Shown here: piece after piece, positions 1 through 64,000 of the stretch
Layout: the number at the start of each line of letters is the position of its first letter
How positions within the stretch are numbered: the stretch's first letter is position 1
Assembly: GCA_016179745.1 (NCBI GenBank)
Contig: JACPCP010000012.1
Coordinates: 789 to 64,788, forward strand
Length of the DNA stretch: 64,000 nt
Direction of reading: 5' to 3'
Origin: Candidatus Omnitrophota bacterium
GTDB lineage: Bacteria; Omnitrophota; Omnitrophia; Omnitrophales; JACQLI01
The notes under the pieces: model-generated
Told to the model about the DNA's origin: nothing
The model's input: only the letters and a program-made list of their open reading frames with translations
The model's database searches: none
Translations under genes and position numbers: made by a program

Positions 1-373
1 AACCCAAAAAGCCGTAGGTGTGAAGGTCACGCCCCTCGATCTCCTTCAGCTGTTCCTTATAAGTCGGATTTCGCTCGAGCCAGCCCAGCGGGGCGATCAT
101 TCCCAAAAGAAGCGCCATCTCGGCGTGCTCCGGGACATCCGACTGGACAAAGATCGTGCATTTCTTGGGATCGAGACCGCTTGCAAGGTAATCGATGGCC
201 ACCTCAATCACATTTTCCCGGATCTTGGTCTTCGATTCATACTCGGTCGTGAGGGCGTGCCAGTCGGCAATCATAAAGTAGGCGTCCTCGCCTTCGAGCT
301 TCTTGAAATTCTCCAGCGCCCCAAAGAGGTTCCCCAAGTGCAGCTTCCCCGTCGGCCTTGTCCCGCTCAGCAC
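1..373 (-). CDS. trpS: tryptophan--tRNA ligase, N-terminal ~124 codons (rest lies beyond window start)
   Basis: My translation of the minus strand from GTG 373..371 gives (M)LSGTRPTGKLHLGNLFGALENFKKLEGEDAYFMIADWHALTTEY...DPKKCTIFVQSDVPEHAEMALLLG...NPTYKEQLKEIEGRDLHTYGFLG. It has a class-I HIGH-type motif (HLGN) and a TrpRS-like IADxHALT block. The gene is truncated, so it is absent from the ORF track. Confidence 0.8.
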   Translation of the reverse strand, partial: MLSGTRPTGKLHLGNLFGALENFKKLEGEDAYFMIADWHALTTEYESKTKIRENVIEVAIDYLASGLDPKKCTIFVQSDVPEHAEMALLLGMIAPLGWLERNPTYKEQLKEIEGRDLHTYGFLG

Positions 374-374
374 C

Positions 375-611
375 CTAGCCACAATTCACCTTTGGAAATC
401 GAAGCCTTTTCCTTAAATCTGATCTCGAGATCATCAAGTCATTCCTGTCTCTAAGCCGATGTAAGGCAATCCGGCAATCGTCATCTTCAACCAGATAGAA
501 AAGAAGGGCTTTTTCGGCTAAAGCTGAAAGAGATGTCCTCTGTTTCAAGGCAATTTTCTTCAAGCGACTATGGAGCTTCCTATCAAGATGAACAGTGACC
601 CTTGCTGTCAT
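375..611 (-). CDS. ribbon-helix-helix (CopG/antitoxin-like) DNA-binding protein
   Basis: ORF track, 78 aa. The N-terminus VTVHLDRKLHSRLKKIALKQRTSLSALAEKALLFYL fits an RHH strand plus two helices. Its ATG overlaps the upstream toxin stop in ATGA (608..611). Confidence 0.5.
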   Translation of the reverse strand: MTARVTVHLDRKLHSRLKKIALKQRTSLSALAEKALLFYLVEDDDCRIALHRLRDRNDLMISRSDLRKRLRFPKVNCG

Positions 612-931
612 TGGGGAAGGGCTAGGGCAAACTTGAGTGCGTCTTCAACGGCTTGGAGTTTTCCATTTGAAAGAGTTGTAACCCGCTCTGTCAGTAATTT
701 TTTCGGAACCGTATTAATCACATCCAAATTAACCACACATTTCTTCGGCATCCCGTCTTCAGGGCCAAGGGGAACTTCCACGGGAATATTCCGAATCCTA
801 CTCGTCACCTCAGCTACCGTAACGGCGTCTCTGACCTGAACAGCCCGGTGCCGGGAAAGAATGACCACGGGATGTCGACCAATGGGCCTTGGTAAAGCAG
901 CCCACCAAACTTCTCCTCGTTCCATCACCAC
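608..931 (-). CDS. mazF: MazF/PemK-family mRNA interferase toxin
   Basis: ORF track, 107 aa. The sequence RGEVWWAALPRPIGRHPVVILSRH...VTVAEVTSRIRNIPVEVPL...KKCVVNLDVINTVPKKLL matches the PemK/MazF pattern (RGdiw..f.P..G.E...RPvvVls...vvvp.Ts......p.ev.l). It overlaps the upstream RHH gene by 7 nt. Confidence 0.75.
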   Translation of the reverse strand: MVMERGEVWWAALPRPIGRHPVVILSRHRAVQVRDAVTVAEVTSRIRNIPVEVPLGPEDGMPKKCVVNLDVINTVPKKLLTERVTTLSNGKLQAVEDALKFALALPQ

Positions 932-1182
932 TTCTCCCGTGTAAAGCTCACCAATCCTGCCCGGAACATTGGCTCAATGTCGGCAACACGCTCCGGTTTT
1001 CTTTGGTACCCCTTCACGTAACGCTCTTCAAGCTCCTCTTCTTCCTGTTTTTTAAGCCAAAGCTTCAATGCCTCATCGACGGCAACGCTTCGGGCAAGGC
1101 CAAGCGTATGCCTCCGGCGCTCCACACCCGCAAAAGTGCCTCTTGGCACGCTCACCGCAAATCGAGCCCTTCGTGGTTGCAT
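925..1182 (-). CDS. RHH antitoxin, MazE-like partner of the MazF-family toxin
   Basis: The ORF track lists 925..1191 with a GTG start. ATG at 1182..1180 is the likelier start because GGAGGTG lies 6 nt upstream. FAVSVPRGTFAGVERRRHTLGLARSVAVDEALKLWL is RHH-like. The acidic/aromatic C-terminal tail is typical of toxin-binding regions. Confidence 0.6.
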   Translation of the reverse strand: MQPRRARFAVSVPRGTFAGVERRRHTLGLARSVAVDEALKLWLKKQEEEELEERYVKGYQRKPERVADIEPMFRAGLVSFTREKW

Positions 1183-1218
1183 AGCTTTCACCTCCTCGTA
1201 ATACTCCAGTCTGAAAAA

Positions 1219-1247
1219 AGTATGTCTGATAGTATGCCTAAAGTCAA
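1219..1247 (-). promoter_or_regulatory. putative sigma70-type promoter of the RHH-mazF-RHH operon
   Basis: Minus strand reads TTGACT (1247..1242), a 17-nt spacer, then CATACT (1224..1219). It lies in the 62-nt gap between the stop at 1254 and the antitoxin gene. Confidence 0.4.
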
Positions 1248-1253
1248 GCTTGC

Positions 1254-3746
1254 TTACGCCGCCGATTCAAGGGAGCGGAATTCGGCGCTGAACTGGGCCA
1301 GAAGGGCCTGGTCGGCGGGCAGACTAAGAAGCTCGTTAAATTCGGCGGGCGGCTTGAGGGGATGACTTCCAAATCCGATGAACTGAATCTGAGCTTCCGG
1401 AATTCCCTTCCTTAATAAGGCAAACTCGGCCTGTTTCCGGCTGTCATAAGCCAGGAGCCGGAAAGCTCCAAGCTTCAGTGCACGATTCAACTTCTCAACG
1501 GTTTCACGCTGAACGTCCCTCTCCTCGGACTCGCCTTCGGTCACGACAGCCACCTGGAAGGAATCGCCGTATTGCTTCTTCAATAATCCAAAAAGCGGCC
1601 CCCATTTCTCAAACGCCGCCGCCTTCACAATCATCGCCCGCTTCGCATCTGCGGTCGAGGGAATCCCAGTAGCAAAGGGGACTGTCCCCTGCTTTTCTCC
1701 GGCGGAGGGGACTGTCCCCTTTGCTGCAAAAATTGATCTCCCGGAAACGGCTCTCTCCGCTTCCACAAGCGCCTCTTGCCACGCCCCCGCCTCCGGTGCC
1801 TCCCTCGCCACTGCATCGGGAATCCCGAACCGTTTAATGAAATCACGGCTGAAAATTCCGCCCAGGATCTGCAAGGCTACCCGGACTTCACTTCGATAAT
1901 TTACTCCTTGCGGATCACTTTCGCCTTCCAGCCGATCAGCAGTGAGGTGTCCGAGACTCATAAAGATTGTAAAGCTTGTGCCTTGACCCAAAGTACTATC
2001 AACCTTAATTTGACCGTCATACCCTTCAACATTTTTCTTAACTATACCCAGGCCTTCTCCCGTGCCCTTTATTCCCAACGGCTTTTTGGAAAAGTCCAGG
2101 CGCCAAATGTTTGGAAGGTCCTCCGGTGCAATCCCGTGGCCGGTATCCGAAATACGGATAAAATCACGTTCTCCCTGTCTTCCTGTTTCAATCGTAAGTT
2201 CTTTTCTCTCGCTCTCCTTCATTGCGTGAAGAGCGTTGTTAAAGAGGTTCGTCAACACTTGGATGAATATCTCTTTGTTCATTCCTGACGAAATCGGCTT
2301 GTTGGATCGGCTAACTTTTGCTGTCAAAATCAGGTTCTGCAGATCGACCCCGGCATCTTTCACTGCTATCACCGCCATAAACAAACTTTCCTGAAGAATG
2401 TTGACAAGCCGAGGATCAACTCTGCCCCAGTTGACTTCGGCAAACGTTCTGGTTTTCTTTCTAAGAATTTTATATCCAACACGAGGTTGGTTATTTCCTT
2501 CTTTGCTCCGCACCTCGGCGCGGCGGGCCTTATTGAGGTGTTGACGTATATGTATATTTGATTTATTATTCAGCATATGTTTAAGTTTTCGCCAAAGCAA
2601 CGTGAGAATACGACGAAGGTGGTCGTCAATCTGATCACCGTGGATGCCGCGACGCTTCTGGCTGGGAACCTCTTCAGCCAGAAGGGGTTTCATTTGCTCA
2701 TCTTCATCACGGGATGTATACTCCTTTTGCTTTTTTACCTTTGGGTGCTCTGGCTTGAGCCGGAATGAGGAGAAATGAGATGACGTTACAAGGGCAATGG
2801 ATGGCGATGGGTTCTCTGGTTTTCCTCGCTGCAGTAATAGGTTGCTTTGTACTTCTTGACTGGTTGAGCCGCCGACCCAAGCATTCCCACCACTAATCCT
2901 TCTTTCCATCCGCCGCACCTCGGCGCGGGACGAATCCGGTTTGCCAGTCCCCTCCAACTTTTTGCTCACCGCCGTCTTCTTTTCCTCGATGATCCCGTTC
3001 AATATTTGCGGGACACCCTCCAGCCTATGAGCTGTAACGCCGTAACCTTGAGCGATATGATGTCGTGCAAAGCTCTGTCCTTCTTCATACCATCCTTGCC
3101 CCTTCGCCAGGCGTATTGCTTCCTCCCCCATCAATCGCATGTCTCCCATCTGCTCAATCTCTCTCGCCTTGACTTTCCCAGAAATATCAGCCCTTGCTTT
3201 CAGTGCTTGCTCGACTTTCAGCAAAATTTGTAGTTCAAGCTGAGCAAAACGATCTCTTACAATTTTCTCGGCGATCTCCGGCTTTTCGCTGATAAAAGGA
3301 AGCAACAACAAAAGAAGGACCCCTTTTAGATCTGACTCCAGATTGAGATCGTTGATCACATCCGCCATCGCAAGAAGTTCTGAAACCTTTTCGTAGCGTG
3401 TCTCGTCAACCAAATGAACATGCTCTTCCGGCGTCCCTTTCCGCAACGGGAAATTCTCAATAAGCCACGCAAGGGCCGTCCCAAAATCGGTGAATTCCAA
3501 CCTCAGCTGATCCTGGGCCAGCGCCGTCGTAAGCAGCACCGTCAACTGGGCCAACATTCCCTGCTCTAAATCGCTTCGAATCGTTCCTGAATAGTTTGAA
3601 AACGCATCTTTCAGACTAAATGTCTCCGATCCCCTTTCTTTCCCTTCACTCCGCACCTCGGCGCGGCGGCCAGGGCTGGGTCGTTTGGCTAAAGCCTGCA
3701 CTTTGCCCAATAGCTGAAGTGAGAGGATGTGCGTTTCACGAAACAA
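1254..3746 (-). CDS. 830-aa multi-module protein (four punctuation motifs, HATPase_c module, conserved ...LESAA C-terminal module)
   Basis: ORF track (TTG start). The frame is actually open upstream to 3848. It has four in-frame R[SA]EVR copies. Its terminal module is paralogous to the end of ORF 4562..20122. Confidence 0.7.
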   Translation of the reverse strand: MFRETHILSLQLLGKVQALAKRPSPGRRAEVRSEGKERGSETFSLKDAFSNYSGTIRSDLEQGMLAQLTVLLTTALAQDQLRLEFTDFGTALAWLIENFPLRKGTPEEHVHLVDETRYEKVSELLAMADVINDLNLESDLKGVLLLLLLPFISEKPEIAEKIVRDRFAQLELQILLKVEQALKARADISGKVKAREIEQMGDMRLMGEEAIRLAKGQGWYEEGQSFARHHIAQGYGVTAHRLEGVPQILNGIIEEKKTAVSKKLEGTGKPDSSRAEVRRMERRISGGNAWVGGSTSQEVQSNLLLQRGKPENPSPSIALVTSSHFSSFRLKPEHPKVKKQKEYTSRDEDEQMKPLLAEEVPSQKRRGIHGDQIDDHLRRILTLLWRKLKHMLNNKSNIHIRQHLNKARRAEVRSKEGNNQPRVGYKILRKKTRTFAEVNWGRVDPRLVNILQESLFMAVIAVKDAGVDLQNLILTAKVSRSNKPISSGMNKEIFIQVLTNLFNNALHAMKESERKELTIETGRQGERDFIRISDTGHGIAPEDLPNIWRLDFSKKPLGIKGTGEGLGIVKKNVEGYDGQIKVDSTLGQGTSFTIFMSLGHLTADRLEGESDPQGVNYRSEVRVALQILGGIFSRDFIKRFGIPDAVAREAPEAGAWQEALVEAERAVSGRSIFAAKGTVPSAGEKQGTVPFATGIPSTADAKRAMIVKAAAFEKWGPLFGLLKKQYGDSFQVAVVTEGESEERDVQRETVEKLNRALKLGAFRLLAYDSRKQAEFALLRKGIPEAQIQFIGFGSHPLKPPAEFNELLSLPADQALLAQFSAEFRSLESAA
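1677..1689. repeat. GGGGAC-T-GTCCCC palindrome, copy a
   Basis: The sequence is ggggactgtcccc, with left arm extended (gcaaaggggac). It is read as K-G-T-V-P in the minus ORF. Confidence 0.85.
1707..1719. repeat. GGGGAC-T-GTCCCC palindrome, copy b
   Basis: The sequence is ggggactgtcccc, with right arm extended (gtcccctttgc). It lies 30 nt from copy a and is read as Q-G-T-V-P. Confidence 0.85.
1881..1895 (-). repeat. punctuation motif copy, peptide RSEVR, codon-diverged
   Basis: The + strand reads ccggacttcacttcg, which is cga agt gaa gtc cgg on the minus strand. It is in frame. Context NYRSEVRVAL. Confidence 0.8.
1950..2435 (-). other. HATPase_c (GHKL histidine-kinase-type ATPase) module without recognisable HisKA/H-box
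   Basis: N-box LTNLFNNALHA, G1 ISDTGHGI (D codon checked at 2147) and G2 GTGEGLGI are present. No phospho-acceptor His box is seen upstream within the module. Confidence 0.7.
2508..2522 (-). repeat. punctuation motif copy, RAEVR, canonical DNA
   Basis: The + strand reads ccgcacctcggcgcg(g). It is in frame. Context ARRAEVRSKE. Confidence 0.9.
2541..2569 (+). promoter_or_regulatory. putative +-strand promoter (cassette 3)
   Basis: TTGACG (2541..2546), a 17-nt AT-rich spacer, then TATTAT (2564..2569). It starts 18 nt after motif copy 2508. This is an AT-rich island in otherwise GC-rich DNA. Confidence 0.4.
2577..2768 (+). CDS. small (63 aa) hydrophobic-tailed protein, possibly leaderless, antisense to the 830-aa ORF
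   Basis: ORF track. The ATG lies 7 nt after the -10 box. The C-terminal HLLIFITGCILLLLFYLWVLWL looks like a TM helix. There is no homology support. Confidence 0.3.
   Translation: MFKFSPKQRENTTKVVVNLITVDAATLLAGNLFSQKGFHLLIFITGCILLLLFYLWVLWLEPE
2913..2927 (-). repeat. punctuation motif copy, RAEVR, canonical DNA
   Basis: The + strand reads ccgcacctcggcgcg(g). It is in frame. Context SSRAEVRRME. Confidence 0.9.
3651..3665 (-). repeat. punctuation motif copy, RAEVR, canonical DNA
   Basis: The + strand reads ccgcacctcggcgcg(g). The 20-mer tccgcacctcggcgcggcgg is identical to the one at 2507. Context GRRAEVRSEG. Confidence 0.9.
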
Positions 3747-4498
3747 CGTAATCTGCTTATCATAGGACTCAGACCATCTTCTCTCATTTCCGTTGGAAAA
3801 ACCATTTGAAGCGCTAAGTCCCTTGTGATGCCTGCCAATTTTTTCAGTTTATCCTTGAGAGAAACCATATCGGGCCTAAGATCCCTTTGTAACTCTTCTC
3901 TTGTTGCCTTCCGTCCGTCCATCCCTTCCTTAAAAGATTTACCAATCAAATCGACTACTCTTGTAATCTCTCTTTCCCATGCCTCTGCCATCAGCCGCTG
4001 ACGGATAATCCGCTCGCCCTGAGTCTTCAATTCCCTTCCGACCCTGAGACCCTTCCTCTCAGAAGATGAAGTTAATGTTTCTACCTGGCCGGCGGCTTCT
4101 TTGTGGGTCCTCTGCAAGAGTTTCCTCAGGAAACTCTGAACTTTTCTTTGAGAGCCACTCCGCACCTCGGCGCGGGAAAGGGAATTTTCCGGAATATTGG
4201 GAGATGCGCTTTTATCATCAAAAAGTATTTTATTTTTTATATTGACAGGGCCCCTTCTCCCCGTTAGAATCTCCCACGTTATGGATGATAATTTCACGCC
4301 CAGGGAAGTCGCAGTACTGGTGGAGGAACTCTGCAGTGAGTTTCGGACCGTTTCAGAAGTCGTGCGGCCGTTAAGGGAGGATATGGCCGATGTCAAAGAA
4401 CGGCTTACGACTCTTGAATTCAAAGTCCAATCGCTTGACGATGCGGTTCGCCTCTCAATCCCCGGCTTGAACAAGCGCGTTTCCCGCCTCGAAGTCAA
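3689..4498 (-). CDS. 269-aa open frame in phase with ORF 4562..20122 (continuation after a single TAA); N-terminal ~110 aa are the antisense image of the + gene 4281..4511
   Basis: ORF track (TTG start). It has the same codon phase as the 5,186-aa ORF and contains motif copy 4160. The part after the motif (SGSQRKVQSFLRKLL...) has normal composition. The part before it is Ser-rich low complexity. Confidence 0.3.
   Translation of the reverse strand: MTSRRETRLFKPGIERRTASSSDWTLNSRVVSRSLTSAISSLNGRTTSETVRNSLQSSSTSTATSLGVKLSSITWEILTGRRGPVNIKNKILFDDKSASPNIPENSLSRAEVRSGSQRKVQSFLRKLLQRTHKEAAGQVETLTSSSERKGLRVGRELKTQGERIIRQRLMAEAWEREITRVVDLIGKSFKEGMDGRKATREELQRDLRPDMVSLKDKLKKLAGITRDLALQMVFPTEMREDGLSPMISRLRCFVKRTSSHFSYWAKCRL
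4160..4174 (-). repeat. punctuation motif copy, RAEVR, canonical DNA
   Basis: The + strand reads ccgcacctcggcgcg(g). It is in frame. Context LSRAEVRSGS. Confidence 0.9.
4242..4270 (+). promoter_or_regulatory. +-strand sigma70-type promoter (cassette 1) with AT-rich upstream block
   Basis: TTGACA (4242..4247), a 17-nt spacer, then TAGAAT (4265..4270). The upstream block ttttatcatcaaaaagtattttattttttata matches the block at 12610..12641 at 32 of 38 positions. Confidence 0.65.
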
Positions 4499-4511
4499 AG
4501 CCGGGATCTGA
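4281..4511 (+). CDS. small (76 aa) coiled-coil protein, paralogue of 12714..13154; near-leaderless
   Basis: The ATG lies 10 nt after the -10 box. MDDNFTPREVAVLVEELCSEFRTVSEVV...LEFKVQSLDDAV aligns with MDAYTVTEVGTLLEEIRTDVKRIAEG... of the second cassette. It is convergent with the end of ORF 4562..20122. Confidence 0.55.
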   Translation: MDDNFTPREVAVLVEELCSEFRTVSEVVRPLREDMADVKERLTTLEFKVQSLDDAVRLSIPGLNKRVSRLEVKAGI

Positions 4512-4537
4512 CTTTCGTCGAACCTCTGACCTGTCCC

Positions 4538-4567
4538 CTTACGCTTCCTTACGCCGAAGTCTTACGC
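4538..4567 (-). repeat. three copies of GCGTAAG (minus strand) placing TAA in all three phases
   Basis: The + strand has cttacgc at 4538, 4548 and 4561. On the minus strand TAA falls at 4564 (phase of ORF2), 4551 and 4541, so the three stops are in three different phases within 26 nt. Confidence 0.8.
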
Positions 4568-7500
4568 CGCCGTTTCGAGGGCACGGTAGAGTTCGGCGTA
4601 GCGCTCAAGGGCGCCGGCAAGGACCTCTGAATAATAGGAAAGGTAAGCCTGGGTTTCCCGCTGGACCCTCTGCCAATCGAGATCCTGAATGATCCGCTTG
4701 AGAAGCGCTTGGTCCCCTTCAAGCCCAAGGGCCTCGATTCGGCTGAAATTTCGCAGGCGCACCGCTACTGAAGGTCCTTCGAGCACAAGAATCTGAGACC
4801 CCTCCAGTGCCTGGCTCAATTCAATCGCCACCTTTCGGGCCACGTCCGCCTCCGCTCGATCTTCCGGCGCCACCACAAAAATCTCCGGCAAAGGGGACTG
4901 TCCCCTTTGCTGCCCGAGTGCCACGAGGAACGCCCCCGCCTTTGCAAACATCTCGGGTCCGACCACAAACGCAGTCTTCGCACCCGTCTGTCGTATCGTC
5001 ATTGCGAGGAATCCCGTCGTCACCTCACGAGCAATCGTCCTAAACGCCCCCGCCTCCGGCCCCTCCGCCGCCACCGCTTCCGGAACTACGAAGAGCTCGG
5101 GGAATTTTACAAGATCTTCGGGCCGATAAATTCTCCCAAGCAGCCTCTCTGCCACACGGCGCACTGTGTCAAAGCGAACTTCCGCCCTTTTTTCCGTTTC
5201 CTCGCTACCTCTCCTCTCTTCCTTTTCTTTCTTGGCGGATTCCTGTTGCTTTTCAAGAAAGGATAGTCCCTCGTTAACAAATTTCTTCACAGTTGTTCCA
5301 GTCCCCTTTGGTGAACGCCAAATGGGGAGCTCACGGAATTGCTCACCTGTAAGTGGAGTAAGACCTTTTTGCTTTCTTACACGATTCACGAAATTAAATA
5401 TGTCCACCGGGTTGTCAAATTGTACTTTTCCTTGTTTGTTAAAATGACGCAGGAGTCTTTCCCACGCATCCTTTTTCATTCTTCGTTCACGCTCCCTTTT
5501 TTTCGCCTCCGTCTTCATCCCCGCCCGAGTCTTCACATACTCAAGGTTATTGCTAATCCTTTGCCGCCGAAACCTAAGACGATCGCCCTGCCTTGTGGGC
5601 TGGTCTTGTTGCGCATCAATAATCTGTCGGAACAATTCTTTCTGAGTTCGTTTCTTTTCGTCATCTGTGCCCCGTACCTCGGCGCGCTGGACTGCCTCAT
5701 CTAACGGTAACCTCCCGACTTGGGTGGGTCTTCTTCCAACCATCAGAAGAATCATATTCCCCGACCTCCCCGGCAACCGCTTCGGGGAAATAACGGGGAC
5801 TAGTGACAGTTCCGTAAATCCGGCCCGTCTCCGTAACTTCCCTAGTATCGTCTCACCGATAACGTTCGGGCTGAAAATTTGAGCTGCCGCCTCGGGATAA
5901 ACGTAGTGGAACGCCAGCAGGTGATCCGTAAGACGGGAAGTATTCTTAGTCCGAATCAAATTTTGAATCTCCCCATAATATCTCGGCCATGCTTCGCTCC
6001 CCTCACCTTGAACTTGATTGGGGATCTTTTGCGCCAGAAGAAGAATAGTGCTGGGCTCGCCAATTTCCCCTGTCATCTCCTCAATCACCGGATAATGCTT
6101 CCCCACTTCTTCGTAGGCGTGCCCCATGACTCCTTGGCCACCCCAAAGGGCGTCCACAGAAACCTGAAGATCGGTGATTTTCCGATCCTTCTTATTCAGG
6201 TTGGCGAAAAAATAGGCCACCGCTTCTTTCTTCTCAACCCCTGAACCGGACAAATGAAAAATTTCGACCCAGAGAATTGCTTGCGATTCATTGGTTTGAA
6301 GTCTCCGGATCTGAAATTGTTTCGTCGGCAACTCCTTGAATTCAAATTTAAAGTCTGGGAGCTCTTTTGCGACAAACTGGAACCGTTCTCCCTTCTTTGA
6401 ACTCCATTCGCTTTTGAAGACCGAAGTCGGCCCTTCCCTATTCACTAAGATCCCAAGCGCCTCGGGAGCATAAACCGTGTATGCTTGCGCCCGCACCTCG
6501 GCGCGGGAGGAAGAAGGTCTGAAAAATTTACGGTCGAGGATGCGGCGGCTGCCGTACATCCAGGTGCTGAGAAAAGCGCGGATCAGGCCCCAGCGGCGGG
6601 CGCGATCAAAATAAATTTCACGGCCGCCGACGTGAATGGCGTAATTTTTTTTCGGGACGCCGAAGTAGTCCAAGGCCGCTTCGAGTTCTGCGATCCTTTT
6701 GACACCGTCCGTCGTTCCCTCATCCCGCCCGTCCGAGGCCCCGAAAAAGACAAATTTGTCCACGCCGTTCTTCTTAAAATACTCAATGAGTCGATACAAC
6801 TGCTGCATCGAGGCGTGCACCCCGACGATCCCTTCCTGAAAAATCCCCGTCATCGGCATAAAACCGAGCCTCTTGGCAGCTTTTAAGGCACTCTGAATCG
6901 CCGGACTCCGGGATAACTCCCCGCCTTCGAAGGCCTCATCCGCAAGCACGATGTATTGGTCCACGATACGGCCGGCCCCGAAGGTCCAGAGGTTGAATTC
7001 CGTGCTTCCTTTCTGAACCGGGCTAAAATGCCGCACGACGGCCTTTCCCCGCCTGACTTCCAGATTGACGTGGCGATCGTTTAGATACGGACTTCGTCGC
7101 AGCCTCAGAAGTCCCTCCGGACGCCGGTCGACCCGCCGCTTACCGGTATCCTGATCGATGAAAACAATTTCTCGCAGGCTGCGATCCCGTTCGATTTGCC
7201 GCGTGACAATTCTCCGGCTTCTTGAGAGGGGGTACTGGGGATTTAAGTCCAGCCGGCCGCGAAGACCGGCCGGCCGTCCCGCTGCCGGCACCGTGACGTT
7301 GGGGGCTTCTTGAAGGAGACGCTGAAGCGTCGGCAGGAGGCCCGCGTCCAAGGCCTGCTGGGTGAGGTTAAACGCCGGATCATTTCCCTTTTCACCCTTC
7401 GGCGCAAATCCGTCCGTAATGAGAAAAACGCCCGGCCGGTCTCGCCGTCCCTGAACCCCATCCGGCAGAAAACTTTCTCCCGTCATTGCCTCTGGAATCT

Positions 7501-10500
7501 TAATTCCCAAAAGATGGAGGAGCGCCGGTGCGGCGTCGGCCTGCGTACCCGGGCGATCTTTGAGGGAAATTTTTCTGAAACCGCCACCCCCTTTGACATA
7601 ATCCAGGATCATGAAAGGGACATCCGAGGCGCTGTGCCCCGGCGTGTCTGCCCCATCAAGCCCCCCGTGGTCCGAAATGGCGACCAGGGCCGCACCGGTT
7701 TCCTGGGCCGCCCCGGTCACGATTTTTACGCCGCGATCCAAGGCCCTCAATGTCTCAATGCCGGAATCCCTGCCGGTCCCCTTTTTCGAAACGAGCCGGG
7801 TGACGGTAATTTCCCGTGCCGCAAAGTCCACGGCAAAAAAAACTTTCTCCCGTGCAGGATCGAAATCGGGAAACCGATTCTGAACTCCCAAGGCCGCAAT
7901 CATTTCTCCGGCCCCGACAAAGACTTCTACGCTGTTCGATGCATTCGCCTCTTGTAAAATATCAAATTGAATGTCAAAACCCGCATCCCCCCGTCGAACT
8001 CCCTTAAGTCGGCCGGTCCGCCCGAGTTCTCGAATGCGTTTCGTAAATTCCCGGCCCATAAAAACTTGATCCTCAAATTCATCATCCTGGACCCACAAGG
8101 TCGCCGATTCATCAAGATGCTGGCTCGCCACGTGGCTATTGAGGTCGGCCATGTCCAGATTGCTAATGACATCCCCGTCAGGGCCTGCCCTTTTGATAAG
8201 GTTCGCGTCCGCACGAGCTACGAAATACATACTTCCGCCGGGATAATGCCACAGATCTTTGTTCGGAAGCTGATTGTAGACTTCAGCCTCCGCAAAGGTT
8301 CCGTCTTTCGTTTTCACTTTCACGGTTTGGCGGATTCGGGGCATGGATATGCTTCCATAATCGAGGTTTTCGTGTCGGTAAGGCTTGTCTCGGCCGCGGA
8401 AGGTCTCGATAAAACCGGTTTTCTCACTCCCAAAACCCCAAAAGACTTTCCTCCCGTGCTTCCCCAGCCATTCGACCAGGCCATGACGCACGATGATATC
8501 CGGGATAACGGCTCTCCTGCTCGCCATTAACTCCTTCACATAACGGGTCATCCCGTAAATCGGCATCCCGCGCACATCCGTCGTGTCTTCATAGGCAAAT
8601 TGATTATCCCGGACGGCCCGGACCCACAATTTCTGCCGGTCTTTTCTATGATTCCAGCCGAATAGAAAGCGTCTCTTCCGAGCCTGCGGCGCCAAAATGC
8701 CAACCGGTCCAAACTCATCAATCTGCATGATGGACCGCATCGTCTCGTCAAAATGACCTGCCTTATATTCCCGGGCCATTATTTTCTTTAACTGATCCGT
8801 CGACCACACATACACAACGCCGTCGGCCAACGAATCAATGGGGACCCTCTTTCTCTTGATCTCCTCCCAGAGGGAGGGCGCTTCTTCTTTTAAGACCAGA
8901 GGGTGGTTGCTCAGGCCCTGTTGGTTTCTTGCCTCAAGCGCACGACGGCCCACAAGGCCGAGGCTCGCGGGGCCACGGATCGGCTTTTTACGGACTTCGG
9001 CGCGCTGAGGCCAGCCGTGCTTCCCGATCAGCTCCACGAACTGGACGGGCCCCAAGTTATCGTAAGACGCCCCATCGTCGGGAGTTAAGCCCCCCCGATT
9101 GAGGCCGGCCAGAATTTTCTGGACCGCCGGAAGAACAGGCTTTTCGATTTCAAACTCAGTAAAGAATATTTTCGGGGAACTTGCGTTGACCTTGGGTTCC
9201 AGAATCAAACGGACCTTCGTATTCCCAAACTGTTTTTCCGGCGTTTCGCTCCGCACCTCGGCGCGGGAGGGCGGCCGGCCCCTCCTTAACCGCCCCATCT
9301 CAACCTCACCACGGGAGATGCGGCGGCCATCCCGCCCGGCACTTTTGGAAATGGTACCGATCCGGGTACGCGGCCCCGCAAGAGCTCTGCGGGCCTCGGA
9401 GCGGAAGAAAGAAGGATCCGTTCGATCCCCAGGAAAGTTCTGTTCACTCCAGCTATCAGCAGAAGCGTCTATCACTGAAATTGCCGACCCACGGGGCATT
9501 CCTTGGGGTTCCAGATAAACGGAGCCGTCCGGTTCGACACGGTCAATTCGAAACGAAAAATCCAAGTCACCAGGCTCGCCGCCCAGTAAAAATCGGATGG
9601 ACTCATTGGACCCTACGGTCAGGTTCAGGTGAGTAGACCAATCCTGGGTCGGATCGATTGCCTGCAAAAGGGAGGGCACATCAGCCTTTTTAAAATGATC
9701 CTCGTGGGCAATTTTAACCACCCGAGGCGCATGAATCCGCACCTGAGTCAAAGCTCTTCCACCTCGACTCCTTCGTCTTTCTCTGGGTTGTATCCAAATT
9801 TTCCTCCGAGTGCCGTTGACGATCAGACCGCTGATTTCAAGTTCTTGGCCCTGCGCAACCCTGAAGATCTGCCTAAGCGCTGCGGCCGGTAACTGGGGTA
9901 AAAGCTCTATTTGAGGGTCCGTCCTTCTCAATAAAAGTCCTGGTCTGACATTAGGGGCCGGTCCTTCTGAGAGCGAAATCAAAACCCTTCTCCTGGGATT
10001 CTCTGGATCGCTCACGACCCATTCCTTCCCGGCATCCAATGGCAAGCTCTGTTCCTTCGAAGCTTCCAAGGGCGGAGCGTCCGCCCCTTTCTCATAAACC
10101 GTCACACCCCCCTGAATCATGAAGAAGTTTTGATCAAGATTATCTCCGACACGAACCGCCGCTCTGGACCCTGACGGAAAATGGATTTGGACAGTGCCGA
10201 AGTCTCCGTTTGCTTCTGCCGGATTCCACACAAACATTTCGTTGAATTCCTCTCCGCTCCGCACTTCGGAGCGGAGGGTGTCGGCGGCGGCAAAGGCACG
10301 CCCTTCCTCGAGACGCTCGACCAGAGCTTTGAAGTCGGTAAATTTCGTCTTCTGCGCCACAAGGGTATTTAAACCGAGCGCCTTGACTCCTGACAGAGTC
10401 AACTCAAAGTAACGGAGAGAGTTTGAATCTCCTGGATGTTGTTCCACTTCACGAACCCAGCCCTCTCCTATTTGATCCGGAGAGCCGGTGTGCAGGAGGA

Positions 10501-13500
10501 TCGGGGCCTGAACGCCCTCTGCTCTGAGCGCTTCGATCAAGTCACGGCCATTTAATCCAGGAAGTCCGTTATCAATAACCAAAAGGTCAATTTCCTTATC
10601 AACTCGTTTGTCTAAAAGAGACCGAAGAGCCGCTTCTCCGTCTCCAAATTCCGTAATCTTCTTCCCTTTGAAATGTGCCTTTAGAGTCTCCCTCATGCCT
10701 TCATCATCCTCGACAATAACCACGTTCTGAATCTTCCGCCCTCCCCTCAAGAGCCGGATTTGATTCGGCGCCAGCGTGAGCTCCGCCCGATTTGTTTCCT
10801 GCCGCACTTCCACTCGAGCGCCGGTCAGTTTGATGCGAAACCCGTCTGGGATCTCGATCGTGACCGTCCGGCCCGGTTCGCCGCCGAGATGGCGGATCAA
10901 GGGCTCCGAGACGAAGACCTCGATCGCATTTTCCGTTTTGGAATAGCCGAAGCCCGTAACGGCCGGAAATAACGGCGCCTCACCCACTCTTTCAATCTTG
11001 CTCAGAAGAGTCCCTTCCAGAATGACTGACTGGCCGGGCCGGTGGACAAACCTGAACAGGCTCTCCGCCCCCTTGACAGCTTCCAGCACGAAATTCAACG
11101 GATCGGCAGACCGAACATAGGTTGATCCAAAATCGTGTTCCCCGGATTTGCTGGTGCTCAGGGCCTCATGGACTTCCCAGGGAAAATGTTGAAATGTGAC
11201 CTTTGCCTCTCCAAATTGAGCGGCCGCCTGAACTGCGCTCTCCGGAACAAAGGATTCGGCTTCCTCTACGATAAAAGCATTCTTTACCAGGACGTTGTAG
11301 ATGAAGTCCCTGGACCGTGTTCCGCTCTTCCCTTCTCCGCTCCGCACCTCGGAGCGGGCCTCGTCACGACGGTGAAGCTGAGGTAAGCCCGAGAGAGAAG
11401 TGGGCTGGCTCGCTGCGGCTTGAGTCGATTTTTCCATCTTTTTCAGACGCTGATAATGCTGCTCTCGGACTTGCCAAACAGTAAGCCCTTGCTTCGAATC
11501 CAGAGGTTTTCTTAAGCGTTCGGCTTCCTGCCTTCTTAGCCGATCGAGGTCAAAACCCAGGCTCGTCCGAACCAGGTCAAGCTTGCTTAGGTCACGAACG
11601 GGTGTGTCTCCAGGCGATTGGACCCAAACATTACCAAACGGGTGGGAATGAGCGTAAATTTCGCTGCCCGTCTGGGGCACCAGAGATTGACCGAGGGCAA
11701 GAAAAGGCAGACTCTCCACCGCAATCACAATGCCCTGTTCATCCGGCTGCAAGACTTTGGCTGATTCGACGAATCCCAGTCGTGACGCAAGCTCCTGGGC
11801 TTCCTCCCTCATGGAACCATCCTTTTGTCCGTCCCGAGGTTTTCCCAGAAAAAAGTCTCCCTGATGTAAGAGAAATACCGGTCTCCATGCGAAATAGGGC
11901 TTGAAGCGGCCGACTTGACGGGGGTGGGGGGAATAAATCAAGGCGAGCTCGTAATTCCGGCTGATTGCATCCTCCAAGTTTTTAAACCCCTTGAACGGAT
12001 GGAAAAAGTGAATCCGGGGTTCTTGAGGCGAATCCCGTGAAATGACGCCCGAACTGTAGGGTCTTGCCCTTTTTTTAATTTCGTTAAAGAACAAGGGGTA
12101 GGCTTCTTTTTTCGTGAGAAGGATCAAGCTGATGGCGTAGGCGTAAAGGTTCATCGAACGCCCCGTCTCGGCATGCCCATAAAGATTGACGAGGAACTTC
12201 AGGGACTCTTCCGTCCCGTAACGGTCGACCCACTGCATCAATAATTGATCAAGCGTCTGCTGGATCTTTTGAGGCTGCTTTTTGACCTGTCTTAACCTGA
12301 GCAGCCGCTTCTGCTCACGGTTCAGCTCTAAGAAATGCTCTTGAGCCGGCAGGCCGTTTGGGTTGAATTCTCCTTCTTCACCAATGAGATCCTTCACAGT
12401 TTGAATCTCTCTTTCAATTTCCCCCAAATTCGCCGGATGATCCCGGTAATCAATAAATTCCTGGACATCGCCAAGCCAGCTAAAGAACGGTTGTGTGCTC
12501 ACCCGCACCTCGGCCCCCGGCTCGGACGGAGCCGGGGACGGAGGAGTGCTCGCCTGAGCGGGCGAGCGCACCTCGGAGCGGGCTGGCTGGCGCTTATCAA
12601 AATATGTATTTTTATCATCAGAAGATATTCCATTTTCTATATTGACAAACTCGCCGGCCGGCGCTACACTCCCTCCCCCTGTTTTAAAGAACTCATTCAC
12701 CAGGAGAATTGCGATGAAAAGAGAAAAACCAGTGAAGCCAGCTAAAAAGATGGATGCATACACGGTCACAGAAGTCGGAACGCTGCTTGAAGAGATCAGG
12801 ACCGACGTCAAGAGAATCGCTGAGGGCCACTCGGGACTTGATAAGAGATTAGAGGATATTGAAGTCTCAAACCACGGGATCCAAGATCGTCTCCAAATGG
12901 TGGAACTCAGCAACTCAATCATTAAAGGCAAAGTCTCCAGACTTGAGGATGCTACTTCAAAACTGTTGAAGGATCTCAAAGACACCCGCCTGGAACTTAA
13001 GGCCGACATCGCCCAGACAAAGGTTGAATTGAGAAACGAAATGGCTGAGATGAGGGTTGAACTCAAAGCAGAAATTGTGGGTTCCAAGACCGAGCTCAAG
13101 AATGAGATCAAAGAACTCGGCGGCCGGTTGAGCGCTGTCGAAAACCCACGCTGAGTTTTTACTCTGCGCACCTCGGAGCGGGAGAGGGAGGCGTAAAGAT
13201 CCCGGGCGCGGGAGAGGGTGTCCGGAGTAAAATTGGCGCCGGTCAAGACAATGGCGATTCTCCTGTCCCGAAGAAGAGGCCTATACTCTTCTTTTGACAT
13301 CAGAAAATAAACCACGGCCAGCGAGGCGGCGGCCGAGGGTTCAACTTTATACCCTGCCTGATTGAGATCAACGAACGCCCTGATCAGCAAGTCTTCGGGG
13401 AATTCCACAAATTCGAAAAGTTTCGATCCGAAGGCTTGAAGCGTCTCTACCGCAAGCTTCTGCGCCATTTGGATCGCAAGCCCGTCGGCCATCGAAGCAT

Positions 13501-16500
13501 CTCGAAGCATCGGAACGGCGCCGATGACCTTGGTCTTGCCGCCGTGAGCATGGGAATCGAGGGTCATTCCCACGAGCGGCCCTCCCCCGCCGGAAGGCAT
13601 CACCAGATAATCCGGATCGCCGATCGCCTCCCGAATGTCCTCCAGAATGCTCGCTCCGCCCAAAGCCATACTCTCCCCATTGGAAGCATAGACGTGAAGC
13701 ATCCCTTTCTCCTTCGCATACGCCTCCAAAACGACAAGAAGCTCATTGATATTGACGAGCCGATGCTTGATCTTGTCTTCGCTCTCCCCCGGATCGAGCA
13801 CTCCCGCCACCTGAGCGTTAAGGATAAAATCATCCAAATAAACGATTTCCACCAAATCGACCGTTGGCACACGCTTAAAATTCCTCCAAAGGTAATAAGG
13901 TTTCTCAAACTTGCGGATCTTCTTTTTCTTGGTCTCATTGAGGAAGGTGTAGGCCACCATCGTCACCTTAAAATCGGGCGGGAGTTTCCAGAGCGTGCCG
14001 TCTTTCAGAACGATCCCGTGTTTTTTCAGGTAACGCACCGTGTAGAGGAGCCCCTGAATGGCATTGCCGGAGGAATAGATTACCGCTTCTTTCAATTTTC
14101 CGGAATCGATCGCTTCCCGGTTTTCAATGAGGAGGTTGACATACTGACGCCACTTGAAAGATCCCACCGGCGACAAATATTCCCGGGCGGCGAACAGTTC
14201 GAAGCGAACGCCTGTCCGCTCTATGAATTCCCGAACAGCGGGGAGATGGGTAAGGGAAACGATCTTTGGTTTGAAAAGGCGCCGAATCAGATAGAAAATC
14301 CGGCCGAAGAAGCTGGTTTTTGCACGGATGAGCTGACGCACAAACTCTGTTCCCCGTTTGAGCCGTTCAAGGGGGAATTGATTTAAGAAGGCATTTCTTT
14401 TTGTGAGATCCCCTTCGGGCGCGGCCTCGGGAACTTTCCCTTCCGGACTTCCATTCCGTCGCCACGTGGCGTGGTAAAGCCGGAGGTATTTTTTCACAAG
14501 CAAAAGGGGACTGTCCCCTTTTTTGGGGACTGTCCCCTTTTTGTTGGGTGGGCTCTTATTCGGGCTGAACCGCTCGATATCTTCCAGGGCCGGCATAAAA
14601 TCGATTCCTTCCAGCCGTCCCAGTACACTGGCGTAATCTTTGAGCTCTGAAATCCCCTTTGAGGCTTGGATCTTTTGAAGAAGGCCCCTTTTTGCGGAAA
14701 GATTTCTCAAGTGTCTGATGAATCCCCTGTTGCCTTGGAAAAGATCGAGAACTTTGTTCACAACCCGGGCACGCTCCCGAAGCCCTGCCTGGTCTCTTCC
14801 GTCCGGCTCTGAAAGTCCCCGCCCTTTAAGTGCCTTAATCACAAAATTGGAAATGATTGTGAAATCCGGAGGGTTGGTCCCATTGACGCTTTCCCTCGCC
14901 GCAGACATCAAATCATCGGGCGCCAGCACTTCTATCATCTCCTGATAAATCTCCTCCGCCAGCTCATTGCCCCTGAGCTCGGAGCGGCGGGGGGAGGAGA
15001 TGGATTTCCGGAGAAAGGGTTCGCCATTGATCCAGAGTTCCAGCGAATCGGCCGGCGTTTCCGGCTTGAATAAATGCCGGCCTTCCGGGGTGACAAAGTA
15101 GAAGGTTACAGAACGGCGGTCGCCGTGGAGGGGCTGCGCCGCCAGAAGATAACCGGACTCCTGCAGAATCTTCCGGACTGATCGCAAAGCGATTTTTTTC
15201 TCTTCCGGTAACCGGGCAGCGTCAAGATACTGTTCGAATTGCTGCTCCAGAATCCCTTGAAGAGTCATCTGGGAAGGCATGCTCCGAGGACGATCCAGCC
15301 CGGAGGGGTCCACCTCCGCCACCAGGGGGAACTTCAATTTTGATTCCGGAAAATCCAGATGAAGGACCGGGAAATCTTCAATGACCGGGAAGGCTTCATC
15401 TTCTTTCGGGCTTCTCATCCGGAGAATCACTGTGTCTTCCGGAATTAAATTTCTCCTTCTCCAATCCAAAATGCCGTGAGTGACCCCGATTTTTTTCGCT
15501 TGAGCCGACGGAGGCCCCGGCCTTTCGGACTCCCTGGAAAGATCCAAAAGACGGCCGAGCAGCCGGTCGATTCTCTCAGCCCCTTCCTTTGTAATAGAGG
15601 TGCGCCGCTCGCCGGCGCCCACAGGAAGCCTGAAAGTCCGGGTCTTTCTTCCTGTTTCTTTCACATGGCGCCTCTGCTCCCGGACTTTTTCGAGGGCTCC
15701 GTCCTTTTCAAAAAGCTGCAGAGCAAAAATGGCGGACAAAAACTGGCTCTCCAATTCAGCCAGCCTTTCCAGAGCGGGGCTGATCTGCCGCCACGTCTTC
15801 ACCACATTTCCGGCTTGGGCCTGCCACCTTTCGCTTAAACTTTGATATTGCTCTCTCCAGGGGGACTGGGCTTCTTCGCTGGGCGCTGACACAAACGCCT
15901 GATAGGCCGTCGCCAACTGCTTTGTGGTCCGGAAAGCGGACCCCTCCTGGTGCGCCAAGGCCACGGGTGTCAATTCATCGTGGAAAGTCACTCTTACTTC
16001 AGAGCGGACGAACTCCGGCGTTGACGGAGTCGAACTCTTGGGCGGTGCGCTTCTGGCGAGAAGCCGGCCCGTAAGATCAAAGAGATGGGTAATGTCTTCA
16101 GTCCCCTCCTGTCGAAAGATGATCCGCACGCCTCCGTCGTCCGGATCCACAAAAAAATCGAAATCCCCGTGGGTCTCAAGCTCATCCTGCTTGAGCCAAA
16201 CCATGGACCCATTGCCCGTGCTCTTCGGAATCAGGAGGGGGATCGGCTTTCCGTCTTCCGCCTGAAAGAGATGGAAGTGTCCCTTGGCGTCCACAACGAC
16301 CGCCACAGCCTCCCTCAGGTGGGACGGCGCACCGGAAGAGTTGGCAACCAGGTCGAAGAAAGGCCCCTCCGGATCGCCTCCGACTCTAAAAGAAAAGGAC
16401 GACCTTCCCAGAGGGACCATCTTCAGCGTCTTTCCGCCTGTTTCAAACAGGAAGAGCGTCAGATACCGTGTCGCCGGAAACTTCGGAGAAGAGACCATGA

Positions 16501-19500
16501 CAACGATAAGCTCGGGGGATCCCCTGCCGATCGTGGTGATTCTGCTCGTCACCTTTCGCCGGTTAAAAAACCGGCCGTCCCCCTCGAATTTGATTCCCTT
16601 GAGGGGCCCCAGGCTCTGACGGATCCCCTCTTTCGAAACTCCCTTCAAACTCAGCGCTTTTTCGAGGGTCCCCCAGGGATTCCACCAGCCGTTTCCCAGG
16701 GAGAAGGACTGGGCCGGAATGCTGACCCTTTTCAACGTCTGGCTTGAGCCCTTGGAGGAGGAAGCCCCGTAGATCTTGCCCAGGCGGACATTTTTAAATA
16801 CCACAGATTTCTTTTCAACGGCCAGCTCCCAAAGGTCCATCACCCGGCCGATCTCAGCCAGCCTCGCCGCTTCACTTTGCTTCATCGTAAACCCGGAAAC
16901 ATTCATGAGGTCGGTCACCGGAGACCCCGTTTCCAAAAACTTCCCGTGCTGGACCATCGCCTTCATTAACGCCCGGAGGTGGATTCGAATTTGTGCGTCA
17001 TGGTCCCAGAGATACAGCTTGTCAATGAGGGTCCTGCGGCCGTCCGGAGCGTCAGGAAATCGAATCAGCGCCGGTGCTACCAGCTGCTGCGGGGACTTGG
17101 CTTCCGGGTCCGCTACTTTAAAAGCGCTCCTGAGCAGGTCCGTGAAACTTTCCGGAGTCGGCCTTTCCACCTTTTCCGAGCGCACCTCGGAGCGTTCGGC
17201 CGGGGCCGTCTGCGCCGGAGAGGGAAAAATTTTTCCGCTCCAGACCTCATGATTTTCATTGGCGCCGCTCAAAAGGACCACAAAGGCGTCCATCCCCTCT
17301 TTCTCCCAGAAATCCCGAAAGACGGTCGGAGCGGCGGCCGTCACCCCGGCGGTGACTTCGTAACGGCGTTCCTCTCCTTGATTCAAACCTTTGAGATCCT
17401 TCGCAACTTCCCGGACTGCAGGAATTCCATATTTCACCTCATCCACCTTGACCACGTAATCAACCACGTCCCATGCAAGTTTCCATGGAATTTCGATCCG
17501 CTCCACGGCAATCCCCTTGGAGAGCGTTCCGGGCGGGATCGCCCGGGTCACCTCCCGGCCATTTCTCATCGCCTCATAAAAGCCGTCGATCCCGGGTGTC
17601 TGGACGCCGATGACCTTGACTTCCACGTCAAGGCCCGATTCCCGAATCTGGTCTTTCAGAATCTTGGCGCCTGCGACAAGGCCTCCCGCCCCGACCGGAA
17701 CGGCCACTCCGATCCGCTTTGCCGGCAGACTCCCATTCTCCGCCGCCCTGCGAATCTGGTTGAAGATTTCATCGAAGATCGTGGCATAACCGGTCACGAC
17801 TCCCGCAAAATGATTGACCCGGATCACTTTCCCTGGCTGGTCCTTTTTAAGCCGGGAGACGGCCTCTTTGGCTTTGTCATAGGTCTTGCGAATGAGAAGC
17901 TCAAACGTGATGCCCTGTTTTTTCAAGCGCTGCTGCGCCTGTCGAAAAATCTTGATCTTCTCCGGGCCGGTCGAATCCTCTCCCACGGCAACAACAAGCC
18001 TTGTTTTCTTCCTGTCAATCTTCCCGGCCTCTGCCAGTTTCTCAAACGCCAGAAGGAGGGCGTAACCGTGGTTGAAGGTCGTCTGCGTGGCGATGGCCTC
18101 GATTTGCCGGCCTCCCGTCTTTGCCCGTTCAATCTCCTGCAGAACGAAATTCAGAACGCCGAGGATCTTGAACGAATTCCCCGGATTGCGGGTGGCGTCA
18201 TAAAGGTAGACCGGCTTCCCCGCCGCAGCGCTGATCCTCCCGGCCCTCACCCATTCCGGGTATTGAATCTCCTCAAACCCCGAGTCCCGGATCCGCTTTT
18301 GGGCCAAACCGATCGCCTCGGAATCCAAGCCCGGGAAACGCTCCAACCGCTCTGGATTCTCATTCTTAAGGATGCCCCCGCCCACTTCCCGGAATGGCGT
18401 TAAATCGTTCCGTGCTTCAGAACGAATAACGGAAAATCCGCTTTTGAGAAACTCCCGGCGGGCTTCCTTGCGGCTCTGTTGAATGGGCCTGAAATCAACG
18501 CCGTGCCAGCGGTAATCACGATAGGCCACCGGCAGGGCGGCGGCGTCTTCAATCTGCGAAAAAGGGTAAGGGGAAACCGGTTTTCCCAGAAAGGCATTGA
18601 AGTAGCTCTCTCGAGACTCCACTTCACCCTCCCCCCCGGAAACGGTCTCATCGAACCGGGGAGAGACGAGCGCATAAGAGAATCCTTTTTGATGGAAGGT
18701 TTCTCTCAAACCGTCCGTGTGGAAACCGCCCGTAATGAGGATGACGGCCCGGGCGCCGTGGCGGCGGATTTCTCTTTCGACATTCTCCGCCATCCAACGC
18801 TCCCGCTCCTTCGCCCCTTCATAAAACCCGATGGCCTTCCGAAGAAAGGAGGAAAGCGCCCCGGGAAGCCGGACACGATCCAGTCTCTTCAGGCGGGGAT
18901 AATCCTTTGCGGTGATTTCCAATTCGAAGAGGCGCCGAAGGAACCGGTAATCGAAAAATTCCTTAAGATGCCGCTTTTCTTTCGCCGTTTTGGCGAGACG
19001 GAATGAAAGAAGCCGGCCCAGGCGGTCGAGCTCTTCGGAAAGCACGTCCGGCTTGATTTCATTCCGGAAGACGAGCCACTGGAGCCAGATCTTCAGATAA
19101 GGGTAGCGGTCAAAGACGAAGTTGAGAGGCAGCCGGTCAACGGCCCTCTCAAGAAGAAATCGGATGTCACCCTCTCCCTCCCCTCTCCCCCCAAGAAGAA
19201 GAATTTCCAGTTCCTGGAAAATGGATTTTGGAAGAAACCTCCGCACGTCGTTTAGAAAACGGCCGGAGTCCTTTCGGATCGCCCGGCGGTCGAGGCGCCT
19301 TTCGATTTTGAGGAGCCGGGCGAGGCGCACGAGGGCGGGCCATTCCTTCTGGGACGAGGCAGACTGGAGATTGAGCCCCAAAATTTGGCGGGAATTTTTA
19401 TGAAGCTCACGAAACCAGGCGTCCAGGCCCAGCGTCCGGCGCTCGAAGGCCTCCTGCCGCCTCAAAAATTCCCGGAGCGGCCTTGAAAAGCCCGCTTCAA

Positions 19501-20122
19501 AATTCTTCTGCATCCTCTCATTGAATTCTTCAATGAGCCGCTTATGTTTTTCCCGATCCCGAAGGACCCGTTGAAAGGCAAGCCGGTTTTTCCGGTAGCT
19601 CCGGATGGATTCAATCCCGACCGCCTGGACCCGTTTCGCCCGGGGATCCTGAAGATTATCGAGAAGGAAAAGCCCCGCCCCGGTGGCGAGGCCCCTTTGG
19701 GTGCGGCCCTCGAGGATTTGGCGGTTCCACTCAGGATTTTGGAAATAGCGGTCGAGCTCGGGGTGCAGTTTGACGCCGGCGCCTTCCAAAAGGAGGAGAT
19801 CGATTCCGTATCGGCGGGTGAGAAATTCGAGAAGCGCCGCAATTTTTTTCTGTGCTTCGTAATCCCCGTGGGCCGTCTGGAGATGGACCACGAAGGGAGA
19901 GATTGACGGACGTCGGGCCTCCCGGCCCGAAGAAGAAATCTCCTCAACCGTCCCGAGTTCGGCAGGGACCCAAAACGGCCGGGCGTCTGCCTGTGCCGGC
20001 CGGATTCCATCGGTCTCTGCCCAAGCTTCGTGCGCTAAAAAGGGCAGACTCGTCACGGTGAAAACGAGGGCCGTGCCGAAGGCAATGATCCTCTGTTGTA
20101 GTTTCTTTTGAAACGGGCGCAT
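4562..20122 (-). CDS. 5,186-aa giant modular protein (signal peptide; 16 punctuation motifs; PLP-fold x2, receiver, permuted iPGM-like modules; ...LETAA C-terminus)
   Basis: ORF track. The ATG at 20122 lies 20 nt after the TAG of the upstream giant ORF. There are no stops in 5,186 codons. Domain signatures are in the same phase throughout. Confidence 0.85.
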   Translation of the reverse strand: MRPFQKKLQQRIIAFGTALVFTVTSLPFLAHEAWAETDGIRPAQADARPFWVPAELGTVEEISSSGREARRPSISPFVVHLQTAHGDYEAQKKIAALLEFLTRRYGIDLLLLEGAGVKLHPELDRYFQNPEWNRQILEGRTQRGLATGAGLFLLDNLQDPRAKRVQAVGIESIRSYRKNRLAFQRVLRDREKHKRLIEEFNERMQKNFEAGFSRPLREFLRRQEAFERRTLGLDAWFRELHKNSRQILGLNLQSASSQKEWPALVRLARLLKIERRLDRRAIRKDSGRFLNDVRRFLPKSIFQELEILLLGGRGEGEGDIRFLLERAVDRLPLNFVFDRYPYLKIWLQWLVFRNEIKPDVLSEELDRLGRLLSFRLAKTAKEKRHLKEFFDYRFLRRLFELEITAKDYPRLKRLDRVRLPGALSSFLRKAIGFYEGAKERERWMAENVEREIRRHGARAVILITGGFHTDGLRETFHQKGFSYALVSPRFDETVSGGEGEVESRESYFNAFLGKPVSPYPFSQIEDAAALPVAYRDYRWHGVDFRPIQQSRKEARREFLKSGFSVIRSEARNDLTPFREVGGGILKNENPERLERFPGLDSEAIGLAQKRIRDSGFEEIQYPEWVRAGRISAAAGKPVYLYDATRNPGNSFKILGVLNFVLQEIERAKTGGRQIEAIATQTTFNHGYALLLAFEKLAEAGKIDRKKTRLVVAVGEDSTGPEKIKIFRQAQQRLKKQGITFELLIRKTYDKAKEAVSRLKKDQPGKVIRVNHFAGVVTGYATIFDEIFNQIRRAAENGSLPAKRIGVAVPVGAGGLVAGAKILKDQIRESGLDVEVKVIGVQTPGIDGFYEAMRNGREVTRAIPPGTLSKGIAVERIEIPWKLAWDVVDYVVKVDEVKYGIPAVREVAKDLKGLNQGEERRYEVTAGVTAAAPTVFRDFWEKEGMDAFVVLLSGANENHEVWSGKIFPSPAQTAPAERSEVRSEKVERPTPESFTDLLRSAFKVADPEAKSPQQLVAPALIRFPDAPDGRRTLIDKLYLWDHDAQIRIHLRALMKAMVQHGKFLETGSPVTDLMNVSGFTMKQSEAARLAEIGRVMDLWELAVEKKSVVFKNVRLGKIYGASSSKGSSQTLKRVSIPAQSFSLGNGWWNPWGTLEKALSLKGVSKEGIRQSLGPLKGIKFEGDGRFFNRRKVTSRITTIGRGSPELIVVMVSSPKFPATRYLTLFLFETGGKTLKMVPLGRSSFSFRVGGDPEGPFFDLVANSSGAPSHLREAVAVVVDAKGHFHLFQAEDGKPIPLLIPKSTGNGSMVWLKQDELETHGDFDFFVDPDDGGVRIIFRQEGTEDITHLFDLTGRLLARSAPPKSSTPSTPEFVRSEVRVTFHDELTPVALAHQEGSAFRTTKQLATAYQAFVSAPSEEAQSPWREQYQSLSERWQAQAGNVVKTWRQISPALERLAELESQFLSAIFALQLFEKDGALEKVREQRRHVKETGRKTRTFRLPVGAGERRTSITKEGAERIDRLLGRLLDLSRESERPGPPSAQAKKIGVTHGILDWRRRNLIPEDTVILRMRSPKEDEAFPVIEDFPVLHLDFPESKLKFPLVAEVDPSGLDRPRSMPSQMTLQGILEQQFEQYLDAARLPEEKKIALRSVRKILQESGYLLAAQPLHGDRRSVTFYFVTPEGRHLFKPETPADSLELWINGEPFLRKSISSPRRSELRGNELAEEIYQEMIEVLAPDDLMSAARESVNGTNPPDFTIISNFVIKALKGRGLSEPDGRDQAGLRERARVVNKVLDLFQGNRGFIRHLRNLSAKRGLLQKIQASKGISELKDYASVLGRLEGIDFMPALEDIERFSPNKSPPNKKGTVPKKGDSPLLLVKKYLRLYHATWRRNGSPEGKVPEAAPEGDLTKRNAFLNQFPLERLKRGTEFVRQLIRAKTSFFGRIFYLIRRLFKPKIVSLTHLPAVREFIERTGVRFELFAAREYLSPVGSFKWRQYVNLLIENREAIDSGKLKEAVIYSSGNAIQGLLYTVRYLKKHGIVLKDGTLWKLPPDFKVTMVAYTFLNETKKKKIRKFEKPYYLWRNFKRVPTVDLVEIVYLDDFILNAQVAGVLDPGESEDKIKHRLVNINELLVVLEAYAKEKGMLHVYASNGESMALGGASILEDIREAIGDPDYLVMPSGGGGPLVGMTLDSHAHGGKTKVIGAVPMLRDASMADGLAIQMAQKLAVETLQAFGSKLFEFVEFPEDLLIRAFVDLNQAGYKVEPSAAASLAVVYFLMSKEEYRPLLRDRRIAIVLTGANFTPDTLSRARDLYASLSRSEVRRVKTQRGFSTALNRPPSSLISFLSSVLEPTISALSSTLISAISFLNSTFVWAMSALSSRRVSLRSFNSFEVASSSLETLPLMIELLSSTIWRRSWIPWFETSISSNLLSSPEWPSAILLTSVLISSSSVPTSVTVYASIFLAGFTGFSLFIAILLVNEFFKTGGGSVAPAGEFVNIENGISSDDKNTYFDKRQPARSEVRSPAQASTPPSPAPSEPGAEVRVSTQPFFSWLGDVQEFIDYRDHPANLGEIEREIQTVKDLIGEEGEFNPNGLPAQEHFLELNREQKRLLRLRQVKKQPQKIQQTLDQLLMQWVDRYGTEESLKFLVNLYGHAETGRSMNLYAYAISLILLTKKEAYPLFFNEIKKRARPYSSGVISRDSPQEPRIHFFHPFKGFKNLEDAISRNYELALIYSPHPRQVGRFKPYFAWRPVFLLHQGDFFLGKPRDGQKDGSMREEAQELASRLGFVESAKVLQPDEQGIVIAVESLPFLALGQSLVPQTGSEIYAHSHPFGNVWVQSPGDTPVRDLSKLDLVRTSLGFDLDRLRRQEAERLRKPLDSKQGLTVWQVREQHYQRLKKMEKSTQAAASQPTSLSGLPQLHRRDEARSEVRSGEGKSGTRSRDFIYNVLVKNAFIVEEAESFVPESAVQAAAQFGEAKVTFQHFPWEVHEALSTSKSGEHDFGSTYVRSADPLNFVLEAVKGAESLFRFVHRPGQSVILEGTLLSKIERVGEAPLFPAVTGFGYSKTENAIEVFVSEPLIRHLGGEPGRTVTIEIPDGFRIKLTGARVEVRQETNRAELTLAPNQIRLLRGGRKIQNVVIVEDDEGMRETLKAHFKGKKITEFGDGEAALRSLLDKRVDKEIDLLVIDNGLPGLNGRDLIEALRAEGVQAPILLHTGSPDQIGEGWVREVEQHPGDSNSLRYFELTLSGVKALGLNTLVAQKTKFTDFKALVERLEEGRAFAAADTLRSEVRSGEEFNEMFVWNPAEANGDFGTVQIHFPSGSRAAVRVGDNLDQNFFMIQGGVTVYEKGADAPPLEASKEQSLPLDAGKEWVVSDPENPRRRVLISLSEGPAPNVRPGLLLRRTDPQIELLPQLPAAALRQIFRVAQGQELEISGLIVNGTRRKIWIQPRERRRSRGGRALTQVRIHAPRVVKIAHEDHFKKADVPSLLQAIDPTQDWSTHLNLTVGSNESIRFLLGGEPGDLDFSFRIDRVEPDGSVYLEPQGMPRGSAISVIDASADSWSEQNFPGDRTDPSFFRSEARRALAGPRTRIGTISKSAGRDGRRISRGEVEMGRLRRGRPPSRAEVRSETPEKQFGNTKVRLILEPKVNASSPKIFFTEFEIEKPVLPAVQKILAGLNRGGLTPDDGASYDNLGPVQFVELIGKHGWPQRAEVRKKPIRGPASLGLVGRRALEARNQQGLSNHPLVLKEEAPSLWEEIKRKRVPIDSLADGVVYVWSTDQLKKIMAREYKAGHFDETMRSIMQIDEFGPVGILAPQARKRRFLFGWNHRKDRQKLWVRAVRDNQFAYEDTTDVRGMPIYGMTRYVKELMASRRAVIPDIIVRHGLVEWLGKHGRKVFWGFGSEKTGFIETFRGRDKPYRHENLDYGSISMPRIRQTVKVKTKDGTFAEAEVYNQLPNKDLWHYPGGSMYFVARADANLIKRAGPDGDVISNLDMADLNSHVASQHLDESATLWVQDDEFEDQVFMGREFTKRIRELGRTGRLKGVRRGDAGFDIQFDILQEANASNSVEVFVGAGEMIAALGVQNRFPDFDPAREKVFFAVDFAAREITVTRLVSKKGTGRDSGIETLRALDRGVKIVTGAAQETGAALVAISDHGGLDGADTPGHSASDVPFMILDYVKGGGGFRKISLKDRPGTQADAAPALLHLLGIKIPEAMTGESFLPDGVQGRRDRPGVFLITDGFAPKGEKGNDPAFNLTQQALDAGLLPTLQRLLQEAPNVTVPAAGRPAGLRGRLDLNPQYPLSRSRRIVTRQIERDRSLREIVFIDQDTGKRRVDRRPEGLLRLRRSPYLNDRHVNLEVRRGKAVVRHFSPVQKGSTEFNLWTFGAGRIVDQYIVLADEAFEGGELSRSPAIQSALKAAKRLGFMPMTGIFQEGIVGVHASMQQLYRLIEYFKKNGVDKFVFFGASDGRDEGTTDGVKRIAELEAALDYFGVPKKNYAIHVGGREIYFDRARRWGLIRAFLSTWMYGSRRILDRKFFRPSSSRAEVRAQAYTVYAPEALGILVNREGPTSVFKSEWSSKKGERFQFVAKELPDFKFEFKELPTKQFQIRRLQTNESQAILWVEIFHLSGSGVEKKEAVAYFFANLNKKDRKITDLQVSVDALWGGQGVMGHAYEEVGKHYPVIEEMTGEIGEPSTILLLAQKIPNQVQGEGSEAWPRYYGEIQNLIRTKNTSRLTDHLLAFHYVYPEAAAQIFSPNVIGETILGKLRRRAGFTELSLVPVISPKRLPGRSGNMILLMVGRRPTQVGRLPLDEAVQRAEVRGTDDEKKRTQKELFRQIIDAQQDQPTRQGDRLRFRRQRISNNLEYVKTRAGMKTEAKKRERERRMKKDAWERLLRHFNKQGKVQFDNPVDIFNFVNRVRKQKGLTPLTGEQFRELPIWRSPKGTGTTVKKFVNEGLSFLEKQQESAKKEKEERRGSEETEKRAEVRFDTVRRVAERLLGRIYRPEDLVKFPELFVVPEAVAAEGPEAGAFRTIAREVTTGFLAMTIRQTGAKTAFVVGPEMFAKAGAFLVALGQQRGQSPLPEIFVVAPEDRAEADVARKVAIELSQALEGSQILVLEGPSVAVRLRNFSRIEALGLEGDQALLKRIIQDLDWQRVQRETQAYLSYYSEVLAGALERYAELYRALETAA
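4565..5173 (-). other. conserved C-terminal module (paralogue of 1257..1880), ends ...YRALETAA*
   Basis: It shares with the 830-aa ORF terminus a 16-nt identical block acgcccccgcctccgg (5044..5059 and 1781..1796, encoding PEAGA[FW]). It also shares the palindrome and the tail codons gaa-(a/t)cg-gcg-gcg-taa. Confidence 0.6.
4888..4910. repeat. palindrome copy c, perfect 11-1-11 form GCAAAGGGGAC-T-GTCCCCTTTGC
   Basis: The sequence is gcaaaggggactgtcccctttgc. It is read as R-G-Q-S-P-L in the minus ORF, a different phase from copies a and b. Confidence 0.9.
5174..5188 (-). repeat. punctuation motif copy, RAEVR, codon-diverged
   Basis: The + strand reads gcgaacttccgccct, which is agg gcg gaa gtt cgc on the minus strand. 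Context EKRAEVRFDT. Confidence 0.8.
5672..5686 (-). repeat. punctuation motif copy, RAEVR, near-canonical DNA
   Basis: The + strand reads ccgtacctcggcgcg. Context VQRAEVRGTD. Confidence 0.85.
6491..6505 (-). repeat. punctuation motif copy, RAEVR, canonical DNA
   Basis: The + strand reads ccgcacctcggcgcg(g). Context SSRAEVRAQA. Confidence 0.9.
6554..7972 (-). other. cofactor-independent phosphoglycerate mutase (iPGM)-like module, apparently circularly permuted and partly degenerate
   Basis: In translation order the C-terminal-type blocks come first: AISDHGG (I codon checked at 7678; compare TADHGN), VPFMIL, ADAAPALLHLLGIKIPEAMTGESFL. The N-terminal-type blocks follow: VFLITDGFA, GSTEFNLWTFGAGRIV (compare GNSEVGHLNIGAGR), GIVGVHASMQQL (GGVHSH), FGASDGRDEG (DGRD), GGREIYFDRARRW (GRYYAMDRDKRW). 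Confidence 0.55.
8990..9004 (-). repeat. punctuation motif copy, RAEVR, partly diverged DNA
   Basis: The + strand reads acggacttcggcgcg. Context PQRAEVRKKP. Confidence 0.8.
9251..9265 (-). repeat. punctuation motif copy, RAEVR, canonical DNA
   Basis: The + strand reads ccgcacctcggcgcg(g). Context PSRAEVRSET. Confidence 0.9.
9389..9403 (-). repeat. punctuation motif variant, RSEAR
   Basis: The + strand reads gcgggcctcggagcg. Context FFRSEARRAL. Confidence 0.65.
10259..10273 (-). repeat. punctuation motif copy, RSEVR, near-canonical DNA
   Basis: The + strand reads ccgcacttcggagcg(g). Context TLRSEVRSGE. Confidence 0.9.
10352..10726 (-). other. response-regulator receiver (REC) module, no output domain
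   Basis: NVVIVEDDEGMRETLKAHF...DLLVIDNGLPGLNGRDLIEALRAEG...PILLHTG (N codon checked at 10726). The acidic pocket (EDD) and a phospho-acceptor-type D in LVID are present. It is bounded by motif copies 10802 and 10259. Confidence 0.7.
10802..10816 (-). repeat. punctuation motif variant, RVEVR
   Basis: The + strand reads ccgcacttccactcg and shares ccgcacttc with copy 10259. It is in frame. Context GARVEVRQET. It lies directly upstream of the REC module. Confidence 0.55.
11342..11356 (-). repeat. punctuation motif copy, RSEVR, canonical DNA
   Basis: The + strand reads ccgcacctcggagcg(g). Context EARSEVRSGE. Confidence 0.9.
12503..12517 (-). repeat. punctuation motif variant, GAEVR
   Basis: The + strand reads ccgcacctcggcccc. 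Context EPGAEVRVST. Confidence 0.7.
12566..12580 (-). repeat. punctuation motif copy, RSEVR; left 17-bp direct repeat of cassette 2
   Basis: The + strand reads gcgcacctcggagcggg at 12566..12582, identical to 13166..13182. Context PARSEVRSPA. Confidence 0.9.
12642..12670 (+). promoter_or_regulatory. +-strand sigma70-type promoter (cassette 2) with conserved AT-rich upstream block
   Basis: TTGACA (12642..12647), a 17-nt spacer, then TACACT (12665..12670). The upstream block ttttatcatcagaagatattccattttctata is homologous to 4210..4241. Confidence 0.65.
12714..13154 (+). CDS. small (146 aa) coiled-coil protein with ELK-type heptad repeats, fully antisense inside the 5,186-aa ORF
   Basis: ATG 12714 is preceded by AGGAGA (12702..12707) with a 6-nt spacer. 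The ORF-track start at 12642 is the -35 hexamer itself. MDAYTVTEVGTLLEEIRTDVKRIAEG...LELKADIAQTKVELRNEMAEMRVELKAEIVGSKTELKNEIKEL is a paralogue of 4281..4511. Confidence 0.6.
   Translation: MKREKPVKPAKKMDAYTVTEVGTLLEEIRTDVKRIAEGHSGLDKRLEDIEVSNHGIQDRLQMVELSNSIIKGKVSRLEDATSKLLKDLKDTRLELKADIAQTKVELRNEMAEMRVELKAEIVGSKTELKNEIKELGGRLSAVENPR
13166..13180 (-). repeat. punctuation motif copy, RSEVR; right 17-bp direct repeat of cassette 2
   Basis: The + strand reads gcgcacctcggagcggg at 13166..13182, starting 12 nt after the + gene stop. Context LSRSEVRRVK. Confidence 0.9.
13200..14260 (-). other. PLP-dependent (Trp-synthase-beta/threonine-dehydratase fold, PALP) module 2
   Basis: SPVGSFKWRQ (PLP-Lys block, compare NPTGSFKDRG), IYSSGNAIQG, MPSGGGGPLVG (Gly loop) and EPSAAASLA are present. 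Confidence 0.55.
14506..14518. repeat. GGGGAC-T-GTCCCC palindrome, copy d
   Basis: The sequence is aaaaggggactgtcccctttt. In the minus ORF the d/e pair reads KKGTVPKKGDSPL, so the two copies are in two different phases. Confidence 0.85.
14525..14537. repeat. GGGGAC-T-GTCCCC palindrome, copy e
   Basis: The sequence is ttttggggactgtccccttttt, 19 nt from copy d. Confidence 0.85.
14972..14986 (-). repeat. punctuation motif variant, RSELR
   Basis: The + strand reads cctgagctcggagcg. Context RRSELRGNE. Confidence 0.65.
15992..16006 (-). repeat. punctuation motif copy, RSEVR, codon-diverged
   Basis: The + strand reads tcttacttcagagcg, which is cgc tct gaa gta aga on the minus strand. Context FVRSEVRVTF. 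Confidence 0.8.
17180..17194 (-). repeat. punctuation motif copy, RSEVR, near-canonical DNA
   Basis: The + strand reads gcgcacctcggagcg. Context AERSEVRSEK. Confidence 0.9.
17195..18409 (-). other. PLP-dependent (PALP fold, serine/threonine dehydratase-like) module 1
   Basis: NPGNSFKILG (PLP-Lys block), TFNHGYALL and VPVGAGGLVAG (Gly loop) are present. It is bounded by motif copies 18410 and 17180. Confidence 0.6.
18410..18424 (-). repeat. punctuation motif variant, RSEAR, codon-diverged
   Basis: The + strand reads ccgtgcttcagaacg. Context VIRSEARNDL. Confidence 0.6.
20018..20122 (-). other. predicted Sec signal peptide of the 5,186-aa ORF
   Basis: MRPFQKKLQQRIIAFGTALVFTVTSLPFLAHEAWA|E has a basic n-region, a hydrophobic core and an A-x-A site. 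Confidence 0.6.
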
Positions 20123-20142
20123 CTCGGAAAAGGGCGGGGCGC

Positions 20143-23100
20143 CTATGCCGCCACCCCGAACAAGCGTTCTCTTGCGATTGCGGAAGCGTAATAACTGGCA
20201 AAATTCTCTTCCTTGCCCCGGCGGATCGACACGGAAGAGAGTTGTTCTGTCTGGACATTAATTTTCAGAATTGAATCCGGGACCTTTTGAATCAGGGTGC
20301 CGGGCCGGTTGTGCACAACCAAGTCCAGAAGAGCGGCCTGAGCCCCTTCGTGCGCCGGCGGACGAATGACAAAACCTTCACGGTGAGCTGAGCCCTGGAA
20401 CTCCTCCAGTTCTGCTTCCTGAAGCTCCTCCCCGAGAGGGCTCGGTGGCAGGATCAGAATCGGCACCGTTCCCTCCTCCTTCTCAAAAATTTCCCGCAGC
20501 CGGTTCGGCGTCAGTCCCGGCTCGTGATATGTTTCGTGAATGATTTGGACGCCCGGGATTCGAATTTTGTCATAGCGGCCAAACGCCCCCGAACCCTGAG
20601 GCAGGACGACATAGATTTTGCTCCCCGGCAGAAGCCCGAGCGGTTCCGGGTCGATTTCGGGAATCTCATTTTCAAATCCGGCAATCACGATCGTGTGGGG
20701 CGCCTCAGAAACGGGACGGCCCGGAAACGGGGGGTGAACTCGGGCCAGATTCCCGGCGGGGGCGGCCCCTTCGCCGAATCCAAGCGCCGAGCGGAAGAAG
20801 GGGGCAAACACTGGAAGGGTGAATTCCGGCCCCGCCACGCCAAAGGTTACGAACCCTACAACCCAAAGCATATCCGGCAGCCGCCGGCCCTGACTCGCCA
20901 GCAAAGCGTCCAACCTTTCTTGAATTTTCTGTGACTGCCTTGCCTCGGAACGCCCGGCCGCCAGGGCCAGTGCGCCGTTTGCCAGGACCCAAACAACATT
21001 CTGTGGTAGCCCCGGATACGGATTTTTCCCCTGTAACACCACCATATCGGCAACGGCCTTCATATAACCCTGGGCACCCGGATCACCCAAATAGGCCAGG
21101 ACCGCATTCGCAATGCCGATGGAAAGCAAAGTCTCTTTCTCCCGGTCCGCCTCAACGGCCTCATCCGGTTTAGACGAATCAGACAATTTTCTATCCTTCA
21201 AATTCGACAGCCGGTTCTTTGCCACCCTGTTCCCCCGAATCGCCAGCATTCCATTTGCAACGGCGTCGGCATACCCGCCTAACGTTGTCAAGGCCTTGAT
21301 GATGGAATGAGAATCTTTGTCCCTGAGGAGCGTCAAGACTCCATTGGCAAGCACCCATATCAGCATGGCTTTCTTTTGAAAGATTTCTACCGGGGCTTGC
21401 GATGATAGCTCCCTCAGAATCTTTTTGGCCTTCTCTACTTGTTCTTTTCTCTGTGACGAAACCTCTCCTCCGGCAGGGGCCAGGGCCATCCCGATGACGG
21501 CAAAGAACTTTTCGAACCGCTGCGTCTCCCCGTTTTTGTCAAAGGTCACTTCACCTTCCACAAGCTTCTCAAGCTCCCCAAAGGCCTCCTCATCCCCGCC
21601 CAAGGCCAGCATCAGACGGGCCAGGGCCGTCGCATATTCGGGGCCGGAAATTTTAATTTCTCCTCTGATAAATTTCCTGAGGTTCTCGGCCTCGGAATTT
21701 TCCGGCTGGCTCCCAGCCTCAGTCTCCTCCTGCACATGGGGCACAGCAGACCGCACCTCGGAGCGGGAGGGAGCGGGTTTTGCTGTGTCCGGAGGCGTGG
21801 GGTTCCTGCCCAATTCCTCTTTGACTTTTCCAACCCCCGATGCTTCCTTGGCCGCCTGCTTCTGACGCCACTTCCTGACAATCTCAGCCTCCGCTTGATC
21901 CCTCTTGACCTTTCGGTAGTAAAACCAGGTATTCAGAGCAAGGCCGGCGGCAACCGCAATGCCTAATCCGATGTAAACCATCGTTGATATTTCCATCCGG
22001 ACCTCTGAACGCAAAGCGCCGGGTTTGAGGATGATGTTGAGTTCGTCTTTGGAGACTTTCCCCTGAGTCTCGAGCCACTTCAAGATGGCAGGGGCAGGGG
22101 TGAGGAAATTTTTCGCCACGATCGTTTGAAGTTCCCGCACATCACGCTCGCTCAAACGGCCCAAAACTTCCCGAAGCTTTTGAGACGCCTCAGGAGTCGG
22201 ATTGAGCTTGCCGCTGAGGAAAGATTTTGTCTTCGCTTCCAATTCGCTGATTCGACTCTCCGGCAAACCTCCGGCAGGGGCTTTTGAAGGCTCAACCGCC
22301 TTGTCGCCCGCCGTCACCGGCAGGGCGGCCCGGCGCACGCCGCCGGACCGTTCCCGGGCGATAGCAGCCTTGAGGCCGGCCAAACTCACATTGCCTTGTT
22401 GGGCCTTGACGACGGGAAGGTCCAGAATGAATTTCTGCGTTTCCTCCATCAACTGAACCAGTCTGGCTTGATTCGGCGCTTCAAACTTCAAGCCGAATTC
22501 GTGGGTGGTCCCCGAGAAGCGGAAAAGGGCAAAGCTCCCGTCGGCAAATTTTACCCGGACCCCGTCTTTGAGTTCGCTGATCCCGATCGCCTCCGTAATG
22601 TTCTGTGAAAAAGCGCCGCCCGACTTTTTCGCCTTCTCCGTCTGAATCGCCATTTCAAAGCCGCCGATGATTTGTCGTTTGGTCCCGTCATCCGTCGGAG
22701 CTTTGTTCCCCCGAATATCCGGCGTGAAAAATTTTCTGCGGGTCGGAAGCGCATCGAAAAGGTCCTTCAGCTGATAACTTTTCTTACCCGGCTTGATCCG
22801 GAGAAACTCAAACTGGGCTTCGTATTGACCGAGCGTGTCCACAATGTCGAGAATTTCGAGGAGCGTGCGGGCGGCGTCGTCAACGAAGTAATCCGCATTT
22901 TGTGCCCCCATCCCCCGATAGAAGACGTGGCCCGAGGCCTCGGCGGAGACATAACGGTCCTCCAACCTGGCAATGTTCTTATCGAACTTTAGCTCCACGT
23001 GATCGTTTTTAAGCTTCTCAATCTTCGCCATCTGCTCTTTGAGAAACGCCTTGTGGTGGGGGTAACCGGCCGGGATGTAGCGAGTGCCCAAAACGTCCTG

Positions 23101-26100
23101 AAGCCCATAGGCCTCAATCGTCCGCTTGAGTAGTTCTTCAATGCCGGAAGAGGCCCGGGGATCCAGCGCCAATTCCAGCTTCACTCCGTAGTTGCCCCGT
23201 TTCAAAAGCTGAAAGCCTTCAAGATTTTCCAGAATAAAACGAAGGTAAAGCGCTGCAATGATTTCTTCCAGCGCAACCAGCCGTCCGTCTTCGTCGGCAA
23301 GGCCGAGCCGGTCGCTGTCGCCATCGGGCTGGGCCCCGATCCAATCCCCGCCGCCCGCATTGCGCTGTTTGAGGTGGAGGTCTTCCAGGCGCTTCTGGGA
23401 CTTCGGATTGGAGGGGTCGGCCACGAGCGACGTCTGGGGGTTGGGGATCGTGTTTTCCCGGGCGACCTTCACGCCGAGTTTTTCGAGAAGGGCGGCCGCA
23501 TAACCCCCCGTCCCTTCACCGGCCTCCACAAGGACTTGAAAGTCCCGGTTAAATCCCTTTCTGTTCCTTCTCTGATAATGATAAAAGCCGATGTCCCGCA
23601 AGTAACCGTCAAGAAGCTTTACTTCCCGGACCTGGCCCTTCTTCGTTTTGGCGGGATCCCGGTGCGTGCCCTTGATCATCTCATCCCGGAGCGCCAGCAG
23701 CCGGGCGCCCTCGACATCGGACGGCTTTCCGGAAAGGGAATAACTGCCGTTGTCGTCAAGGAAGGCGATGACCTTCAGGCCGCTCTCATTGATTTCATTG
23801 TGGGAGGCCGTGACTTGAATGACAATGCGGTAAGGTCCCCGGGCGTCGTTCGGGCGTCTGCCGGCCATCGTTCGGGAGACCCCGCTCGGGAGGATTTCAG
23901 AAGAGAAATCGACATGGAGCCCGACGGCGGCAAAGGCATTGACCAACTCATCCCGGATTCGGGGTGTGGAATAACGGTGATCGCCCGTCAGGAGGACAGG
24001 GGACCCTTCCGGAAATTTGGAGCCGAGAACGTAGGCAAATTTCTGGAGGAATTCGGGAGTGAACTTTGCCTGCGGGCCCCGACTGTCATAAGAACGGAAA
24101 AGTTCCCGGGGATAAGGTTCGGCCTTGGGGGCAGGCTTTGCTTCTCCCGTTCCCGAGGGCGGCGCCCGGCCCCGTTTTGTTCTTTTCCCGGCCTGCGGCG
24201 CAAGCGAAGTTCCTGCTTCCAAAAGTTCTTCGCCGGTTTCCGCCGTGCCGACCCAGCCTGCCACCCGGGAGGGGATCCGTCCCACCGCCCGGACCCATCT
24301 TCCAAAGGAGCCGCTTAGATTTTCTTCGAGCTGGCGGCGCTCGTCGAGAAGGTCCGACTCCACCTGTCTCAGGAAATCTTTTCGGCCCAGAATGACCCGC
24401 TCGGGCATGGGTTCTCCTTTTGCCCCCTGGGGCCACTGAAAGATCCCGTCCGGCCCCATACTATAGGAAGAGCCGTATCCGCCTTCGAAATAATCGGACA
24501 TGGCATCATCCGTGAAAATCGCTCTCGGATTCGTCAAATCCACTTTCGCCCGCTTCAAGGTGAGAAGGATGTTGTGGCCTTCCACAAATCCCCGGATCGG
24601 CCGGTGATAATTCTGGGAAACCGCCCCCAGGAATTCATCGAGGTGCGCCATCACGGCTTGCTTTGCCCGGGGCTTCACGAGGCGGGACTCATCTCCATAC
24701 CAGCTTTGCACGACATCCAGCGCCGCATTAATTTCCTTTAAGGATTTCTGCTCGTCCCGAATATCGTTTTGCAGGGCGACCATCGCCTCCAGGCCGTGAA
24801 ATCCTTTGTGAGAAACTTTCATGAGTTCGCCTGTTCGACTGTCAAAGGGGACGCCGCCGTGCCAGTGGACATAGCTGTAATCATTCACATAGAAAAGCCG
24901 GAAATGCCGGCGAAGCCATTTGGAATATTCCTGGATCCTCGGGTCCTCTGTGTAATTGCCGTAATGGACCTTCTCAAGAAGTTTCCGGCCCATCCCGGGA
25001 TGGGCTTCGTTAAAGGCCCGGACCCGGGCGTTGTAGACAAAAATACCCTTGAGCCACGTGATGTCCTCTTCTTTTTTGATCTGCCAGCGCTCGTGGTGCG
25101 CCCGGTTCCAGCCGGCGATGAAGGCCAGGGCCTCTTTTTCGGAAGCGGACGGGTCAACGTTCAAGAGCTCAACATCCTCCCTGAGGAACTGATTGAAGGC
25201 CTCGATTTCCTTATTCCGGTTTTCGAGGAGCCGCTTCATCCAGCCCCTGTGCGTGAGTGTTTCCTGGGCCCAGAATTCTTTTGATTCCCAAGCCGAATCC
25301 ATCTTGTAAGCGTCCGATTTTGTCTTGTGGACCCCCATGAGATTCAAAGATTGCGCAAGTTCGTGATTGCCTATGATCGTCACGGCGTAACCCATCTCCT
25401 CCATCTCCCGGTAGCGGTCAAAGACCCCGAGCGGGCTCGGGCCCCGGTCCACCATGTCGCCGCCCAGAATAATGAGTTCGATATTACCCGCACCCGGATA
25501 AACCCCTTGTTCGCCGTAGGGCTTCGTGCGGCCCCATTCGCCGATCGTGGGGTCAAACTCATTATCAAAATCACCCGCCTTGCCGAAGGCCCGGGCGTGA
25601 ATCTCATCCTGACGCCGGAGCGCCGAATGCGGATCGGAAGAAGTTGAGTAATGCGGAAGACCGTTGGCGAGTCCAAGCTTGGCCCGACGGACTTCGTTCA
25701 AAAGCACGTCGACCCAGGCCTGCCTCAAACGCAGGAGCGCCTCCAGGGCCCGGCGGCGAAGAACTTCGCTGGAGCTCACCGTGTGGCTCTCAATGAATTC
25801 CCGCAGGACGGGGTGAAGATCCATCCCGGTAATTTTATTCGTAATTTTATTCAACGCCTCTGTCCGGTGCCCCGAGCGGTCATCGGTCAAGAGAATCAAA
25901 ACAGCGTCCAACTGATTCATCCGTTCGTGCCAATCCACGGGGCGGCCCCTCACCTTGCTCCAGAGATCAAGATAGGTAGTCTTCGCAAAGGCATTCAGCT
26001 TCGGGTCCCGTGGAAGCGCTTGATGCCGGTAACCGTGGTCGGCGGCATCACGAATTTGGGCATCCGGACTCGTCTGCCACCAAAATCCGAGTTCCCGGAC

Positions 26101-29100
26101 CAGGTGGGTCCGGTTTTGCGGGTCAGCCGTAATCACGCCCGCCACACGAACCAGCGTCCTTTGGAGCGCAACCGCTTCTGCCTCTCTTGTCTTTGCCCGG
26201 GGCCGCTCAGCCTGCAGGCGCTCAAGAAGAATCTTCGTCACCTCTCGATGGCGGCCCCGCTTTTCAAGATAACCCGCAATCCCGAGCATGTTGTCGGCAT
26301 CGTCTTCTCCCCGGAGGGCGGCCAGGAGCCTTGTTTCTATTTCATTAAAATTAACGCCCTTCTCCGTCCCGGCGAGAAGATCCAGCGCCAGCGACAGGGC
26401 AATCTGGCGCTTCTTATAGATCGGGCGGTTCTCCTCATATTTCTTGAGAAGGTCGAGGATGGCAGCGCCCCGCATCGGAAAGACCCGCTCAAGCTGCCAG
26501 TAGGTTTTTTGATAGGCCACGTGGAAGAGGGGCGGATTCACGTATTTCGTTTCATCGGACGTTGTGCGAAGTTCGGAGCGGCTCATAAAATCAATGGCCC
26601 GGGTCAGGGCCTCAGAGGCTTCCGGGGGCAGCGCCCCGCCCTCCAGCCGGACGGACACAGCCACGGTCTCATCCCGCATCCAACGTAAGAGCCGGCTTCT
26701 CTTTTCTCCGGCTCGAATACTCTCTTTATAAAGGAAGACACCGACGTCATTCGCCGAAAGCTCGGCGAATACCTTTTTCGTTCCGGGCCGCCGGGCCGCC
26801 TGAATTTCCCAGAGCGCCTCCACCTCTCTCACAAAAACTCCGTCCGCTTCTGGGAGCCTGAGGACCTCTGCCCAGGAGCTTTCTTCCTGGATGGAACCGC
26901 CGTAGAGCGCCTTCACCGGACCCGCCACAGATTTGATCAAACGAAGGTCCTGGGCAATGGTTTCGGAATCGAGCGGCTCCTCAGGCGTGTAAATCAGGAT
27001 CGTTTGAGACCGCTCTTTTCGGCTGAGGCCCTCGAGCAGTCCTCTGATCTCTTGTTCTCTCTCCTGAACCGTGGAACTTGCGATATGCACCAAAGGAATT
27101 AGTTTTTGCCGAAGAAGGGACTTGATTTTTCGGTTCGCCCCTGGAGGTCCCACCAAGCCGGACCCCCGGCCAAAACTCGTGGCCACGTGGACAAAAGGCG
27201 TTCCGAGTTCCCGGGCCAGGGCCAGTTCCTTCGAGCCGTCCTCGGAAACCTCGGGAATCGCCGAGGCGTGGCCTTTCAACTTGAGTTCCGTGTCGCTGGC
27301 CTCAATCTGCCGAAGACTCGTGTCCCGGGCCAGGGGCGCCACGGGCAGACGCACAAATTCTCCCTCCAGGACATCTCTCGGCTCCACCACGTCGATGGAC
27401 TCAAACGGGATTTTCCGGATGAGAGAGTTCGCTTCGTAGGCGATCTCTTCGCCGTTCAGCGAGCGCCGGGCCAAGTCAAGGATTTGGTCGTATTCCTCGC
27501 TGCGGAATTTTACGAACTGTCGGCGGTTGAGTTCGGCCTCGAGCGCCTTCGCCACACCGGTCTCGCCCATCGCCTTCTGATAGGCCACGAGCCCCGGAAA
27601 GGTGTCGTCTTCGGGGGAAAACATAATTTCATTCACTAGGTATTCCTGGATCTTCTCGGGGAAGGCCATCCATCGTTTCTGAAAAGCAAGGAGGGTGTTC
27701 TTTTCATTATTCACATAGATTCGATAAAGGCCGATGAGCGAAGGCTCGTGATACTCGGCGGGCAGGAGCTCCCGGGCCCGCCTCAGGAATTCGTCCCGTT
27801 TCAAATCATAGATGGGGTAAAGCAGGGCAAACTTCTGGTCGAGATTGAGCTGGGTGAAGGCCTTTTTGATTTCTTCCAGCTTCTTCAAATCGACATTTTC
27901 GAAACCCGGGAGCGGCGTGCCGCCTTCTTCCGTGGGAATTTTTCCGTGCTTCGGGTGCCTGAAAACCCACTCCGCCATCTCCACCATAAATTGCCGGATC
28001 TGCACCCTGAGCTCTCCCGTGCCGGTCTCGGAATCCATGGCCCTTGCGAGAAGGTCACCCTCGGCCGGCTGCATCGGGTCACCCGCCAGTTTCGCCATCC
28101 CCCGATACTGGAGTTTTTGAAAGAGCGTGGCGATATTTCCCTTGCCGATATAAGACTCCCGAAGTGAAACAAAGGCCTCAAGCGGCGTTCCTGTGATGCC
28201 GTGCTGGGCAATTTCGGTCCGGATCGAAAAAATTTCGTGCGGCGCCTCCTGGCCGAGTGAACGGTAATGTTTACGGACAGACCGATTGACCTCTTCCTGG
28301 AATTTGGGGTCCCGAATGGCGTCGCCAATCCGGCGGGTCCGCTCGAGGTCCGGGAGCTCAGTCTCGACACCGTGCGAGGTCCCGTTATGAATGGCCAGCC
28401 ACTGCGGCTTGATCCCCCGCCGAGCCAGCATCCGAAGGTAGGTCAAGGCCTCGGCCACGGTCGTAATTTCCTGGACCGGACGGCCGGTCTTTGGGTCCAG
28501 AATAATTTGTCCTGTGGCGGGATCTATCCTGGGCCGGCCGACTTCTCCGACCTCAAACTCCGACGAGGGGCTCGTGCCTTTGACGTAATTCCAGATCCGA
28601 ACGGCCCGGTCCACGTTCTCCCGAAGCCCGGCCTCTGCAATGGCCGAATCGGCTTCGAAAATTTTCCGGTCAAGTTCTGCAAGGCGTGCCGCCGAAGCGC
28701 CTGCCTGGGCGGCCGCCTCCCGCTTGCTCTTCAGTTCCAAATAGGTGAGCTGTCCGCCTTCGTCTGAAATCCGGAGGGACTCCTCCACGTCCCGGGCCCG
28801 GGCCAGATTGTAAAGGTGAGAGGGGTCCATCGCATAAGAGGTGAAGTCTCCTTCGTCCCGGAGGCGGGTGATATAGTCCCGGGTCGAAAGAAGGTCGGCC
28901 GGCGTTCCGGTGCGGATCGCCACGTGATCGGCGTGAAGGATGATCGGGACTTTTGCTCCCTGACGACGGATTTCGTAATAAAGGTCCTCCGCCAGCTGGA
29001 CCGGATCATACGCATAGCCTGCCTCGGAGCGGGCAATCTCCACAATGATGGGAACACCGAGAAACTTCGCCGTTCTCACAATGGCCCGAAGAATGATTGG

Positions 29101-32100
29101 GCTTCGGGCCGTGGCCGCAATGGTAATGCCGTTCAAGCCGTGCCGCCGATAGTAAGCCCGAACCGGTGTCCCGGGCACGAGCCCATATTGCAGGTAATAT
29201 TCGCTCAGCCGTTTTAAATTGGGGTCCAGCGCCTCGAGCACCTGAAGCGCCACTTCCCGGGTAACAGGGTTAGTCTTCTGATGGCGAAGATCAAAAATCA
29301 GCCGGCCCAGATTTGAACGTTTGGAGAGGTATTCCCTGTGCTTCCTCGGGTCCTTGATCTTCACGATGTTCGTGGTTACTTCCCGGCGCCGGTCGAGATA
29401 ATCCACAACCGCCCGGCTCCCCCCCTGATAAAGCCGGTAGATCAGCCGGGTCGCATAGAGAAGGGTCCCGGCCATCGCCACTCCCTTGACGCCCGTCACG
29501 GCGTCCTTCGGAAGGAGTTTCAGGACAGCCTTGATCTTTTCCTTGAGCGCCTCATCATCCGCCTCGTCCCTCAAAGCGGCGGCCAGCTCCCGATAACGTT
29601 CCTTCAATTCGTCCGGATAACCTTTCACGGCCTCTTCCAACTGACGCCTGACACCGGGCTCATTCGGCCTCGCCTCTGCCCAGAGATACCGAATGAGCAA
29701 GAACAGGTAAGCGCCTGCTGTGGCGTAATTCGCAAGGGTGATGAGCCGGCCTGCGGTGGTGTGAGGGTCTCTGGCCCTCGGGTCGAGAAAATGGGCAAGG
29801 GCCCCGGCGGCGCCGAGCGCTGACTCTTTGGGTTCTGCCAGGACTTCTCCGACTTTTCCGCCGACAAACTTCGTCATCTCAACGGCGCTTTTCCCTCCCC
29901 AAACGGCGGTCCGGGCCGTCGTGTCCGAAAGTCTCAGGAAGAGGATGAGCCGGGTGATGGCGTGATCGGCCCGGTCAAACGGAGTCAGGGCCGTGTTTCC
30001 CTTGCGGGTAATCGTGTCATTGATAGCACTCACCGCCGTTTGAAGCTGGGTCCCGAGCTTGGGATTCACCCCCCACTCCTCCACTTTGACTTTGTCCAGG
30101 GGGTCCCGAAGCCATTCTGTTAAATCGTCAATGCGTTTGGGAAGGAACTCTGCAGCGTAGTCCTGAAAATCAAAGACCAGCCCTTGAAGCACCCCGCCGA
30201 TCATGGCCGTTCTTTGATCACCGAGGTAGCGCTCCGACAAGGCGCTCAAGACCGGAAGCGCAATTCGCACGGTCTCAAGAACGTAGCGGTAACTTTGCAG
30301 GAGCGACTGGATCCGGGCAACATTTTCTTCCGTCAGTTCGTCCTGGCGCCCGATTTTTTCCTCAAGCGCTGAGAGCTCCTTTCGAAGGGTTTCGAGTTCG
30401 CCGGCGAATTCATTCAGGCGGGCCAGCTCGTAAAGCGGCTCTTCGAGCGTATCCCGGAGAAAATCGTCCTGCTCGAGATCTCTCACCTCTCCCACGAGGG
30501 AACGGCTTCGCCACCAGAGACGGGTCGCCTCTGGGAGGTCCGGAATCCGCCGGGACACCGCCCGGCCGTGAACATAGGCCTGAAGCACGGCCTGGATTCT
30601 TGAAATCTTCGCCTGCTGCAGGGCAATTTTATAATCCACGTGCCCGGTCTGAATCACTGTGGGTTTCCCTTTGTGCACCTTGAGATCAAAACTCAAGTCC
30701 GTTCCCGGAATCTTGAACCTTCCCCCATTTTGGACAACCGTTCGTGTCTCGGGCCCCGGACCCGGCAAACCTTCGATCTGGACCCACCCCCCCTCCCTCG
30801 GCATCAGGGTCAGGGTCAGCCTGTCCCAGTTCGGAAGATCGAGAATGACCCGTGACTTGTAAAGAGGAGGCACGACCCGCCCTTCGGGGCTTGTAAAGGT
30901 CAGGGTTTGATCTTTCTTGTCAAACTTCAATTGGTAAGGCCTCGGCGTTTCGGGCGTGCCAAACTCCAGGGTGAGCGGCCCGTCCGAGACCCGGTCCGTG
31001 ACCGTAACCCCCCGGGCATTGACATAGCGGACTTCTGCCTGATCGTCAGAAATCACATTCACCACGACCTTGTGGTTTGTAATTTCTTCTCCGGGAATTG
31101 AAATCTCGTAAGTTTGGTTTGTGTCAAGGCGCCCCTCGATCGGAGGGATTGGCAGCGCCGTGCCCCGGATAAAATTAAGGGCCGCTTCTTTGATGATCCC
31201 GAGCCGGCTCGTGGGTTCGGGAGTTCCGAAAAGCGTGTCCACAAGATAGATCAAGGCCCTCGGGGCCAGATTCCAAAGCCAGCCCGTGGCCTTCTCGGCA
31301 TTTTCGACGATGCCGGCGCCGATCATTTTCACGAAGAAATCCCTGAAGCTGAGACCAAAGCTCGCCTTGAAGACATCCGCTCCCCAGTGGGCCATGGCCA
31401 TCCGGCGCTGAAAGCTCTCCAGCTCCTCCACGGCCCGGTCAATCCGGGTCTGGTCCCGCCCGGCCTCCCGCTCCTCTTCCGGTGTCAGCACCCGCCCCTG
31501 AAATTCCTCGACTTCGGCAAAATCTTTAATCTCCTCCGCCAGCGTCGTGCGGGTCTTGAGGACGCCCCTCACGTCACGCCAGCTTGTAAGCTTCTCCACC
31601 AAAAGACGCCGGAGTTCCTCAAGGTCCCGGTCCCTCAAGATGACCGCCTGGTAACGGTTGATTTCCCGGTTTGCGGCCTCCGCCGTCCCCACTGGGCCAA
31701 ACACCTGAAGGTGCGGAATGATCCCTTCAAAACCCTCCTCGTCCCGGTTCTGGATATTTTCCACAATGTCCCGCCGGACCGCCCTCGGAAGGATCCGGTT
31801 CCATTCCGACTGATACGGCTTCAAGGTATTTTTCTCATTGTCCCGATAAATGACATAAAGGGCCTGAACGACTTCGGGGCTGAACTTTCCAAGCGTTTGG
31901 ACATTTCTCTGAAAGGCCTGGGTCTCCGGATGCACATCCGGTTGAATCGTAAAGAGGGGAAAAAGAATTTCGAAAAGCCGGTCCCGGTTTTTCTCCTCCA
32001 GGCCGTCAACGCCTTGCTTCAACGTGAGCGAGCGAAACGCCAGCTTGAGCCGTTCGAGCTCGGCGGTGTTCACGACTTCGAAACCGGGTTTCGGCGTGCC

Positions 32101-35100
32101 GCTTTCCTCCGTGGGAATTTTCCCGAGTTTTTTGTCGAGCGTCACGTGGAAGAACATCCGCAGCATAAAATCCCGGAGACGGCGGCGGGTTTCGTCGGCT
32201 CTCGGACCCGTGCCGACCAACTGTTCAAAAAGGACCGGGTCGTGGATGATTTCGGCGAGGCGGCCGTATTGATTCTTCTGGAAACGGGTGGCGATATTTC
32301 CCTTCCCGATGGCGTTTTCGATGAGTTCCTCAAAGAGATCCAACGGGGTCCCGGTAATCCCGTGTTGGGCGATTTCGGTCCGCTTCTCAAGAAGCCCGGA
32401 AGGCACGGCCAGCCCCTCAGCGGCGTAATACGCTTCAACCAGACCGTTGATTTCACGAAGGAACTCTTCGTTTTGAATTGCATCCGAAATTTCTTTTGTG
32501 CGCTCAAGCTCAAGGCCCGTGAATTCCACGCCGTGCGAGGTGCCGTTGTGAATGGCGAGAAAGTCCGGTTTGACGCCGCCCCGGGCCAGCATTCGAAGGA
32601 AGGTCTTCGCTTCAGCCACGGTCGTCACCTCCTGCTCGGGTAGATTCTTCTCCGTCATCACGACCTGCCCCGTCACGGGGTCGATCTTCGGGCGGCCGAC
32701 TTCGCCGACTTCCAGTTCGAGCGAAGGGTTCCGAAGCTGGACGTAACGCAGGGCCGCAAGGCTTCGATCCACGTTCTTCTCAAGCGCCGCCTCGGCGACC
32801 TTTTCGTCCAGTTCTTCAATCTTTTTTGCCAGTTCAAGATTCCGTTTCGCCTCCTCTTCCGTAAGAAATTCTCCGTCGGCGATCTTCGTAAGATAAACCG
32901 CCCGCTCCCGCCGGAGACCGTCGAGATTCAGTTCGGCCTCCTTCGCCTTCGCCGCCTCCACGTCGTAAAGGTGGGAGGCATCTATCGCAAAAGAGGTGTA
33001 ACCCGCCTTTTGAAGCTCTTTGAGGTAGCCGATAACGGTTAGCATCTCCTTCTCGTCGCCGGTCTTGATGCTGACATGGTCGGCGTGGAGAATCACGGGG
33101 CCTTTGAACGCCTGGCGCCGGATTTCCTCATACAGATTATCCGCCAGCTGGACCGCATCGTAAGCGTAGCCGTGTTCCGAGCGGGCGATTTCGACAATGA
33201 TGGGGACATCGAATTTCTTGGCGGCGGCCACGATGGCCTCGAGGATAATCGGTGAACGGGCCGTCGCCGACATAATGATCCCCTTGTAGCCGTGGCGGCG
33301 GTAGAAACTGCGAACCGGAGTCGCAGAAACAGGCGAATAGGTCAGGTAGTGCTGGATGAGCCGGCGGACATCGGGATCAACGGCTTCAAGCTGATGATAA
33401 AGCTTCTCACGAACTTCGGGGTCACGGTGATAGATCAAATCATCAAGGATTGCGTCGAGGTGCTCCCGGACAAAATCTTTGGCCTTCGTTTCGTCCACGA
33501 CCCGGTGGGTCGAAACATAAACCGGGGCGTCCGCCGGGGGCGCCTTGTTCGCCGGCGAGGCCGGAAAGAGCATCCAATAAAGGAAGCGGCCGATCATCAC
33601 AAGGCTGGAAACAACAAATACAAGCTCTGCGGCCTCGAGACGGTCTTTCGGCAAAAGGTGTCTCAGGAACCTTAAGACATAAGCCCGGGCTTCGTCCGAG
33701 TCTCCCCGCTTCACCGCCTCCGACCAGCCCTGAAGGGCGGTTTGAATTCCTTCCACATGATGTTCCTCAATCTGCTCCCCGGTGATCGTCTCCTGGGTCA
33801 GGCCCCCCCGCCAATATTTGTAAAGGAGATAAAGTCCGCTCACCGAAGCGAGGACGACATCCGGGTGAGAGGTGACAAAATTCCCGGCACGAGTGCCACG
33901 GAAAAGGACAAAGTTCCGCTCCACATAATGGCGGATTCTCCCCTTCTCAGAGTCCTCACCCGAATCCTGCCGGACTTCAGATCTCTTAAGCGCCCCCTCC
34001 AACGTGCCCCGGGCGCCTTCTTGGACCGGGTGAAAAGCCCACTGGCCTGTCGCCCGCCCGGCAAGGAGAGAGACCGCCAGCGCCCGGTCGGCCGCCTTCA
34101 GGAAAAAGGCGGCCCGGAGTCCGCTCAAAATGATGCGGTCCGAGCTTGTCATTTCGCCCTGCCGTTCAAACCATTCGATCGCCCGCACCCCGGCCCGGGT
34201 CCCAAGCAGAAGACCGAAACTCATCTTATCACCCGCATCCGCCATAAGGTTCAGGGCCTCGTGCATTTTTTTCGACGTCCGTTCCACAAGACCCGGCGTT
34301 CCCGGGCCGCCGATCACGACCCCTTCGATTTCCCGGCCGAGGGATTCGGCCCGGCTGTAATTCTCCGGTGAAAGAATCTTTTCGCCGGCGATCCCCAGAA
34401 GCCGGGTCGAGACCTCATAGGTCTCCAGATACATCAGGAGCGTCAGGATCTCATCCACCCGCTGATCGAAGAGGGGCGGGCCCGGCTTCAAAGCCTCCTC
34501 GGCCGTGTCCCGGTTGAATTCTTCAATCGCCTTTTTCAGTTCATCAAAAGTGCGAAGGTAGCCTTGCTGCTCTTCCGAGGAAAGCGAAGGGAGGGCCTGA
34601 CCCGCTATCTTGGCCGCCGCCGACTGGGCCACGAGACGGTTGTTCAGATCATAGAAGGCCTTCAGAGGTCCCGTCCAGAAACGGTTCTTAAAAAACGAAT
34701 CGTAAAGGGACCCGGAGGCCTCGAGGCCGTGCCGGGAAAGCACCAAAAAGGCGGCGGTCCTCACCAGGTAAAGCTTGGCGAGGGCAAGCTTCCTGCCTCT
34801 CTTGCCGGGCAGCACATCCGCCGGAGGCGGGGAAAGCATCGGGTCTTCGGCATATTCCCAGGGAAGCGCTTCTTCGTTCCAGGGATAACGTCCGCTGTCT
34901 TCATCATCACCCCATTCGGTCACGGGATCCGGTTCGGCTTTTTCTGCGGCCGGCCCTTTCGGCGGGACGGGCGTCCCGGAAAAAGTTTCCCTCAGGCGCC
35001 GCATCGCACCGGAGAAATAGGAGGAGCCGGGATAATTCGATTCGACGGACCCCGTCCAATCGCCGATCAGGGCCCGCAACTTGTCAGCGAGGCCGTCCGG

Positions 35101-38100
35101 ATCGTAATCTAAAAACTTCAGACCCATCCGGGCGAGGTCGGCATAAACGGTCCAAAGCAGAATTTGGTTTGCCAGACCGTCCAGGCGGGTGCGGGCCGGC
35201 CCGAGCTCTTCGTCGGAAAGCGCTTCCATCTGATACTCGATCTCCGTGACAAAGGCCCTCTCATAGACCGAAAGATCGGGCGTTTCAGATTCCGGATCCC
35301 TCACGAATTTCTCCGGATGATTGATGAATTCGGAAAGTGACTGGAACGGGGACCTGAAACCCCGGGTCTCCGCCTCCTGATCGATCAGGTTGAAAAGCGG
35401 CGTGTCTTTGTCGAGCTTAAATTCAAACTTCCCGATCTCATCCCGGAAGTGAAAGTGCCGGGCCGGACGAAGAGATTGAATCCTGGGATGCGAATCGTAG
35501 TTCGGGTTTTTCACAAACCGCACCTCGCCATTGTCGTCCCATTCGGGGTAGTAGGCAAAACCCTGTTTTGCTTTGACCCAGTCATATTCCGACCGGGCCT
35601 CCCTCGAATTCCAGTTGACGATGGCCAGCGTGTCGTTGCCTTCGTTCACGGTAATGTGGTCGTAACCGGGGGGCACCAGCACAAATTCCCCGGCCTCGGC
35701 CCGGAGGACTCGAAAATCAACCACCTTTCCCGCTGCATTTCTTTTTTGCAGAACGAAACGTCCCCGGCCCTTTACAACGCCGTAGAGTTCAGCAGTGGCA
35801 AGCGCCGGGTAGAATTTGGCGCTTTTCTGCAGGGCCGGGTGGTCCTTTGTGAAGCGTTTGTGTCCGTGACCCACGGTCTGAGTTCGAGATGGGATCAGGG
35901 TCACATCAAAATCCAGGCCGGCCGCCTCCATCTTGGTTTGATCGTGGGTCCCCCGGCGGATCAGCCGGCGGTAGGCTTGATAAAGAAGTGTTTGCGGCGG
36001 AAGCGCCGAAACCCGCTGATGGATCCCTGAATCCGGGTGGTAGAAGGCCGCTGCTTCTCCGGCTGTTTTTGTGTATCGTGGGCCGGCCGCTTCAAGATTG
36101 TCTCCCAAGTCAAGTTCCAGACCGTAATCATCGACCATCCGGACCGAAAGGCCGATGAGCTCCTCCATGGATTTCCGGGCCGGCGCCCTCAGGCTCGCTC
36201 CAAAAACCTCGACCCCCGTTGTTTCCGGCGTCAGGTTGTCGAGAGAAAAATGGGGTTGGGGTTTTGGCACTTCGGGGAGATTGAAATCTTTCGCCGTCAA
36301 AGGTTCTGCCTCCGTTTTTTCCCCGGCCTGCGCCGAGACCGGTCCTTGCGACTCGGCGAACTCCTTGTCAAGCCCCTCGGCCTCATGCCGTCTTCGGGCG
36401 AGCGCCACTTCGATGGAAACGTCGTGGACCCGGTTGGCGTAGCCCCATTCGTTTTCATACCAAAAAGAAACCCGAATAAGGTTTCCCTCCACGGAGGTCT
36501 TTCTCGCCAGAAAGATGGAAGACCGGCGTTCGTGCAGGATGTGTCCGGAAGAAGGGATCCAGTCCGCCGAATAGCCTAGAATATCCTTGAGTTCTCCCTC
36601 GGCCGCTTTCTTCAGGATGCCGTTGATGAGTTCCTTGGTGACGTTCCCCTCCATCTCCTTCGGCATCTTGTCGATCCGGAGCGTGAGGTCGATCACCGAG
36701 CCCGTGTCGTGGGCCGCACGGATCGCCTGCACTTCGGAGACGCCCCGAAACTGAGTGAGAATTCTCCCGAGTTCCTGCCCGGCGCCGGAAGATTGAATCA
36801 CGAGATTTCTTGCGCTGTCCGCCCACTCAAAAGGCCCCCGCTGGCTGCGGGTCCGGGCGTGGATCGTGAGCCCGAGCGCCGCACCGATGGAGACGGCAAG
36901 CTGATTGAGTCCCGTGGTCAGGGCATGGGCCCCGGGAATCGTCCCATTGGAAGTGCAGGAAGAACAGGAGATGATGGCATCCAGGTCTCTTTCGGAAAGA
37001 ACGAGGTCCTCATTCACGCCCCAAAGAATGGTCGAGGTATCGTCCTTGGCCGGGTTCGTCATAATGACCGAGTAGCCCTCGTCCGTATAAGGCTTGGCCC
37101 CCTTTCGGGAATAACGTTCCTTGAGACCGCTGCCGTCGATCACCTGCTCCACTTCCATCCGGACCCGCTCCGCTTTGACCTGCCGTGCCTTCCCGTCCGG
37201 CATGAGAACCATCAGGTTTCTCAGGTGTTTTTTAATGAACTCCTCTTTAAACTTTTTCGGGTCCCGGAAGTTAAAAACAGGAATCGCAAGTCCTTTGTTC
37301 AGCGGCGCTCCCTTCCTCCACTGATGGGCCGCTTCGTCCCAAAGTTTTGCGTAGAACCGGACTAGGTAGTTTTTCTCGGTGAGCGATTCGCTGTCTTTAA
37401 TCTGTTCGAGAAGCTCCGGCTTCCCGGGTTCGAGGACCATTTCCTTTCCGGTCTTTTTGTCCACGAGCCCCACGATGAAATCGTATTCGCCCTGAACCGC
37501 ATCGGTCTGCATCTCGGTGGCCCAGTCCTTGAGATTCCGGATCCCATGCAAGGCGGCCGTCTGGACATTCGGGTCCTCGAGGTCCAGTGAAAGCACAATC
37601 TTATCGACCCGGCCGGCGGCGCCGTCCAACACGGTATTGACGGGCTCCACCGGAAGTCCCGTTTTTTCGTCAAGGCGCCTCTTGAAATGCGCCTTCAGGG
37701 GCGAGGGCGGAATGACTTCGGTCACTTGTTTGTAGCCGGGTGAGCTTCGGTTGGCCAGAAAATCCAGGTCGCCGTTCAAGCTTTCCGCAAGGGTTTCGGC
37801 CAGGTGGTCGCCATGGGCCCGTTCGTTGGTCCAGGCCAGAATTTCGACCAGGCCTTCTTTGACCCGGAGATTGTCGGCATTGATCACGATAATATTTCTT
37901 TCATCCGCATAACGGGTGGAAGGCTGCGCCTTTCCCCCGGCAACTCGCAGTAAACCCTTCAAGGGTCCTTCGGCCGCTTTTTCAAGGGCCAGGAGGACTT
38001 CCTCTTGATTGACCTCCGGGTCCCCGAGATCGACCACAAGGTTAAGAAGCGTGGCGCCGGACGGCACATCGCCTTCAAAGGTGTCTCCTCCCTCTTTCTT

Positions 38101-41100
38101 GGTCTGGATATTTTTTCGGGAAAGAGCGCTCCCCCCGTTAAAAATCTCCACGAGCCCTTTCCCGGGCCGGACATAACGGCTCACATCCACCAGTTCGCCG
38201 CCGACCTGCTGCCGGGGACGGACCACCACGGGTGCGGCCCAGTTCTTGACGCCGTCGGCCGGGGCCTTGCCTCCGGCATCCGAAAAAGCCTCATTGAGGG
38301 CCTGAAGAATAAGACCGGATCCATAAGTAACGGGTGAGGGCTGGACGACGACCCCCTCTTTCATTCCCAAATCGTCTTCGGGGCTGATGTCCTCCTCGGG
38401 GCTCACCACAAAAATCCGGCGGACTTTTCCTTCATAGCTTTGAAGCCGTTCGGCCCTCCGGGCCTCGGCAATCGCTCTTTTGGGCCGGCGGGCACGGGCG
38501 TCGGTCACATAAAGATAATCCTGCTGGAGGAAGTCCACCAGCACATCGGCCCCCAGGGTTTCAAGATCTTCCGCCGTGGCAAGATCCGGATAAAGTTTGA
38601 TTTCCCTCCCATTGATCAGAAGATTTCCAGAAGCGTTCAACTGGATCTCCGCCAGGTTGCGGGAACCTGCCACGTTGTAACGGAGATACTGCACCAGGGC
38701 CTCCCGGCCCGACTTTTCGCCCACCCCGAAGATCGCAAGCGGCGCAAGCTGCGGCACCCGGTTTCTGGAGGGATCGGCAATGAGCGCACGGAGAAAGGCA
38801 TCGAGCTGTTTATTGACTGAAAGGTCGAGGTTGGCATTCGGCTGGTCCGGGAACCCATCGATATTGAGAACGACACGGCCGACGAAGTTCTGCCCTCCGG
38901 TCAATGTCACCGTTCTTTTTCCATCCTCCGGATCCGTCTGGAATTTCCCCTGGACCCTCTGAGTGGGGACATTTTTCTTTTTGAAGAAATCGCCCGCCAG
39001 ATTCCGGTTTACTTTTTCCCGGACCCCTTTTCGGGACTGCGTCCTGACCCCGGGCTTCCGCCATCTCTCCAGAAGCTTCCGGACCCACGAAGGCCCCCGG
39101 CGTTTTTGTTGGGCCCGTTTGGCCTCCCGTTTGAGCTGACGGATTTCTTCCTCCGTCAGGGCCCGGCCCTGCCGGCCCCGCTTTGTGACCTGCTCATTCC
39201 ATTTGCGGCGCACCAGGGCCACCTGATCGGCCACATCCTCCACCCGGTTGGCGTAGCCGAATTCATTTTCATACCAGAAGTAAACCGTGATGAGGTCCCC
39301 TTCTACCCGGGTCTTCTGAGGGATGAAAATAGAAGACTCCCTTTTTCGCATGATCGTGCCGGAAGAGTCATATTCACCGGCTTCATCGACGGCGAGGATG
39401 CCTTTAAGCCGGCCCCGGGCGGCTTTTCGAAGGATCCGGTTGATCTTCTCCGCACTCAGCCTTCTTCCCTTTTTCGCCTTGAAGGTGAACTGCACAATGG
39501 AACCCGTGTCATTGGCAACCCGAGCTGCCTGGACATCCGTGAGTCCCTGCAATTCTTTAATCACGGTGCCGATCTCCCCGCTGGCTCCCGAGTGCTGCAC
39601 CGTCATCGCCCGAGACGAGTCGGCCAGACTGAAGGCGCCCTTCCCGGTCCGGGTCCTGGCATGGACGGTAAAACCCATGCCAACCATGATCTCCAGGACA
39701 CGGTGTAAGGCATGGACCCCCGGGATTAAACTATTCGAGGTGCAAGAGGAGGAAGAGGCGGCATCGAGGTCTTCCGGGCTCAAAAGAATTTCTTCATTGA
39801 CACCCATAATCAGCGATTCCGTCTCGTCTTTGGCCGGAGCTGTCATGACGACCGGAAGCCCCTCATCCAGAAACGGCTGGACATCCTCACGAGTCAGAAG
39901 CCGGCCGGTCGCTTCAATCACCTGCTCAACTCCCAGGTCCAGGAACCGGGTCGCCAGCCGGCCGAGGTCCTTTCTTTCATCGATGAGAGGAACGAGGATT
40001 TCCCTTCCTCTTTCATCCAGATTCAGGGGCTCGCCCCGAAGGTAGATCTTGTTCGCCTCGTCCCAGCGGCGTTGATAGAACTTGAGGTAAACGGGTTTTT
40101 TCTCCTTCACGTGTCTCTTCAAATCCGTGATTTCATTTCCACGGGCGTCAAACGGAACGACCATGAAGTCATACATCACATCGTGCGCCTGATCGACGCC
40201 GGCATTGAGCGAAACAAGGTATTCGGCCTCGTCCTGAAAATTTTCCGGAACGCCGTTCAGGGCCGCAAGGACCCGGTTCGGATTTTTTAGAAGGAGGCCC
40301 AGCTCGTGCCGGCCAATCCGGCCCCTCGCTCCGTTCATCCCCGTCCGGATCGGGACCTTTGTCAGTCTCCGTTTCCGGGCTTGTGCAGGACTCAGCGGAA
40401 TGAGGCCCGGCCGGCTGCTCCACCATTCCCGAAGGCCGGCAAAGGCGTAATGAATCCCCAAAGGCAGCACGGCCGCTCCAAGAAACACAAGCGATCCGTA
40501 AGGTCCGTAAATCGACGTCACAAGGGGGAAAGCGGCAAACGCCTCCTGCCAGCCCTGCACAGTGTCAAATAGAGAAGTCATCCCCAGGGTGACCGGTTTC
40601 AGGACCGGAAGGTCGCCCAGCCAGGAAAACCGGGCGAGGAAATTTGCGAACCGGGCCGCTGACTCGTTTTGGACAAAAAAGTAAAGCGAAAAACCAAGGC
40701 CGAAGAAAAGAAAGGTCCGGTGGACCAGCCGGTAAACGGCACTAAAGGCCGGCGCCGTCGGCTGCCGGACTTCGGCCCGGGACTTTGGTCCGGCCTTTTC
40801 CCTTTTCTGAATCCAATATTTGAGTTCTTTCCTCGAAATTCCTTCCCCTTCCGCCACAAGGGCCTTGTGGATGTTCGCTGCAATGAGTTCCGCCTGGGCC
40901 GACTCATTAAACCAGCCCATCACCCGGACCAGGTTGCCGCCGACCACCCGGACCTGCTCGGCATCGACCACAAGAGGCACCCGCTCGTCGAAAAATTCGG
41001 TGGAGGTCGTCTGCGCCCCTTCCTGCCTGACCACCCGGATCAACCCCGCCAAGGGACCTTGACTGGCATGCAGCAGGGCCTGGACCACTTCTTCTTTCTT

Positions 41101-44100
41101 GACCTTCGAACTCACCACGACGTCCAGCGAAAGAATGCTCGCCCCCTTCGCCACATCCCCTTCTCTCACGAGACCGCCCACCGTCTGCTTCTCAACCCGG
41201 TTGGCTTCGGCGATCTCGATTTCGGGCAGGACCTCCGACAGACCGTTTCCCGGACGGAATTCCGAGCCTCGATCCTTCAAGGCGCCGCCGGCCGTTTGAC
41301 GGTGACGGGTTACACTCGGGCTTGCCCAGTTGGTCACTTTGAAATAATCATCCAAAGTTTTCAGGACCAGGGCGGACACCTGGGTCGCCGGCGAAGCGAG
41401 GGCATGCGCCGGACGGTCTTCAAGGAGCAGCCGGTCATTCACGCCGAAGGCAATGGGGTCGGACCCGACCAGGTCATCTTCAGACCGCACCGCAAAAATC
41501 CTTTTCACTTTACCCTTCTTCCTGAAATCCTCATACCGCCTCCTGCGGTCAGAGGGATTCAGAATGCTCTGGTCATCCGCATCGATCAGGACCTCAACCT
41601 TGTTCTTCTTGAGAGAACGGGTTCCGGCAGTATCGGGTGACAGCCGGATGCGCCGGCCGTTGATCGTGATCCAGCGGCCGGATTTCCGGTCGTAGTCAAT
41701 GACCGCATCGATCACGCCCAGGGCCGCATTGCTTCGAAGGAAGCGGGCAAACCGTTCGGCGCTCTGCACGCCGTAAATGATGACCGGGAACATATCGGGC
41801 CGGCGGTCCCGCCGGAGGTCGGGGATGAGATAACGAAGGAAGGCCGTCATCAGGATATTCGTGGAGTGGTTGACATTGACCGAGGCCTGATCCAGCCAGC
41901 TCTCTTGATTGAAATTGATCGCAATCCGTTTCGGCCGCTCGAAAAATTGCGTCCGGCCGCTTTGGCGGATTTCCTCAAAGGCGGCCCGGTCTTCGGTCAT
42001 TCCGCCCCGGACGAGCGCCGCCGAGGCCCGGAGCACCGCCTCGGTCCCCGGAATCAGGCCGTCCAGTTCCAAATCATCCAGGAGGGCCCCGCCCCCGGTG
42101 GAAATATCAAATTTCACCCCGGCAAGATTCGCCAAATCTTCCGTCTCGCCGCCAGCGGCGATGACAATCTTCCCTTTTTTAAATTGTTTCTCCGCTTCCT
42201 TCATCACCGCCAGCGCCCCGGCCCTTGTCCGGGAATTCTCATACATCCCGGACGGGCCCGAGATCACAATGGCCCCGGACTTTTCAAAGGCCTCGGCAAT
42301 CCGCCCGACCGACACCGGACCGATATCCACCCCGGCCCGGTTCGCATTCTGAGCGCCAAACGGCCCGGTCACCATTTTGACTTCCCCGTCGACGTCAATG
42401 GAACGAGTTTCTACTTCCTTCCCCGTCTTTTTGTCTTTTTCCTTCTTTGCCACCGTCGGCAGGGTGACGTGATCTTCGGTGATCAGGAGATGCACTCCTT
42501 TTTCACGGCTTTGCTTGACGATCTGGAGGGCGTCCTTCAACACCTCTTTCTGGTAGAAGGAGGCACCAATGAGTTCCTTGATCTTCTGATCCGTCAGTTT
42601 GGAAGGATCGGTGTTTGTCTCGATAAGGTATTTGGCCACGATAAAGGTGTAGGCCACCGCCCCGGAAATGATCATGGAGTCTCTCGGTTTCATCTTTTCC
42701 AGGAGTTTCCGGGCCACCGTCACTTTGGAAACCACGCCGGGCGCCACCTCGATCTTTTTTCCGGCCAGAACAAAGGTTGCGGGTTCACGATGGGGCTGGG
42801 CCAAAAATTTCCGGAAGCGATTTTGATGCTTCATCTCCGTGAGATAGCTGTAGCCAAAGGCGGTCCTTCCTTCAAAATGCCCGGGAAGGGCCTTCACCGT
42901 GGGCGAATTCCGGTGGGCCTGCGGGTAATCTTCCTTGATGAGAAAGCCGGCGGGAGACCGATCGTTGACGTCTTTAAAAACACGAACCAGAGAGGCCAGG
43001 TCACGGGCGAAATCTTCATACTGGACGCCCTTCGTCATCCGCTCTTCCGGCCAGAAACGGAGGTTGTCGAGGAAAACCGCCTCGCCCGGTTTCACGTTCT
43101 TTTGGAGGTAATCCCGGGCGGCGTCGAAATACCGTTGGTAATTCTCGTAGCGCCTCCCCGTGGAATCAAAGGCCGGAATAAAGTGGACCTTGAGGCCGGA
43201 GAGTTCCTCAAACTTCTTCGCAATTTTTTCGGTGATGTAAAGCCGCTGGAGATTTTCATCCGAAAGCTTCATGTCGGGCCGGCCGGCGTAAAAAGCGAAA
43301 ATAAGATTGCGGGCCTTCCGCTTCTTGAGGAGGTATTGGGCCGTCGCCACCGGGGCCTGGATGCGGGTCGTGCTTTTGATTTCACCCGTCTTCTCGTCCA
43401 GAACGTCCATCCCCGCCCGGACAATTCCGACTTCGCCCTTCACATCCCGGGTCAGCAAATCTTCCGGACGGGGCACGTTCCAACCGTAGAGCTCCTCAAT
43501 TTTCCGGCGTTCCCGTCGGACCCGGTATTTCCTCCAGCCGCCCGCCACCCACCGGGTGACCCGGTAAGAGACGTAGACCTCGATCGGCAGACTGACCACC
43601 CCGACCAGGGCGTCGAAAGAGCGGTATCGTCTCCTGAGCTCGCCCACCCAACGGCCGGCTTGATACAAAGCGTAAACAGCCAGAAGGCTGCCGACTCCCA
43701 ATAAGATTGCCTGATAAGGATGTTCAATCTCCCAGGCCCCAAAGGTGTCCCAATAAGAGGCGAGCTTCGTCGAAATTCCCCCGGCAGTCCGTCCAAGCGC
43801 CGCCCATTGATTCTGGAAAAATGCCGGCACGGCCGCCGGAAGGAACCGGACCTCCGAACGCCCGGACCAGCGTCTTTCGATACGGTCCATTTGCACCGTA
43901 ACCCAATCATGGATCGTTTGAGGAATGGTGAGGCCCGGCGCTACACCGCCCAGGAGGCGTGCCCGGTCGTATCCCTCCGGGGCATAGGCGTCCCGCCCCT
44001 TCAGGGTGCGTTCCGCTTCACGGATATTCTTCAAATCATCCAAAACCATATACATATGGCGCCGGTCGCCGAGCCAGACCAGATCCACCGGCTTCTTCGG

Positions 44101-47100
44101 CTGGGCGGGATCGCTGTTTTTCGCCTTGAAGAGACGCTCCGCAATCGTTTCCCTTCCTTTGAATCCAAACCCGATCAGATCGGCCTCCTTGGCGGTCAAA
44201 AATAAATTCATGGGCCAAATCCGGTCCTTCGACGGTTTGGGAACACGTTTTCCCGCTTGATTGCGGACGGTATTGACCGGGGCAAATTCCCTAAAGATTG
44301 CCGCCGGAAGCAGGCCTTGAGGATGGGTGTCTCCCCTCAAAGATTTTTCGATGTGATGCTGGAGGGCGCCTGAGAGCCAGTCGGCCCATCGGCTGCCCTT
44401 CAGCCAGTGGCTGGCGAGAAAAGCCTCCGGGGCCAGCGTCATGCGGTAGGTTTCTTCGGCCAGAACGTATTCCACTCTAAATCCACGGCGGCCGTTCGGG
44501 CCTTCAGTGGCCTGGGAAATTCTTTGGAGGAGGGCAATGAACCGGTCGGGCTCACGCAGGTCCTTGGAGTCGGGAACATTGATACGGATTAAGACGTCTC
44601 GAAGAAGACTCCCCTGCCTGACTTCCTCCCAGCTTCTTCCGATCCCATTAAGAATGTGGAGAATATTTTCCACCCACGTGGGCGAGTTTGGTTCTGAGCG
44701 CCCTCTCAAAAAGAGATCGGCCAGGCGGGTAATGTCTTCTTGTTTGAAATCCAATTCAATCCCGCCCTCGGGCGACACGTGGACCCGGTGGAAAATCGCC
44801 GGGCCCTCATCGGGAGGCGCATGACTCTTTGTGACGAGCCAGGCCGCAATCTGACTCACGAAGGCCTGGAGGTGCGGCTCCCAGAAAAAGGTCCAGTTGC
44901 GGGCCCGGAGGAACCGGTCCCTCAAATCTTCAGAGCTCTCCAGTTGAAAATCCGTGTCCGCCAGAAGTTCGTCCCATTCCCTCAGGTTTTCAACCGGACG
45001 GCCTGAAATGGAGGCCTGGGCCGCCTCAAAAAAAGCTTGCTCGGCGACGACCGGAGCGCCGGAAGGCGCCAGGCGATCAAGCTCGCCCGCAATCTCACCC
45101 ACTCGGGCGATGTTGGTCCCCACCAGATGGAGATTCGCAAGATGCCGTCCGCCGGAATCCCTGATTTCAAGAACGTTATGGTCATACGTGAGCGGGCGCT
45201 TTATTCTCGTTAAATAAATCTTCTTATCCCCCAACCCGCCTCGAAGGATCCCTTCGAGTTTCGAGCCATGAGGAACCGGGTCTGCGAATATTTTCCTGCC
45301 CTGCTCATCCTTATCCGTAATCTTACCGGCCTTGAAAGACGGCCACTCGTATCTTGTGCCGTCTTCCCCGGGAAACGGCCGGGTGGTGATAAACTCCACC
45401 GTCCCGTCATTCATAACCACTCCTTCCACAGGAATATCACTTAAATCAGAGGGCAAAAATGAGACCGGGTTGTTGACCGGAATTACAGCGATCGGGTCTT
45501 CGAGGGTCCCCTCATCCTCCGGCTGAACCAAGGTCCAGAGCTTGATCATCACCCGAAGCGCCTTCCAGCGGTCCGGCATTCCGCTCAAGGGAATTCCGAG
45601 TTCCTGGATCCGGTTCCAAATATCTTCGACAATATCCGCCCGGTTTTCCCCCTCGGACCGCCGCCGGGCAATTTCATCCTGAAGGTCCGCCAAATACTCA
45701 TCGAAGGGTTTCCCGTCACCATAGACCATCGCTTCGTCATACCAGCCTTCGGGGATCAATTTTTTCCAGACCCGGTTGAGGGAGTAGGTTTCCTTCATAA
45801 AATCATAGATCGCCCGTTTCGCCTCCCGGCGGTTGCCGCTCCGGCTGGCGACGGCGGTCTCCAGGATCTCCTCCGCCGTCACCTGTGATTCCTGGAGCGC
45901 CGCCCAGTCAAAGAGACCTCGCAAGGCCCGGTCGGTCAGACGAAACCGCCTCATCGAGGCCAGCGCAATTCTCGTGAGCCGCTCCCGCCGGAACCGGGCC
46001 TTCACGGCGGCCAACAGGTCGTGGGCCCGGACCCGCTCCGCATTCCGCTGGGTGTGCTTGTATTGGAACATCTTCCGGAGGACCTGCTTGGCAAACTCCG
46101 GGTCCTTGATGAATTCCAGGAAGATCGGCGCATAATGATTTTCTCCGATAAAGGCCATCTTGTGATTTCTGGAGCCGGCGTCCTTGCGGTAATAATCAAG
46201 GGCCTCGGCTGCCGCCGTCGCCACATAAACAATTTCGGATTTGTAACGGCGGACGTCGGGATCTTTCAGCGCCTCTCTTCGCCGTCCCTTCCACTCCTTC
46301 TTGAGACGTTTTTTCTCCTGCTTAAGTTTTTTCTTTTCACTCTTGAGGCGGGCCCTTTCTTCCGGGTCTAAAGCCGGGTCGGCCAGTCTCTCCGTGATTT
46401 CATCCATTTGCCTCTCCAGTTCCTCGAGGGGCTTTTCATACTGTTGATAGACTGAATAATACGTGTTGGCCGCATCGACAATCCTGGCGATCCGGATTTT
46501 AGGAGGAAGGTTGTCCGTGGAGTGCAGGCTCAGGGTGCCGTCCTGCCAGGCCCGGTATTCTTCTCTGGCGTGAAGGTATCGGGGAGAGCGGGTGAGAATG
46601 CCTGAAGAACGGGTCAAGAGGTAAAGGAAATCCTGGTTGAGATACTCCCAAACCTTTTCTCCCAATTCTCCGAAAAGCCAGGAAAAGAAAGGCGCTCCGA
46701 TCACGAGGACCAGGGCCACGGGCGCCAGAGGAAGGACCCAGCTCATCATCGGAATCCATCCGAATTGCATCGCCAGAGGCGCCAGGATAAAGGCGAGGCC
46801 CGCCGTCCACCGGAAAAAGCCATTGAGGTAAATCCGGTTCAGGATTTTCACCGCTAGATGCCACCCCTTCACCAGAATCCATTGGGGTGCCGCAAGCAGG
46901 TAAAAAAGGGCCGCCGGGAAGAGAGGGAGAATCGAAACCGGTTGAAAAAGAAGCCAGGCCGCACCCCGCACCGGGGCCAGGAAGCGGTTCTTCCACTTCC
47001 CTTCTGAGCTTAAAAGGGCCTGAACGCCGGACCAGCGGGCCCGGAGCGCCTTAAAGTCCGAAACATTCTGGCGGGCGGTTTCCAAATTAGAAACGTAATT

Positions 47101-50100
47101 CCGAAGGATAAAGCCGGTCAGAAAGACACTCGCAACCCAGTCTAATTTGATCACCCACCACCCCATTCCGCCCGGCAATAGAAGGAAGGGGGCGATCAAG
47201 GCCCAGCCTGAAAACATCACCCAGATCAGGACAGCCAGCCGGGCCGCCCTTAAAGGAGAAAACCGGAAGATCCGGTCATAGAGGCCAAAACGGACCTGGA
47301 CAAAAATACTTTTGAACAGGAGTTTGACACGGATCCAGAAACGCACGTGCGGGAGATTGTAGCCGGTCCTCTTAACTTCCTTTTGCATTTCATGCAGGAT
47401 AAATGCTTTTGCTTCTTCCGGAACAATCGTTTCGACGCCCTGAACAAAATTGAAACCCACAATCTCTCTGAGGCGGGGGTTTTTTTCCTCATCGAGCGTC
47501 ACATCAAAACGTCTGCTGACGCCGTTCAAAAAGTAGACATCGTATTGCTCCCCGGTGAGCTGCCGGATCAGGCGGTGCACCCGTGGAAGGTAGCGTTTTT
47601 TATTTTCCAAAACAACGCCGAAGAAGCGGACCAGCGGGCCTGAGCGGGCCGGATCCGGAACGCCGATTTGCCCGGCCGGGACTTTCGTCTCACCCGGCTC
47701 CCCCACCCTCACCTCGGACCGGCGGGTCGGAGAAGGCCGCCAGGCCCGGACCCGTCTCGATTTTCCTCCTTCTTCTTCCCAGCGCTCCGTGAATCTGGAA
47801 GGGTCATTGCCGTGGGTCTCAAAATCATATTCCGGAAGGCCGATCTTTGGATCCATCCCGTAATAAGCGCCCTCTCCGGCCGGAAGCGGCCCGCCCTTTT
47901 CCCGGGCAGATTGACGACGTTTCTCTTCCTCTTCCTCAAGAAGGGTCCGGACCGCCGACTCAAGGTCCTCGTCTTCAAAGATATCCTCTGACATGTCCTT
48001 GCCCCGGGGCAAGGGACTGCCGTCCTCATTAAACTTTTTCAACAGGCCCTCCGGCGTATATTGGTCCTGGCTCTTGTAAAGCGACCACGACACTTGTGTT
48101 ATCTCTGCTTTTGTTCCAAAAATATCCTTGCGGTGATGAAGAATTTCGAAAAGGCGCATCCGCTCCCTGAAATCAGGAAGGCTCCCGGCTGAAAGGATCA
48201 GTTTCGTCAGCTCATAAGCGAGGTCGGAGCGGCGGCCTTTTGTGACGTCGATTTCCCGGTAATACCGGATCCAGAGGTTTTTCTCAAGCATCCAGGCATA
48301 GGCGGCCTTCGTCAATTGAAATCCAAATCCCAGGGGGCCGCCGTTGATCATCCGCCGGACTCGGGTCCGGAAATAAATCCGTTCGAGATGATCGTAGTAA
48401 ATCGCCTTTCGAAGAAAGAAGACCTGCCCTTTGAACAGTTTGTAATACCATTTGGTCATCAGGTATTTGAAACCCAGCCCCCAAAAGATCGAGAAGTGTT
48501 TCGATTCCATGACGTGAAAGCTGTTGATCCGGAACCGGTCTTCCTTCAAGACCCGCTTGGGAATCCGAGGGTGCCGGACATCGAAATGAAGCAGGCGATG
48601 GTGCTGGGGCCGGACCAGGATCCTGACAGTGATCGGTTTGACTTCTGCCTTTTTCCCATTCTTCTCCTTCTCTTCAACGATGTGGTCAAAGACATGCTGC
48701 CGGGCCAGAAGCGCCAGGGCGTGGACCCGCTTGGAGCGGACCGAATAGGGGCGGCTGCCGGCCTCAAAATTTTCCCGCAGCACGGGATGGACGGCGTTGG
48801 CGAGGGAAAACTCCTTCTTCACATACCACTGGTAGGCTTCATAAAGCGAGGCCCATTCGGGATTCCCCCTGAGCACCTCGCCGATCAACTCCACGGAAAG
48901 TTGAATCTTGAATCTCCCATCTTCGCCCCGGGGACCGACGCTGAAAATTTCGGGCCCTAAAAATTCGGAGAGGCGCTGAAGGGCTTCGTAAGACTTTTTT
49001 GGATTTTTTTCCGGATCCCTGAAATCCTCCCAGCGAAATCCCGTGGTGGAGCGGTCAAATGCCCTCTCAAACTCGTTGATCAGTCCGTTCGGGGCTGCCA
49101 GAAAACTCCAGAAGGGCTTCGTGTCCCGGACCGTGAACTGGATCCCGCCCTGCGGGAGAAAAACCGGCTGAGCAAGCCCGGTTTTTTTACCGACCCAATC
49201 GAGGACCTTTCCGAAGCGGCGCCCCCGGGCCCACCGAAGGACCCGGTTGTTGATAAAACGCTTCTGGCCGGCCAGGGCCCGAAGAAAGACCCTGACGACA
49301 TCCCAGCGGATTTGGGTCCGCTCCTCTTCGAGAATGTAATTTTGGACATCCCGGCGGTCGAGCGTCCGGCTGGAAGACTTGGCGCTCGCCAGCGCCTCGA
49401 GCTCGCCCATTTCTTTCACCCGTTCTTTGTAAAGGCGCCGGCCCGGCCCGCCGTCGAAAAGCCTCTCGCCGAGGTGCTCTTCGGCAATCAGAATTTCATC
49501 CGGCCCGGCCGTTTGAATTGTTTCAAGAAGGCTGTCTCCGGCGAGATGGGACTCGATTTTGAACGTCACCTCGACATTATCGATTTTAATGGCTTCCCCG
49601 TCCGGCTCCAACACCACGTCTTCCCTCAAAGGGGGCGCCTGTCTTTCGGGAACTTCAATCGTGGGGGTATGCGTCCTTCTCAAATACTCTTCCACCGCCG
49701 CTCCCACAACGTTCATCACACCATAAAGCTGGTCGTCGGAAACTTTGGCAGGATCAAGGGCTTCCCAAGGAAGCAGGCGGTAATGACCGAGCGCCCGGCG
49801 GACGTCCTCTATCTCTGGATAAGGCATGTGCATTTGAAAAAATATTTCATACAAAATCTCATAGGGATTCTTGTCTCTAAACTGGGGATGGAACCTCGAC
49901 AGGTTGGTCCGGGCCGCTGTAATCATCTGGGCCGCAAGGCGCCGGGTGCTGAGTTCCGTCTCAAACGTGGCGAGGGGGTCGGTCACCACCGCAAGCTGAG
50001 GCACGATCCGGTCGATCAGGCTCCGCACGCCCTCGACGAACTCTGAAAATTCCCGGTCAAGGGCCGTCCACCGGGCCGTATCAAGATGCGGAAACATCGC

Positions 50101-53100
50101 CGCATACCGCATTTCCTCGGGAGCGGGCCGATAGGGCCTCCAGTTAGGATTCGGAAAATCATACGGTCTCGTTTTTTTAGGTTCTGCATCCTTTTTTGAG
50201 ACCTGATCGGACTCCACCGACTCCACCGGGACCGGAATCTCAAAGATGTTCTGCCGGTCATTGAGGTAGCGGTCAATCAGCTGAGGATGCTTGAGAAACC
50301 ACCGGGTCCGCCGCCAGGCCCTCCGGTCCATCGCAAGCTCGGCATTCGGCGCCCCCCCGGTTTCCTGCAGGAGGATTCGTTTGGCCCGGATGGGATCGAT
50401 GGCCTCTTCGACCGGAATTTCCGGAACGCCCGGCGTTTCTAAAACAAAACGCTCCCGGTCGAGCGCCACGTTCCGTTCAAGCCGGGGGTCCACCACGCCC
50501 CAGTGATAAAGGTAAAAGGTGTCCCGGATTTCACTGACGGAACGGGTGGCCGGGAGAGGCAGGGTGAGAAAATAAAGAACCGCCCCCCAAAAAACTTTGA
50601 GCCGCACCCACGTTTGATACCACAGGAAATGGGGATAGACCATTTTCCGATAGGCGTAACGGTCGACCTCCTCTTCACGGTCCCGGGTTTTGTAATGCTC
50701 CCGGTTGGGTTCGGCGTCCCAATAGAAGTGTTCATAAAGATCAAACACTTTGGATTCGCCGGCCGCCTCGAAAACTTCGCCTTTCCAGCGCTCGCTCGCC
50801 AGAAGCGCCGTGTCCGGCTTTTTGGCGGCCTCCACGGCCTCTTCGAGACCGGCTTCATCCTTTTCCAGGGCGTATTCGGGAATCACGAGCCGGGCCCGGA
50901 TCTTTCTCCCCGGAAGATCCAATTCGTAAAAGGCGGGGTCCGGACGGCGGGGGTCAAAAGAACCCGCCCGTCGAACCATCCAGTCAATCGCCTCCCGGAA
51001 TTCTTTTTCCCGGCCCCTGACTTCACCTTCGAAGTCGACCAGGCCGTATTTCTCGTCAAGGAGGCGCCGGACCAAATGCTCCCAATTTGCAGCACTCTCG
51101 TAAATTTGAAGGACTCGTGCTTTCCACTCGGTTTCTCCAAAGACTTCCCGGGCCCGGGCTTCCAGCACTTTGACCAGAGGTAAAAGCTCCGTCGATTCCA
51201 AAATGCTTTTCGTATAAAGTAAAATCATTCTAATCCCGCCCACGAGCGCCAGAAGGATACCGGAGACGGTCAAAATGCCGACGAGGGCCCAGCCCCCAAC
51301 CGCCAGGAAAAAAGACACGCCCGTAAGCCCGGCAACAGGAACGGTAAAAATGGCAGCTGCATAACCGATCAGCAGGCCCAGCCACGCCACCGCCCAGACC
51401 GGGATACCGACCCAGCGCAAGACTCCGGTCAAAAAGGCCGCAGTGCCGTGGAGAAAATTTCCCGGCTCGGAAACATTCCGCCAAATCCACTCCCAGACCG
51501 GGTTCCCGACCGGCCGTTCGCCGGCGGCCCGCACCCGGGCGTGAGAAGGCACGTAATCCGGATTGGCGAGAGTTTGCTCCATCTCCTGCTGGGGCCGGGC
51601 CAGCATCACCCGGGTCGCATCAAACTCCTCCTGCCGCACAAAGACAACCGGACTTTCGCCGGCCCCGGTCCTGTCCATTACCTCTTTGGCCGTGCCGGCC
51701 CCGGCCAGGGCCCGGACCGTTTCTGCCGGAGGCCGCTCTTCTTCTCCCTGACGGACTTCGCTTCGAAACGAAGTCTCTTTTCTTAAAAGCGTGGGCAGCA
51801 TCCGGCGCCGGTCCCGGAAACCCCGGAAATAATCCTGATAACGTTCGGCGAGTCCGTCGATGAATTGTCCTCCCACGAGGAAGCGCCGGTCGAAAAGCAG
51901 GTCCGGGGTCAGGGTCAGCGTATGATTCGTGAAATCGTAACGAAAGCCTGAAAATTGGTTCAGAAAGGTCAAAAGATAGGAGAAGCCCCGGGTGATTTGT
52001 TCCCGGGCCTGTTCCGGATGGGCTTTGTCAAACTGGAATTCGAAACCGGGAAGGAGGTCCGTCCGGGCAAGCCAGCTTACAAATTCGAGGCCGGGGCCGG
52101 TCACGAGCCCGCCCATGACTTTGGCAAACTCGTCCTGGTCCCGGAATTGAATCTGGATCGCCCCCCGGGAATTGACCTGGACTCGATCCGTCAGCCCCTG
52201 GCGCTGGGCCCATTCGGTCTGGAGCGCCCGGCTCAAAAGGCCCGTGGCCACGTCTCGGAAAAATTCGCTGTGAAGCCGCCTTTGGACCACGGTCCGGAAG
52301 ATATAATCTTCCACATCACGATCGCTGACCCGCCCCCCCGTAAAAACCGGCAGGAGATCCAGATTTTCCAGAACTTCCGCCTGAAAATAATGGACCGTAA
52401 GCCCCTGGTCGGGGTCATAATCCGCCGGGATCTCAAAATGAAGCGGCTGCCGGGCGAGGCTCTCCGGCAGGACCTCCTGCGGGACCCACGCCAAAGCCTG
52501 CCTCAGAATTCCTGTCACCAGCAAATAAAATTTTTCGCCGTCTTCCTCCGTGACCGAGACACGCTTGACGGTTTGGGCCTCGCTCAAGTTTTGTGGAGTC
52601 ACTCCTGCCGCCAGGTAACGAGTCAGGACTTTGGGCTCCAGGGCCGTTTCCTGAAATCCCTGCCGGGCGCCCTGGGTCACCATCACCGGACTTCTGCCCC
52701 GGGCAAGGCCGGGGACCTGTTGCTGTAAAAAGGTCTTGCCCTCCTGATGTTCGGGAACGGCGACGAGGGTGATTTGGCGGCCGTCCCGATTAAAGGTGTC
52801 TTGAAGCACTTCATCCGAACTGCCGGAACGGGCCACGGAAAACCAGAGGCGCTCAAGGAAAGTTTCCCAGGCGTCGGGGCCCCGCTGACGGATCAAGTCG
52901 TATTCCCAGGGTTTGAGAAGCGCCCCGGAAACCCGGCTGCTCATCAGATCGCTGGCAACGACATCGTAATAAGAATTTTCGAGGATCGATTCAAGGGCCC
53001 GCCGGGCTCCGGTTCGCTCCGTGTCGCCCGGAGGGCCGTGGATCGCATTCGCCCGTTCGATCATTTCATCAATGATCCAGAAATCCTGGACCATGTTCTG

Positions 53101-56100
53101 GGAGGCATCGCCCAGTTCGCTCAGCCTGCCGGTCACCGGCGCCACACCCGGAAAATCACCCAGCCGGTGATTGAGCCCGCCCATGAAAACTTGCAGCCAC
53201 CGGTTCCCCCGCTCCACGATGCGGCGCAGGATGTCGTTTGAAATCGTGCCCGTCACATCATAAGCGACACGCCCCTCCGCTTCGCCGGTGGTGGGAAACC
53301 TCCGGGTCCTCCCGTCCGGGGCAAGGATCCTTCCACGAACCAGGGGACGAGTATAGGCCCCGGCCGCCAAAATCAGACGTTGGGGCTGGACCAGGGCCTT
53401 GATGCGGCCGGCCTGATCGCTTAATTCACTCACCCCTTCCGCAAACGCATGGGCCCGGACCACATTCAAATCATGAGGACGAATCGAATGCACACGATCG
53501 TCAGGGATCCCATACTGGCTCCGGCTTGATTCAAGCGCAGGACCGAGGTAAGCCCAATCCCGGGGAAAGAACCAGCCCCCTTCGATCCGTTTCTTGAGAA
53601 GGGAGTGATTCAGCCGAAGAAGGATTCTTCGCAGGACGGGAATCCTGCTCAAAAGGTGGAAATAAATAATTTCGAGGGCTCTCCTCCGGCGTTTTTCAGT
53701 GTCATTCACGCCGTAAGCGCTCGCTTCCCGCTGGTCCTGGATCTCGATAAACCGACCGGTTTGGCGCCACTCCTCCAGCTTGTCCCGGTGGCGAATGTCC
53801 TGCTGGGCGGCCTCCCGCCGGAGCGATTCCAAACGGGCCAGGATCCTGTTATCGGCCAGATAATTTTGTTCGGCCACTACCGTTTCACCGGCCTGAAGCC
53901 AATCGTCAATCCGGCGAATGCTCTCATCGGGATTCAGGGGGTCGAGCGACAAAAATTTTACCGGATCCTCTTCGGGCTGGGGAGCCGCAAGTTTTCGGGG
54001 CGGCGAGAGGGAAGCGATTTTTCCGTCAAACTCAACTTCAGAATACGGAACAAACTCTTTTTCGATTTTGGTGCCGGGCCGGTTTTTCTGGCCCTTCACG
54101 AATTCACGGCGGCGGTAATACTGGGCCGTCCGGCCGAGAATTCGAATGAAGCGGCGCACGTGAAGCGGTTCGCCCCCGGGACCTTCGCCGGGCCTCCGGA
54201 AATGGCGGTTGAGCCATTCATTCATCTCCCGGCTCTTCAAATCGTCCAACTGCCTGAGGCGGTCCTCTACTTCCTCGAGACTCTTCGATTCCCAGAGGAG
54301 CCTCAGGAAGGCCCGCTCTTCGTCCAACTCATTGTTTTTGGCGTAAGCTTGAATGCGGGTCAACAGCACAGTGCGGAATTGCCGCCCGAGCGCCCCCTCC
54401 TGAATGCGGCCCCAAACAAACGGCACTGTTTCCCACAAGAACCAAGCGAGAGCCAAAGGCGCCAAGATGGCTGCAGGCGCAACGAACCAGGCGGGCAAAG
54501 AAACAAGGAGAGAGATTCCAAAAAGAGCCAAAACGGTGACGGACAGGGCATAGGGCACAAGTCTCGTGAAAAAGTGACGCCAGAAGCCGAAGCCCTCAAA
54601 GTCTCCGGGGCCGGCGGGCCATCCCCCGTGAGGAGGACGGGGAGGCGCCGGCGGTTCCTGAATCTCCGGAACCGTGAGCCGTTCAATCGGGGCGTTGAGC
54701 GCTTCCCGTGATTCTCGAACCAGATTACGGCCTGCGGCCGTCCGGACCCGGTAGAGCGTCAATTCAATTTGAAGACCGCCCAGACGGTCTCGAAGAATGT
54801 CCCTGAAGTCTTCAGTCATATCCTCCCCGGTCGGCCCGGGCAGAGCGATGGATTCAAAATAAGGGGTCAGATTGACATCGGCAAAAAAATGGGTTTGGGG
54901 ATGAACTATTTCCATCACAACGGTTTCGGGGTCTCGGCCGGGCTCGGACTCCAGTGTCCCATAGACATAAAGCCAGCCGTTTCGAATTATCATTTTGGGA
55001 TCGACTTCCACGGGCAGGTATCTATCAATCCAACCCTGGACCGAATTTCGCCAGGCCTCCCTCGCCATCACCCAGGCCTGTGTCCCTGCCGGATCGAGCG
55101 GATACTTTTTCCGGATCCTGGCCGTCATTTCTTCAAGAAGGCGGGCCTTTGTTTGATTTCTTTCGAGGGCCGATAGAATATTAAGGCGCCCCTGAAGTTT
55201 TCTTTTCTCCCACCAACTGAAATACCGGTCCAACGCCACGGGCACCGTCGAGCGAAGCGACTCCTGCCAGGCCCGGTTCACCTTCTTGAGTAACTTCCCG
55301 TCCGTCCCTCCCTGCCGCACCTCGGAGCGGGGGAAATGGAGAGTGCCGCTTGCGATTTTGCGTCCTTGCGTGTCGAGGACCTTGAAAGGAATGATGTCGC
55401 CGAGCAGGCCGGCGACCCCGCTCCGGAGAGGAAAGTGGACTGAAGGCCGAACGCCGTTTGTCAACTTCAGAGGGTAGAATCTCCTCGTATCGATTTCTTT
55501 CTTGATCCCAACCGCCGGTGAAACATCGAGTGAACCAGACGCCCCCTTGAGCTGATCAAGCTGTCCTTTAAGGAGCTGCTCCACCAAATCCAACTTTCCG
55601 TTGAGGAAAATCCCTCCTTTAAAGAGCGCTGCCCCTTCATCATCGATGACGAAACGGACCCCAAGCCCGAGGTGGTCAAATCCCCGGAAGGGGGCAAGCG
55701 ACTCGAACAGGAATTCCCCCTCGTCTTGCGACAACTTGGAGGGCGCAATCACCAACTCTTCATGGGGGGATAACGCCGTCTCAATAAGGGAAGAAAATTC
55801 CTTGAACCTTACCGTAAGCCGCCCGGGATCACCGGCCGCCAGCGCAACCGAGCCGATCTTGGCAATCACGGTGAACTTCTGCTCTTCTCCGCCCCGATTC
55901 CCGGCCAACTCCGCCAAGATCCACACCTCTTCCCTTGCGTAGAATTCCAGCGCGCTCTTGAGCCCCCGAAAGAAGGACGTGGCTGTCCCCCGCACCTCGG
56001 CGCGCGAGCCGAGAGAAAGTTCTAGAGGGGCGGGCGCCCCTTCCCCCAACACCATGCGTGGAACACCACGGATGGAGGTATCGAGTCCTCTAAACTGCCC

Positions 56101-59100
56101 ACGAAGCTGCACTCCGCTTTTCGAATCACGAATCAAAATCCGGTGACGGTCGAACTCGACCTTCACGCCTGGTGGAGTTTTAACTGATTGGTAGGTTCCG
56201 TCGGTTTTGACAATCGTAAGCGGGGGGGGCCACCCTGACCAGCTCCCCTGAGGTCCGGCGACAAGAGGGCCAAACGTATTGTAAATGTCAAAAGAAGGGT
56301 CCGTTAGGCTCCGCCATTGGTTCGTCACTGCGTCGTAAAGTTGAATGGTGTCCGGCAAGAATAATTCCTCGGCGACAGGAAAGAGCTGAGGGTCCCCCAC
56401 CATATGAAGGACCAAGGGATACTTCGAATCGGGATAAATCTGAAGCGCTTGCGCCATAATCCATTCAAGAATGGTTTGTGCAACTCCGTCTTCGTGAAGT
56501 GTTTTTTGGACAGGCACTACCAGATTACTGACCCGCAACCTTTCGGGAAAGACTTCGATGGTCACACCTCCCTCGATGTTCCTGTCCGGTCCAATTAAGT
56601 GATAAAAGTGTGTGCCCTGATTGCTAGACGGATCTCGAACAAGAAGAAGGCCGGTTGGGAATACGGGGTGCGGTAAGTTCACGATCTTCTTAAAATAGCT
56701 CGGCGCAGCCTCGATCGCAGGCGTTTTCCTTGGAGCCTTATCAGGATCTTCATTCAAACGGTGATACTCGTAGTCGCTTCCAATTTTGTTGTGAGCGTCA
56801 TGCAATACGTCGACCGCTGCCTTGACGGCTCGAAACCTAAAATCCCGCTCCGCTTGCGGCACATTTCCAAGATTCTGGGCCATGTCAAACAGCTTCCTGA
56901 CCGTTCCCGAATAGCCGATGTCAGGGCCATAATCCTCGTGATAAACGACGCCGCCCTTCAAATTCCTCATTTCAAGAAAGGGCTTGGTCTTTTCCGTCCC
57001 CAGATTGATTTCAAGAGTCCCCTTGGTCCCTTCAAGGATCATATAATAGGCATTCGTGTGCACCCCCTTCCCTGCACCCAAATCGACCACGACGCTCCCC
57101 ACATTCCCCACCACACGGGCATAAGTCTCCGTCTCTCCGGGGGCGCCCCGATAACGCCAAAAGGAACTTTGATCCTTGTGAAGTTGAAACCGGCCAAAAC
57201 TAATTCCAAATTTTTCGAACAGAAATTCCCCCAACGCCACCAAGTGCACCATCATGTCCATGCCAAGCCCCCCGCCGCTCACGGCAGGATCCACAAGCCA
57301 TTCCCGTCCGTGCTCCACTTCCACATTTTCAATCATCCGTCCCCGCATGGCCCTGAGTTCCCCGAAATTTTCTTCCTTGAGCAGTTCAAACGCCTTTAGC
57401 GCTGACGGGTTGTCAAAAAAGAAGTCGATAGGAAAAATCATATTCTTTCCACGTCGATAGGTGAACTCGAAGGCATCCATATGTTCCGGGAGGCCGAGCG
57501 GCTTTTCCACAAACACCTGCATTCCATGGTTGACGGCCCAGGCCACAATATCCAGATGCGTATCGGGCCGGGTGACTACGAGCACCCCGGCAGGGTCCAG
57601 CGCCAGCACCGATTTCAAAAATGCCGTATCGGGCCCCTCAATCGGACGGTCAGGAACCTGGATATAGGCCGAATACGGGAGACTCATTCTCGCAATTTTC
57701 GCCCCGGCCGGAATTTCCCTCATCAAATCGACGGCAACAAGTTCAATATTGAAAACCTGTGCGAGCCGATTGATGTGTTCTTGGTAAAAGCGGGGAATGA
57801 CCGCGCCAAGCCCTCCATAAACGATTACTTTTTTCTTCGGCAGGGTTCCTTCGCCGGGAAGGTCGAGCTTTGCGATATCGGTAATCGGTGCGATGTGGAC
57901 TGCCGTGGGCGTAACGGGGTTGATTCGAGCGAGGGCACGCACCACGGGCCCTCGAATGGCCGGGTCTTGGACCCAGGAGGTTAAGGCAGGAATTGCGTCT
58001 GAACCGATCGCCGCCAAAACATCTTCAATTCTTTCTTCTAGTAACTTATCTTCCTCACGGAAAGCTTCAATCAAGTGCGGCACCGCAATCACACCCAGGT
58101 GCTTCAGCCCATCGGATGCAACCTCCCGGACCTTTTCATCTGGAGATTTTAGGAAATCGATTAAGACCGGAACGGCCGACACGCCTTGTCGGGTGAGCAC
58201 CCCCTGGACTTCATCACTATTTTTTGATGAGGAGATTAAATTACGAATTCTCTCGTAGGTCGGACTGCCGCGAGTCAGATCGGGAAAGGTCGGGTTCGAT
58301 GAGTGGAACCGTTTTCCTTTTTGAGAACGAAACCAAGCGTTGAGAGAACTTCTGAGCCAAGGTAATTCTTTGTTTCGCCGGTCATTAATTACAAAATCCC
58401 AGCCCTGGATTACTCCTTCTTCATCAAAAGTAATCTTAACGAAACCTTTGTACAAAACTTGATCTGTCAGCGCTTCCCTCGCCACCCCATAGGGCGTTGC
58501 CCTGACATAAAGATCATAAATATTTCCTGGATGTCCAGACGGGCCATACTTCAGAGTAATCGAGTGGTGAGTTGTCTTGCCAAGTTTGGGATCAACCCTG
58601 GCATCAAGCAGGGAGATACTTCTCAGCCTCCCATCCTCCCAATACTCCGGCTGGAGAAAAACCGGAGGCGTGGGCGTTTCGGCGGATCGGATCTCTGAAC
58701 GAGGTTTTCCTCCGCCGGGAGATTTCGCCTCGGCCACATCAATAATGACTTGCCCCCGGAAATGTTCGTCTGGTTTAAGAGTCACCGGGGCCGCTTCCGT
58801 TACACCCCTTTCAAACATCTGGAAGGCATTCGTGGAACTCGTCTGGGATTCAACACTGATATTAGGCAGGCCTGCCTCATCGGGAGGGACCCAAAAGACT
58901 ATGTGTTTGAATCCTCCGCTTTGAGAAATGGTAATCTGTTTTCCTGTTATCGGATCCTGAAGCGTGGATCGAGCAAACCCATCGGAGTCAAACCTGAGCC
59001 CCGTGTAAACATCATCATAGATGTCCCCTCCCAGCACCTTGCTTTCAGCGAGGGCGTGCCTGCCGGTCGCCTCAAGCAACTTCCCGGTAGGAATCATATC

Positions 59101-62100
59101 CTCACGAGCCTCATAAACCTTTGTAACGGGAAGGGTCGCCTTGACATGATTCCGCCAATCCAGAGGCATCCGGAAGTAGGGATGAAAACCGAAACTCATC
59201 GAAAAGTCACTTGTGCCGAGATTGACGATGTCGGTTTCAACCGTCAGCCGATTCCCTTTCAACCGGTAGATCACGGAAATCTTAGCCCGGCCAAAGTAGG
59301 TTTCAATCGGTGTTCCGGTACCGTCATAACTGCTGCGGATAAAGACCCCGTCGTTGGTCATCCCGGTTTCTTCCACGATCCAAGGAACGTGCCAAACCAT
59401 TCCGTGAATCATATGCGTATCAATCCGGTAAACCTGGTGTCCGCTTTCTAACCTCTTCCTGAAATCGGCCACACTTAATTCTTCAAGGAGATTCACGATC
59501 GTTCCGTCGGGCCTTTTAATTTTTCCGCCCTCAATCCGATTAACAAACGGCCACATGATGGGAAAACCTCCAACGGCGTTTAAATCTTCTGGGAAGTAAA
59601 AGATTTCTTCCGGGGTGTCGCCCGTGAACAGCACCTTCATTGAAACAATCGTGTTCCCCCGATCAGGCATTACGACGATCGATGAGTTCGATTGCTTATC
59701 AACTAAGCGATACAACCGGTGGTCATATCCTTTCCGGGTAAACTCTTCGATCCTGAAACTATCCGTTTCTTTAGAATTGAGAATCGATTCCTCTTCCGGC
59801 GAAGGGGCTTCCCCCGGACCCATCACCTGATGAGCAAGGGCAGAGAACTCTTTCGGATCGACACTGGCGCGGCCGACGAGGACGCCGTCAATGCCGGGTC
59901 TTGCAAGAAACAGCCCAACGTTTTCGGCGTTGACTCCCCCGCCGAAAATGATCCGCACCTTCCCCGCTGCTTCAAGTCCGTAAAGGTTGAGGAGGGCATA
60001 GCGAATCAGGCGATGCATCTTCTGGACTTCCTCCGGAGCCGGTTTGAAATGGATCGGCTCGTATTCAATAACAACCCGAGAGAGTTCTTCGGGCTTGACG
60101 CCGTTTAACCGGGCCGCCACCTGTGCCCTCATCCGATCCAGCCGATCTCTTCCGGCATGGTCTACGGCGTTCTCCGAAACCGCGAGCACCACGCCAAACC
60201 CGTTTGCCAGTGCCGCCTTGATTTTCCTGTTAATCACCTCAGGCGGCTCGCTCACCCCGGTCTCAAGCTCATCGCCGCGCACCCGCTCCGAATGTCCCGC
60301 GAGGACATAACGGACCCCGAACTCCCTGAGACTCTCCACCGGCGTCTGGCCTGTCCCCTTCCCCGGCTCGGCAGATGAAATGTCCTGGGCAAGAAGGTCA
60401 ATTGCTTTGTTCCCTTCCAAGACCTTGCTCACCGCTGAAAGGTGGGCATCAGAAGGTCCTATTAGAATCTCTCCTTTTCCGAATCCACGCGGCAGATGCG
60501 CCGAAATCGACCGGGCAAGAACTAATGCGTCTCGTTCCCTAGGTAACAAGGTCTTCCATAGACCCACGAGAACCGGCGCCCGCACTGCCTCCTCTGCCTG
60601 CTTGAGCCCCTCGATTGCTTCCAGATCCTCAAACGTTTTGACCCTCCTGCCCCTCGTTTCCGAGCGGAGGGTCAGGATCATCCGGAGCTGCTGGGCGCCT
60701 GCCAACACATCTTGTTCACTTCCTTCTGAACGCTGGATCGTGATAACGTCAATTTGCAGTAACCGGCTTCCACGGATCAAATCGGTGATGTCGACAACCC
60801 CCTCCGTTTCATGGACATCCTTCTGGAGAGAGACCGTTCGAGCCTCTTCTTCCTTTGATGACCGAGCAAACTGAACGCCGACTCGCTTTCCCCAGAAGTG
60901 CCGGGGAAGGACCAACTCGGCCTTCTCGATCCTCTCCGCCTCAATCCGGGCCGGTTGCACCAGTATAAATCTGTTGACGCCCTCACGGATCTTCTGCTGG
61001 TCTGCCGGCAGCAGGACCGGAAGGTAGGCAAAGAACTGTAACCGCTTGGATTCGGAGGCGCCCTCTCCCCGCACCTCGGCACGAGCTTCGATCGAGGGCA
61101 CCTCGGAGCGGGGGAGCTGCTCGACCCATTCGAAGCGCTTTTGAACCATCTCTTCCCTCGTGAAACGTTCTACGCCGGTCACCGACCCCCAAGTGTATTT
61201 CCTCTCCTGTCGACTCCAGCCGGCCGGCACTGCCACGAGGATTGGGCCACGGCCTTTCCTCCCCTCTTCAAGATTGGTCACGAGCAAGTAGCGTGGCAGG
61301 GTCAGGGCGCCCTGCTTTTCCCGGAAGCGCAACACGATTCCGAGTTCAGCTTTTTCCGGCGCTTGCTCCGTCACCTGCTGCCATCTGAGTCCGTCCTTAT
61401 TAAATTCCTCCTCACTCCCCCGCACCTCGGAACGGGGGAGAGAGTCAATGGCCGCCTGGATCGCGCGCCTCACGGTCGGGTGATTTTCTTCCCTTAGGGC
61501 CTCAACCAAAATCTGACGGACGATTGATACCGCCTCTTCGTTCCGTCTGGCCATCGAAGAAAGGTCTTCTGCCGCACTGACACGGTCCGACACCGCCGGG
61601 TCGTCTAGCAGCCCAGATAACCTTTTTATGACTGCTTCATCTTCTTCGCTAAGCCGCACCTCGGAGCGGGGAGTCTGCTCTCGCAGATAGTTAGCGATTT
61701 CATTCAGGATTGAATCCTGAGAGCCGCCATCCCAGCCGCGCCGGAGGGTGTCGATACCCATCGGATCGATATGAAGCGTTGTCTGCCATTGGCGGGACAT
61801 CCAAATTTGTGGGGGGTTCGGGCCCTTGGGCACTCCGAAGTAAACACGAAAGATGGGCTCTCTCGGACGCCCCTCGTCCGGCCGCCACTGCCGGGTCCCA
61901 TCGACAACGAAATATTCGGGCTCTTCGCCTGGTGCGGGCCGGACATGCCCCATAACCAGTTTTCTTCTAACGGTCTCCTCCTCCACCCGCCTGAGACTTT
62001 GAACCCGCTCCTTGAGGAACTGCAGAACGGTGGCGGCATCGGGGTTGATCGGGGGGGCATGGTTTTCTTCGAGCTGTGCCGGATCCGTGATCAGCCGCGC

Positions 62101-63924: not shown

Positions 63925-64000
63925 ATGCCCCCGCCTTTGAAACGGTTTCTTCTCGATTGACGGGGTTAGCTTATAAGGCCTTGACGAAGCGATCTGGTTC

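Follow-up and report, generated by a model that had tools for sequence, protein, structure and literature searches.

The window analysed here is the whole stretch of 64,000 nucleotides (contig JACPCP010000012.1, positions 789 to 64,788) from a metagenome-assembled genome of Candidatus Omnitrophota. Its minus strand carries four open reading frames, two of which encode giant proteins (Table 1). These reading frames are punctuated by a five-residue signal, Arg-Ser/Ala-Glu-x-Arg, that recurs between the enzyme modules and almost nowhere else. The four ORFs represent, however, only three genes. The window lacks 37 nt that are carried by five independent assemblies and this gap splits one continuous gene of 1085 aa into ORFs D and C.

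Table 1. Reading frames and pentapeptide copies on the minus strand of the window. Residue numbers refer to the respective ORF; L040 is a related locus with an orthologous receiver module.
Position	Strand	Feature	Residue	Remarks
20143..63924	-	ORF A, 14,593 aa		Giant multi-enzyme protein with HEAT, TIM, aldose epimerase, GFO/IDH, PGK, GAPDH, GPI, class II aldolase, metallophosphatase and PGM/PMM domains and about 13 hydrophobic segments; 21 motif copies plus 1 weak variant
4562..20122	-	ORF B, 5,186 aa		Signal-peptide-like N-terminus, conserved ~480-aa domain with weak Tiki/ChaN-superfamily hits, PALP x2, response-regulator receiver and iPGM_N; 16 motif copies
3689..4498	-	ORF D, 269 aa		N-terminal part of a gene that is 1085 aa long and continuous in other assemblies; 1 motif copy
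1254..3746	-	ORF C, 830 aa		C-terminal part of the same gene, with HATPase_c domain; 4 motif copies
63541..63555	-	RAEVR	A 124	
63463..63477	-	RAEVR	A 150	Immediately before a hydrophobic segment
62332..62346	-	RSEVR	A 527	After the HEAT array
62095..62109	-	RSEAR	A 606	
61654..61668	-	RSEVR	A 753	
61420..61434	-	RSEVR	A 831	
61096..61110	-	RSEVP variant	A 939	
61069..61083	-	RAEVR	A 948	
60652..60666	-	RSETR	A 1087	Ends 26 aa before the TIM domain
58687..58701	-	RSEIR	A 1742	Starts 14 aa after the aldose-epimerase domain
55990..56004	-	RAEVR	A 2641	
55315..55329	-	RSEVR	A 2866	
51751..51765	-	RSEVR	A 4054	Ser encoded by AGC
47707..47721	-	RSEVR	A 5402	
43846..43860	-	RSEVR	A 6689	Upstream of the PGK module
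40765..40779	-	RAEVR	A 7716	Between the PGK and GAPDH-type modules
34183..34197	-	RAGVR weak variant	A 9910	
33970..33984	-	RSEVR	A 9981	Upstream of the aldolase modules; first Arg encoded by AGA
26566..26580	-	RSELR	A 12449	Upstream of the metallophosphatase and PGM modules
21997..22011	-	RSEVR	A 13972	Immediately before a hydrophobic segment
21751..21765	-	RSEVR	A 14054	
20938..20952	-	RSEAR	A 14325	Immediately after a hydrophobic segment and before the C-terminal module
18410..18424	-	RSEAR	B 567	First copy after the conserved N-terminal domain and before PALP
17180..17194	-	RSEVR	B 977	After PALP
15992..16006	-	RSEVR	B 1373	
14972..14986	-	RSELR	B 1713	
13166..13180	-	RSEVR	B 2315	
12566..12580	-	RSEVR	B 2515	
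12503..12517	-	GAEVR variant	B 2536	
11342..11356	-	RSEVR	B 2923	
10802..10816	-	RVEVR variant	B 3103	Ends 26 aa before the receiver domain; RSETR at the orthologous place in L040
10259..10273	-	RSEVR	B 3284	After the receiver domain; GAEVR at the orthologous place in L040
9389..9403	-	RSEAR	B 3574	
9251..9265	-	RAEVR	B 3620	
8990..9004	-	RAEVR	B 3707	
6491..6505	-	RAEVR	B 4540	Starts 15 aa after iPGM_N
5672..5686	-	RAEVR	B 4813	
5174..5188	-	RAEVR	B 4979	At the start of the C-terminal module shared with ORF C
4518..4532	-	Extra RSEVR-coding 15-mer		In the B-D spacer, out of phase with D; not in a called ORF
4160..4174	-	RAEVR	D 109	
3651..3665	-	RAEVR	C 28	
2913..2927	-	RAEVR	C 274	
2508..2522	-	RAEVR	C 409	
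1881..1895	-	RSEVR	C 618	About 20 aa after HATPase_c and at the start of the C-terminal module; Ser encoded by AGT

A sequence-only reading of this DNA had counted 42 in-frame copies at module boundaries, and this observation is confirmed and holds well beyond this window. In total 31 in-frame R[SA]EVR copies (15 in ORF A, 11 in B, 4 in C and 1 in D) are present besides 11 one-residue variants, namely RSEAR (four times), RSELR (twice), RSEIR, RSETR, RVEVR, GAEVR and RSEVP, exactly as had been claimed. The residues that follow the motif (Ser 13, Gly 6, Gln 6) and the five coordinates that had been given as examples (60652, 43846, 40765, 33970 and 26566, the low ends of real copies) are correct as well. 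The statement that every copy is in the coding phase is very nearly but not strictly true, since a 32nd exact RSEVR lies in the 63-nt spacer between B and D. One further weak variant, RAGVR, had not been listed. Amino acid composition predicts 0.13 exact copies in 20,878 codons, and in 2000 shuffles the mean was 0.14 and the maximum 3. RSEVR and RAEVR are by far the commonest 5-mers in these proteins. At the level of DNA a search with CGCKCCGAGGTGCGG allowing up to 2 mismatches gives 25 hits against 0.54 expected, all of them on the minus strand and in phase, whereas the plus-strand frames hold no copy of the motif.

None of 38 copies in ORFs A and B falls inside a Pfam stretch although such stretches cover 13.8% of the sequence (P=0.004), and they are often located 14-26 residues from a domain end. 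The same holds in other loci, where the epimerase ends at 988 and RSEVR starts at 999, or GGDEF ends at 1829 and RSEVR starts at 1839. Many domain junctions carry no motif. The flanks of different copies are unrelated to each other, which means that the motif is not part of a longer repeat.

Whether the motif is merely a generic repeat, equally common in short ordinary genes or in other frames, had been named in advance as the observation that would overturn the claim, and we examined this in metagenome loci that encode homologues of the N-terminal domain of ORF B (80 loci; the following counts are from 82 related loci). With the consensus R-[SA]-E-x-R 309 copies are found in 176,945 aa of ORFs of at least 1500 aa (1.75 per 1000 aa), but only 0.066 and 0.042 per 1000 aa in ordinary complete ORFs and 0.033 in the other five frames of the giant ORFs, i.e. 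the density in giant ORFs is 26-50 times higher. The neighbouring housekeeping genes (GcvP, UvrD, PheT, IF3 and others) belong to the ordinary class that is nearly free of the motif, and four unrelated giant HEAT proteins contain 0 copies. Absence of the motif from equivalent boundaries of orthologues, the other result that had been foreseen as contradictory, was not observed: the response-regulator module is flanked by RVEVR and RSEVR in ORF B and by RSETR and GAEVR in L040.

Copies that align between orthologues keep R.E.R with up to 8 of 15 bases changed, while the flanks of shared copies are only 21-38% identical. Serine is encoded by both TCN and AGY and arginine by both CGN and AGR. About 17 of 21 differences in the copies with 3 mismatches are synonymous (counted by hand) against 31% expected. 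Codon usage is nevertheless strongly asymmetric in a manner that remains unexplained. The first arginine is encoded by CGY in 78% of copies and the second by CGG, AGG or AGA in 70% (chi-square p=5e-42), the x codon prefers NNG, and in the window GAG-GTG makes up 22 of 34 Glu-Val pairs within the motif but only 16 of 97 elsewhere.

About nine lineages lack R-[SA]-E-x-R and carry [GA][AS]SLG at comparable places instead. In the slightly wider form [GAS][AS]SLG this alternative (G-type) motif has 46 copies in 31,199 aa of nine to ten lineages, but 1 copy in 171,162 aa of giant ORFs with the arginine-type (R-type) motif and 1 in 153,624 aa of ordinary ORFs. The two motifs are mutually exclusive. 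Its codons vary freely and its first copy sits at the same distance after the N-terminal domain as the first R-type copy does. The lineages concerned cluster in a few neighbouring clades. This G-type motif, together with the nucleotide-level bias and the generality of the consensus, had been missed by the sequence-only reading.

The surroundings of the R-type motif fit an exposed scissile site. Positions -4 to -1 are rich in Ser, Ala and Pro, position +1 is small (150 observed against 90 expected) and depleted in Pro (6 against 15.4), Leu and Arg, and positions +2 to +5 are rich in Glu. On the other hand about 15% of the residues at P1' (50 of 340) would be of the N-degron type (L, F, W, Y, R, K). 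No protease domain was detected in the 20.9 kaa of the window at Pfam E<=0.05 or among conserved neighbours of related genes. The only lead is a weak, sub-threshold Tiki/ChaN-superfamily similarity of the N-terminal domain of ORF B (PF04187 in 12 of 36 members, best E 0.0046), and a PDB profile search found nothing. A crude hydropathy scan places odd numbers of hydrophobic segments between some consecutive copies, which may therefore lie on both sides of the membrane, and this is awkward for a single compartment-bound protease.

R-[SA]-E-x-R is thus a peptide-level, lineage-specific boundary signal of the giant multi-enzyme (“Archaeovorin”-type) proteins of Omnitrophota, located in short linkers (rich in Ser, Ala and Pro upstream and in Glu downstream) between modules of domain size, with a median spacing of about 225 aa. 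In the most likely, although still tentative, mechanism the motif would be presented in extended form to a lineage-specific trans-acting factor, probably an endopeptidase, that would cut at or next to it with Arg at P1 and a small residue at P1'. The giant precursor would then be processed fully or partly into module-sized proteins as in a polyprotein. Sister lineages use a different signal, [GA][AS]SLG, at equivalent places. A concerted, lineage-wide switch of this kind points to a co-evolving reader. What the analysis demonstrates is that the motif is real, in frame, specific to giant ORFs, located at module boundaries, selected as a peptide, conserved at orthologous positions and replaced by a mutually exclusive alternative elsewhere. 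That a partner protein reads it, that this partner is a protease and where the cut would fall are inferences; cleavage itself was not tested. The earlier proposal of a polyprotein cleavage or linker signal with Arg at P1 is thus only partly supported: the boundary signal holds, but neither cleavage nor Arg at P1 was shown. The motif gives a concrete way to test whether these huge chains are cut into separate enzymes.

A short linear docking motif that is not cleaved fits the data about as well, but we consider it somewhat less likely. In this view R/E/R would lie on one face of an extended strand and Ser/Ala plus a hydrophobic residue on the other, and a partner such as the HEAT/ARM arrays of these proteins, a chaperone or an export factor would bind it and thereby fold or organise the giant chain into a compact multi-enzyme assembly. 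This reading rests on the same facts (linker location, peptide-level selection, specificity for giant ORFs and the lineage-wide switch), is in line with the absence of a detected protease and is less troubled by copies possibly on both sides of the membrane. HEAT repeats occur in ORF A and are the commonest domain of Archaeovorins, and HEAT/ARM arrays bind extended basic peptides, as importin-alpha does with the NLS; such binding was not tested here and HEAT arrays were not looked for in the G-type lineages. However, no partner has been identified, the small P1' residue and the depletion of Pro at +1 are more typical of scissile bonds, and the codon asymmetry, which a purely proteolytic role does not account for, is not explained by docking either. 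That asymmetry, the preference for NNG and for GAG-GTG and the location of copies on both sides of predicted membrane segments would rather suit a translation-coupled signal, in which the mRNA or nascent-chain element at module ends would slow or otherwise act on the ribosome, possibly through codon- or tRNA-dependent pausing, through pausing at a Shine-Dalgarno-like GAGG sequence or, at the extreme, through a 2A-like peptide-bond skip, and as it would happen at the ribosome it would work regardless of the final compartment. RNA folding z-scores are slightly lower at the motif (-1.01 against -0.15 in the window, p=0.002; -0.55 against -0.15 in the loci), but this effect is small and is also seen at G-type sites, so it may reflect linker composition. 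This reading appears unlikely since the G-type motif behaves in the same way with free codon usage, orthologous copies tolerate many base changes, and the motif lies only 10-20 aa after domain ends, too close for a pause to let the preceding domain leave the exit tunnel. Moreover, no start codon is enriched downstream, which makes internal initiation unlikely, and there is no resemblance to D(V/I)ExNPGP.

Even less probable is a junction scar or recombination core at the level of DNA, a 15-bp site that happens to translate as R[SA]EVR, at which modules would be inserted or shuffled and the peptide would be a mere passenger. It is true that the copies of the window are strikingly uniform (11 are exact CGCKCCGAGGTGCGG), that the same 15-mer is the commonest across other lineages (20 copies), that module content differs between lineages while the junction motif is shared, that all copies are direct and in one orientation, and that one relic copy lies out of frame in the B-D spacer. 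But there are 242 distinct 15-mers among 315 copies, and variation is concentrated at synonymous sites, the signature of selection on the peptide; persisting amino acid constraint on old, diverged copies, defined as evidence against this reading, is already seen here. Additionally all copies are in one reading phase although none of the three phases of the 15-mer contains a stop codon, G-type codons are free, flanks are dissimilar without inverted repeats or target duplications, no recombinase lies nearby and five independent assemblies show no module polymorphism. A chance or compositional artefact, or a generic genome-wide repeat, is already refuted by the shuffles, by the low densities in ordinary genes and other frames and by the chance-level rate of the matches in actinobacterial genomes; the plus-strand frames hold no copy either. 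The motif is GC-rich and Arg-rich like the host ORFs, and the exact 18-mer also occurs in many high-GC actinobacterial genomes, but there as single copies at the rate expected by chance.

The closest known proteins are the giant proteins of Omnitrophota described as Archaeovorins (West-Roberts et al. 2023, bioRxiv 10.1101/2023.11.21.568195), as multi-enzyme metabolic clusters (bioRxiv 10.64898/2026.06.07.730766) and as giant ORFs (Seymour et al. 2023, PMC10066038). They share with the window ORFs of 5-15 kaa with HEAT repeats, several membrane segments and glycolytic-enzyme domains (TIM, GPI, aldolase, PGM/PMM), and a poor sequence conservation between lineages. In this literature cleavage is treated as an open question and C39 or subtilisin domains are proposed as processing enzymes, neither of which is present in this window; a SecA DEAD-like domain was not found here either. 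None of these papers mentions a recurrent boundary pentapeptide, and no paper in the library searched describes either motif, in agreement with the sequence-only reading, to which no described bacterial system using such a motif was known.

Among more distant systems, viral polyproteins with short protease sites, such as those of flavivirus NS2B-NS3 (dibasic, then a small residue) and picornavirus 3C (Q, then G), are likewise punctuated between functional units of one long ORF by a short, conserved, lineage-specific motif, with related lineages using different site types; the basic P1 and small P1' would also correspond. Here the host is a cellular organism, the cargo consists of core metabolic enzymes, P2 is hydrophobic rather than basic, many junctions lack a site and no cognate protease has been identified. 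In multi-cassette RiPP precursors such as cyanobactin PatE, where recognition sequences flank each core and are cut by PatA/PatG proteases, and in prohormone or alpha-factor precursors with KR sites, identical short recognition sequences repeat at every cassette boundary and co-vary with the processing enzyme, but the cassettes of the present proteins are whole enzymes of 100-2500 aa instead of peptides, without a leader peptide or RiPP enzymes nearby. The P97/P102 adhesins of Mycoplasma hyopneumoniae, processed at S/T-X-F, then X-D/E, are a bacterial precedent for a short cleavage motif that recurs in disordered regions of large multi-domain proteins, yet motif, phylum and cargo (surface adhesins) differ and those proteins are far smaller with far fewer sites. 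Factor Xa-type sites (I-[ED]-G-R, then the cut) and other Arg-P1 endopeptidases (trypsin-fold enzymes, clostripain/gingipain and metacaspases) offer only a resemblance in pattern, as [SA]-E-x-R would place Glu at P3 and Arg at P1 as in I-E-G-R; no such protease was found here, and the additional Arg at P5 is invariant, which factor Xa sites do not require. In-frame DNA repeats such as Rickettsia palindromic elements and REP/MITE are also nucleotide-conserved short elements that recur inside coding sequence without breaking the frame, but the present element comprises only 15 nt without extended or inverted-repeat structure, is always in one phase and one orientation, and evolves under amino acid constraint.

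The minus strand of the window carries four long ORFs, here designated A to D, whose coordinates are summarized in the table together with those of the other features discussed below. Exact matches were obtained to the NCBI proteins MBI2167118, MBI2167120 and MBI2167122, labelled 'Candidatus Omnitrophica/Omnitrophota bacterium' and located on a contig of 64,885 nt, and the small genes at the low end of the window match proteins of this MAG exactly. Independent Logan assemblies from runs SRR121134xx are about 100% identical to the window and thus provide no information on polymorphism. However, all five that cover the site carry 37 nt that the window lacks, and with those bases ORFs D and C join into one gene of 1085 aa. 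This means either a strain deletion between short repeats (gagYcct) or an error in the MAG assembly. ORF B is called intact in two independent contigs.

Coordinates of the ORFs and of the other features discussed in the text (window positions unless stated otherwise)
Feature	Position	Strand	Remarks
ORF A	20143..63924	-	14,593 aa
ORF B	4562..20122	-	5,186 aa
ORF D	3689..4498	-	269 aa
ORF C	1254..3746	-	830 aa
Site of the 37 nt lacking in the window	~3764-3769; L001 986-1016	-	joins D and C if present
RSEVR-coding 15-mer in the B-D spacer	4518-4532	-	out of phase with D
Surroundings of the B-D spacer	4499-4564	-	spacer of 63 nt
C-terminus of ORF A	20146-20175		ends in GVAA
C-terminus of ORF B	4565-4594		ends in ETAA
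C-terminus of ORF C	1257-1286		ends in ESAA
Signal-peptide-like segment and conserved N-terminal domain of ORF B	18443-20122		B aa 1-560
Low-complexity segment of ORF B	12620-13165		B aa ~2320-2500
Toxin-antitoxin-like cluster	375-1191	-	downstream of the giant genes
Overlapping tandem copies in the related locus L183	aa ~1284-1292, 1530-1538, 1716-1724

Pfam places HEAT repeats, TIM, aldose 1-epimerase, GFO/IDH, PGK, GAPDH, GPI, class II aldolase, a metallophosphatase and PGM/PMM in ORF A, two PALP domains, a receiver domain and iPGM_N in ORF B, and HATPase_c in the joined D and C. The window encodes the 'Archaeovorin' or 'multi-enzyme metabolic cluster' type of giant protein already described for Omnitrophota (class 1), with an ORF of more than 10 kaa tiled by many different enzyme domains plus HEAT repeats. 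As for the numerous transmembrane regions of this type, a Kyte-Doolittle scan yields 13 hydrophobic segments in A and 3 in B, but a dedicated topology predictor was not applied and these numbers do not decide the matter. A divergent SecA DEAD-like helicase domain, which is present in most Archaeovorins, was not found in Pfam scans of A, B, C and D.

The observation made by the sequence-only reading, namely that a short pentapeptide recurs in these ORFs at module boundaries, is confirmed. We count the same 31 copies of R[SA]EVR and the same 11 one-residue variants, with an identical variant list and identical counts at P1' (the residue following the motif). Composition predicts 0.13 exact copies and 2000 shuffles never gave more than 3. 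RSEVR (17 copies) and RAEVR (14 copies) are the two commonest 5-mers in these proteins, whereas the next unrelated 5-mer occurs 4 times. At the DNA level CGCKCCGAGGTGCGG with up to 2 mismatches gives 25 hits against 0.54 expected, all of them on the minus strand and in phase, and the plus-strand frames hold no copy. None of 38 copies in A and B lies inside a Pfam stretch (13.8% coverage, P=0.004) and several are found 14-26 residues from a domain end. Information content is confined to exactly five residues with a weak preference at position +1. Some details of the previous account have to be corrected. The four ORFs represent three genes and there is one further weak variant, RAGVR. A 32nd RSEVR-coding 15-mer lies in the spacer between B and D, in a 27-codon open stretch that is out of phase with D, although all copies had been assigned to the coding phase. 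The TAA stop of B and the start of D are in the same reading frame with no other stop between them. This may be a relic of a former B-D fusion or simply adjacency.

The flanks of different copies are no more alike than random in-frame windows, so the unit is the 15-mer alone and not a longer repeat. Within the window this 15-mer is unusually uniform: CGC makes up 24 of 42 first-Arg codons, against a background usage of 16%, and GAG-GTG makes up 22 of 34 Glu-Val pairs of the motif, against 16 of 97 elsewhere. Even so, Ser is also encoded by AGC and AGT, and Arg by AGA and AGG. In a nucleotide-defined search that ignores translation about 17 of 21 differences in the 3-mismatch copies are synonymous (counted by hand), against 31% expected. 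The peptide is therefore under purifying selection and a nucleotide bias is superimposed on it. An interspersed DNA repeat of the REP, MITE or RPE type, for which extended nucleotide similarity or inverted repeats in any phase, on either strand and in intergenic DNA would be typical, does not match these features, and a search of Rfam returned no hit. The near-palindrome CGCNCC-GA-GGNGCG was considered as a hairpin or protein-binding site and rejected because it is not maintained in other lineages, where Arg5 (the second Arg of the motif) is often AGG or AGA, and only 11 of 38 copies fold that way.

Searches of protein databases found no orthologues, in agreement with the reported sequence uniqueness of these proteins. 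The C-terminal module of B gave no hit, the TIM-epimerase module gave none at a cut-off of 1e-10 that was too strict, the 1085-aa gene gave only HATPase hits, and a full HMMER scan with A aa 1-1200 was swamped by HEAT-repeat proteins. A peptide-pattern scan of GTDB genomes found nothing. An exact 18-mer DNA scan of GTDB genomes returned mostly chance hits in high-GC actinobacteria, but two loci were informative. The first, L058 from another Omnitrophota MAG, has 5 copies with different codons in an ORF of at least 2314 aa. The other, L040, encodes a homologue of the N-terminal domain of B, and its receiver module is flanked by RSETR and GAEVR, matching RVEVR and RSEVR in B. An alignment of the two N-terminal domains then retrieved 80 metagenome loci with 26-33% identity in that domain. 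A BLAST of the whole ORF B against the related giant ORFs found only this N-terminal domain to be homologous.

In the 77 B-like ORFs (175,398 aa) the commonest 5-mers apart from those used for retrieval are RSEAR (61), RSEVR (58), RAEVR (53), RSETR (24), RSELR (22), RSEMR (20) and RSEIR (20). The consensus is therefore R-[SA]-E-x-R. Its density is 1.75 per 1000 aa in ORFs of at least 1500 aa (309 copies), but 0.066 in complete ORFs of 300-799 aa, 0.042 in ORFs of 80-299 aa and 0.033 in the other five frames of the giant ORFs. The conserved neighbours are housekeeping genes, and four unrelated giant HEAT proteins have no copy. Also in other loci the copies avoid Pfam domains and often sit 10-11 residues after a domain end. 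Median spacing is 225 aa with an interquartile range of 119-414, which is domain-sized. Where modules align between loci, copies share a column while the 40 flanking residues are 21-38% identical, although global MAFFT alignments of such modular proteins are unreliable. The pattern R.E.R persists through up to 8 of 15 base changes. Two conditions that had been laid down in advance as capable of overturning the observation, a generic genome-wide repeat and the absence of the motif from equivalent boundaries in orthologues, were thus examined: the motif is not a generic repeat and orthologues do keep it at equivalent boundaries.

Nine to ten loci (L152, L153, L173, L175, L178, L185, L186, L187, L203 and L205 of the related set) lack R[SA]ExR and their giant ORFs are punctuated by [GA][AS]SLG instead, the two motifs being mutually exclusive. 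There are 46 copies of this G-type motif in 31,199 aa of these ORFs, whereas R-type giant ORFs have 1 in 171,162 aa and ordinary ORFs have 1 in 153,624 aa. Its first copy lies 65-193 aa after the GGFHT landmark of the N-terminal domain, while the first R-type copy lies 52-200 aa after it. Codon usage is free for Leu and Gly. These loci fall in a few neighbouring clades of a rough NJ tree, and one further lineage (L174) uses RAEKR seven times. A concerted switch across a whole protein is what one expects if a trans-acting, co-evolving factor reads the motif.

The giant ORFs also share a C-terminal tail that ends in x-[SA]-A. Among the related loci L131-L210 most of the 44 large or motif-bearing ORFs that terminate inside a locus end this way (about 34 by hand count, with RSA, ASA, SAA, VAA, TAA and others), and 15 of them end in exactly AA, as compared with only 15 of 397 ordinary ORFs. 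The tail looks like an ssrA tag (LAA) and may be a recognition tail for a protease or an export system. We examined whether [SA]A just upstream of the motif mimics these natural tails, which would place the cut before the motif, but it is present at only 6% of sites.

The sequence context of the motif is polar and asymmetric. Positions -4 to -1 are rich in S/A/P and depleted in acidic residues, position +1 favours small residues (150 observed, 90 expected) with Pro (6 against 15.4), Leu and Arg depleted, and positions +2 to +5 are rich in Glu. This fits an exposed, extended site with a scissile bond after the final Arg, and [SA]-E-x-R resembles the factor Xa pattern I-E-G-R. We therefore rank a processing or cleavage signal highest, but only tentatively and as somewhat less likely than not. 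The anatomy of the motif and its evolutionary behaviour are shown here, whereas the protein that reads it, the cut and its position are only inferred. The earlier interpretation as a polyprotein cleavage or linker signal with Arg at P1 is thus supported in part, its function being unproven. A conserved short motif at the boundaries of functional units is present, as in a polyprotein, but no protease domain occurs in the window or among the conserved neighbours. As the rest of the genome was not covered, this leaves the question of a cognate protease undecided, and cleavage products were not measured here, although a dataset of V. archaeovorus (PXD025008) exists. The only lead is the conserved domain of about 480 aa in ORF B, which follows a signal-peptide-like segment (LAHEAWA before, ETDG after the presumed junction) and is conserved in more than 200 metagenome contigs. 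It shows a weak similarity to the Tiki superfamily (TIKI/TraB/PrgY/ChaN/erythromycin esterase), for which paired His-containing motifs with conserved Glu and Arg are expected: PF04187 (ChaN) matches 12 of 36 members with a best E of 0.0046 and 15 bits against a cut-off of 27.7, and H85, E113-G114, E171, R440 and TGGFHT (with GGFH at 465-468) are invariant. A profile search of the PDB gave no hit, and on these data membership can be neither asserted nor dismissed. It could be a metalloprotease-like domain at the head of the polyprotein. Moreover, a crude hydropathy scan suggests that copies of the motif lie on both sides of the membrane, which speaks against cleavage. A structure prediction with AF2 from a single sequence of the receiver module with both flanking motifs was uninformative (pLDDT 45).

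A docking motif that is not cleaved, bound for instance by the HEAT arrays, fits the data nearly as well, though taken by itself it is rather unlikely. A translation-coupled role is unlikely but is kept alive by one unexplained fact: across lineages Arg1 is CGC or CGT in 78% of copies while Arg5 is CGG, AGG or AGA in 70% (chi-square p=5e-42), motif Ser is almost always TCN and the x codon prefers NNG, for which we have no explanation. RNA-folding z-scores are also slightly lower at motif sites, but this effect is small and G-type sites share it. Internal translation initiation is rejected since no start codon is enriched downstream, even though the GAGGTG within the motif looks like a Shine-Dalgarno sequence. 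A DNA-level junction scar appears very unlikely and is disfavoured by the synonymous pattern of variation, by the 242 distinct 15-mers among 315 copies and by the absence of flank similarity. The most far-reaching reading, which is possible but less likely than not, is that Omnitrophota would express core metabolism, including most of glycolysis, as cellular polyproteins. In this view R-[SA]-E-x-R would be a lineage-specific processing signal with [GA][AS]SLG in the same role in sister lineages, and dedicated proteases would cut precursors of 5-150 kaa into dozens of stoichiometric enzymes, a virus-like strategy of gene expression in a free-living or epibiotic bacterium. In a still more radical version the break would be made at the ribosome, which would account for the codon asymmetry.

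In function the motif most resembles viral polyprotein sites and the repeated recognition sequences of multi-cassette RiPP precursors. It does not conform to kexin/furin-type dibasic sites (K/R at P2 and R at P1), since P2 is V, A, L, T, M or I, nor to separase-type sites (ExxR, with E at P4 and R at P1), since Glu is two residues before the final Arg in all copies. Double-glycine leader processing by peptidase C39 requires GG, GA or GS at P2-P1 and a C39 domain, but the R-type motif has no Gly, the G-type motif ends in L-G and no PF03412 hit was found in the window. The consensus of 2A-like ribosomal skipping peptides, D(V/I)ExNPG-P, is not matched because NPGP is absent and only five positions are conserved. 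While the carrier proteins are known, the motif is not mentioned in the three papers on Omnitrophota giant genes that were examined, in any paper matching RSEVR or RAEVR, or in Pfam, NCBIfam or Rfam, and it is apparently undescribed.

Giant ORFs of 20 to more than 140 kaa are a hallmark of Omnitrophota, and every paper on them leaves open whether they act as single chains or are cut up. Here, a precise signal that can be searched for and mutated is provided, which marks module boundaries across at least 45 independent metagenomic lineages, with a second and mutually exclusive signal in sister lineages. This makes the question directly testable, and the motif can be used to segment otherwise unannotatable giant proteins into modules for structure prediction. 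If processing is confirmed, it would be the first polyprotein strategy for central metabolism in a cellular organism; if it is not, the motif still defines a new inter-module recognition element with an unexplained codon signature.

Downstream of the giant genes the toxin-antitoxin-like cluster holds a 78-aa ORF, a 105-aa PemK/MazF toxin and an 85-88-aa ORF, and is followed by tryptophan-tRNA ligase. The segment of ORF B listed as low-complexity lies between two RSEVR copies, is rich in Ser, Leu and Phe with one strongly hydrophobic stretch (aa 2457-2475), and looks unlike an enzyme module. In locus L183 some copies overlap in tandem and share an Arg, for example RSEARAEIR and RSETRAEAR. Pairs 8-40 aa apart are common, including the copies at aa 124 and 150 of ORF A in the window. 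These would release or delimit very short peptides.

Follow-up and report, generated by a model that had tools for sequence, protein, structure and literature searches.

Genes nested antisense within other genes are known among bacteria from the dmdR1/adm pair of Streptomyces and from candidates in enterohaemorrhagic E. coli; such overlapping pairs are mostly single, young and disputed, and the topic as a whole is contested. In a second kind of antisense arrangement, the excludons of Listeria, long antisense mRNAs encode a protein and at the same time oppose a neighbouring operon. Giant genes form a further backdrop to the present locus: for those of the Omnitrophota, West-Roberts et al. (2023; bioRxiv 10.1101/2023.11.21.568195) state that the cleavage points of the giant proteins are unknown, and leave open whether translation follows the predicted ORFs and whether, and at which sites, the products are cleaved. 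Text searches of that study and of the one on the multi-enzyme metabolic cluster class (bioRxiv 10.64898/2026.06.07.730766) found no mention of opposite-strand genes inside the ORFs, of an R[AS]EVR junction motif or of cysteine depletion, all of which are features of the locus described here.

The window, i.e., the whole 64-kb stretch of DNA that was analysed, has multi-enzyme ORFs of 14,593 and 5,186 aa and in this respect resembles the giant genes of both studies. The longer product is encoded by a single ORF (20143..63924) and exceeds the 10,000 aa that mark a giant ORF of the Omnitrophota. The many enzyme domains expected of such an ORF are also there: Pfam searches found the window's giant ORFs to be tiled by TIM, Aldose_epim, PGK, Gp_dh_C, GPI and F_bP_aldolase, and further by PGM_PMM, PALP, iPGM_N, Response_reg and HATPase_c. 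The 14,593-aa protein contains only three cysteines, every one in the SCTSN active-site motif of GAPDH, and the 5,186-aa protein contains none; thus, the glycolytic enzymes of this organism are housed in ORFs almost free of cysteine. The near absence of this residue is a general signature of the giant ORFs, its share being 0–0.09% in the giant frames of related loci vs ~0.3–1.9% in the ordinary genes that share their contigs.

A first-pass annotation of the window had pointed to three AT-rich islands on the + strand, each with a sigma-70-type promoter that follows a copy of a recurrent "punctuation" motif and drives a small ORF (Table 1). The islands and the sites are indeed as described: local GC is 29–32% vs 56% across the window, where only four 50-nt stretches have a GC content of 26% or less, three of them being the islands, and the three promoter-like sites are the top three in the first 20 kb. 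In our own scan of both strands, which required 10 or more matching bases out of 12 overall and allowed no more than one mismatch in the −35 hexamer, they are the sole matches in 64 kb, scoring 10–11 of 12 bases. A motif copy precedes each of them, the −35 hexamers lying 17, 66 and 60 nt past copies that end at 2523, 4175 and 12581, and the likeness reported between the upstream blocks of cassettes 1 and 2 (32 of 38 positions) holds, the block being absent elsewhere in the window. In 15 diverged loci carrying relatives of the cassette 2 unit, TTGAC is invariant and the 17-nt spacer length, a nearly invariant TAnnnT, GGAG and the ATG are kept while the spacers themselves have diverged; the distance from the −35 hexamer to the ATG is 72–81 nt. 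The hexamers, the 17-nt spacer, a fixed distance to the start codon and conservation in relatives, as expected of a sigma-70-type promoter, are thus all present, and transcription is predicted to start ~7 nt past the −10 hexamers.

Table 1. Positions in the window of the three cassettes, the motif copies beside them and the 5,186-aa giant ORF
Feature	Position	Strand	Remarks
Cassette 3: motif copy (RAEVR)	2508..2523	−	5′ of the promoter-like site
Cassette 3: promoter-like site TTGACG-17-TATTAT	2541..2569	+	promoter scan; putative
Cassette 3: two small hydrophobic ORFs	2577..2896	+	2577..2768 (63 aa) and 2780..2896 (38 aa)
Cassette 3: 12-bp hairpin	2655–2684	+	z = −2.45
Cassette 3: motif copy (RAEVR)	2913..2929	−	closes the module
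Cassette 1: motif copy (RAEVR)	4160..4176	−	5′ of the promoter
Cassette 1: AT-rich block and promoter TTGACA-17-TAGAAT	4210..4270	+	promoter at 4242–4270; promoter scan
Cassette 1: 76-aa coiled-coil protein gene	4281..4511	+	short form of the family of the 146-aa protein
TAA stop of the 5,186-aa ORF	4562–4564	−	same frame stays open through cassette 1
Giant ORF, 5,186 aa	4562..20122	−	PALP, response-regulator and iPGM domains; 0 Cys
Cassette 2: motif copy gcgcacctcggagcggg	12566..12582	−	giant frame reads RSEVR (12566–12580); promoter-side edge
Cassette 2: filler, 195 codons	12581..13165	−	giant frame across the cassette; 0 stop, 0 Cys, Ser/Leu-rich
Cassette 2: AT-rich block, UP-element-like	12610..12641	+	5′ of −35; with −35, 32/38 vs cassette 1
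Cassette 2: sigma-70-type promoter TTGACA-17-TACACT	12642..12670	+	conserved in 15 relatives
Cassette 2: Shine–Dalgarno AGGAGA	12702..12707	+	6–7 nt 5′ of the ATG
Cassette 2: 146-aa protein gene	12714..13154	+	conserved family
Cassette 2: second motif copy (RSEVR)	13166..13182	−	identical 17 nt; 11 nt past the + stop; far edge

All the small + ORFs claimed at the outset are present, and two of them stand as genes. Homology searches place both the 76-aa and the 146-aa product in conserved families: the former has 63 cluster representatives among its homologues and the latter 18 homologues at 42–63% identity, with the conserved blocks TEVGTLLE, AEGHSGLDKRLE, HGNSRRLD and RLEDAVSKL. Both proteins begin with a lysine-rich tail, which in the 146-aa protein is followed by what is predicted to be a single long helix that forms a coiled coil; Pfam and NCBIfam searches with the small proteins returned only generic coiled-coil matches below the cut-off. 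The two products had been taken for paralogues, which a direct BLASTP comparison does not bear out (E = 0.1); however, proteins of the 76-aa family match the window at 12741–13010 with E = 2e-9, and a protein from one related locus (L026) combines the N-terminus of one type with the C-terminus of the other, so that cassettes 1 and 2 are homologous by way of their families. Codon-usage scores are best in the + frame (+0.22 and +0.20 for cassettes 1 and 2, with −0.22 and −0.29 in the giant frame), substitutions in the family have a mean BLOSUM62 value of −0.08 in the + frame (conservative) and −1.08 in the minus frame (radical), and both ORFs are called as genes by independent pipelines. Cassettes 1 and 2 thus give every appearance of being real genes of one conserved family of small coiled-coil proteins. 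This family appears specific to Omnitrophota-type bacteria, where its members lie within giant multi-enzyme ORFs in antisense orientation or converge on their 3′ ends: its relatives include named Omnitrophota genomes from groundwater, and of the seven GTDB loci that hold a relative of the guest gene, four belong to records labelled Omnitrophica or Omnitrophota.

We propose that cassettes 1 and 2 are probably + strand genes, nested within a giant ORF (cassette 2) or placed right at its end (cassette 1), and that the giant frame is kept through the guest genes, the same DNA being read both ways. Each of the two would be a self-contained unit in which a sigma-70-type promoter is followed by a short leader and the ATG, with GGAG as the predicted ribosome-binding site in cassette 2 and a nearly leaderless mRNA in cassette 1, since the ATG there is only 10 nt past the −10 hexamer. 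Ribosomes on the giant mRNA would translate across the cassette and make a ~195-aa filler of unselected sequence; the R[AS]EVR peptide would mark the points at which the polyprotein is segmented, and the filler, being bracketed on both sides by in-frame copies, may be released and discarded. The inward-facing promoter would also yield RNA antisense to the giant mRNA, and interference between the + unit and the giant transcription unit seems likely.

The last step could, in principle, be the main one, with the cassettes serving chiefly as sources of cis-antisense RNAs by which the giant mRNA is throttled or processed, through transcriptional interference or duplex cleavage, and the protein being secondary. 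The promoters are strong, conserved, convergent and placed within giant ORFs or at their 3′ ends; no terminator was found past the + genes, so that the transcripts may run on antisense; and cassette 3, with its hairpin, could encode only a structured RNA of ~120 nt. However, the protein is under clear purifying selection with its Shine–Dalgarno sequence and ATG conserved, Rfam searches gave no match, and RNA folding predicts an unstructured leader in cassette 2. We hence regard a mainly RNA-level role as unlikely, while noting that it is compatible with, rather than exclusive of, nested genes within a continuous giant frame.

In the minus-strand giant ORFs, the punctuation motif is read in frame as the peptide R[AS]EVR. 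There are 33 in-frame copies of R[AS]E[VL]R across the window, none of them inside a Pfam domain, and the giant frames of the relatives have 74 motif copies vs 0.43 expected, with none in the ordinary genes of these contigs; a short peptide recurring in this manner is what polyprotein junctions would be expected to show. Moreover, R[AS]E[VA]R lies within five codons of the + stop in many loci, and past the promoter in most. Pfam searches found no peptidase domain in the window. A different reading of the same repeats is that the 14–17-nt motif is a recombination site at which the cassettes insert as mobile units by site-specific recombination: identical 17-mers flank cassette 2, there are several paralogous cassettes per genome, at different places, the cargo varies (the coiled-coil gene, a hicBA pair or an aspartic protease), and assemblies often break at cassette edges, as in L001, which ends at 13165, with many relatives lying on short contigs. 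Against this, 33 module junctions of the window have the motif as an in-frame peptide, and most of them are without a cassette, and the use of other synonymous codons in some copies points to selection on the peptide. Furthermore, cassettes 1 and 2 are old paralogues rather than recent copies, seven near-identical assemblies offer no cassette-free site but all carry the cassettes they span, Pfam searches found no recombinase domain in the window, and a newly inserted cassette would disrupt the giant frame. Mobility at the motif is hence quite unlikely to account for the cassettes.

The reading of one stretch of DNA in both directions is argued from how the giant frame behaves at and around the guest genes. 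The minus frame had been claimed to stay open through cassettes 2 and 3, and does so, within ORFs 4562..20122 and 1254..3746, respectively; 12714..13154 is thus open in both frames, as is required of an antisense overlapping pair. Over the two promoter blocks, the minus frame reads VNIKNKILFDDK and VNIENGISSDDK, as had also been claimed. The placement antisense inside the giant frame, claimed for all three, is correct for cassettes 2 and 3 only: cassette 1 lies outside the 5,186-aa ORF, whose TAA is 51 nt beyond the stop of the + gene, and since it is beyond this in-frame stop, read-through is not required there. Beyond the window, one minus frame is open through the guest gene in ~20 related contexts, the longest of these open frames reaching 4,976 aa, although many relatives are on short contigs (0.7–2 kb) where the giant size of the ORF is not visible. 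The phase is the same in all contexts, the third positions of codons on one strand falling on those of the other. We looked for minus-frame stops in the homologous cassettes, which would mark interruptions of the giant ORF, and found none in the ~20 embedded loci, be it across the gene or the promoter. Other guests, namely a hicB-like/hicA pair (L036) and a clan AA aspartic protease (L015), are antisense in similarly open frames. As a side observation, the latter is a lead, and only that, regarding a protease for the junctions.

The open frame is accompanied by a bias in the + strand codons. Although the third codon base otherwise varies in 63% of the sequence pairs, C is the last base of all 81 of 81 codons that stand before a His or Gln codon, and therefore the minus frame reads TGG, never TGT, TGC or TGA. 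Similarly, the 819 flank codons have neither a stop nor a Cys in the giant frame, whereas in the same flanks one of the other two frames has 48 stops and 42 Cys, and the second has 42 stops and 15 Cys; the promoter and leader, 118 nt of non-coding DNA, are free of stops in the giant frame of 18 of 18 loci. The corresponding joint probabilities, which overstate independence as the loci are related to one another, are log10 P = −37.7 for the C-ending codons (−22.4 beyond the need of stop avoidance alone), a summed log10 P of −16.8 for the promoter and leader, and a product of ~1e-9 for the frames staying open upon synonymous-codon shuffling (0.002–0.71 per gene).

One might still suppose that the giant ORF ends and restarts at each cassette, and that the open minus frame is a by-product of the composition of a coiled-coil gene: gene callers cut the giant gene short at the cassette, an antisense frame would stay open by chance with a probability of up to 0.71 for some family members, and cassette 1 adjoins a real stop codon. 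However, the promoter and leader, though non-coding, are also stop- and Cys-free in the giant frame of all loci and not in the other frames, and forced synonymous choices avoid Cys codons in addition to stops. Natural controls point the same way. The copy in L023, just outside a giant ORF, has a stop within the gene in that frame and more in the flanks, and distant relatives that are not embedded in giant ORFs (L038–L040) carry 3–10 stops and mixed third bases, while the phase is identical in every embedded locus. We thus consider an interrupted giant ORF very unlikely.

In selective terms, then, the + frame is conserved with conservative changes and the minus frame avoids stop and Cys codons beyond chance, flanks included. 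The claim that 12714..13154 is coding on both strands hence needs to be divided: both strands are constrained, because the + family is conserved and the minus frame lacks stops and Cys even across the promoter, but the minus stretch, with its radical substitutions, is not a second protein selected for its sequence. Consistent with this, the amino-acid sequence of the filler (12581..13165) is itself not conserved. The + protein thus appears to be selected for its sequence and the minus frame only kept translatable, with synonymous choice in the + gene bent to keep the giant frame free of stop and Cys codons.

Cassette 3 is built alike, with a promoter-like site between two motif copies, and has the giant-frame signature across it, but its + cargo is putative. 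Searches with its + ORFs found no homologues, they were never called as genes, and their codon-usage score is ambiguous; hence, unlike those of cassettes 1 and 2, they lack support as genes, though a small RNA is possible there. The Ser/Leu-rich minus-strand segments claimed for cassettes 2 and 3 are found only in the former, the translation across cassette 3 being charged and polar. That the small + ORFs in general are shadow ORFs, i.e., chance frames antisense to a giant gene beside chance promoter-like hexamers, has a next to negligible probability: many + ORFs of more than 60 aa, one of them 474 aa, do lie antisense to the giant ORFs, and the idea is plausible for cassette 3, where hydrophobic ORFs are expected from the antisense of a charged segment, but cassettes 1 and 2 have conserved families, conservative substitutions only in the + frame, the best codon score, independent gene calls, and a promoter, Shine–Dalgarno sequence and ATG footprinted in 15 loci.

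The guest cassettes thus provide a natural experiment on whether giant ORFs are translated: read-through by ribosomes is hard to avoid as an explanation, because the DNA of the guest gene and its promoter keeps the no-stop, no-Cys signature. We tentatively put forward, as a serious possibility that falls somewhat short of probable, the broader proposal that the giant ORFs of the Omnitrophota are continuously translated polyproteins, guests included, and that selection would therefore purge stop and Cys codons from the antisense of guest genes, with R[AS]EVR as the processing points and the filler discarded. Such read-through predicts filler peptides, and peptide termini at R[AS]EVR. If this were true, the motif would be the missing cleavage map for the giant proteins, and this would be the first widespread, conserved and statistically solid instance in bacteria of DNA put to long antisense dual use. 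For the study of antisense overlapping genes, the cassettes offer a comparative case of unusual clarity. In practical terms, annotated giant-protein lengths depend on how gene callers handle nested genes, as some pipelines cut the ORF at each cassette.

Comparisons with known systems bring out both likenesses and differences. Integron gene cassettes are likewise short, repeat-bounded modules with variable cargo; however, the present units have their own promoter, and the repeat is an in-frame peptide found at all module junctions, with no integrase or attC found. We accordingly rejected an integron-type cassette (attC-like site plus integrase) for the window, where the repeat is a translated junction peptide, Pfam searches found no recombinase domain, and the RNA around the motif is no more structured than shuffled controls (z = 0.24 and −0.56). 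As in excludons and other cis-antisense systems, a protein-coding mRNA would be antisense to an oppositely oriented neighbouring gene; unlike them, the unit is nested in an ORF rather than placed between divergent operons, and its transcript is a predicted one. Viral-type polyproteins also have many enzymes in one frame and a short conserved peptide between the units, which here additionally brackets filler. The present locus differs in being bacterial and chromosomal, in the irregular spacing of the motif, with modules of 0.1–4 kb or more that may hold several domains, and in that both the cleavage and the protease are putative. Finally, as in the bacterial antisense pairs, opposite-strand frames share several hundred bases with constraint on both. 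Unlike in those pairs, the short gene here is conserved and has a footprinted promoter while the long frame shows only the avoidance of stop and Cys codons, and the arrangement is found again in ~20 diverged loci, invariably in a single phase, with guest genes of several kinds.

Two ORFs, one of which exceeds 10,000 aa, occupy nearly the whole minus strand of the window, and two further open frames follow. Pfam domains recognized along the giant ORFs include the glycolytic and related TIM, aldose 1-epimerase, PGK, GAPDH, GPI, class II aldolase and PGM/PMM domains, together with a PLP-dependent enzyme, iPGM, a response-regulator receiver and a HATPase. The three + strand promoter-like sites that the first-pass annotation had assigned to small-ORF cassettes (cassettes 1 to 3) rank as the top three in the first 20 kb, and no other site on either strand of the 64 kb reaches 10/12 matches together with at least 5/6 in the -35 hexamer. 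The AT-rich islands described there were recovered too, these sites occupying three of only four 50-nt stretches with GC ≤26%; the fourth such stretch has no promoter and was rejected as a cassette, as were the purine-rich islands from a purine-skew scan, which have neither a + ORF nor a promoter and most of which are hydrophobic stretches of the giant protein. A copy of the punctuation motif, an in-frame R[AS]EVR peptide of the minus ORFs, indeed lies 17-66 nt upstream of each promoter-like site, the + ORFs are present, and the upstream block common to cassettes 1 and 2 matches at 32/38 positions. The proposed location inside the giant frame holds for cassettes 2 and 3; cassette 1 lies 51 nt beyond the TAA ending the 5,186-aa ORF, although the same frame runs on. 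A Ser/Leu-rich antisense translation was seen for cassette 2 but not for the others.

Features of the window and of related loci (L numbers denote related sequences from metagenomes or GTDB genomes)
Sequence	Position	Strand	Feature
Window	20143..63924	-	14,593-aa giant ORF
Window	4562..20122	-	5,186-aa giant ORF
Window	4562-4564	-	TAA ending the 5,186-aa ORF
Window	3689..4498; 1254..3746	-	further open frames (ORF scan)
Window	3764-3769		site of 37-nt absence
Window	4242; 4281..4511	+	cassette 1: promoter-like site; 76-aa ORF
Window	12642; 12714..13154	+	cassette 2: promoter-like site; 146-aa ORF
Window	12581..13165	-	giant frame across cassette 2 (filler, 195 codons)
Window	2541; 2577..2768	+	cassette 3: promoter-like site; 63-aa ORF
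Window	2655-2684	+	hairpin
Window	2508, 2913, 3651, 4160, 6491, 9251, 12566, 13166, 21751, 55315		example motif sites
Window	39744, 36966, 36957	-	Cys codons
Window	40385-40814, 46449-47400, 54286-54752	-	hydrophobic, membrane-like stretches; purine-rich islands on + strand
Window	23788-24148		further purine-rich island
Window	49831-49883		fourth AT-rich island
L036	410-985	+	TTGACG-17-TATACT after motif copy, then hicB-like ORF and hicA toxin gene (PF07927, 37 bits)
L015	881-1267		clan AA (retropepsin-like, DTGA) aspartic protease gene, antisense in open frame, downstream of coiled-coil gene
L020	14960	-	promoter-like site TTGAAA-17-TATAAT (11/12 bases)
L020	15093	+	second promoter-like site
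L001; L008; L003	369-8507; 1-9006; 515-3415		public gene calls ending at a nested cassette

Several lines of evidence indicate that cassettes 1 and 2 are real, self-contained + strand genes whose protein products are under selection. The BLAST searches suggested at first pass recovered 18 homologues of the 146-aa protein with 42-63% identity and strongly conserved blocks, and 63 cluster representatives of the 76-aa protein. The paralogy claimed for the two products is not apparent in a direct BLASTP comparison (E = 0.1), but members of the short family match the cassette 2 gene by tblastn (E = 2e-9) and one Omnitrophota protein (L026) joins a long-type N-terminus to a short-type C-terminus; hence, the relationship stands at the level of the families. 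On a codon-usage score trained on the giant ORF, the + frames are the highest-scoring (+0.22 and +0.20), as against -0.22 and -0.29 for the giant frame on the same DNA. Across 15 diverged loci TTGAC is invariant, the 17-nt spacer length, TAnnnT, GGAG and ATG are kept, the distance from the -35 hexamer to the ATG is 72-81 nt in relatives, and the spacers and leader have drifted, which amounts to a phylogenetic footprint of a functional promoter with its ribosome-binding site. AlphaFold2 predicts a single long helix (residues 18-143, pLDDT 88) after a lysine-rich tail in the 146-aa protein; no curated family matched the small proteins, with Pfam and NCBIfam returning coiled-coil noise only, and the neighborhood of a non-embedded distant relative, with MreC, PBP2 and tRNA synthetases (L038), gave no functional hint. 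The coiled-coil genes are found either inside giant ORFs or convergent at their 3′ end (cassette 1 of the window and L023), and this constant association suggests that their products serve or regulate the giant ORFs. A role exerted mainly at the RNA level would be compatible with this explanation, though it leaves the conservation of the proteins unexplained. The window has no Rfam family, the cassette 2 leader has no structure hiding the ribosome-binding site (z = +0.63), and no consistent terminator was found 3′ of the + genes.

The motif, as + strand DNA GCACCTCGGMGCGG, has 26 matches in the window, 25 of them on the + strand, and all checked matches inside minus ORFs have a common codon register. 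At the peptide level there are 33 in-frame copies of R[AS]E[VL]R in the minus ORFs of the window, none of the motif copies falling inside a Pfam domain by coordinate comparison. Since some copies are written in other synonymous codons, the R[AS]EVR peptide is itself under selection. Most copies use the codons CGC-KCC-GAG-GTG-CGG, which contain a Shine-Dalgarno-like GAGGTG, and the first Arg is usually CGC, yet CGC makes up only 16% of the giant ORF's Arg codons; this bias and the shared codons may reflect a nucleotide-level constraint on top of the peptide. Giant frames of relatives have 74 copies in 37,715 aa versus 0.43 expected, and the ordinary genes of the same contigs none in 7,496 aa, indicating a lineage-wide feature of giant frames. 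In most loci R[AS]E[VA]R brackets the cassette in the giant frame, with one copy after the promoter and, in many loci, the second no more than 5 codons from the stop codon of the small gene; in the window the brackets of cassette 2 are two identical 17-mers. Several R[AS]EVR copies also precede strongly hydrophobic, membrane-like stretches of the giant protein, which are purine-rich islands on the + strand. Further, L014 and L015, two strains with the same small protein, are distinguished by an indel of about 30 nt (10 codons) that immediately follows RAEVR in the giant frame, by the motif downstream of the promoter; the giant frame is open in both, and the indel is therefore frame-preserving. 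One could envisage the cassettes as mobile elements recombining at the motif. However, this is a weak explanation, as each of the 33 junctions has the motif as a translated peptide, the cassette 1 and 2 paralogues are old, no cassette-less site was found (every assembly spanning a cassette contains it), the window has no recombinase that we could find, and L015 and L016 diverge inside the protease gene rather than at the motif.

The minus frame is open through cassettes 2 and 3, as had been claimed, with the promoter block read as VNIKNKILFDDK and VNIENGISSDDK. We also examined the DNA flanking relatives in metagenomes and in GTDB genomes, a number of which bear the name Omnitrophica or Omnitrophota; genome contigs were searched with a 7-sequence family alignment. 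The stop codons sought in the minus frame of homologous cassettes, as a sign of interruption, are absent from the embedded copies: in about 20 distinct contexts, which together contain some 26 copies, one minus frame crosses the entire small gene without a stop and usually remains open to the contig ends, so that open stretches on the longer contigs span 1,350 to 4,976 codons. The phase is identical in all contexts, with the third codon positions of both strands coinciding. When synonymous codons were shuffled within each gene, the frame stayed open with a probability of 0.002-0.71; the product of these values, ~1e-9, overstates independence as the loci are mutually related. In the 118 nt of non-coding promoter and leader, the giant frame is free of stops in 18/18 loci, as against a mean of about two stops in the other frames (sum of log10 P = -16.8, again across mutually related loci). 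Together, these results imply that the open frame is not a by-product of composition. In the control L023, whose gene copy lies 88 nt outside the 3′ end of a giant ORF, that frame has a stop within the gene and more in the flanks, and it is interrupted by 3-10 stops in distant relatives that are not nested in giant ORFs. Thus, the giant frame is evidently kept translatable across the + units in a fixed phase; that DNA dictated by an opposite-strand gene or promoter still obeys the rules of the giant frame is strong comparative evidence for its being read through the guest-gene DNA.

Cysteine provides a second, independent signature of a maintained giant frame. Only 3 Cys occur in the 14,593-aa ORF, each within one of two GAPDH active-site SCTSN motifs, and the 5,186-aa ORF has none; likewise, Cys accounts for 0-0.09% of residues in the giant frames of 13 relatives versus ~0.3-1.9% in ordinary genes of the same contigs. 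In the embedded genes, the codons before a His or Gln codon end in C in 81/81 cases, so that the minus frame there reads TGG and never TGA, TGT or TGC, the avoidance of TGT and TGC following from the near absence of cysteine from giant ORFs. This bias has a log10 P of -37.7 overall and of -22.4 beyond what stop avoidance alone needs, and third codon positions elsewhere in these genes differ in 63% of sequence pairs. Opposite the small genes, none of the 2,407 codons of the giant frame is a Cys codon, and its 819 codons opposite promoters and leaders include neither Cys nor a stop; of the other two frames of the same promoter and leader DNA, one has 42 Cys with 48 stops and the other 15 Cys with 42 stops. 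A true interruption of the giant ORF at the cassettes is contradicted both by the promoter and leader statistics and by this cysteine signature. As for cassette 2 DNA being coding on both strands, the + protein is selected and the minus frame kept translatable, but minus-strand substitutions are radical: mismatches among ten family members have a mean BLOSUM62 score of -1.08 when read in the minus frame, as against -0.08 in the + frame. That the small + ORFs are shadow ORFs is excluded for cassettes 1 and 2.

Antisense guest genes extend beyond a single family. In L036, a hicB-like/hicA pair adjoins a coiled-coil cassette, antisense in an open minus frame of 1,118 aa with a single Cys. In L015, the stop of an aspartic protease gene is followed after 12 nt by a motif copy; it is pure speculation that this enzyme could be a lead to a processing protease. 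The codons TTA, CTA, TCA, ACA and GCA, which give a stop or Cys in the giant frame, are absent from the hicB-like, hicA and protease genes, whose codons lie directly opposite those of the giant frame (P = 0.006, 0.03 and 0.0007). Strong promoter-like sites inside the giant frames of relatives nearly all drive guest genes when on the antisense strand; there are none on the sense strand.

For cassette 3, we consider the odds of a functional + strand unit roughly even. Its layout is like that of the other cassettes, with a motif, a promoter-like site (10/12), ~390 nt and a second motif, and the giant frame crosses it without a stop or Cys. Its + ORFs are unsupported: no homologue of the 63-aa ORF and no called-gene record for either of them was found, and codon usage gives these ORFs an ambiguous score, with poor values for the module in all frames. 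Their hydrophobic nature would be expected of the antisense of a charged segment. A search for close relatives of the 966-aa minus protein, by which the conservation of the module could be gauged, found none. The best terminator-like hairpin of the first 20 kb (12 bp, z = -2.45) falls within the 63-aa ORF, ~80 nt downstream of the putative transcription start. As a start right after the -10 hexamer and this 12-bp hairpin leave room for a small antisense RNA, a short transcript of this kind is possible.

We propose that ribosomes on the giant mRNA would read through the cassettes and make the filler, the stretch of giant protein encoded opposite cassette 2. The motif may mark the segmentation points of a polyprotein, in which case the 195-aa filler would be released at the motifs as a separate piece. 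Transcription being convergent, mutual interference is also likely between the small gene and that part of the giant gene which lies downstream.

Several public runs hold contigs identical or near-identical to the window, and four other assemblies of the same sequence have 37 nt (CTGGGTCATGACCAAGAACTCTTCCTCAGGAAAAGGG) that it lacks; this loss shifts the frame and thereby splits into the two further open frames one ORF that is called as 966 aa elsewhere. The TAA ending the 5,186-aa ORF shares its frame with an open, Cys-free, motif-punctuated stretch onward through cassette 1; it may stem from the recent splitting of a longer ORF, be read through, or be a true gene boundary. Moreover, public gene calls end the giant ORF at each nested cassette; hence, published giant-protein lengths depend on how the gene caller handles antisense genes. 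In L020, the minus-strand promoter-like site immediately upstream of the 5′ end of the giant open frame is probably the giant gene's own promoter, and a divergent + strand site lies ahead of a 76-aa ORF.

A full-text literature search on the motif, on Omnitrophota with antisense, and on cysteine-free giant ORFs found nothing relevant, and nested opposite-strand genes, a junction motif and cysteine depletion are unmentioned in West-Roberts et al. 2023 (bioRxiv 10.1101/2023.11.21.568195) and in bioRxiv 10.64898/2026.06.07.730766. The former explicitly describes the cleavage points of giant proteins as unknown. Precedents exist for giant Omnitrophota ORFs, for antisense overlapping genes and for polyproteins, and the ORFs of the window fit the class of multi-enzyme metabolic clusters that these two studies describe for Omnitrophota giant ORFs.

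Follow-up and report, generated by a model that had tools for sequence, protein, structure and literature searches.

Gene boundaries, a recurrent R[SA]EVR motif and opposite-strand small genes in an Omnitrophota giant-gene locus

The reading frames of the locus and a recurrent motif

The window, that is, the whole stretch of 64,000 nucleotides analysed here, carries four open reading frames on the - strand: O1 at 20143..63924 (14,593 aa), O2 at 4562..20122 (5,186 aa), O3 at 3689..4498 (269 aa, TTG start) and O4 at 1254..3746 (830 aa, TTG start). They had been described in a first-pass annotation, whose coordinates and sequence details all proved correct when re-read from the sequence. The NCBI products from the window are proteins of a Candidatus Omnitrophica MAG (MBI2167122.1, MBI2167125.1). 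O1 is a giant multi-enzyme gene with about 13 hydrophobic segments in a hydropathy scan, in which Pfam recognizes HEAT, TIM, aldose 1-epimerase, GFO/IDH/MocA, PGK, the GAPDH C-terminal domain, cupin-type GPI, class II FBP aldolase, metallophosphoesterase and PGM/PMM; its giant frame is the best-coding frame over its full length. O2, the giant gene annotated as MBI2167125.1, matches PALP (three stretches), a response-regulator receiver and iPGM_N. A further gene, O34 (1254..4117, - strand), has 966 aa once 37 missing nucleotides are restored and is split in the window into O3 and O4. It combines a HATPase_c domain (Pfam) with a C-terminal module ending ...FRSLESAA*, and NCBI annotates the 830-aa piece alone (MBI2167122.1). 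In the giant frames the coding signal is retained from end to end, with no frame disruption across 62.7 kb beyond the O3/O4 indel, and the + frame codes better than the giant frame in only two regions of the window, a block inside O2 and 4200..4559.

We found 38 in-frame R-[SA]-E-[VALI]-R motifs on the - strand between 1881 and 63555, with the consensus CGC KCC GAG GTG CGG. Each spans 15 nt, read downward from the first base given here. Nineteen lie in O1 (63555, 63477, 62346, 62109, 61668, 61434, 61083, 58701, 56004, 55329, 51765, 47721, 43860, 40779, 33984, 26580, 22011, 21765, 20952), 14 in O2 (18424, 17194, 16006, 14986, 13180, 12580, 11356, 10273, 9403, 9265, 9004, 6505, 5686, 5188), four in O34 (3665, 2927, 2522, 1895) and one, at 4174, upstream of the predicted O34 start. 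The 37 copies within the three genes compare with 0.5 expected and a maximum of three in 500 shuffles, and the control motifs (permuted, K for R, D for E) occur 0-1 times. The flanks of the motif are polar (hydrophobic fraction 0.235 vs 0.323, -5.9 sd), and none of the window motifs falls within a Pfam envelope. The motif recurs in the proteins P0054, P0077 and P0078 and in the loci L013, L016 and L018-L024; four named Omnitrophota loci have 13-15 copies per 3.5-5 k aa. The lineage of L010 has a different junction motif, AAARLA. The R[SA]EVR motif had been missed by the first-pass annotation, as had the antisense nature of the first third of the 269-aa frame and the gene nested in the 5,186-aa frame.

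Boundaries between the genes and the interrupted frame

O1 ends with a TAG at 20143..20145, and O2 starts in another phase with an ATG at 20120..20122, 20 nt further on (20123..20142). This ATG is the first start codon of a frame open from 20257. The N-terminus of O2 (18422..20122, - strand) consists of a signal/TM segment (aa 12-30, ...HEAWA|ETDG) and a conserved anchor domain, and four homologues (P0053, P0054, P0055, P0077) open their own N-termini with the same segment. At the equivalent boundary of the syntenic locus L016, stop and start overlap as TAATG, also in different frames. Because O2 starts with its own signal-anchor, as in its homologues and in L016, the TAG, spacer and phase change are, judged by these comparisons, an ordinary cistron boundary. 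The anchor domain matches Pfam ChaN/Tiki with E 0.02, and an AF2 model of it (pLDDT 69) has EreC, BcR135 and ChaN as top Foldseek matches (E 0.12); it may thus tentatively be placed in the EreA/ChaN/TIKI superfamily.

O2 and O3 lie in one phase (first codon base mod 3 = 1), with the TAA at 4562..4564 as the lone stop between them (...ALETAA*DFGVRKRKGTGQRF), a phase identity that alone has a chance of 1 in 3. The O2 stop is the first of three TAA codons in a GCGTAAG-like triple repeat, one per phase within 26 nt (4539..4564, - strand), which bears out the three-phase stops seen in the first-pass annotation. It closes a C-terminal module of ~215 aa (4565..5209, - strand) that begins just past a RAEVR, ends ...YRALETAA* and has a paralogue in the C-terminal module of O34 (1257..1901, - strand). 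A HMMER search with the O2 module covered 1.8 billion representative proteins. The matches in P0077, P0079, P0080 and P0081 reach the C-terminus of the protein or stop at most 5 residues short of it, P0078 has a full O2-type module at its own C-terminus (...RALESAA), and all profile matches sit at ORF ends. The O2-like gene of L016 ends HRALETAA*, with TrpRS 65 nt downstream. In the syntenic locus L029, ...FHRALEASA* and a TAA are followed by a convergent small gene and then by TrpRS, and the phase following that TAA has many stops. The TAA at 4562 is, on this comparative evidence, the natural, ancestral end of a conserved C-terminal module, and the doubt about its readthrough voiced in the first-pass annotation was well founded.

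The break between O3 and O4 has another origin. A TAA at 3849..3851 precedes the 830-aa frame, which is open from 3848, and the 269-aa frame stops with a TAG at 3689..3691, so that both are open over 160 nt. Four Logan assemblies from separate runs (L001-L004) match the window at 100% identity over as much as 13.4 kb, except that they carry an extra 37 nt at 3767..3768 (CCCTTTTCCTGAGGAAGAGTTCTTGGTCATGACCCAG on the - strand, coding for ...P FPEEEFLVMTQ S...), and their 966-aa protein (P0001) is the C-terminal part of O3 fused to O4. The two-frame overlap thus exists because this MAG lacks the 37 nt present in its sister assemblies, and once these are restored the aligned sequences make O3 and O4 one 966-aa gene. 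The intact-allele assemblies apparently come from one sampling project, and represent independent assemblies of one population of one species. The loss could be either an assembly error or a real minor allele; if it is a real allele, O34 would be a pseudogene in that strain. Gene callers start O34 at the TTG at 4117, with the SD GAGGAA. This start is uncertain: P0083 (1,085 aa) starts 119 codons further upstream, which corresponds to TTG 4474, within the antisense region, and the in-frame SRAEVRS motif at 4174 also precedes the predicted start.

These observations allow us to weigh two readings of the locus as one original gene. A single recoded gene, in which readthrough of the TAA at 4562 and a -1 shift at a T5 run would give an O2-O3-O4 polyprotein of ~6,300 aa, would explain why O2 and O3 share a phase with a single stop between them and why the 160-nt overlap contains the T5 run; giant ORFs of relatives do stay open across antisense blocks of this kind. 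The locus also resembles programmed -1 frameshifting (dnaX, IS elements) or readthrough in its adjacent -1 ORFs, the homopolymer in the overlap and the in-frame single stop. Yet such recoding is extremely improbable, and we rejected programmed frameshifting or readthrough as its model. The frame change is matched exactly by the 37-nt deletion that the four other assemblies lack. The T5 run (3797..3801, - strand, mRNA sense) lies where the first-pass annotation placed it, but plays no part in the frame change, because the deletion at 3767/3768, ~30 nt downstream, accounts for it fully; nor does the run form an X XXY YYZ heptamer in the 0 frame (GTT TTT CCA). Moreover, the TAA is a true terminus, closing a module that stands last in all homologues found and backed by stops in all phases; the region downstream codes on the other strand, its frame is closed by many in-phase stops in L029, and in L016 TrpRS comes immediately after the stop. 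The other reading, that the deletion is a real allele, O34 a fresh pseudogene and the locus eroding from a once-longer gene, is possible, though we lean away from it. The MAG contig does carry the deletion, between short similar sequences (CTGAG|CCCT ... CCCAG|TCCT) that look slippage-like, and part of the locus is variable, L016 having neither O34, nor the small gene, nor the PemK/RHH pair, and L029 keeping the small gene only. However, the intact allele is found in four Logan assemblies with zero divergence over 13.4 kb apart from the indel, no other frame is disrupted in the 62.7 kb, and the two remaining breaks coincide with conserved boundaries between genes.

We therefore conclude that the locus very probably consists of three distinct genes in tandem on one strand, all belonging to the Omnitrophota giant multi-enzyme class, namely O1 (14,593 aa), O2 (5,186 aa) and O34 (966 aa), and not of one recoded gene. 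The first-pass annotation had left three options open. Separate cistrons hold for O1|O2 and O2|O34, where the comparison of orthologous loci that it proposed as a check shows stops and starts kept in L016 and L029, and where all homologues found have the C-terminal module at their end; an indel, at least an assembly-specific one, explains O3/O4; general decay of a once-longer gene finds no support. Homologue searches revealed no O1 or O34 orthologue close enough for base-by-base comparison.

Small genes on the opposite strand

Coding potential past the O2 stop lies on the + strand, where the + frame codes best over 4200..4559. A 76-aa gene at 4281..4511 (+ strand), convergent with O2 and divergent from O34, was predicted by gene callers in all four Logan assemblies and matches the HMM of its family with E 8.6e-15. 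It is a short-type paralogue of the gene nested in O2, has short-type homologues in L029, L030 and L031, and is preceded by a promoter-like site (4242..4270, + strand; TTGACA-N17-TAGAAT, 11 of 12 matches). The 269-aa ORF runs antisense to this gene over its first third. The frame past the TAA thus stays open because its opposite strand carries a real gene for a small coiled-coil protein; the long open stretch is not a random one but the wobble-on-wobble antisense frame of that gene, with third codon positions facing each other across the strands.

The second such gene lies inside O2. Between two in-frame RSEVR motifs, aa 2315-2519 of O2 (12566..13180, - strand) run antisense to a + strand gene at 12714..13154, which encodes a 146-aa coiled-coil protein (MKREKPVKPAKKMDAYTVTEVGTLLEEI...). 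This nested gene has 19 homologues of 110-170 aa (42-63% identity), matches the family HMM with E 8e-51, is favoured by codon usage on its strand, and has an SD, AGGAG, 7 nt upstream of its ATG as well as a promoter-like site (12642..12670, + strand; TTGACA-N17-TACACT) 43 nt upstream of the ATG; the SD, the same promoter hexamers and the 43-nt spacing are kept in other copies. A 38-nt AT-rich element at 4210..4247 (- strand) is duplicated at 12610..12647 (two matches, none expected) and marks both paralogous units, each with small gene, promoter and R[SA]EVR motif. In the giant frame, the antisense block of O2 reads as a Ser/Leu-rich sequence (including ...SIFLAGFTGFSLFIAILLV...) with one hydrophobic segment (aa 2457-2475).

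O2 might then be two genes (aa 1-2314 and aa 2520-5186) on either side of the small gene, the stop-free stretch between them being untranslated or incidental. Over 12720..13199 the coding signal is indeed on the + strand and absent from the giant frame, the block has its own promoter, the paralogous O2/O34 block does sit at a gene boundary, and two of the seven small-gene copies in GTDB (L025, L029) have stops in the antisense frame. We nevertheless hold this division to be quite unlikely. O2 has 5,186 codons without a stop, with in-frame R[SA]EVR on both sides of the block, and since it is stop-free, ribosomes on a full-length mRNA must translate through the block. All seven independent small-gene copies tested have a stop-free antisense frame (joint P ~5e-8, synonymous resampling), as do all copies inspected in a further comparison. 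Of seven GTDB Omnitrophota loci, five have the small gene inside an open frame, with frame lengths running from 1,753 to 4,976 aa or more; the antisense frame spans whole contigs in L010, L018, L019 and L021-L024, and spans the locus or reaches one of its ends in L026-L028, L030 and L031. We infer that the giant ORFs are translated through the nested antisense gene, and the in-phase relation across the TAA at 4562 may be a vestige of this read-through block architecture.

Possible roles of the motif and likeness to known systems

An O2-type gene begins with the N-terminal signal/TM anchor domain, continues with a variable string of enzyme-like modules with R-[SA]-E-[VL]-R in the polar linkers between them, and ends with the conserved C-terminal module of ~200 aa, ...RALE[ST]AA and the stop. 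The motif may mark module boundaries used for post-translational processing or docking. It might instead be primarily a DNA or RNA element, such as an in-frame hotspot at which recombination shuffles modules, or a site of RNA processing or pausing with SD-like GAGGUG, the peptide being a by-product. The codons of the 37 copies focus on CGC-KCC-GAG-GTG-CGG much more than background usage predicts (statistic 122; simulations averaged 83 and reached at most 101), and this skew to one 15-nt consensus makes a nucleic-acid-level role possible; in addition, the 16-mer CCGCTCCGAGGTGCGG is its own reverse complement at 12 of 16 positions (read by eye), direct copies flank antisense blocks on both sides, and another lineage has a GC-rich repeat of its own, GCCGCCGCGCGGYTGGC (AAARLA), on either side of the same block. 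We find a primarily nucleic-acid element doubtful, because the peptide is kept with AGR/AGY codons (CGA AGC GAA GTC CGT, AGA TCT GAA GTC CGG), five RSELR copies in L013 keep it with very different synonymous codons, no copy has K for R or D for E, and the motif is conserved between proteins of only 30-45% identity.

Giant genes of Omnitrophota have been described as 'Archaeovorins' (West-Roberts et al. 2023, bioRxiv 10.1101/2023.11.21.568195), as class 1 'multi-enzyme metabolic clusters' (Nielsen & Lui 2026, bioRxiv 10.64898/2026.06.07.730766) and in a further paper (Seymour et al. 2023, PMC10066038). The window genes resemble these in coming from Omnitrophota, in ORF sizes of 5-15 k aa, in HEAT repeats and in TM helices or a signal peptide, as well as in glycolysis-type domains (TIM, GPI, FBA, PGM/PMM) with HATPase_c and receiver, and in many distinct Pfam families, none dominant, in largely unique sequences; unlike them, they have no Pfam match to glycosyltransferase, C39 peptidase, SecA or dockerin, and O2 and O34 fall under the 10-k aa cut-off of the 2026 catalogue. 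According to West-Roberts et al., the cleavage points are unknown. The searchable text of the giant-gene papers makes no mention of an inter-module motif, a conserved terminal module, antisense or nested genes, or frameshifts; the R[SA]EVR boundary motif and the opposite-strand nested small gene are thus absent from the searchable giant-gene literature, in which we found no description of the nested antisense arrangement.

Antisense overlapping (nested) bacterial genes and GC-rich 'shadow ORFs' are long ORFs on opposite strands whose third codon positions face each other. The arrangement seen here has the same two long opposite-strand ORFs and facing third positions. It differs in that the short + strand ORF is a conserved, promoter-bearing gene and the long one runs over thousands of codons, stop-free across the small gene in many lineages.

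Viral polyproteins (picornavirus, potyvirus, retrovirus) have conserved short cleavage sites. By analogy, the giant genes may resemble them in joining many unrelated modules in one ORF, with a short conserved peptide in exposed linkers and lineage-specific variants of it (RSEVR, RSELR, AAARLA). They differ in their bacterial host, and cleavage of their products is hypothetical here. We identified no protease domain in O1, O2 or O34; the only protease seen was a retropepsin-like gene, nested antisense in the relatives L019 and L027.

Gene boundaries along the array

The near-continuity of the minus-strand array was correctly observed by the first-pass annotation, and its explanation is mostly ordinary: two cistron boundaries and one 37-nt indel. 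The array comprises four frames, which are O1 (20143..63924; 14,593 aa, 43.8 kb), O2 (4562..20122; 5,186 aa, NCBI MBI2167125.1), O3 (3689..4498; 269 aa, TTG start) and O4 (1254..3746; 830 aa, TTG start, NCBI MBI2167122.1, locus HYU34_02625), all four confirmed in the ORF listing. The geometry first described holds throughout. O2 and O3 share a phase with the TAA at 4562..4564 as the sole stop between them, the sequence reading ...ALETAA*DFGVRKRKGTGQRF; the O4 frame is open from 3848 and the O3 stop lies at 3689, an overlap of 160 nt that has a T5 run at 3797..3801; and the TAG that closes O1 is separated by 20 nt from an ATG in a different phase. Among the explanations offered at that stage, separate cistrons apply at two genuine boundaries (O1|O2 and the end of O2 at TAA 4562), an indel specific to this assembly applies at the O3/O4 break, and recoding is not supported. 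For annotation purposes, the locus should not be classed as a recoding case.

For the break between O3 and O4, it had first been noted that a -1 shift in the overlap would fuse the two frames and that a T5 run lies there. Among database proteins, O4 is matched best by P0001, which has 966 aa and is made of the C-terminal two-thirds of O3, the peptide FPEEEFLVMTQ and O4, and it is encoded in four Logan assemblies of separate runs (SRR12113419, SRR12113422, SRR12113428 and SRR12113431). Over up to 13.4 kb, their contigs differ from the window by nothing but 37 extra bases (CCCTTTTCCTGAGGAAGAGTTCTTGGTCATGACCCAG) at 3767/3768. Because 37 = 3 x 12 + 1, their absence produces exactly the -1 relation first noted, and this gap is why a single gene of 966 aa is split in the MAG record. 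With the 37 nt restored, the gene (hereafter O34) runs on the minus strand from a TTG at 4117 to 1254, with the Shine-Dalgarno (SD) sequence GAGGAA. The deletion junction is about 30 nt downstream of the T5 run, which has no part in the frame change. We found no slippery heptamer X XXY YYZ in the 0 frame at the run (codons ATG GTT TTT CCA), and the four assemblies have one continuous frame, so that a programmed frameshift site was rejected. The deletion itself may be an assembly error or a real minor allele.

Readthrough of the TAA at 4562 would join O2 to the in-phase frame beyond it. We searched 1.8 billion representative proteins with HMMER, using the last 644 aa of O2 as query, and obtained five informative relatives. 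In four of them (P0077, P0079, P0080 and P0081), the alignment with the final ~200 aa, the C-terminal module, stops at most 5 residues from the end of the protein, and the fifth (P0078) ends in a full copy of the module. The terminal residues are HRALETAA in P0077, FRALESAA in P0078, QRALETAA in P0079, QRAFETAA in P0080 and ...QVEASA in P0081. O34 has a paralogous module ending in ...FRSLESAA. In six-frame translations of the loci fetched from relatives (duplicates excluded), the module profile matched solely at ORF ends; it did not detect the end of O1, and a profile scan of GTDB genome contigs (alignment A3) gave no relative, so that the source MAG is not among the species representatives. 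Two of the fetched loci, L016 and L029, are syntenic with the window because TrpRS lies downstream of the O2-type gene (L016 9617..10591; L029 1246..2271), as it does at 1..380 (minus strand) here. L016 has an O2-like gene of 2,458 aa with the same N-terminal domain and eight [PSK]RAE[VL]R motifs, which ends in ...HRALETAA* with TrpRS 65 nt after its stop. L029 reads ...FHRALEASA* (TAA), then a convergent small plus-strand gene, then TrpRS, and the same phase after its stop is closed by many stops, in-phase ones occurring within 100 nt. Directly after O2, each of the three phases has a TAA codon within a 26-nt stretch (4539..4564, minus strand), an arrangement that looks like a safeguard to terminate ribosomes whatever their frame. 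Thus, the triple TAA, the conserved ends and the synteny leave readthrough unsupported: the module preceding the stop is terminal in every homologue found, the best-coding frame after it is on the plus strand, and no in-frame continuation is conserved. Judged by these comparisons, O2 truly ends at the TAA at 4562, and this end is conserved.

The triple TAA is formed by a GCGTAAG-like triple repeat. O1 (..FGVAA), O2 (..ETAA), O34 (..ESAA), the Omnitrophota protein P0055 (..NNAA) and P0077-P0080 all end in Ala-Ala, an ending similar to that of ssrA-type degrons or of tail-specific protease signals.

At the other end of O2, the ATG at 20122 is the first start codon of the frame and is followed by basic, hydrophobic and AxA-type stretches. 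The same kind of segment is found at the N-terminus of four proteins homologous to this region (P0053, P0054, P0055 and P0077), among them P0055, a stand-alone protein of 601 aa from an Omnitrophota MAG. In L016, the giant ORF upstream of the O2-like gene has RAEVR-type motifs and ends in ...ALAQSA*, its stop overlapping the ATG of the O2-like gene (TAATG) in a different frame; compared by BLASTP with the final 1,500 aa of O1, this ORF had no match. By its start codon, N-terminal segment and relatives, O1|O2 is an ordinary cistron boundary. The minus-strand genes beyond O34 are an 88-aa ORF without family match (925..1191), the PemK/MazF-like toxin gene that it precedes (608..931; Pfam E 4e-17) and an RHH/RelB-like ORF (375..611). 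All three and O34 are missing from the syntenic L016 and L029, and this part of the locus is therefore variable.

Domain content and class of the genes

The locus belongs to a known class, the giant multi-enzyme genes of Omnitrophota. NCBI lists MBI2167122.1 and MBI2167125.1 as proteins of Candidatus Omnitrophica/Omnitrophota MAGs. About 15 distinct Pfam families, none of them dominating, occur across O1, O2 and O34, and this mixture of sugar-metabolism and signalling domains is the content described for Omnitrophota giant genes. O1 includes HEAT repeats, triosephosphate isomerase, aldose 1-epimerase, GFO/IDH/MocA, phosphoglycerate kinase, GAPDH, cupin-type glucose-6-phosphate isomerase, class II FBP aldolase, metallophosphoesterase and PGM/PMM; O2 has PALP enzymes, a receiver domain and iPGM_N; and O4 has HATPase_c, the domain to which all matches of O4 besides itself are confined. 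A crude hydropathy scan gave about 13 hydrophobic segments in O1 and a signal-like N-terminal segment in O2.

Giant genes of Omnitrophota were reported with a criterion of longer than 20 kb (Seymour et al. 2023, PMC10066038), and a later catalogue, which terms its class 1 "multi-enzyme metabolic clusters", set the cut-off at 10,000 aa or more (Nielsen & Lui 2026, bioRxiv 10.64898/2026.06.07.730766). O1 is long enough to count as a giant protein; O2 (5,186 aa) and O34 (966 aa) fall under the cut-off and have the same architecture. In that catalogue, 13 of the 14 giants are flanked by type II/IV secretion or pilus genes, or by glycoside hydrolases; the flanks inside the window, about 1.2 kb downstream (the PemK/RHH pair and TrpRS) and 76 nt upstream, are too short to judge neighbours. 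The Omnitrophota giants are called "Archaeovorins" by West-Roberts et al. (2023, bioRxiv 10.1101/2023.11.21.568195), who found C39 or subtilisin protease and SecA-like domains to be frequent among them; neither kind had a Pfam match at E <= 0.01 in O1, O2 or O34. The architecture of N-terminal anchor, modules and C-terminal module is absent from the searchable text of the giant-gene papers.

The conserved N-terminal domain of O2 (18422..20023, minus strand; aa 34-567) is characterized by QTAHG...GGFH motifs. Its match to Pfam Cofac_haem_bdg (E 0.02) is short of the family cut-off, and a Foldseek search of the PDB with its AF2 model placed EreC, BcR135 and ChaN on top, weakly (E 0.12, TM 0.2-0.3); a PDB sequence profile search with this domain found nothing. 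If the EreA/ChaN/TIKI assignment is real, a hydrolase/protease-like domain would sit at the membrane-anchored end of O2-type proteins. NCBIfam gave no match for this domain, the C-terminal module or the small plus-strand protein discussed below, and PDB sequence profile searches gave nothing significant.

O1 also has an internal duplication (aa 7338-7689 and 8353-8716; 35% identity over 378 aa, E 3e-46), the two segments, at about 41,900..40,860 and 38,870..37,780, being neighbouring, motif-delimited and without a Pfam name. Two FBA-II-like regions, with hydrophobic strands IILEAIVAAAKKFDVPIIV and IILRAIVRTAKFLGVPIIV, lie about 1,400 aa apart in the same protein. Rfam and tRNA scans of the window gave no match.

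A recurrent peptide between modules

We counted 37 copies of the peptide R-[SA]-E-[VALI]-R across O1, O2 and O34; 500 locally shuffled sequences averaged 0.5 and never exceeded 3, and permuted motifs or variants with K for R or D for E have 0-1 copies each. All copies fall outside the Pfam envelopes, their flanks are polar (hydrophobic fraction 0.235 vs 0.323, -5.9 sd) and one copy immediately precedes each C-terminal module (O2 and O34). The motif recurs in P0054, P0077, P0078, L013 (five RSELR copies), L016 and L018-L024. Three named Omnitrophota genomes together contribute four loci whose giant ORFs have 13-15 copies of it per 3.5-5 k aa, namely RIFCSPLOWO2_12_FULL_50_11 (two loci), NC_groundwater_108 and Ca. 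Taenariivivens baikalensis. The junction motif appears to be lineage-specific, as judged from a relative (L010; ENA ERZ27253378 k141_210551, 9,585 bp) whose giant ORF lacks R[SA]EVR and has seven AAARLA copies (GCCGCCGCGCGGYTGGC); the antisense small gene known from O2 is present there too, flanked by two of these copies.

Several roles can be considered for this peptide. That it is kept in synonymous and AGR/AGY codon variants argues for selection at the peptide level, and our best guess is that it marks module boundaries used for proteolytic processing or docking. R[SA]EVR might thus be a cleavage site in a polyprotein, an idea we infer from the sequence pattern. Within the window, the motif codons are concentrated on CGC-KCC-GAG-GTG-CGG and are far more uniform than background usage; this uniform choice, together with AAARLA in L010, keeps a nucleic-acid role or one in recombination among the candidates. 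The motif DNA contains an SD-like hexamer, GAGGTG, which we rejected as an internal SD after finding no consistent in-frame start downstream. By eye, the motif DNA (CCGCTCCGAGGTGCGG; e.g. 13180..13166 and 12580..12566) is quasi-palindromic, 12 of the 16 positions matching the reverse complement.

The question whether Omnitrophota giants work intact or after cleavage into pieces has been raised openly. West-Roberts et al. (2023) were unable to segment them because the cleavage points are unknown. A motif that delimits enzyme-sized modules offers a practical basis for dividing these proteins before structure prediction, and it gives proteomics defined N- and C-termini to seek. The main text of both giant-gene papers does not mention such a motif or linker, and a literature search with RAEVR, RSEVR, RSELR and RALETAA gave nothing relevant among the best-ranked 15 of 250 matching papers.

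Genes nested antisense to giant frames

Codon-usage scoring of the six frames indicated that the plus strand is the coding strand over 4200..4559, and across the 62.7 kb a frame other than the giant one scored best in only two places, this one and 12720..13199. Plus-strand ORFs for a small coiled-coil protein occupy both: one of 76 aa after O2 (4281..4511), with a TTGACA-N17-TAGAAT promoter (11/12 positions) and a gene call in the four Logan assemblies, and one of 146 aa nested within O2 (12714..13154), with TTGACA-N17-TACACT and an AGGAG SD. The 146-aa protein has 19 homologues of 110-170 aa (42-63% identity); the family HMM matches both copies (E 8e-51 for the longer, 9e-15 for the shorter), and homologues of the short type are present in L029, L030 and L031. 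Given the plus-strand coding signal, the promoter and the homologues, the N-terminal third of O3 is therefore the antisense of a real gene. The two copies in the window have in common a 38-nt AT-rich promoter element, and a search for further copies of this element gave just these two. The part of O2 after the nested block and the N-terminus of O34 are similar (EREIxxVxDLIG), at a level that is merely suggestive (E 0.17).

The frame that is open after the TAA pairs its third codon positions with those of the opposite strand. The giant frame of O2 crosses the 146-aa gene and its promoter for 200 codons, with in-frame RSEVR at 13180 and 12580. The antisense frame was stop-free in every copy of the first set compared; in most of these loci the frame was open from one end of the contig to the other and had R[SA]EVR motifs on both sides. 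For seven independent copies, synonymous resampling gave a joint probability of such an open frame, taken as a product, of ~5e-8. Among GTDB species representatives, the small gene was nested in open frames of 1,753 to at least 4,976 aa at five of the seven loci, and five of the seven are from genomes named Omnitrophota or Omnitrophica. In L025 and L029 the gene is not nested, and it is therefore conserved in its own right. Clear promoter-plus-SD signals are present in five of seven copies, and the promoter TTGACA-N17-TAGA[AC]T lies 43 nt from the ATG in four of seven. Since giant ORFs read through such blocks, the in-phase relation across the TAA may be a vestige of a read-through block and not pure chance. 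Giant ORFs that read through a promoter-bearing small gene raise questions of dual coding, head-on transcription and regulation of expression.

A second type of nested gene, encoding a retropepsin-like aspartic protease (PF13975/PF13650, E about 1e-13 to 3e-13), lies on the plus strand, antisense in open giant frames, in L019 (881..1267) and L027 (2077..2451 and 7582..7761). It adjoins a plus-strand ORF of roughly 70 aa with its own TTGACA promoter-like site, and in L027 an in-frame motif lies 21 nt past its end. The gene may represent a processing protease candidate or a mobile cassette.

These elements can be combined in a joint reading that we hold tentatively and consider rather improbable as a whole. 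The giants would be modular polyproteins, and a lineage-specific peptide (R-[SA]-E-[VL]-R here, AAARLA elsewhere) would be the missing processing or docking site. Their ORFs would host opposite-strand genes, for the coiled-coil protein with its sigma-70-type promoter and, in relatives, for the retropepsin-like protease; selection would keep the giant frame stop-free across them, producing dual-coding regions, and the near-continuity across the TAA would be what is left of one such block. The motif, the architecture and the nested antisense gene are worth further study, and they, like antisense or nested genes in general, go unmentioned in the giant-gene papers as far as their text could be searched.

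Opposite the Lys-rich N-terminus of the small protein, the giant frame has a conserved hydrophobic, TM-like segment (SIFLAGFTGFSLFIAILLV), which in O2 corresponds to aa 2457-2475 (about 12,700..12,754, minus strand) and which is also seen at the N-terminus of P0078 and in L010. The antisense-coded stretch might thus act as a membrane-spanning linker.

Follow-up and report, generated by a model that had tools for sequence, protein, structure and literature searches.

REP sequences are usually lineage-specific, as are the known pairs of REPs and RAYT transposases. The subterminal hairpins of IS200/IS605 elements are recognized by TnpA on the lagging-strand template. In Rickettsia, families of palindromic elements (RPEs) are found, of which RPE-1 is about 100–150 bp long. 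Among the closest described relatives of the element studied here are the repeats that flank RAYT-like 'TIRYT' genes (TIRYT/TIRtron; Di Nocera et al. 2013, PMC3733652) and that have a GGGGWSAS motif in common. According to that paper, such repeat families are only moderately abundant and occur in few genomes, and in-frame colonization of coding DNA is not described for them there; intragenic REPs that are in frame are described in it as well. The palindromes analyzed below resemble the intragenic REPs of Opitutus terrae and RPE-1, RPE-4 and RPE-6 of Rickettsia in being in-frame palindromic inserts in ORFs, in encoding some 10–30 extra residues as singles or dimers, and in occupying, with several inserts per gene, permissive sites of conserved enzymes. 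They differ from RPEs in that they form an unrelated sequence family, in that their units of 13–53 nt are far shorter than RPE-1, and in that their hosts are giant ORFs of an uncultured bacterium.

The stretch of DNA that was analyzed (64 kb, hereafter the window) is almost completely covered by ORFs. It contains five exact copies of GGGGACTGTCCCC at three loci, where none would be expected in these 64 kb, and all five lie within two ORFs on the minus strand (Table 1). An exact match occurred in none of 100 dinucleotide-preserving shuffles, and among the palindromes of the window with 6-nt arms GGGGACTGTCCCC is the only one that recurs at least three times. When up to two mismatches were allowed, the window yielded nine extra matches as compared to 6.9 expected, which is the level of chance. 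The central base of all five copies is T on the plus strand, that is, the sense-strand form is GGGGACAGTCCCC.

Table 1. Palindrome copies in the window and the ORFs that host them.
Feature	Position	Strand	Description
Doublet 1	1672..1724	-	GCAAA-GGGGACTGTCCCC-(17 nt)-GGGGACTGTCCCC-TTTGC on the + strand; palindromes 1677-1689 and 1707-1719
Single copy	4888..4910	-	Perfect 11-1-11 palindrome, GCAAAGGGGAC-T-GTCCCCTTTGC; core 4893-4905
Doublet 2	14502..14542	-	AAAA-GGGGACTGTCCCC-TTTTTT-GGGGACTGTCCCC-TTTTT; palindromes 14506-14518 and 14525-14537
Host ORF 1	1254..3746	-	830 aa; HATPase_c domain; doublet 1 in the C-terminal domain of ~208 aa
Host ORF 2	4562..20122	-	5186 aa; PALP, Response_reg and iPGM_N domains

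An earlier note on this DNA had listed five copies at these positions, a perfect 11-1-11 palindrome at 4888..4910, tandem pairs 19–30 nt apart, translation in three codon phases, and three copies located 330–460 nt upstream of two stop codons. All of this was confirmed. The five matches are exact, their number exceeds the chance frequency derived from the shuffled windows, and the 11-1-11 palindrome was found again when the sequence was re-checked. The two members of a pair are spaced by 30 nt (1677/1707) and 19 nt (14506/14525), the translations give GTVP three times and GQSP and GDSP once each (in the peptides AAKGTVPSAGEKQGTVPF, QQRGQSPLPE and NKKGTVPKKGDSPLL), and the stop codons follow at 423 and 453 nt in host ORF 1 and at 331 nt in host ORF 2. 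These distances are similar because the C-terminal parts of the two ORFs, about 200 aa each, are paralogous domains, within which the palindromes occupy non-homologous positions.

Doublet 1 reads AAKGTVPSAGEKQGTVPFA in the minus-strand translation, with both copies in the GTVP phase, and its RNA is predicted to fold with −36.7 kcal/mol (z −4.3). The sequence that includes the pair recurs without any change in independently assembled Logan contigs (L120–L123) of other sequencing runs, which belong to one SRA series, and thus is not an assembly artefact; in one of these contigs (L120) host ORF 1 is part of an ORF of 1085 aa. The earlier note had offered, as one candidate, a miniature palindromic element tolerated in frame in the manner of the Rickettsia elements, and had named insertion polymorphism among homologs as a check. 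Such polymorphism is what we found: doublet 1 is an insert of 16–17 codons that is absent from the two closest homologs of the domain (P0123/L159 and P0124/L158; 53–59% identity), whose DNA does not contain the palindrome. Doublet 2 is located in an inter-domain linker of host ORF 2 and is translated as NKKGTVPKKGDSPLL, in which the GTVP and GDSP phases follow each other at a distance of 19 nt (fold of −30.9 kcal/mol, z −5.8). Over 42 nt it is 97.6% identical to a doublet inside an Omnitrophota MiaB gene (L036). The Pfam coordinates refer to the best PALP stretch only; as judged from reading the translation, doublet 2 appears to lie about 80 residues upstream of a second PALP-like stretch.

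The single copy, in the C-terminal domain of host ORF 2, is translated as QQRGQSPLP in the GQSP phase (fold of −21 kcal/mol, z −4.0). With the copy at 1707 it has 32 nt in common (GCAGCAAAGGGGACAGTCCCCTnnGCCGGAGA), which are read in different frames. Its position overlaps that of a conserved QKQYGxQ segment of the domain, which it replaces in such a way that no more than two codons are gained. The copy is thus not a clean insertion and looks rather like the product of gene conversion or of an insertion accompanied by a deletion.

The palindrome is a nucleotide-level repeat and neither a peptide motif nor an operator. Both in the window and in Omnitrophota MiaB genes, its nucleotides are translated in all three phases, and in the GTVP phase the sense strand invariably has A at the center, where T would be synonymous. 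Together with the 32 nt maintained across frames, this agrees with the view of the earlier note that the element acts at the level of DNA or RNA and not of peptide. A G-T-V-P, G-Q-S-P or G-D-S-P motif under selection at the protein level could account for the facts that every reading is small, proline-containing and loop-friendly, and that Cys and Leu readings are avoided on the sense strand; selection of the latter kind could in part be responsible for the sense-strand A bias. As an explanation of the repeat, however, it is the least credible of those considered, since one invariant 13-mer gives rise to three different peptides, since none of the 5 window copies and none of 12 exact MiaB copies shows synonymous variation (the R[SA]EVR motif of the window, by contrast, does vary synonymously), and since the 13-mer is abundant in the intergenic DNA of other genomes. 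Nor are the copies elsewhere confined to one phase, which the earlier note would have taken as a sign of a peptide motif: the 12 exact copies, which are distributed over three MiaB genes, represent phases 0, 1 and 2 at the DNA level, and in all 12 the central base of the sense strand is A.

The MiaB proteins of Omnitrophota also document the fate of such inserts. As compared to the structure of PDB entry 7mjz, one of them contains three palindrome doublets as extra in-frame inserts in loops. GTVP, GQSP or GDSP peptides are present in 48 of 120 MiaB orthologs at three loop sites, and among the orthologs these sites are found in filled, decayed (forms such as GESP, GQPP and RVPD) and empty states. 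The doublet units of 47–49 nt are identical at different sites and in different phases within one gene. A further example is a HypF from Aminicenantaceae (Aminicenantes), where the palindrome forms an in-frame loop insert of 18 aa relative to PDB entry 3vth. Along with the absence of doublet 1 from its closest homologs, the MiaB and HypF inserts support the in-frame candidate of the earlier note.

For a broader view of the family, 119 loci with 179 copies were considered that had been fetched solely by the palindrome. The consensus in these loci is an A-run, GGGGAC-W-GTCCCC and a T-run, which together form a strong hairpin. The central base is W in 162 of the 179 copies at a mean GC content of 0.60 (p 7e-46), and it is W in all of 26 metagenome loci retrieved with a pattern of 22 specified bases. 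Among 159 oriented copies, A accounts for 69–74% at positions −2/−3 and T for 56–69% at +2/+3. Two copies lie within 100 nt of each other in 29 of the 119 loci, and several separate loci may stem from one genome (five, for instance, from one Polyangiales MAG). In other genomes the motif is dispersed and multi-copy, and it often resides within longer hairpins. MAGs that carry the labels of many different phyla contain the same core, the enrichment across phyla being judged from internal features of the family rather than against matched control palindromes. Central A prevails on the G-rich strand (73 versus 42, p 0.005, for copies that are non-independent and with GC skew as a noisy proxy of the replication strand); this bias fits strand-specific transposition of single-stranded DNA.

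These properties place the palindrome close to REPs and REPINs, which are short (about 20–40 nt) palindromic stem-loops: the window contains one palindrome of 23 nt as well as 13-nt cores flanked by A- and T-runs, and the repeat is short, GC-rich and often arranged in doublets, with a strand bias compatible with single-strand processing. As judged from other genomes it is multi-copy and dispersed; the window has five copies at three loci. Several differences from REPs must be considered as well. The element lacks a terminal GTAG (or CGTC) tetranucleotide; the flanks of the 159 oriented copies show neither tag as a conserved feature but only the A-run and T-run, and a GTAG in front of the core was seen solely in one Metabacillus array. 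A perfect 6-1-6 core is common to MAGs labelled as many phyla. Unlike in REPINs, the doublets of the window are direct repeats with the same central base and not inverted ones; inverted A/T doublets do occur at other loci (L016, L052, L072 and L024, for example). Finally, REPs are predominantly extragenic, whereas all five copies are intragenic in a window that consists almost entirely of ORFs.

One neighbor of the palindrome is a transposase gene. Three of the 119 loci (L006, L014 and L089), which come from Planctomycetota and Nitrospira MAGs, contain a gene for a RAYT-like Y1 (HUH) transposase with exact copies on both sides, and in a fourth, from Patescibacteria (L057), a Y1 transposase gene has a copy on one side. 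The ORFs encode 200–241 aa, and their translations contain HUH motifs of the NHxHLL type and a YIExNP motif. The proteins match the NCBIfam model REP_Tyr_transpos over positions 3–146 with 65–82 bits, so that most of them narrowly miss the curated threshold (80 bits), and the scores obtained with IS200 models are far lower; their only relative in the PDB is TnpA-REP of E. coli (4er8). Thus, at ~200–240 aa and mostly just short of the threshold, they deviate from classical RAYTs, the genes being longer. TIRYT genes are likewise longer than classical RAYTs, encode HUH and catalytic Tyr motifs, and have flanking repeats at short distance that occur as singles, dimers and clusters, as do the present palindromes (PMC3733652). 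GGGGACAG matches the GGGGWSAS motif of the TIRYT flanks, a likeness that concerns the motif as stated in that source. With IS200/IS605 elements, the system has in common the HUH Y1 superfamily of its enzyme, a presumed recognition of single-stranded hairpins and an orientation bias relative to GC skew; it differs from them in that no transposase gene is located between the hairpins of the window, whose units of 13–53 nt carry no cargo.

A cognate gene flanked by the repeat is thus found in other genomes only. The 64-kb window contains no RAYT-like or Y1 gene, and the analysis revealed neither a transposition event nor a target-site rule or a cleavage site. This leaves some room for a spread by gene conversion, template switching or replication slippage, without a dedicated transposase and with the RAYT link of other genomes being irrelevant here. 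The copy at 4893, which resembles a replacement tract of 32 nt common with the 1707 copy, would be in line with such a process, as would an Omnitrophota contig (L155) on which the hairpin that flanks a RAYT-like gene is another one, even though the nearby MiaB gene contains four exact copies. We nevertheless regard it as distinctly unlikely. Three unrelated loci with exact copies on either side of a homologous Y1 gene, together with a fourth that has a copy on one side, are hard to explain without a functional link; the identical 47–49-nt doublet units at different sites and in different phases of one gene are what is expected of transposed units, and the occurrence of one core in MAGs labelled as many phyla also argues for a dedicated enzyme.

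The Y1 transposase is the only neighbor that recurs in connection with the motif, a finding that also bears on another candidate of the earlier note, an operator for a dimeric regulator. Its perfect 6-1-6 dyad with a W center is of the kind bound by symmetric dimers, and tandem pairs could permit cooperative binding. Transcription factor operators, however, are located at promoters and are accompanied by a regulator. The five copies are found within ORFs, at depths of 330 nt to 10 kb and remote from any promoter, and a search for co-occurring transcription factors, which the earlier note had suggested, revealed no regulator gene that recurs near the motif in the 119 loci. Moreover, copies elsewhere are dispersed, multi-copy, part of longer hairpins and located in loops of housekeeping enzymes. 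An operator function is thus highly improbable, and this candidate was abandoned.

More attention is due to the hairpins themselves, which the earlier note had also listed as a candidate. As a property the hairpin holds, since the RNA folds of the window copies reach −21 to −37 kcal/mol with z values of −4 to −6; as an explanation it was not supported, and the in-frame insert is favored instead. In its strongest version, this explanation assumes that the hairpins are selected elements of giant genes, such as internal terminators (antisense ones in particular), pause sites for RNA polymerase or ribosomes, or mRNA-stability elements, and that their repeat nature is secondary. The consensus of A-run, GC-rich stem and T-run does correspond to the anatomy of bidirectional intrinsic terminators, and many intergenic copies elsewhere are located after genes, often following stop codons (as in L052 and L130). 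In the window, a pattern scan classified the copies at 1676 and 14525 as terminator-like on the plus (antisense) strand, and doublet 2 is followed by UUUUGCUUGUG on the sense strand. Site-2 doublets are kept in many Omnitrophota MiaB orthologs, and REPs are reported to influence termination and mRNA stability (PMC3733652). By contrast, intrinsic terminators are U-tract hairpins downstream of a gene on the transcribed strand, whereas the copies in the window lie inside ORFs, were flagged in antisense orientation only and have U-tracts of just 3–4 nt on the sense strand. Terminator-like matches in the region (39 versus 29.7 ± 6.6 expected) are not enriched overall, and a single invariant stem sequence across phyla would not be expected of terminators. 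In addition, MiaB copies have decayed in many orthologs and their sites are empty in others, which is the pattern of a passenger; the closest homologs of the window domain have no copies, and the exact search of the window found none in its ORF of 43.8 kb, where such a function would count most. A selected role of the hairpins is therefore unlikely, if somewhat less so than the alternatives discussed before.

Our preferred interpretation is that the palindromes are REP-type copies, cognate to a RAYT/TIRYT-like system located elsewhere, which are translated in frame as passengers of long genes; we consider this probable. Small hairpin repeats of this mobile kind are dispersed by RAYT-like tyrosine transposases in many bacterial phyla. 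The element would then be a REP/TIR-type repeat of a known kind, represented here by a new member. It would consist of the core GGGGAC-W-GTCCCC, in most cases with an A-run before it and a T-run after it, that can form a hairpin of 9–11 bp with a three-base loop in single-stranded DNA or RNA. The cognate enzyme would belong to a clade of RAYT/TIRYT-like HUH Y1 transposases within the IS200/IS605 superfamily. By analogy to REP/RAYT and IS200/IS605 systems, a transposase encoded elsewhere in the genome may recognize the hairpin on single-stranded DNA and disperse single units or short doublets. Because the DNA of this organism, as far as it is covered here, is almost entirely coding and giant ORFs account for much of it, a copy would be retained only at places where a tolerant linker or loop is extended by a whole number of codons. 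The consensus is free of stop codons in all six frames, which would explain why copies survive and are read through in every phase (K-G-T-V-P, R-G-Q-S-P and K-G-D-S-P-L). The copies are thus most likely translated passengers, and effects of the hairpin on transcription or translation, if any, would be secondary.

A much bolder model would view the one 13-nt core and the clade of RAYT-like enzymes as a single REP system that extends over MAGs labelled as a dozen or more phyla and that, in Omnitrophota-like bacteria with giant genes, systematically colonizes coding DNA in frame. It would thereby supply linkers and loops and possibly internal hairpins (antisense terminators or pause sites) that aid expression or recombination of very long genes. 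We put this forward as a speculation that is rather unlikely to hold in full.

Our analysis assigns an odd palindrome in coding DNA to a recognizable class, that of REP-like repeats tied to a RAYT-like transposase. It indicates that such repeats can inhabit genes, giant ones included, by virtue of stop-free reading frames. For genome annotation this means that additional evidence is needed before a hairpin of this type within an ORF is annotated as a terminator, an operator or a frameshift signal, and that the repeat has left its footprints in proteins of these lineages as short G-T-V-P, G-Q-S-P or G-D-S-P inserts. In MAGs of Planctomycetota, Nitrospira and Patescibacteria the same core is found beside Y1 genes that are homologous to each other, and in Omnitrophota it is loaded heavily onto MiaB; both observations raise the question of how far a REP and its transposase can remain paired from one phylum to another.

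The palindrome GGGGAC-W-GTCCCC (in single-stranded form, AAAAAGGGGACAGTCCCCTTTTT) is a real feature of the window. A search with GGGGACTGTCCCC found five exact matches, at 1677, 1707, 4893, 14506 and 14525, as the earlier note had reported, and none of 100 dinucleotide-preserving shuffles of the window contained any; with two mismatches allowed, extra matches occurred at chance level only. No other palindrome with 6-nt arms reaches three occurrences in the window. The copy at 4893 is a perfect 11-1-11 palindrome spanning 4888–4910, and the remaining four are arranged in two doublets with spacings of 30 nt (1677/1707, doublet 1) and 19 nt (14506/14525, doublet 2). All five copies have T at the centre on the + strand and lie in minus-strand ORFs; the sense-strand form is GGGGACAGTCCCC, translated three times as GTVP and once each as GQSP and GDSP. 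The region of doublet 1 is reproduced at 100% identity by independent assemblies of runs from the same SRA series. All copies are confined to the first 14.5 kb, and the 43.8-kb ORF contains none. GC content is 0.48–0.56 over 1–16 kb and mostly 0.55–0.60 beyond, with a dip to 0.51–0.53 at 56–60 kb. Rfam returned no family for the whole window, and the only literature match to the exact 13-mer was unrelated human antisense-oligonucleotide work. That the palindrome is an operator, one of the candidates of the earlier note, is contradicted by where the copies lie and must be regarded as very improbable.

Features of the window, and positions of the palindrome relative to Y1 transposase genes of other genomes
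Feature	Location	Strand	Remarks
ORF hosting doublet 1	1254..3746	-	830 aa; HATPase_c; carries R[SA]E[VA]R
ORF hosting the 4893 copy and doublet 2	4562..20122	-	5186 aa; PALP, Response_reg, iPGM_N; carries R[SA]E[VA]R
Adjacent giant ORF	20143-63924	-	14,593 aa; carries R[SA]E[VA]R
ORF	3689-4498	-	carries R[SA]E[VA]R
Paralogous ~200-aa domain ending both long ORFs	1257-1880 and 4565-5173	-	finishes in ALE[ST]AA
PemK/MazF-like ORF	608-931	-	toxin-antitoxin-like cluster
78-aa ORF	375-611	-	toxin-antitoxin-like cluster
88-aa ORF	925-1191	-	toxin-antitoxin-like cluster
L006, Planctomycetota	tens of nt to about 130 nt from ORF ends		exact copies on both sides of the gene
L014, Nitrospira	about 25 nt from ORF ends		exact copies on both sides of the gene
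L089, Planctomycetota	nearest overlap the ORF's 3' end		exact copies on both sides of the gene
L057, Patescibacteria	86 nt upstream of the gene		one exact copy

The conserved entity is the nucleotide sequence and not the encoded peptide. The 4893 and 1707 copies have 32 nt in common (GCAGCAAAGGGGACAGTCCCCTnnGCCGGAGA) in different reading frames, and across 42 nt doublet 2 matches a doublet from an Omnitrophota MAG at 97.6% identity. Single units fold with -21 kcal/mol and doublets with -31 to -37 kcal/mol (z-scores of -4 to -6). Identical nucleotides across frames together with these hairpin folds bear out the DNA-level interpretation of the earlier note, and the idea of a peptide motif, contradicted by the nucleotide invariance, is barely credible. 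The consensus A5-GGGGACWGTCCCC-T5 is free of stop codons in all six frames and, with A on the sense strand, is translated as KKGTVPF, KRGQSPF or KGDSPLF. In the GTVP phase A and T are synonymous; A nevertheless occupies the sense strand in seven of seven such copies, which represent about five independent events. Since the bias persists where it is synonymous, an insertion-strand or RNA-level cause is favoured over amino-acid selection alone. The contrast drawn earlier with the punctuation motif R[SA]EVR also holds: this motif varies synonymously, as expected of a peptide, whereas the palindrome is invariant in its nucleotides, and a link between the two was rejected. R[SA]E[VA]R punctuates the giant ORFs at 35 sites, encoded chiefly by CGC[GT]CCGAGGTGCGG; the existence of synonymous variants (CGAAGTGAAGTCCGG, CGTTCAGAGGTCCGG) indicates that it is constrained as a peptide. 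It is also present in homologues from other samples (P0123, P0125–P0127).

Three of the copies lie 330–460 nt from stop codons, a regularity pointed out in the earlier note that is explained by the paralogous C-terminal domain shared by both host ORFs. This domain matches no Pfam family, and a word-index protein search with the version from the 830-aa ORF found no matches; an exhaustive profile search with both paralogues retrieved no more than 14 homologues from 1.84 billion representative proteins. In all ten homologues read the domain is C-terminal, and the host proteins vary from short to very long. In the alignment doublet 1 is an insert of 16–17 residues that is missing from the two closest homologues (53% and 59% identical). 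The corresponding DNA (L159 and L158) retains the flanking codons and is devoid of the palindrome throughout, so that the insertion polymorphism sought in homologues exists at both the protein and the DNA level. The 4893 copy coincides in part with a conserved QKQYGxQ segment and adds no more than two codons net; judged from the sequence, it looks like a replacement tract in common with the 1707 copy. No homologue covers doublet 2.

In-frame insertion is also evident in well-characterized proteins. In an Omnitrophota MAG (L036) the MiaB gene contains six copies, and comparison with the solved Bacteroides MiaB (7mjz, E 1e-75) reveals its three doublets as additional stretches located in loops. 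GTVP, GQSP or GDSP peptides occur at these three sites in 48 of the 120 closest MiaB homologues (61–83% identity), in differing frame combinations (GQSPKSGDSP, GQSPSGTVP, GTVPKRRGQSP, GTVPFGDSP), and in the alignment the sites are filled, decayed (GESP, GQPP, RVPD among other forms) or empty. Three MiaB genes together carry 12 exact copies in their DNA, all 12 with A on the sense strand, and one doublet unit of about 47–49 nt recurs at different sites in different phases. The earlier note had considered that copies elsewhere sharing one phase would indicate a peptide motif after all; the MiaB copies occupy phases 0, 1 and 2. Compared with the solved HypF 3vth, an Aminicenantaceae HypF contains 18 inserted residues, GQSPFSRGEAKKGQSPFF, with KR in front of them. 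A MiaB-specific regulatory element was rejected since HypF, intergenic DNA and the orphan proteins of the window contain the motif as well. A search with a synthetic peptide of concatenated insert translations gave six candidates, none of which was a match. The three MiaB loop sites (P0001–P0120; alignment columns 170–232, 255–385 and 440–505) hold other recurrent insert families in Omnitrophota as well, for example GQCASLPEGDKVT, seen at two of the sites, and peptides of the P-A-C-R-Q-A-G type that would fit a GCCTGCCGGCAGGC palindrome, which points to colonisation of these loops by several families of hairpins.

That the hairpins serve a selected role in termination or pausing, which would be compatible with a mobile origin, appears unlikely: MiaB copies decay by mutation, copies are absent from homologues, sense-strand U-tracts are short, and the 43.8-kb ORF does without the element.

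The palindrome is widespread. When one genome per species was scanned with AGGGGACNGTCCCCT, at least 119 loci emerged, in MAGs and isolates whose labels span many phyla. Among the matches listed, 162 of 179 copies have A or T at the centre despite a mean GC of the loci of 60% (p 7e-46), A is found at -2 in 74% and at -3 in 69%, T at +2 in 69% and at +3 in 56%, and several MAGs hold three to five separate loci each. At least 38 loci contain two or more copies, and at least 29 have two within 100 nt. These matches are not random. Central A is more frequent on the G-rich strand (73 versus 42, p 0.005), a bias that strand-specific single-strand transposition would give, although the test is crude. 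A metagenome scan with the 23-mer GCAAAGGGGACNGTCCCCTTTGC, for which an estimate from pattern length alone would predict essentially no chance matches, identified 26 loci, all with a W centre, from several sample series and in two GC groups (0.37–0.48 and 0.63–0.69); a scan of viral contigs with AAAGGGGACNGTCCCCTTT gave only three matches, the motif thus being rare there. Because spurious long ORFs confound a spanning-ORF test in high-GC loci, coding location is claimed only for cases anchored by Pfam or PDB. The motif is intergenic in two Omnitrophota loci (L024 and L052) and, inside longer composite repeats, in gut and other lower-GC metagenome contigs. One such composite repeat, about 70 nt long and intergenic (L129, L130, L132, L144, L146, L149 and L154; GC 0.37–0.48), consists of a second palindrome, CAGAATATTCTG, and the motif (CAGAATATTCTGAAAAYGGARGGCAAAGGGGACAGTCCCCTTTGCAAAAGGGACAGTCCCC). 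In Metabacillus bambusae (L067, 3900–4260) a tandem array has a repeat unit of about 57 nt that contains GGGACTGTCCCC; GTAG precedes the core in several units, the sole place with this tag beside the core. CRISPR repeats were rejected for this array since the entire 57-nt unit is repeated.

The link to a transposase came from L155, an Omnitrophota contig in which a Pfam Y1_Tnp gene lies near MiaB. Following this match, Y1 homologues were sought by tblastn over all fetched loci and were present in four loci that had been fetched solely for the palindrome (L006, L014, L057 and L089; Table); clustering of ORFs near the motif likewise grouped the Y1 transposases of these four. Their proteins score 65–82 bits against the NCBIfam model for REP-associated tyrosine transposases (RAYTs; cut-off 80) and much more poorly against IS200, and E. 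coli TnpA-REP (4er8) is the only relative of solved structure. Spread of the palindromes by conversion, with no transposase involved, could account for the 4893 copy; it leaves the bracketed Y1 genes unexplained and is, in our opinion, quite improbable. The RAYT-like gene of L155 (also L156) itself has another hairpin on either side in inverted orientation, AAATAGGGACACATCCTATTT (5749–5763 and 6475–6489), found at only those two places in 21 kb, and the MiaB gene 4 kb away has four exact GGGGACAGTCCCC copies.

Further features of the window concern its gene organization. Around 3764–3769 it lacks 31 nt relative to a Logan contig (L120, SRR12113429), in which the 830-aa and 269-aa ORFs form a single ORF of 1085 aa; the window therefore has either a deletion that shifts the frame or a variant arising in assembly. 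The two giant ORFs embed ordinary enzyme and signalling domains, including three PALP stretches, as if several proteins had been fused. Such ORFs and the near-identity of doublet 2 to its Omnitrophota counterpart would fit an Omnitrophota-like bacterium. None of the fetched genome loci proved homologous to the window. A small toxin-antitoxin-like cluster occupies 375–1191 on the minus strand, and in the relative L159 the long ORF likewise has a MazE/PIN pair downstream.

Taken together, the palindrome is a family of hairpin repeats that occurs in frame within coding DNA, is missing from homologues at one of the window's loci, and brackets RAYT-like genes in other phyla. No Y1 gene lies within the window, and we propose that a putative RAYT- or TIRYT-like enzyme encoded elsewhere in the genome may mobilise units or doublets, probably by recognizing the single-stranded hairpin. 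Because nearly all DNA in view is coding, only frame-keeping inserts in tolerant linkers would survive, and these would be translated. Precedents are described by Di Nocera et al. 2013 (PMC3733652), according to which REPs reside inside genes of Opitutus terrae and Rickettsia, with dimers encoding 20–30 residues, and longer RAYT-like genes, the TIRYT genes, have flanking repeats with a common GGGGWSAS; GGGGACAG fits this sequence as given there. The palindrome is thus a hairpin repeat of the REP/TIR type residing in-frame inside giant genes, and a further member of an already known class.
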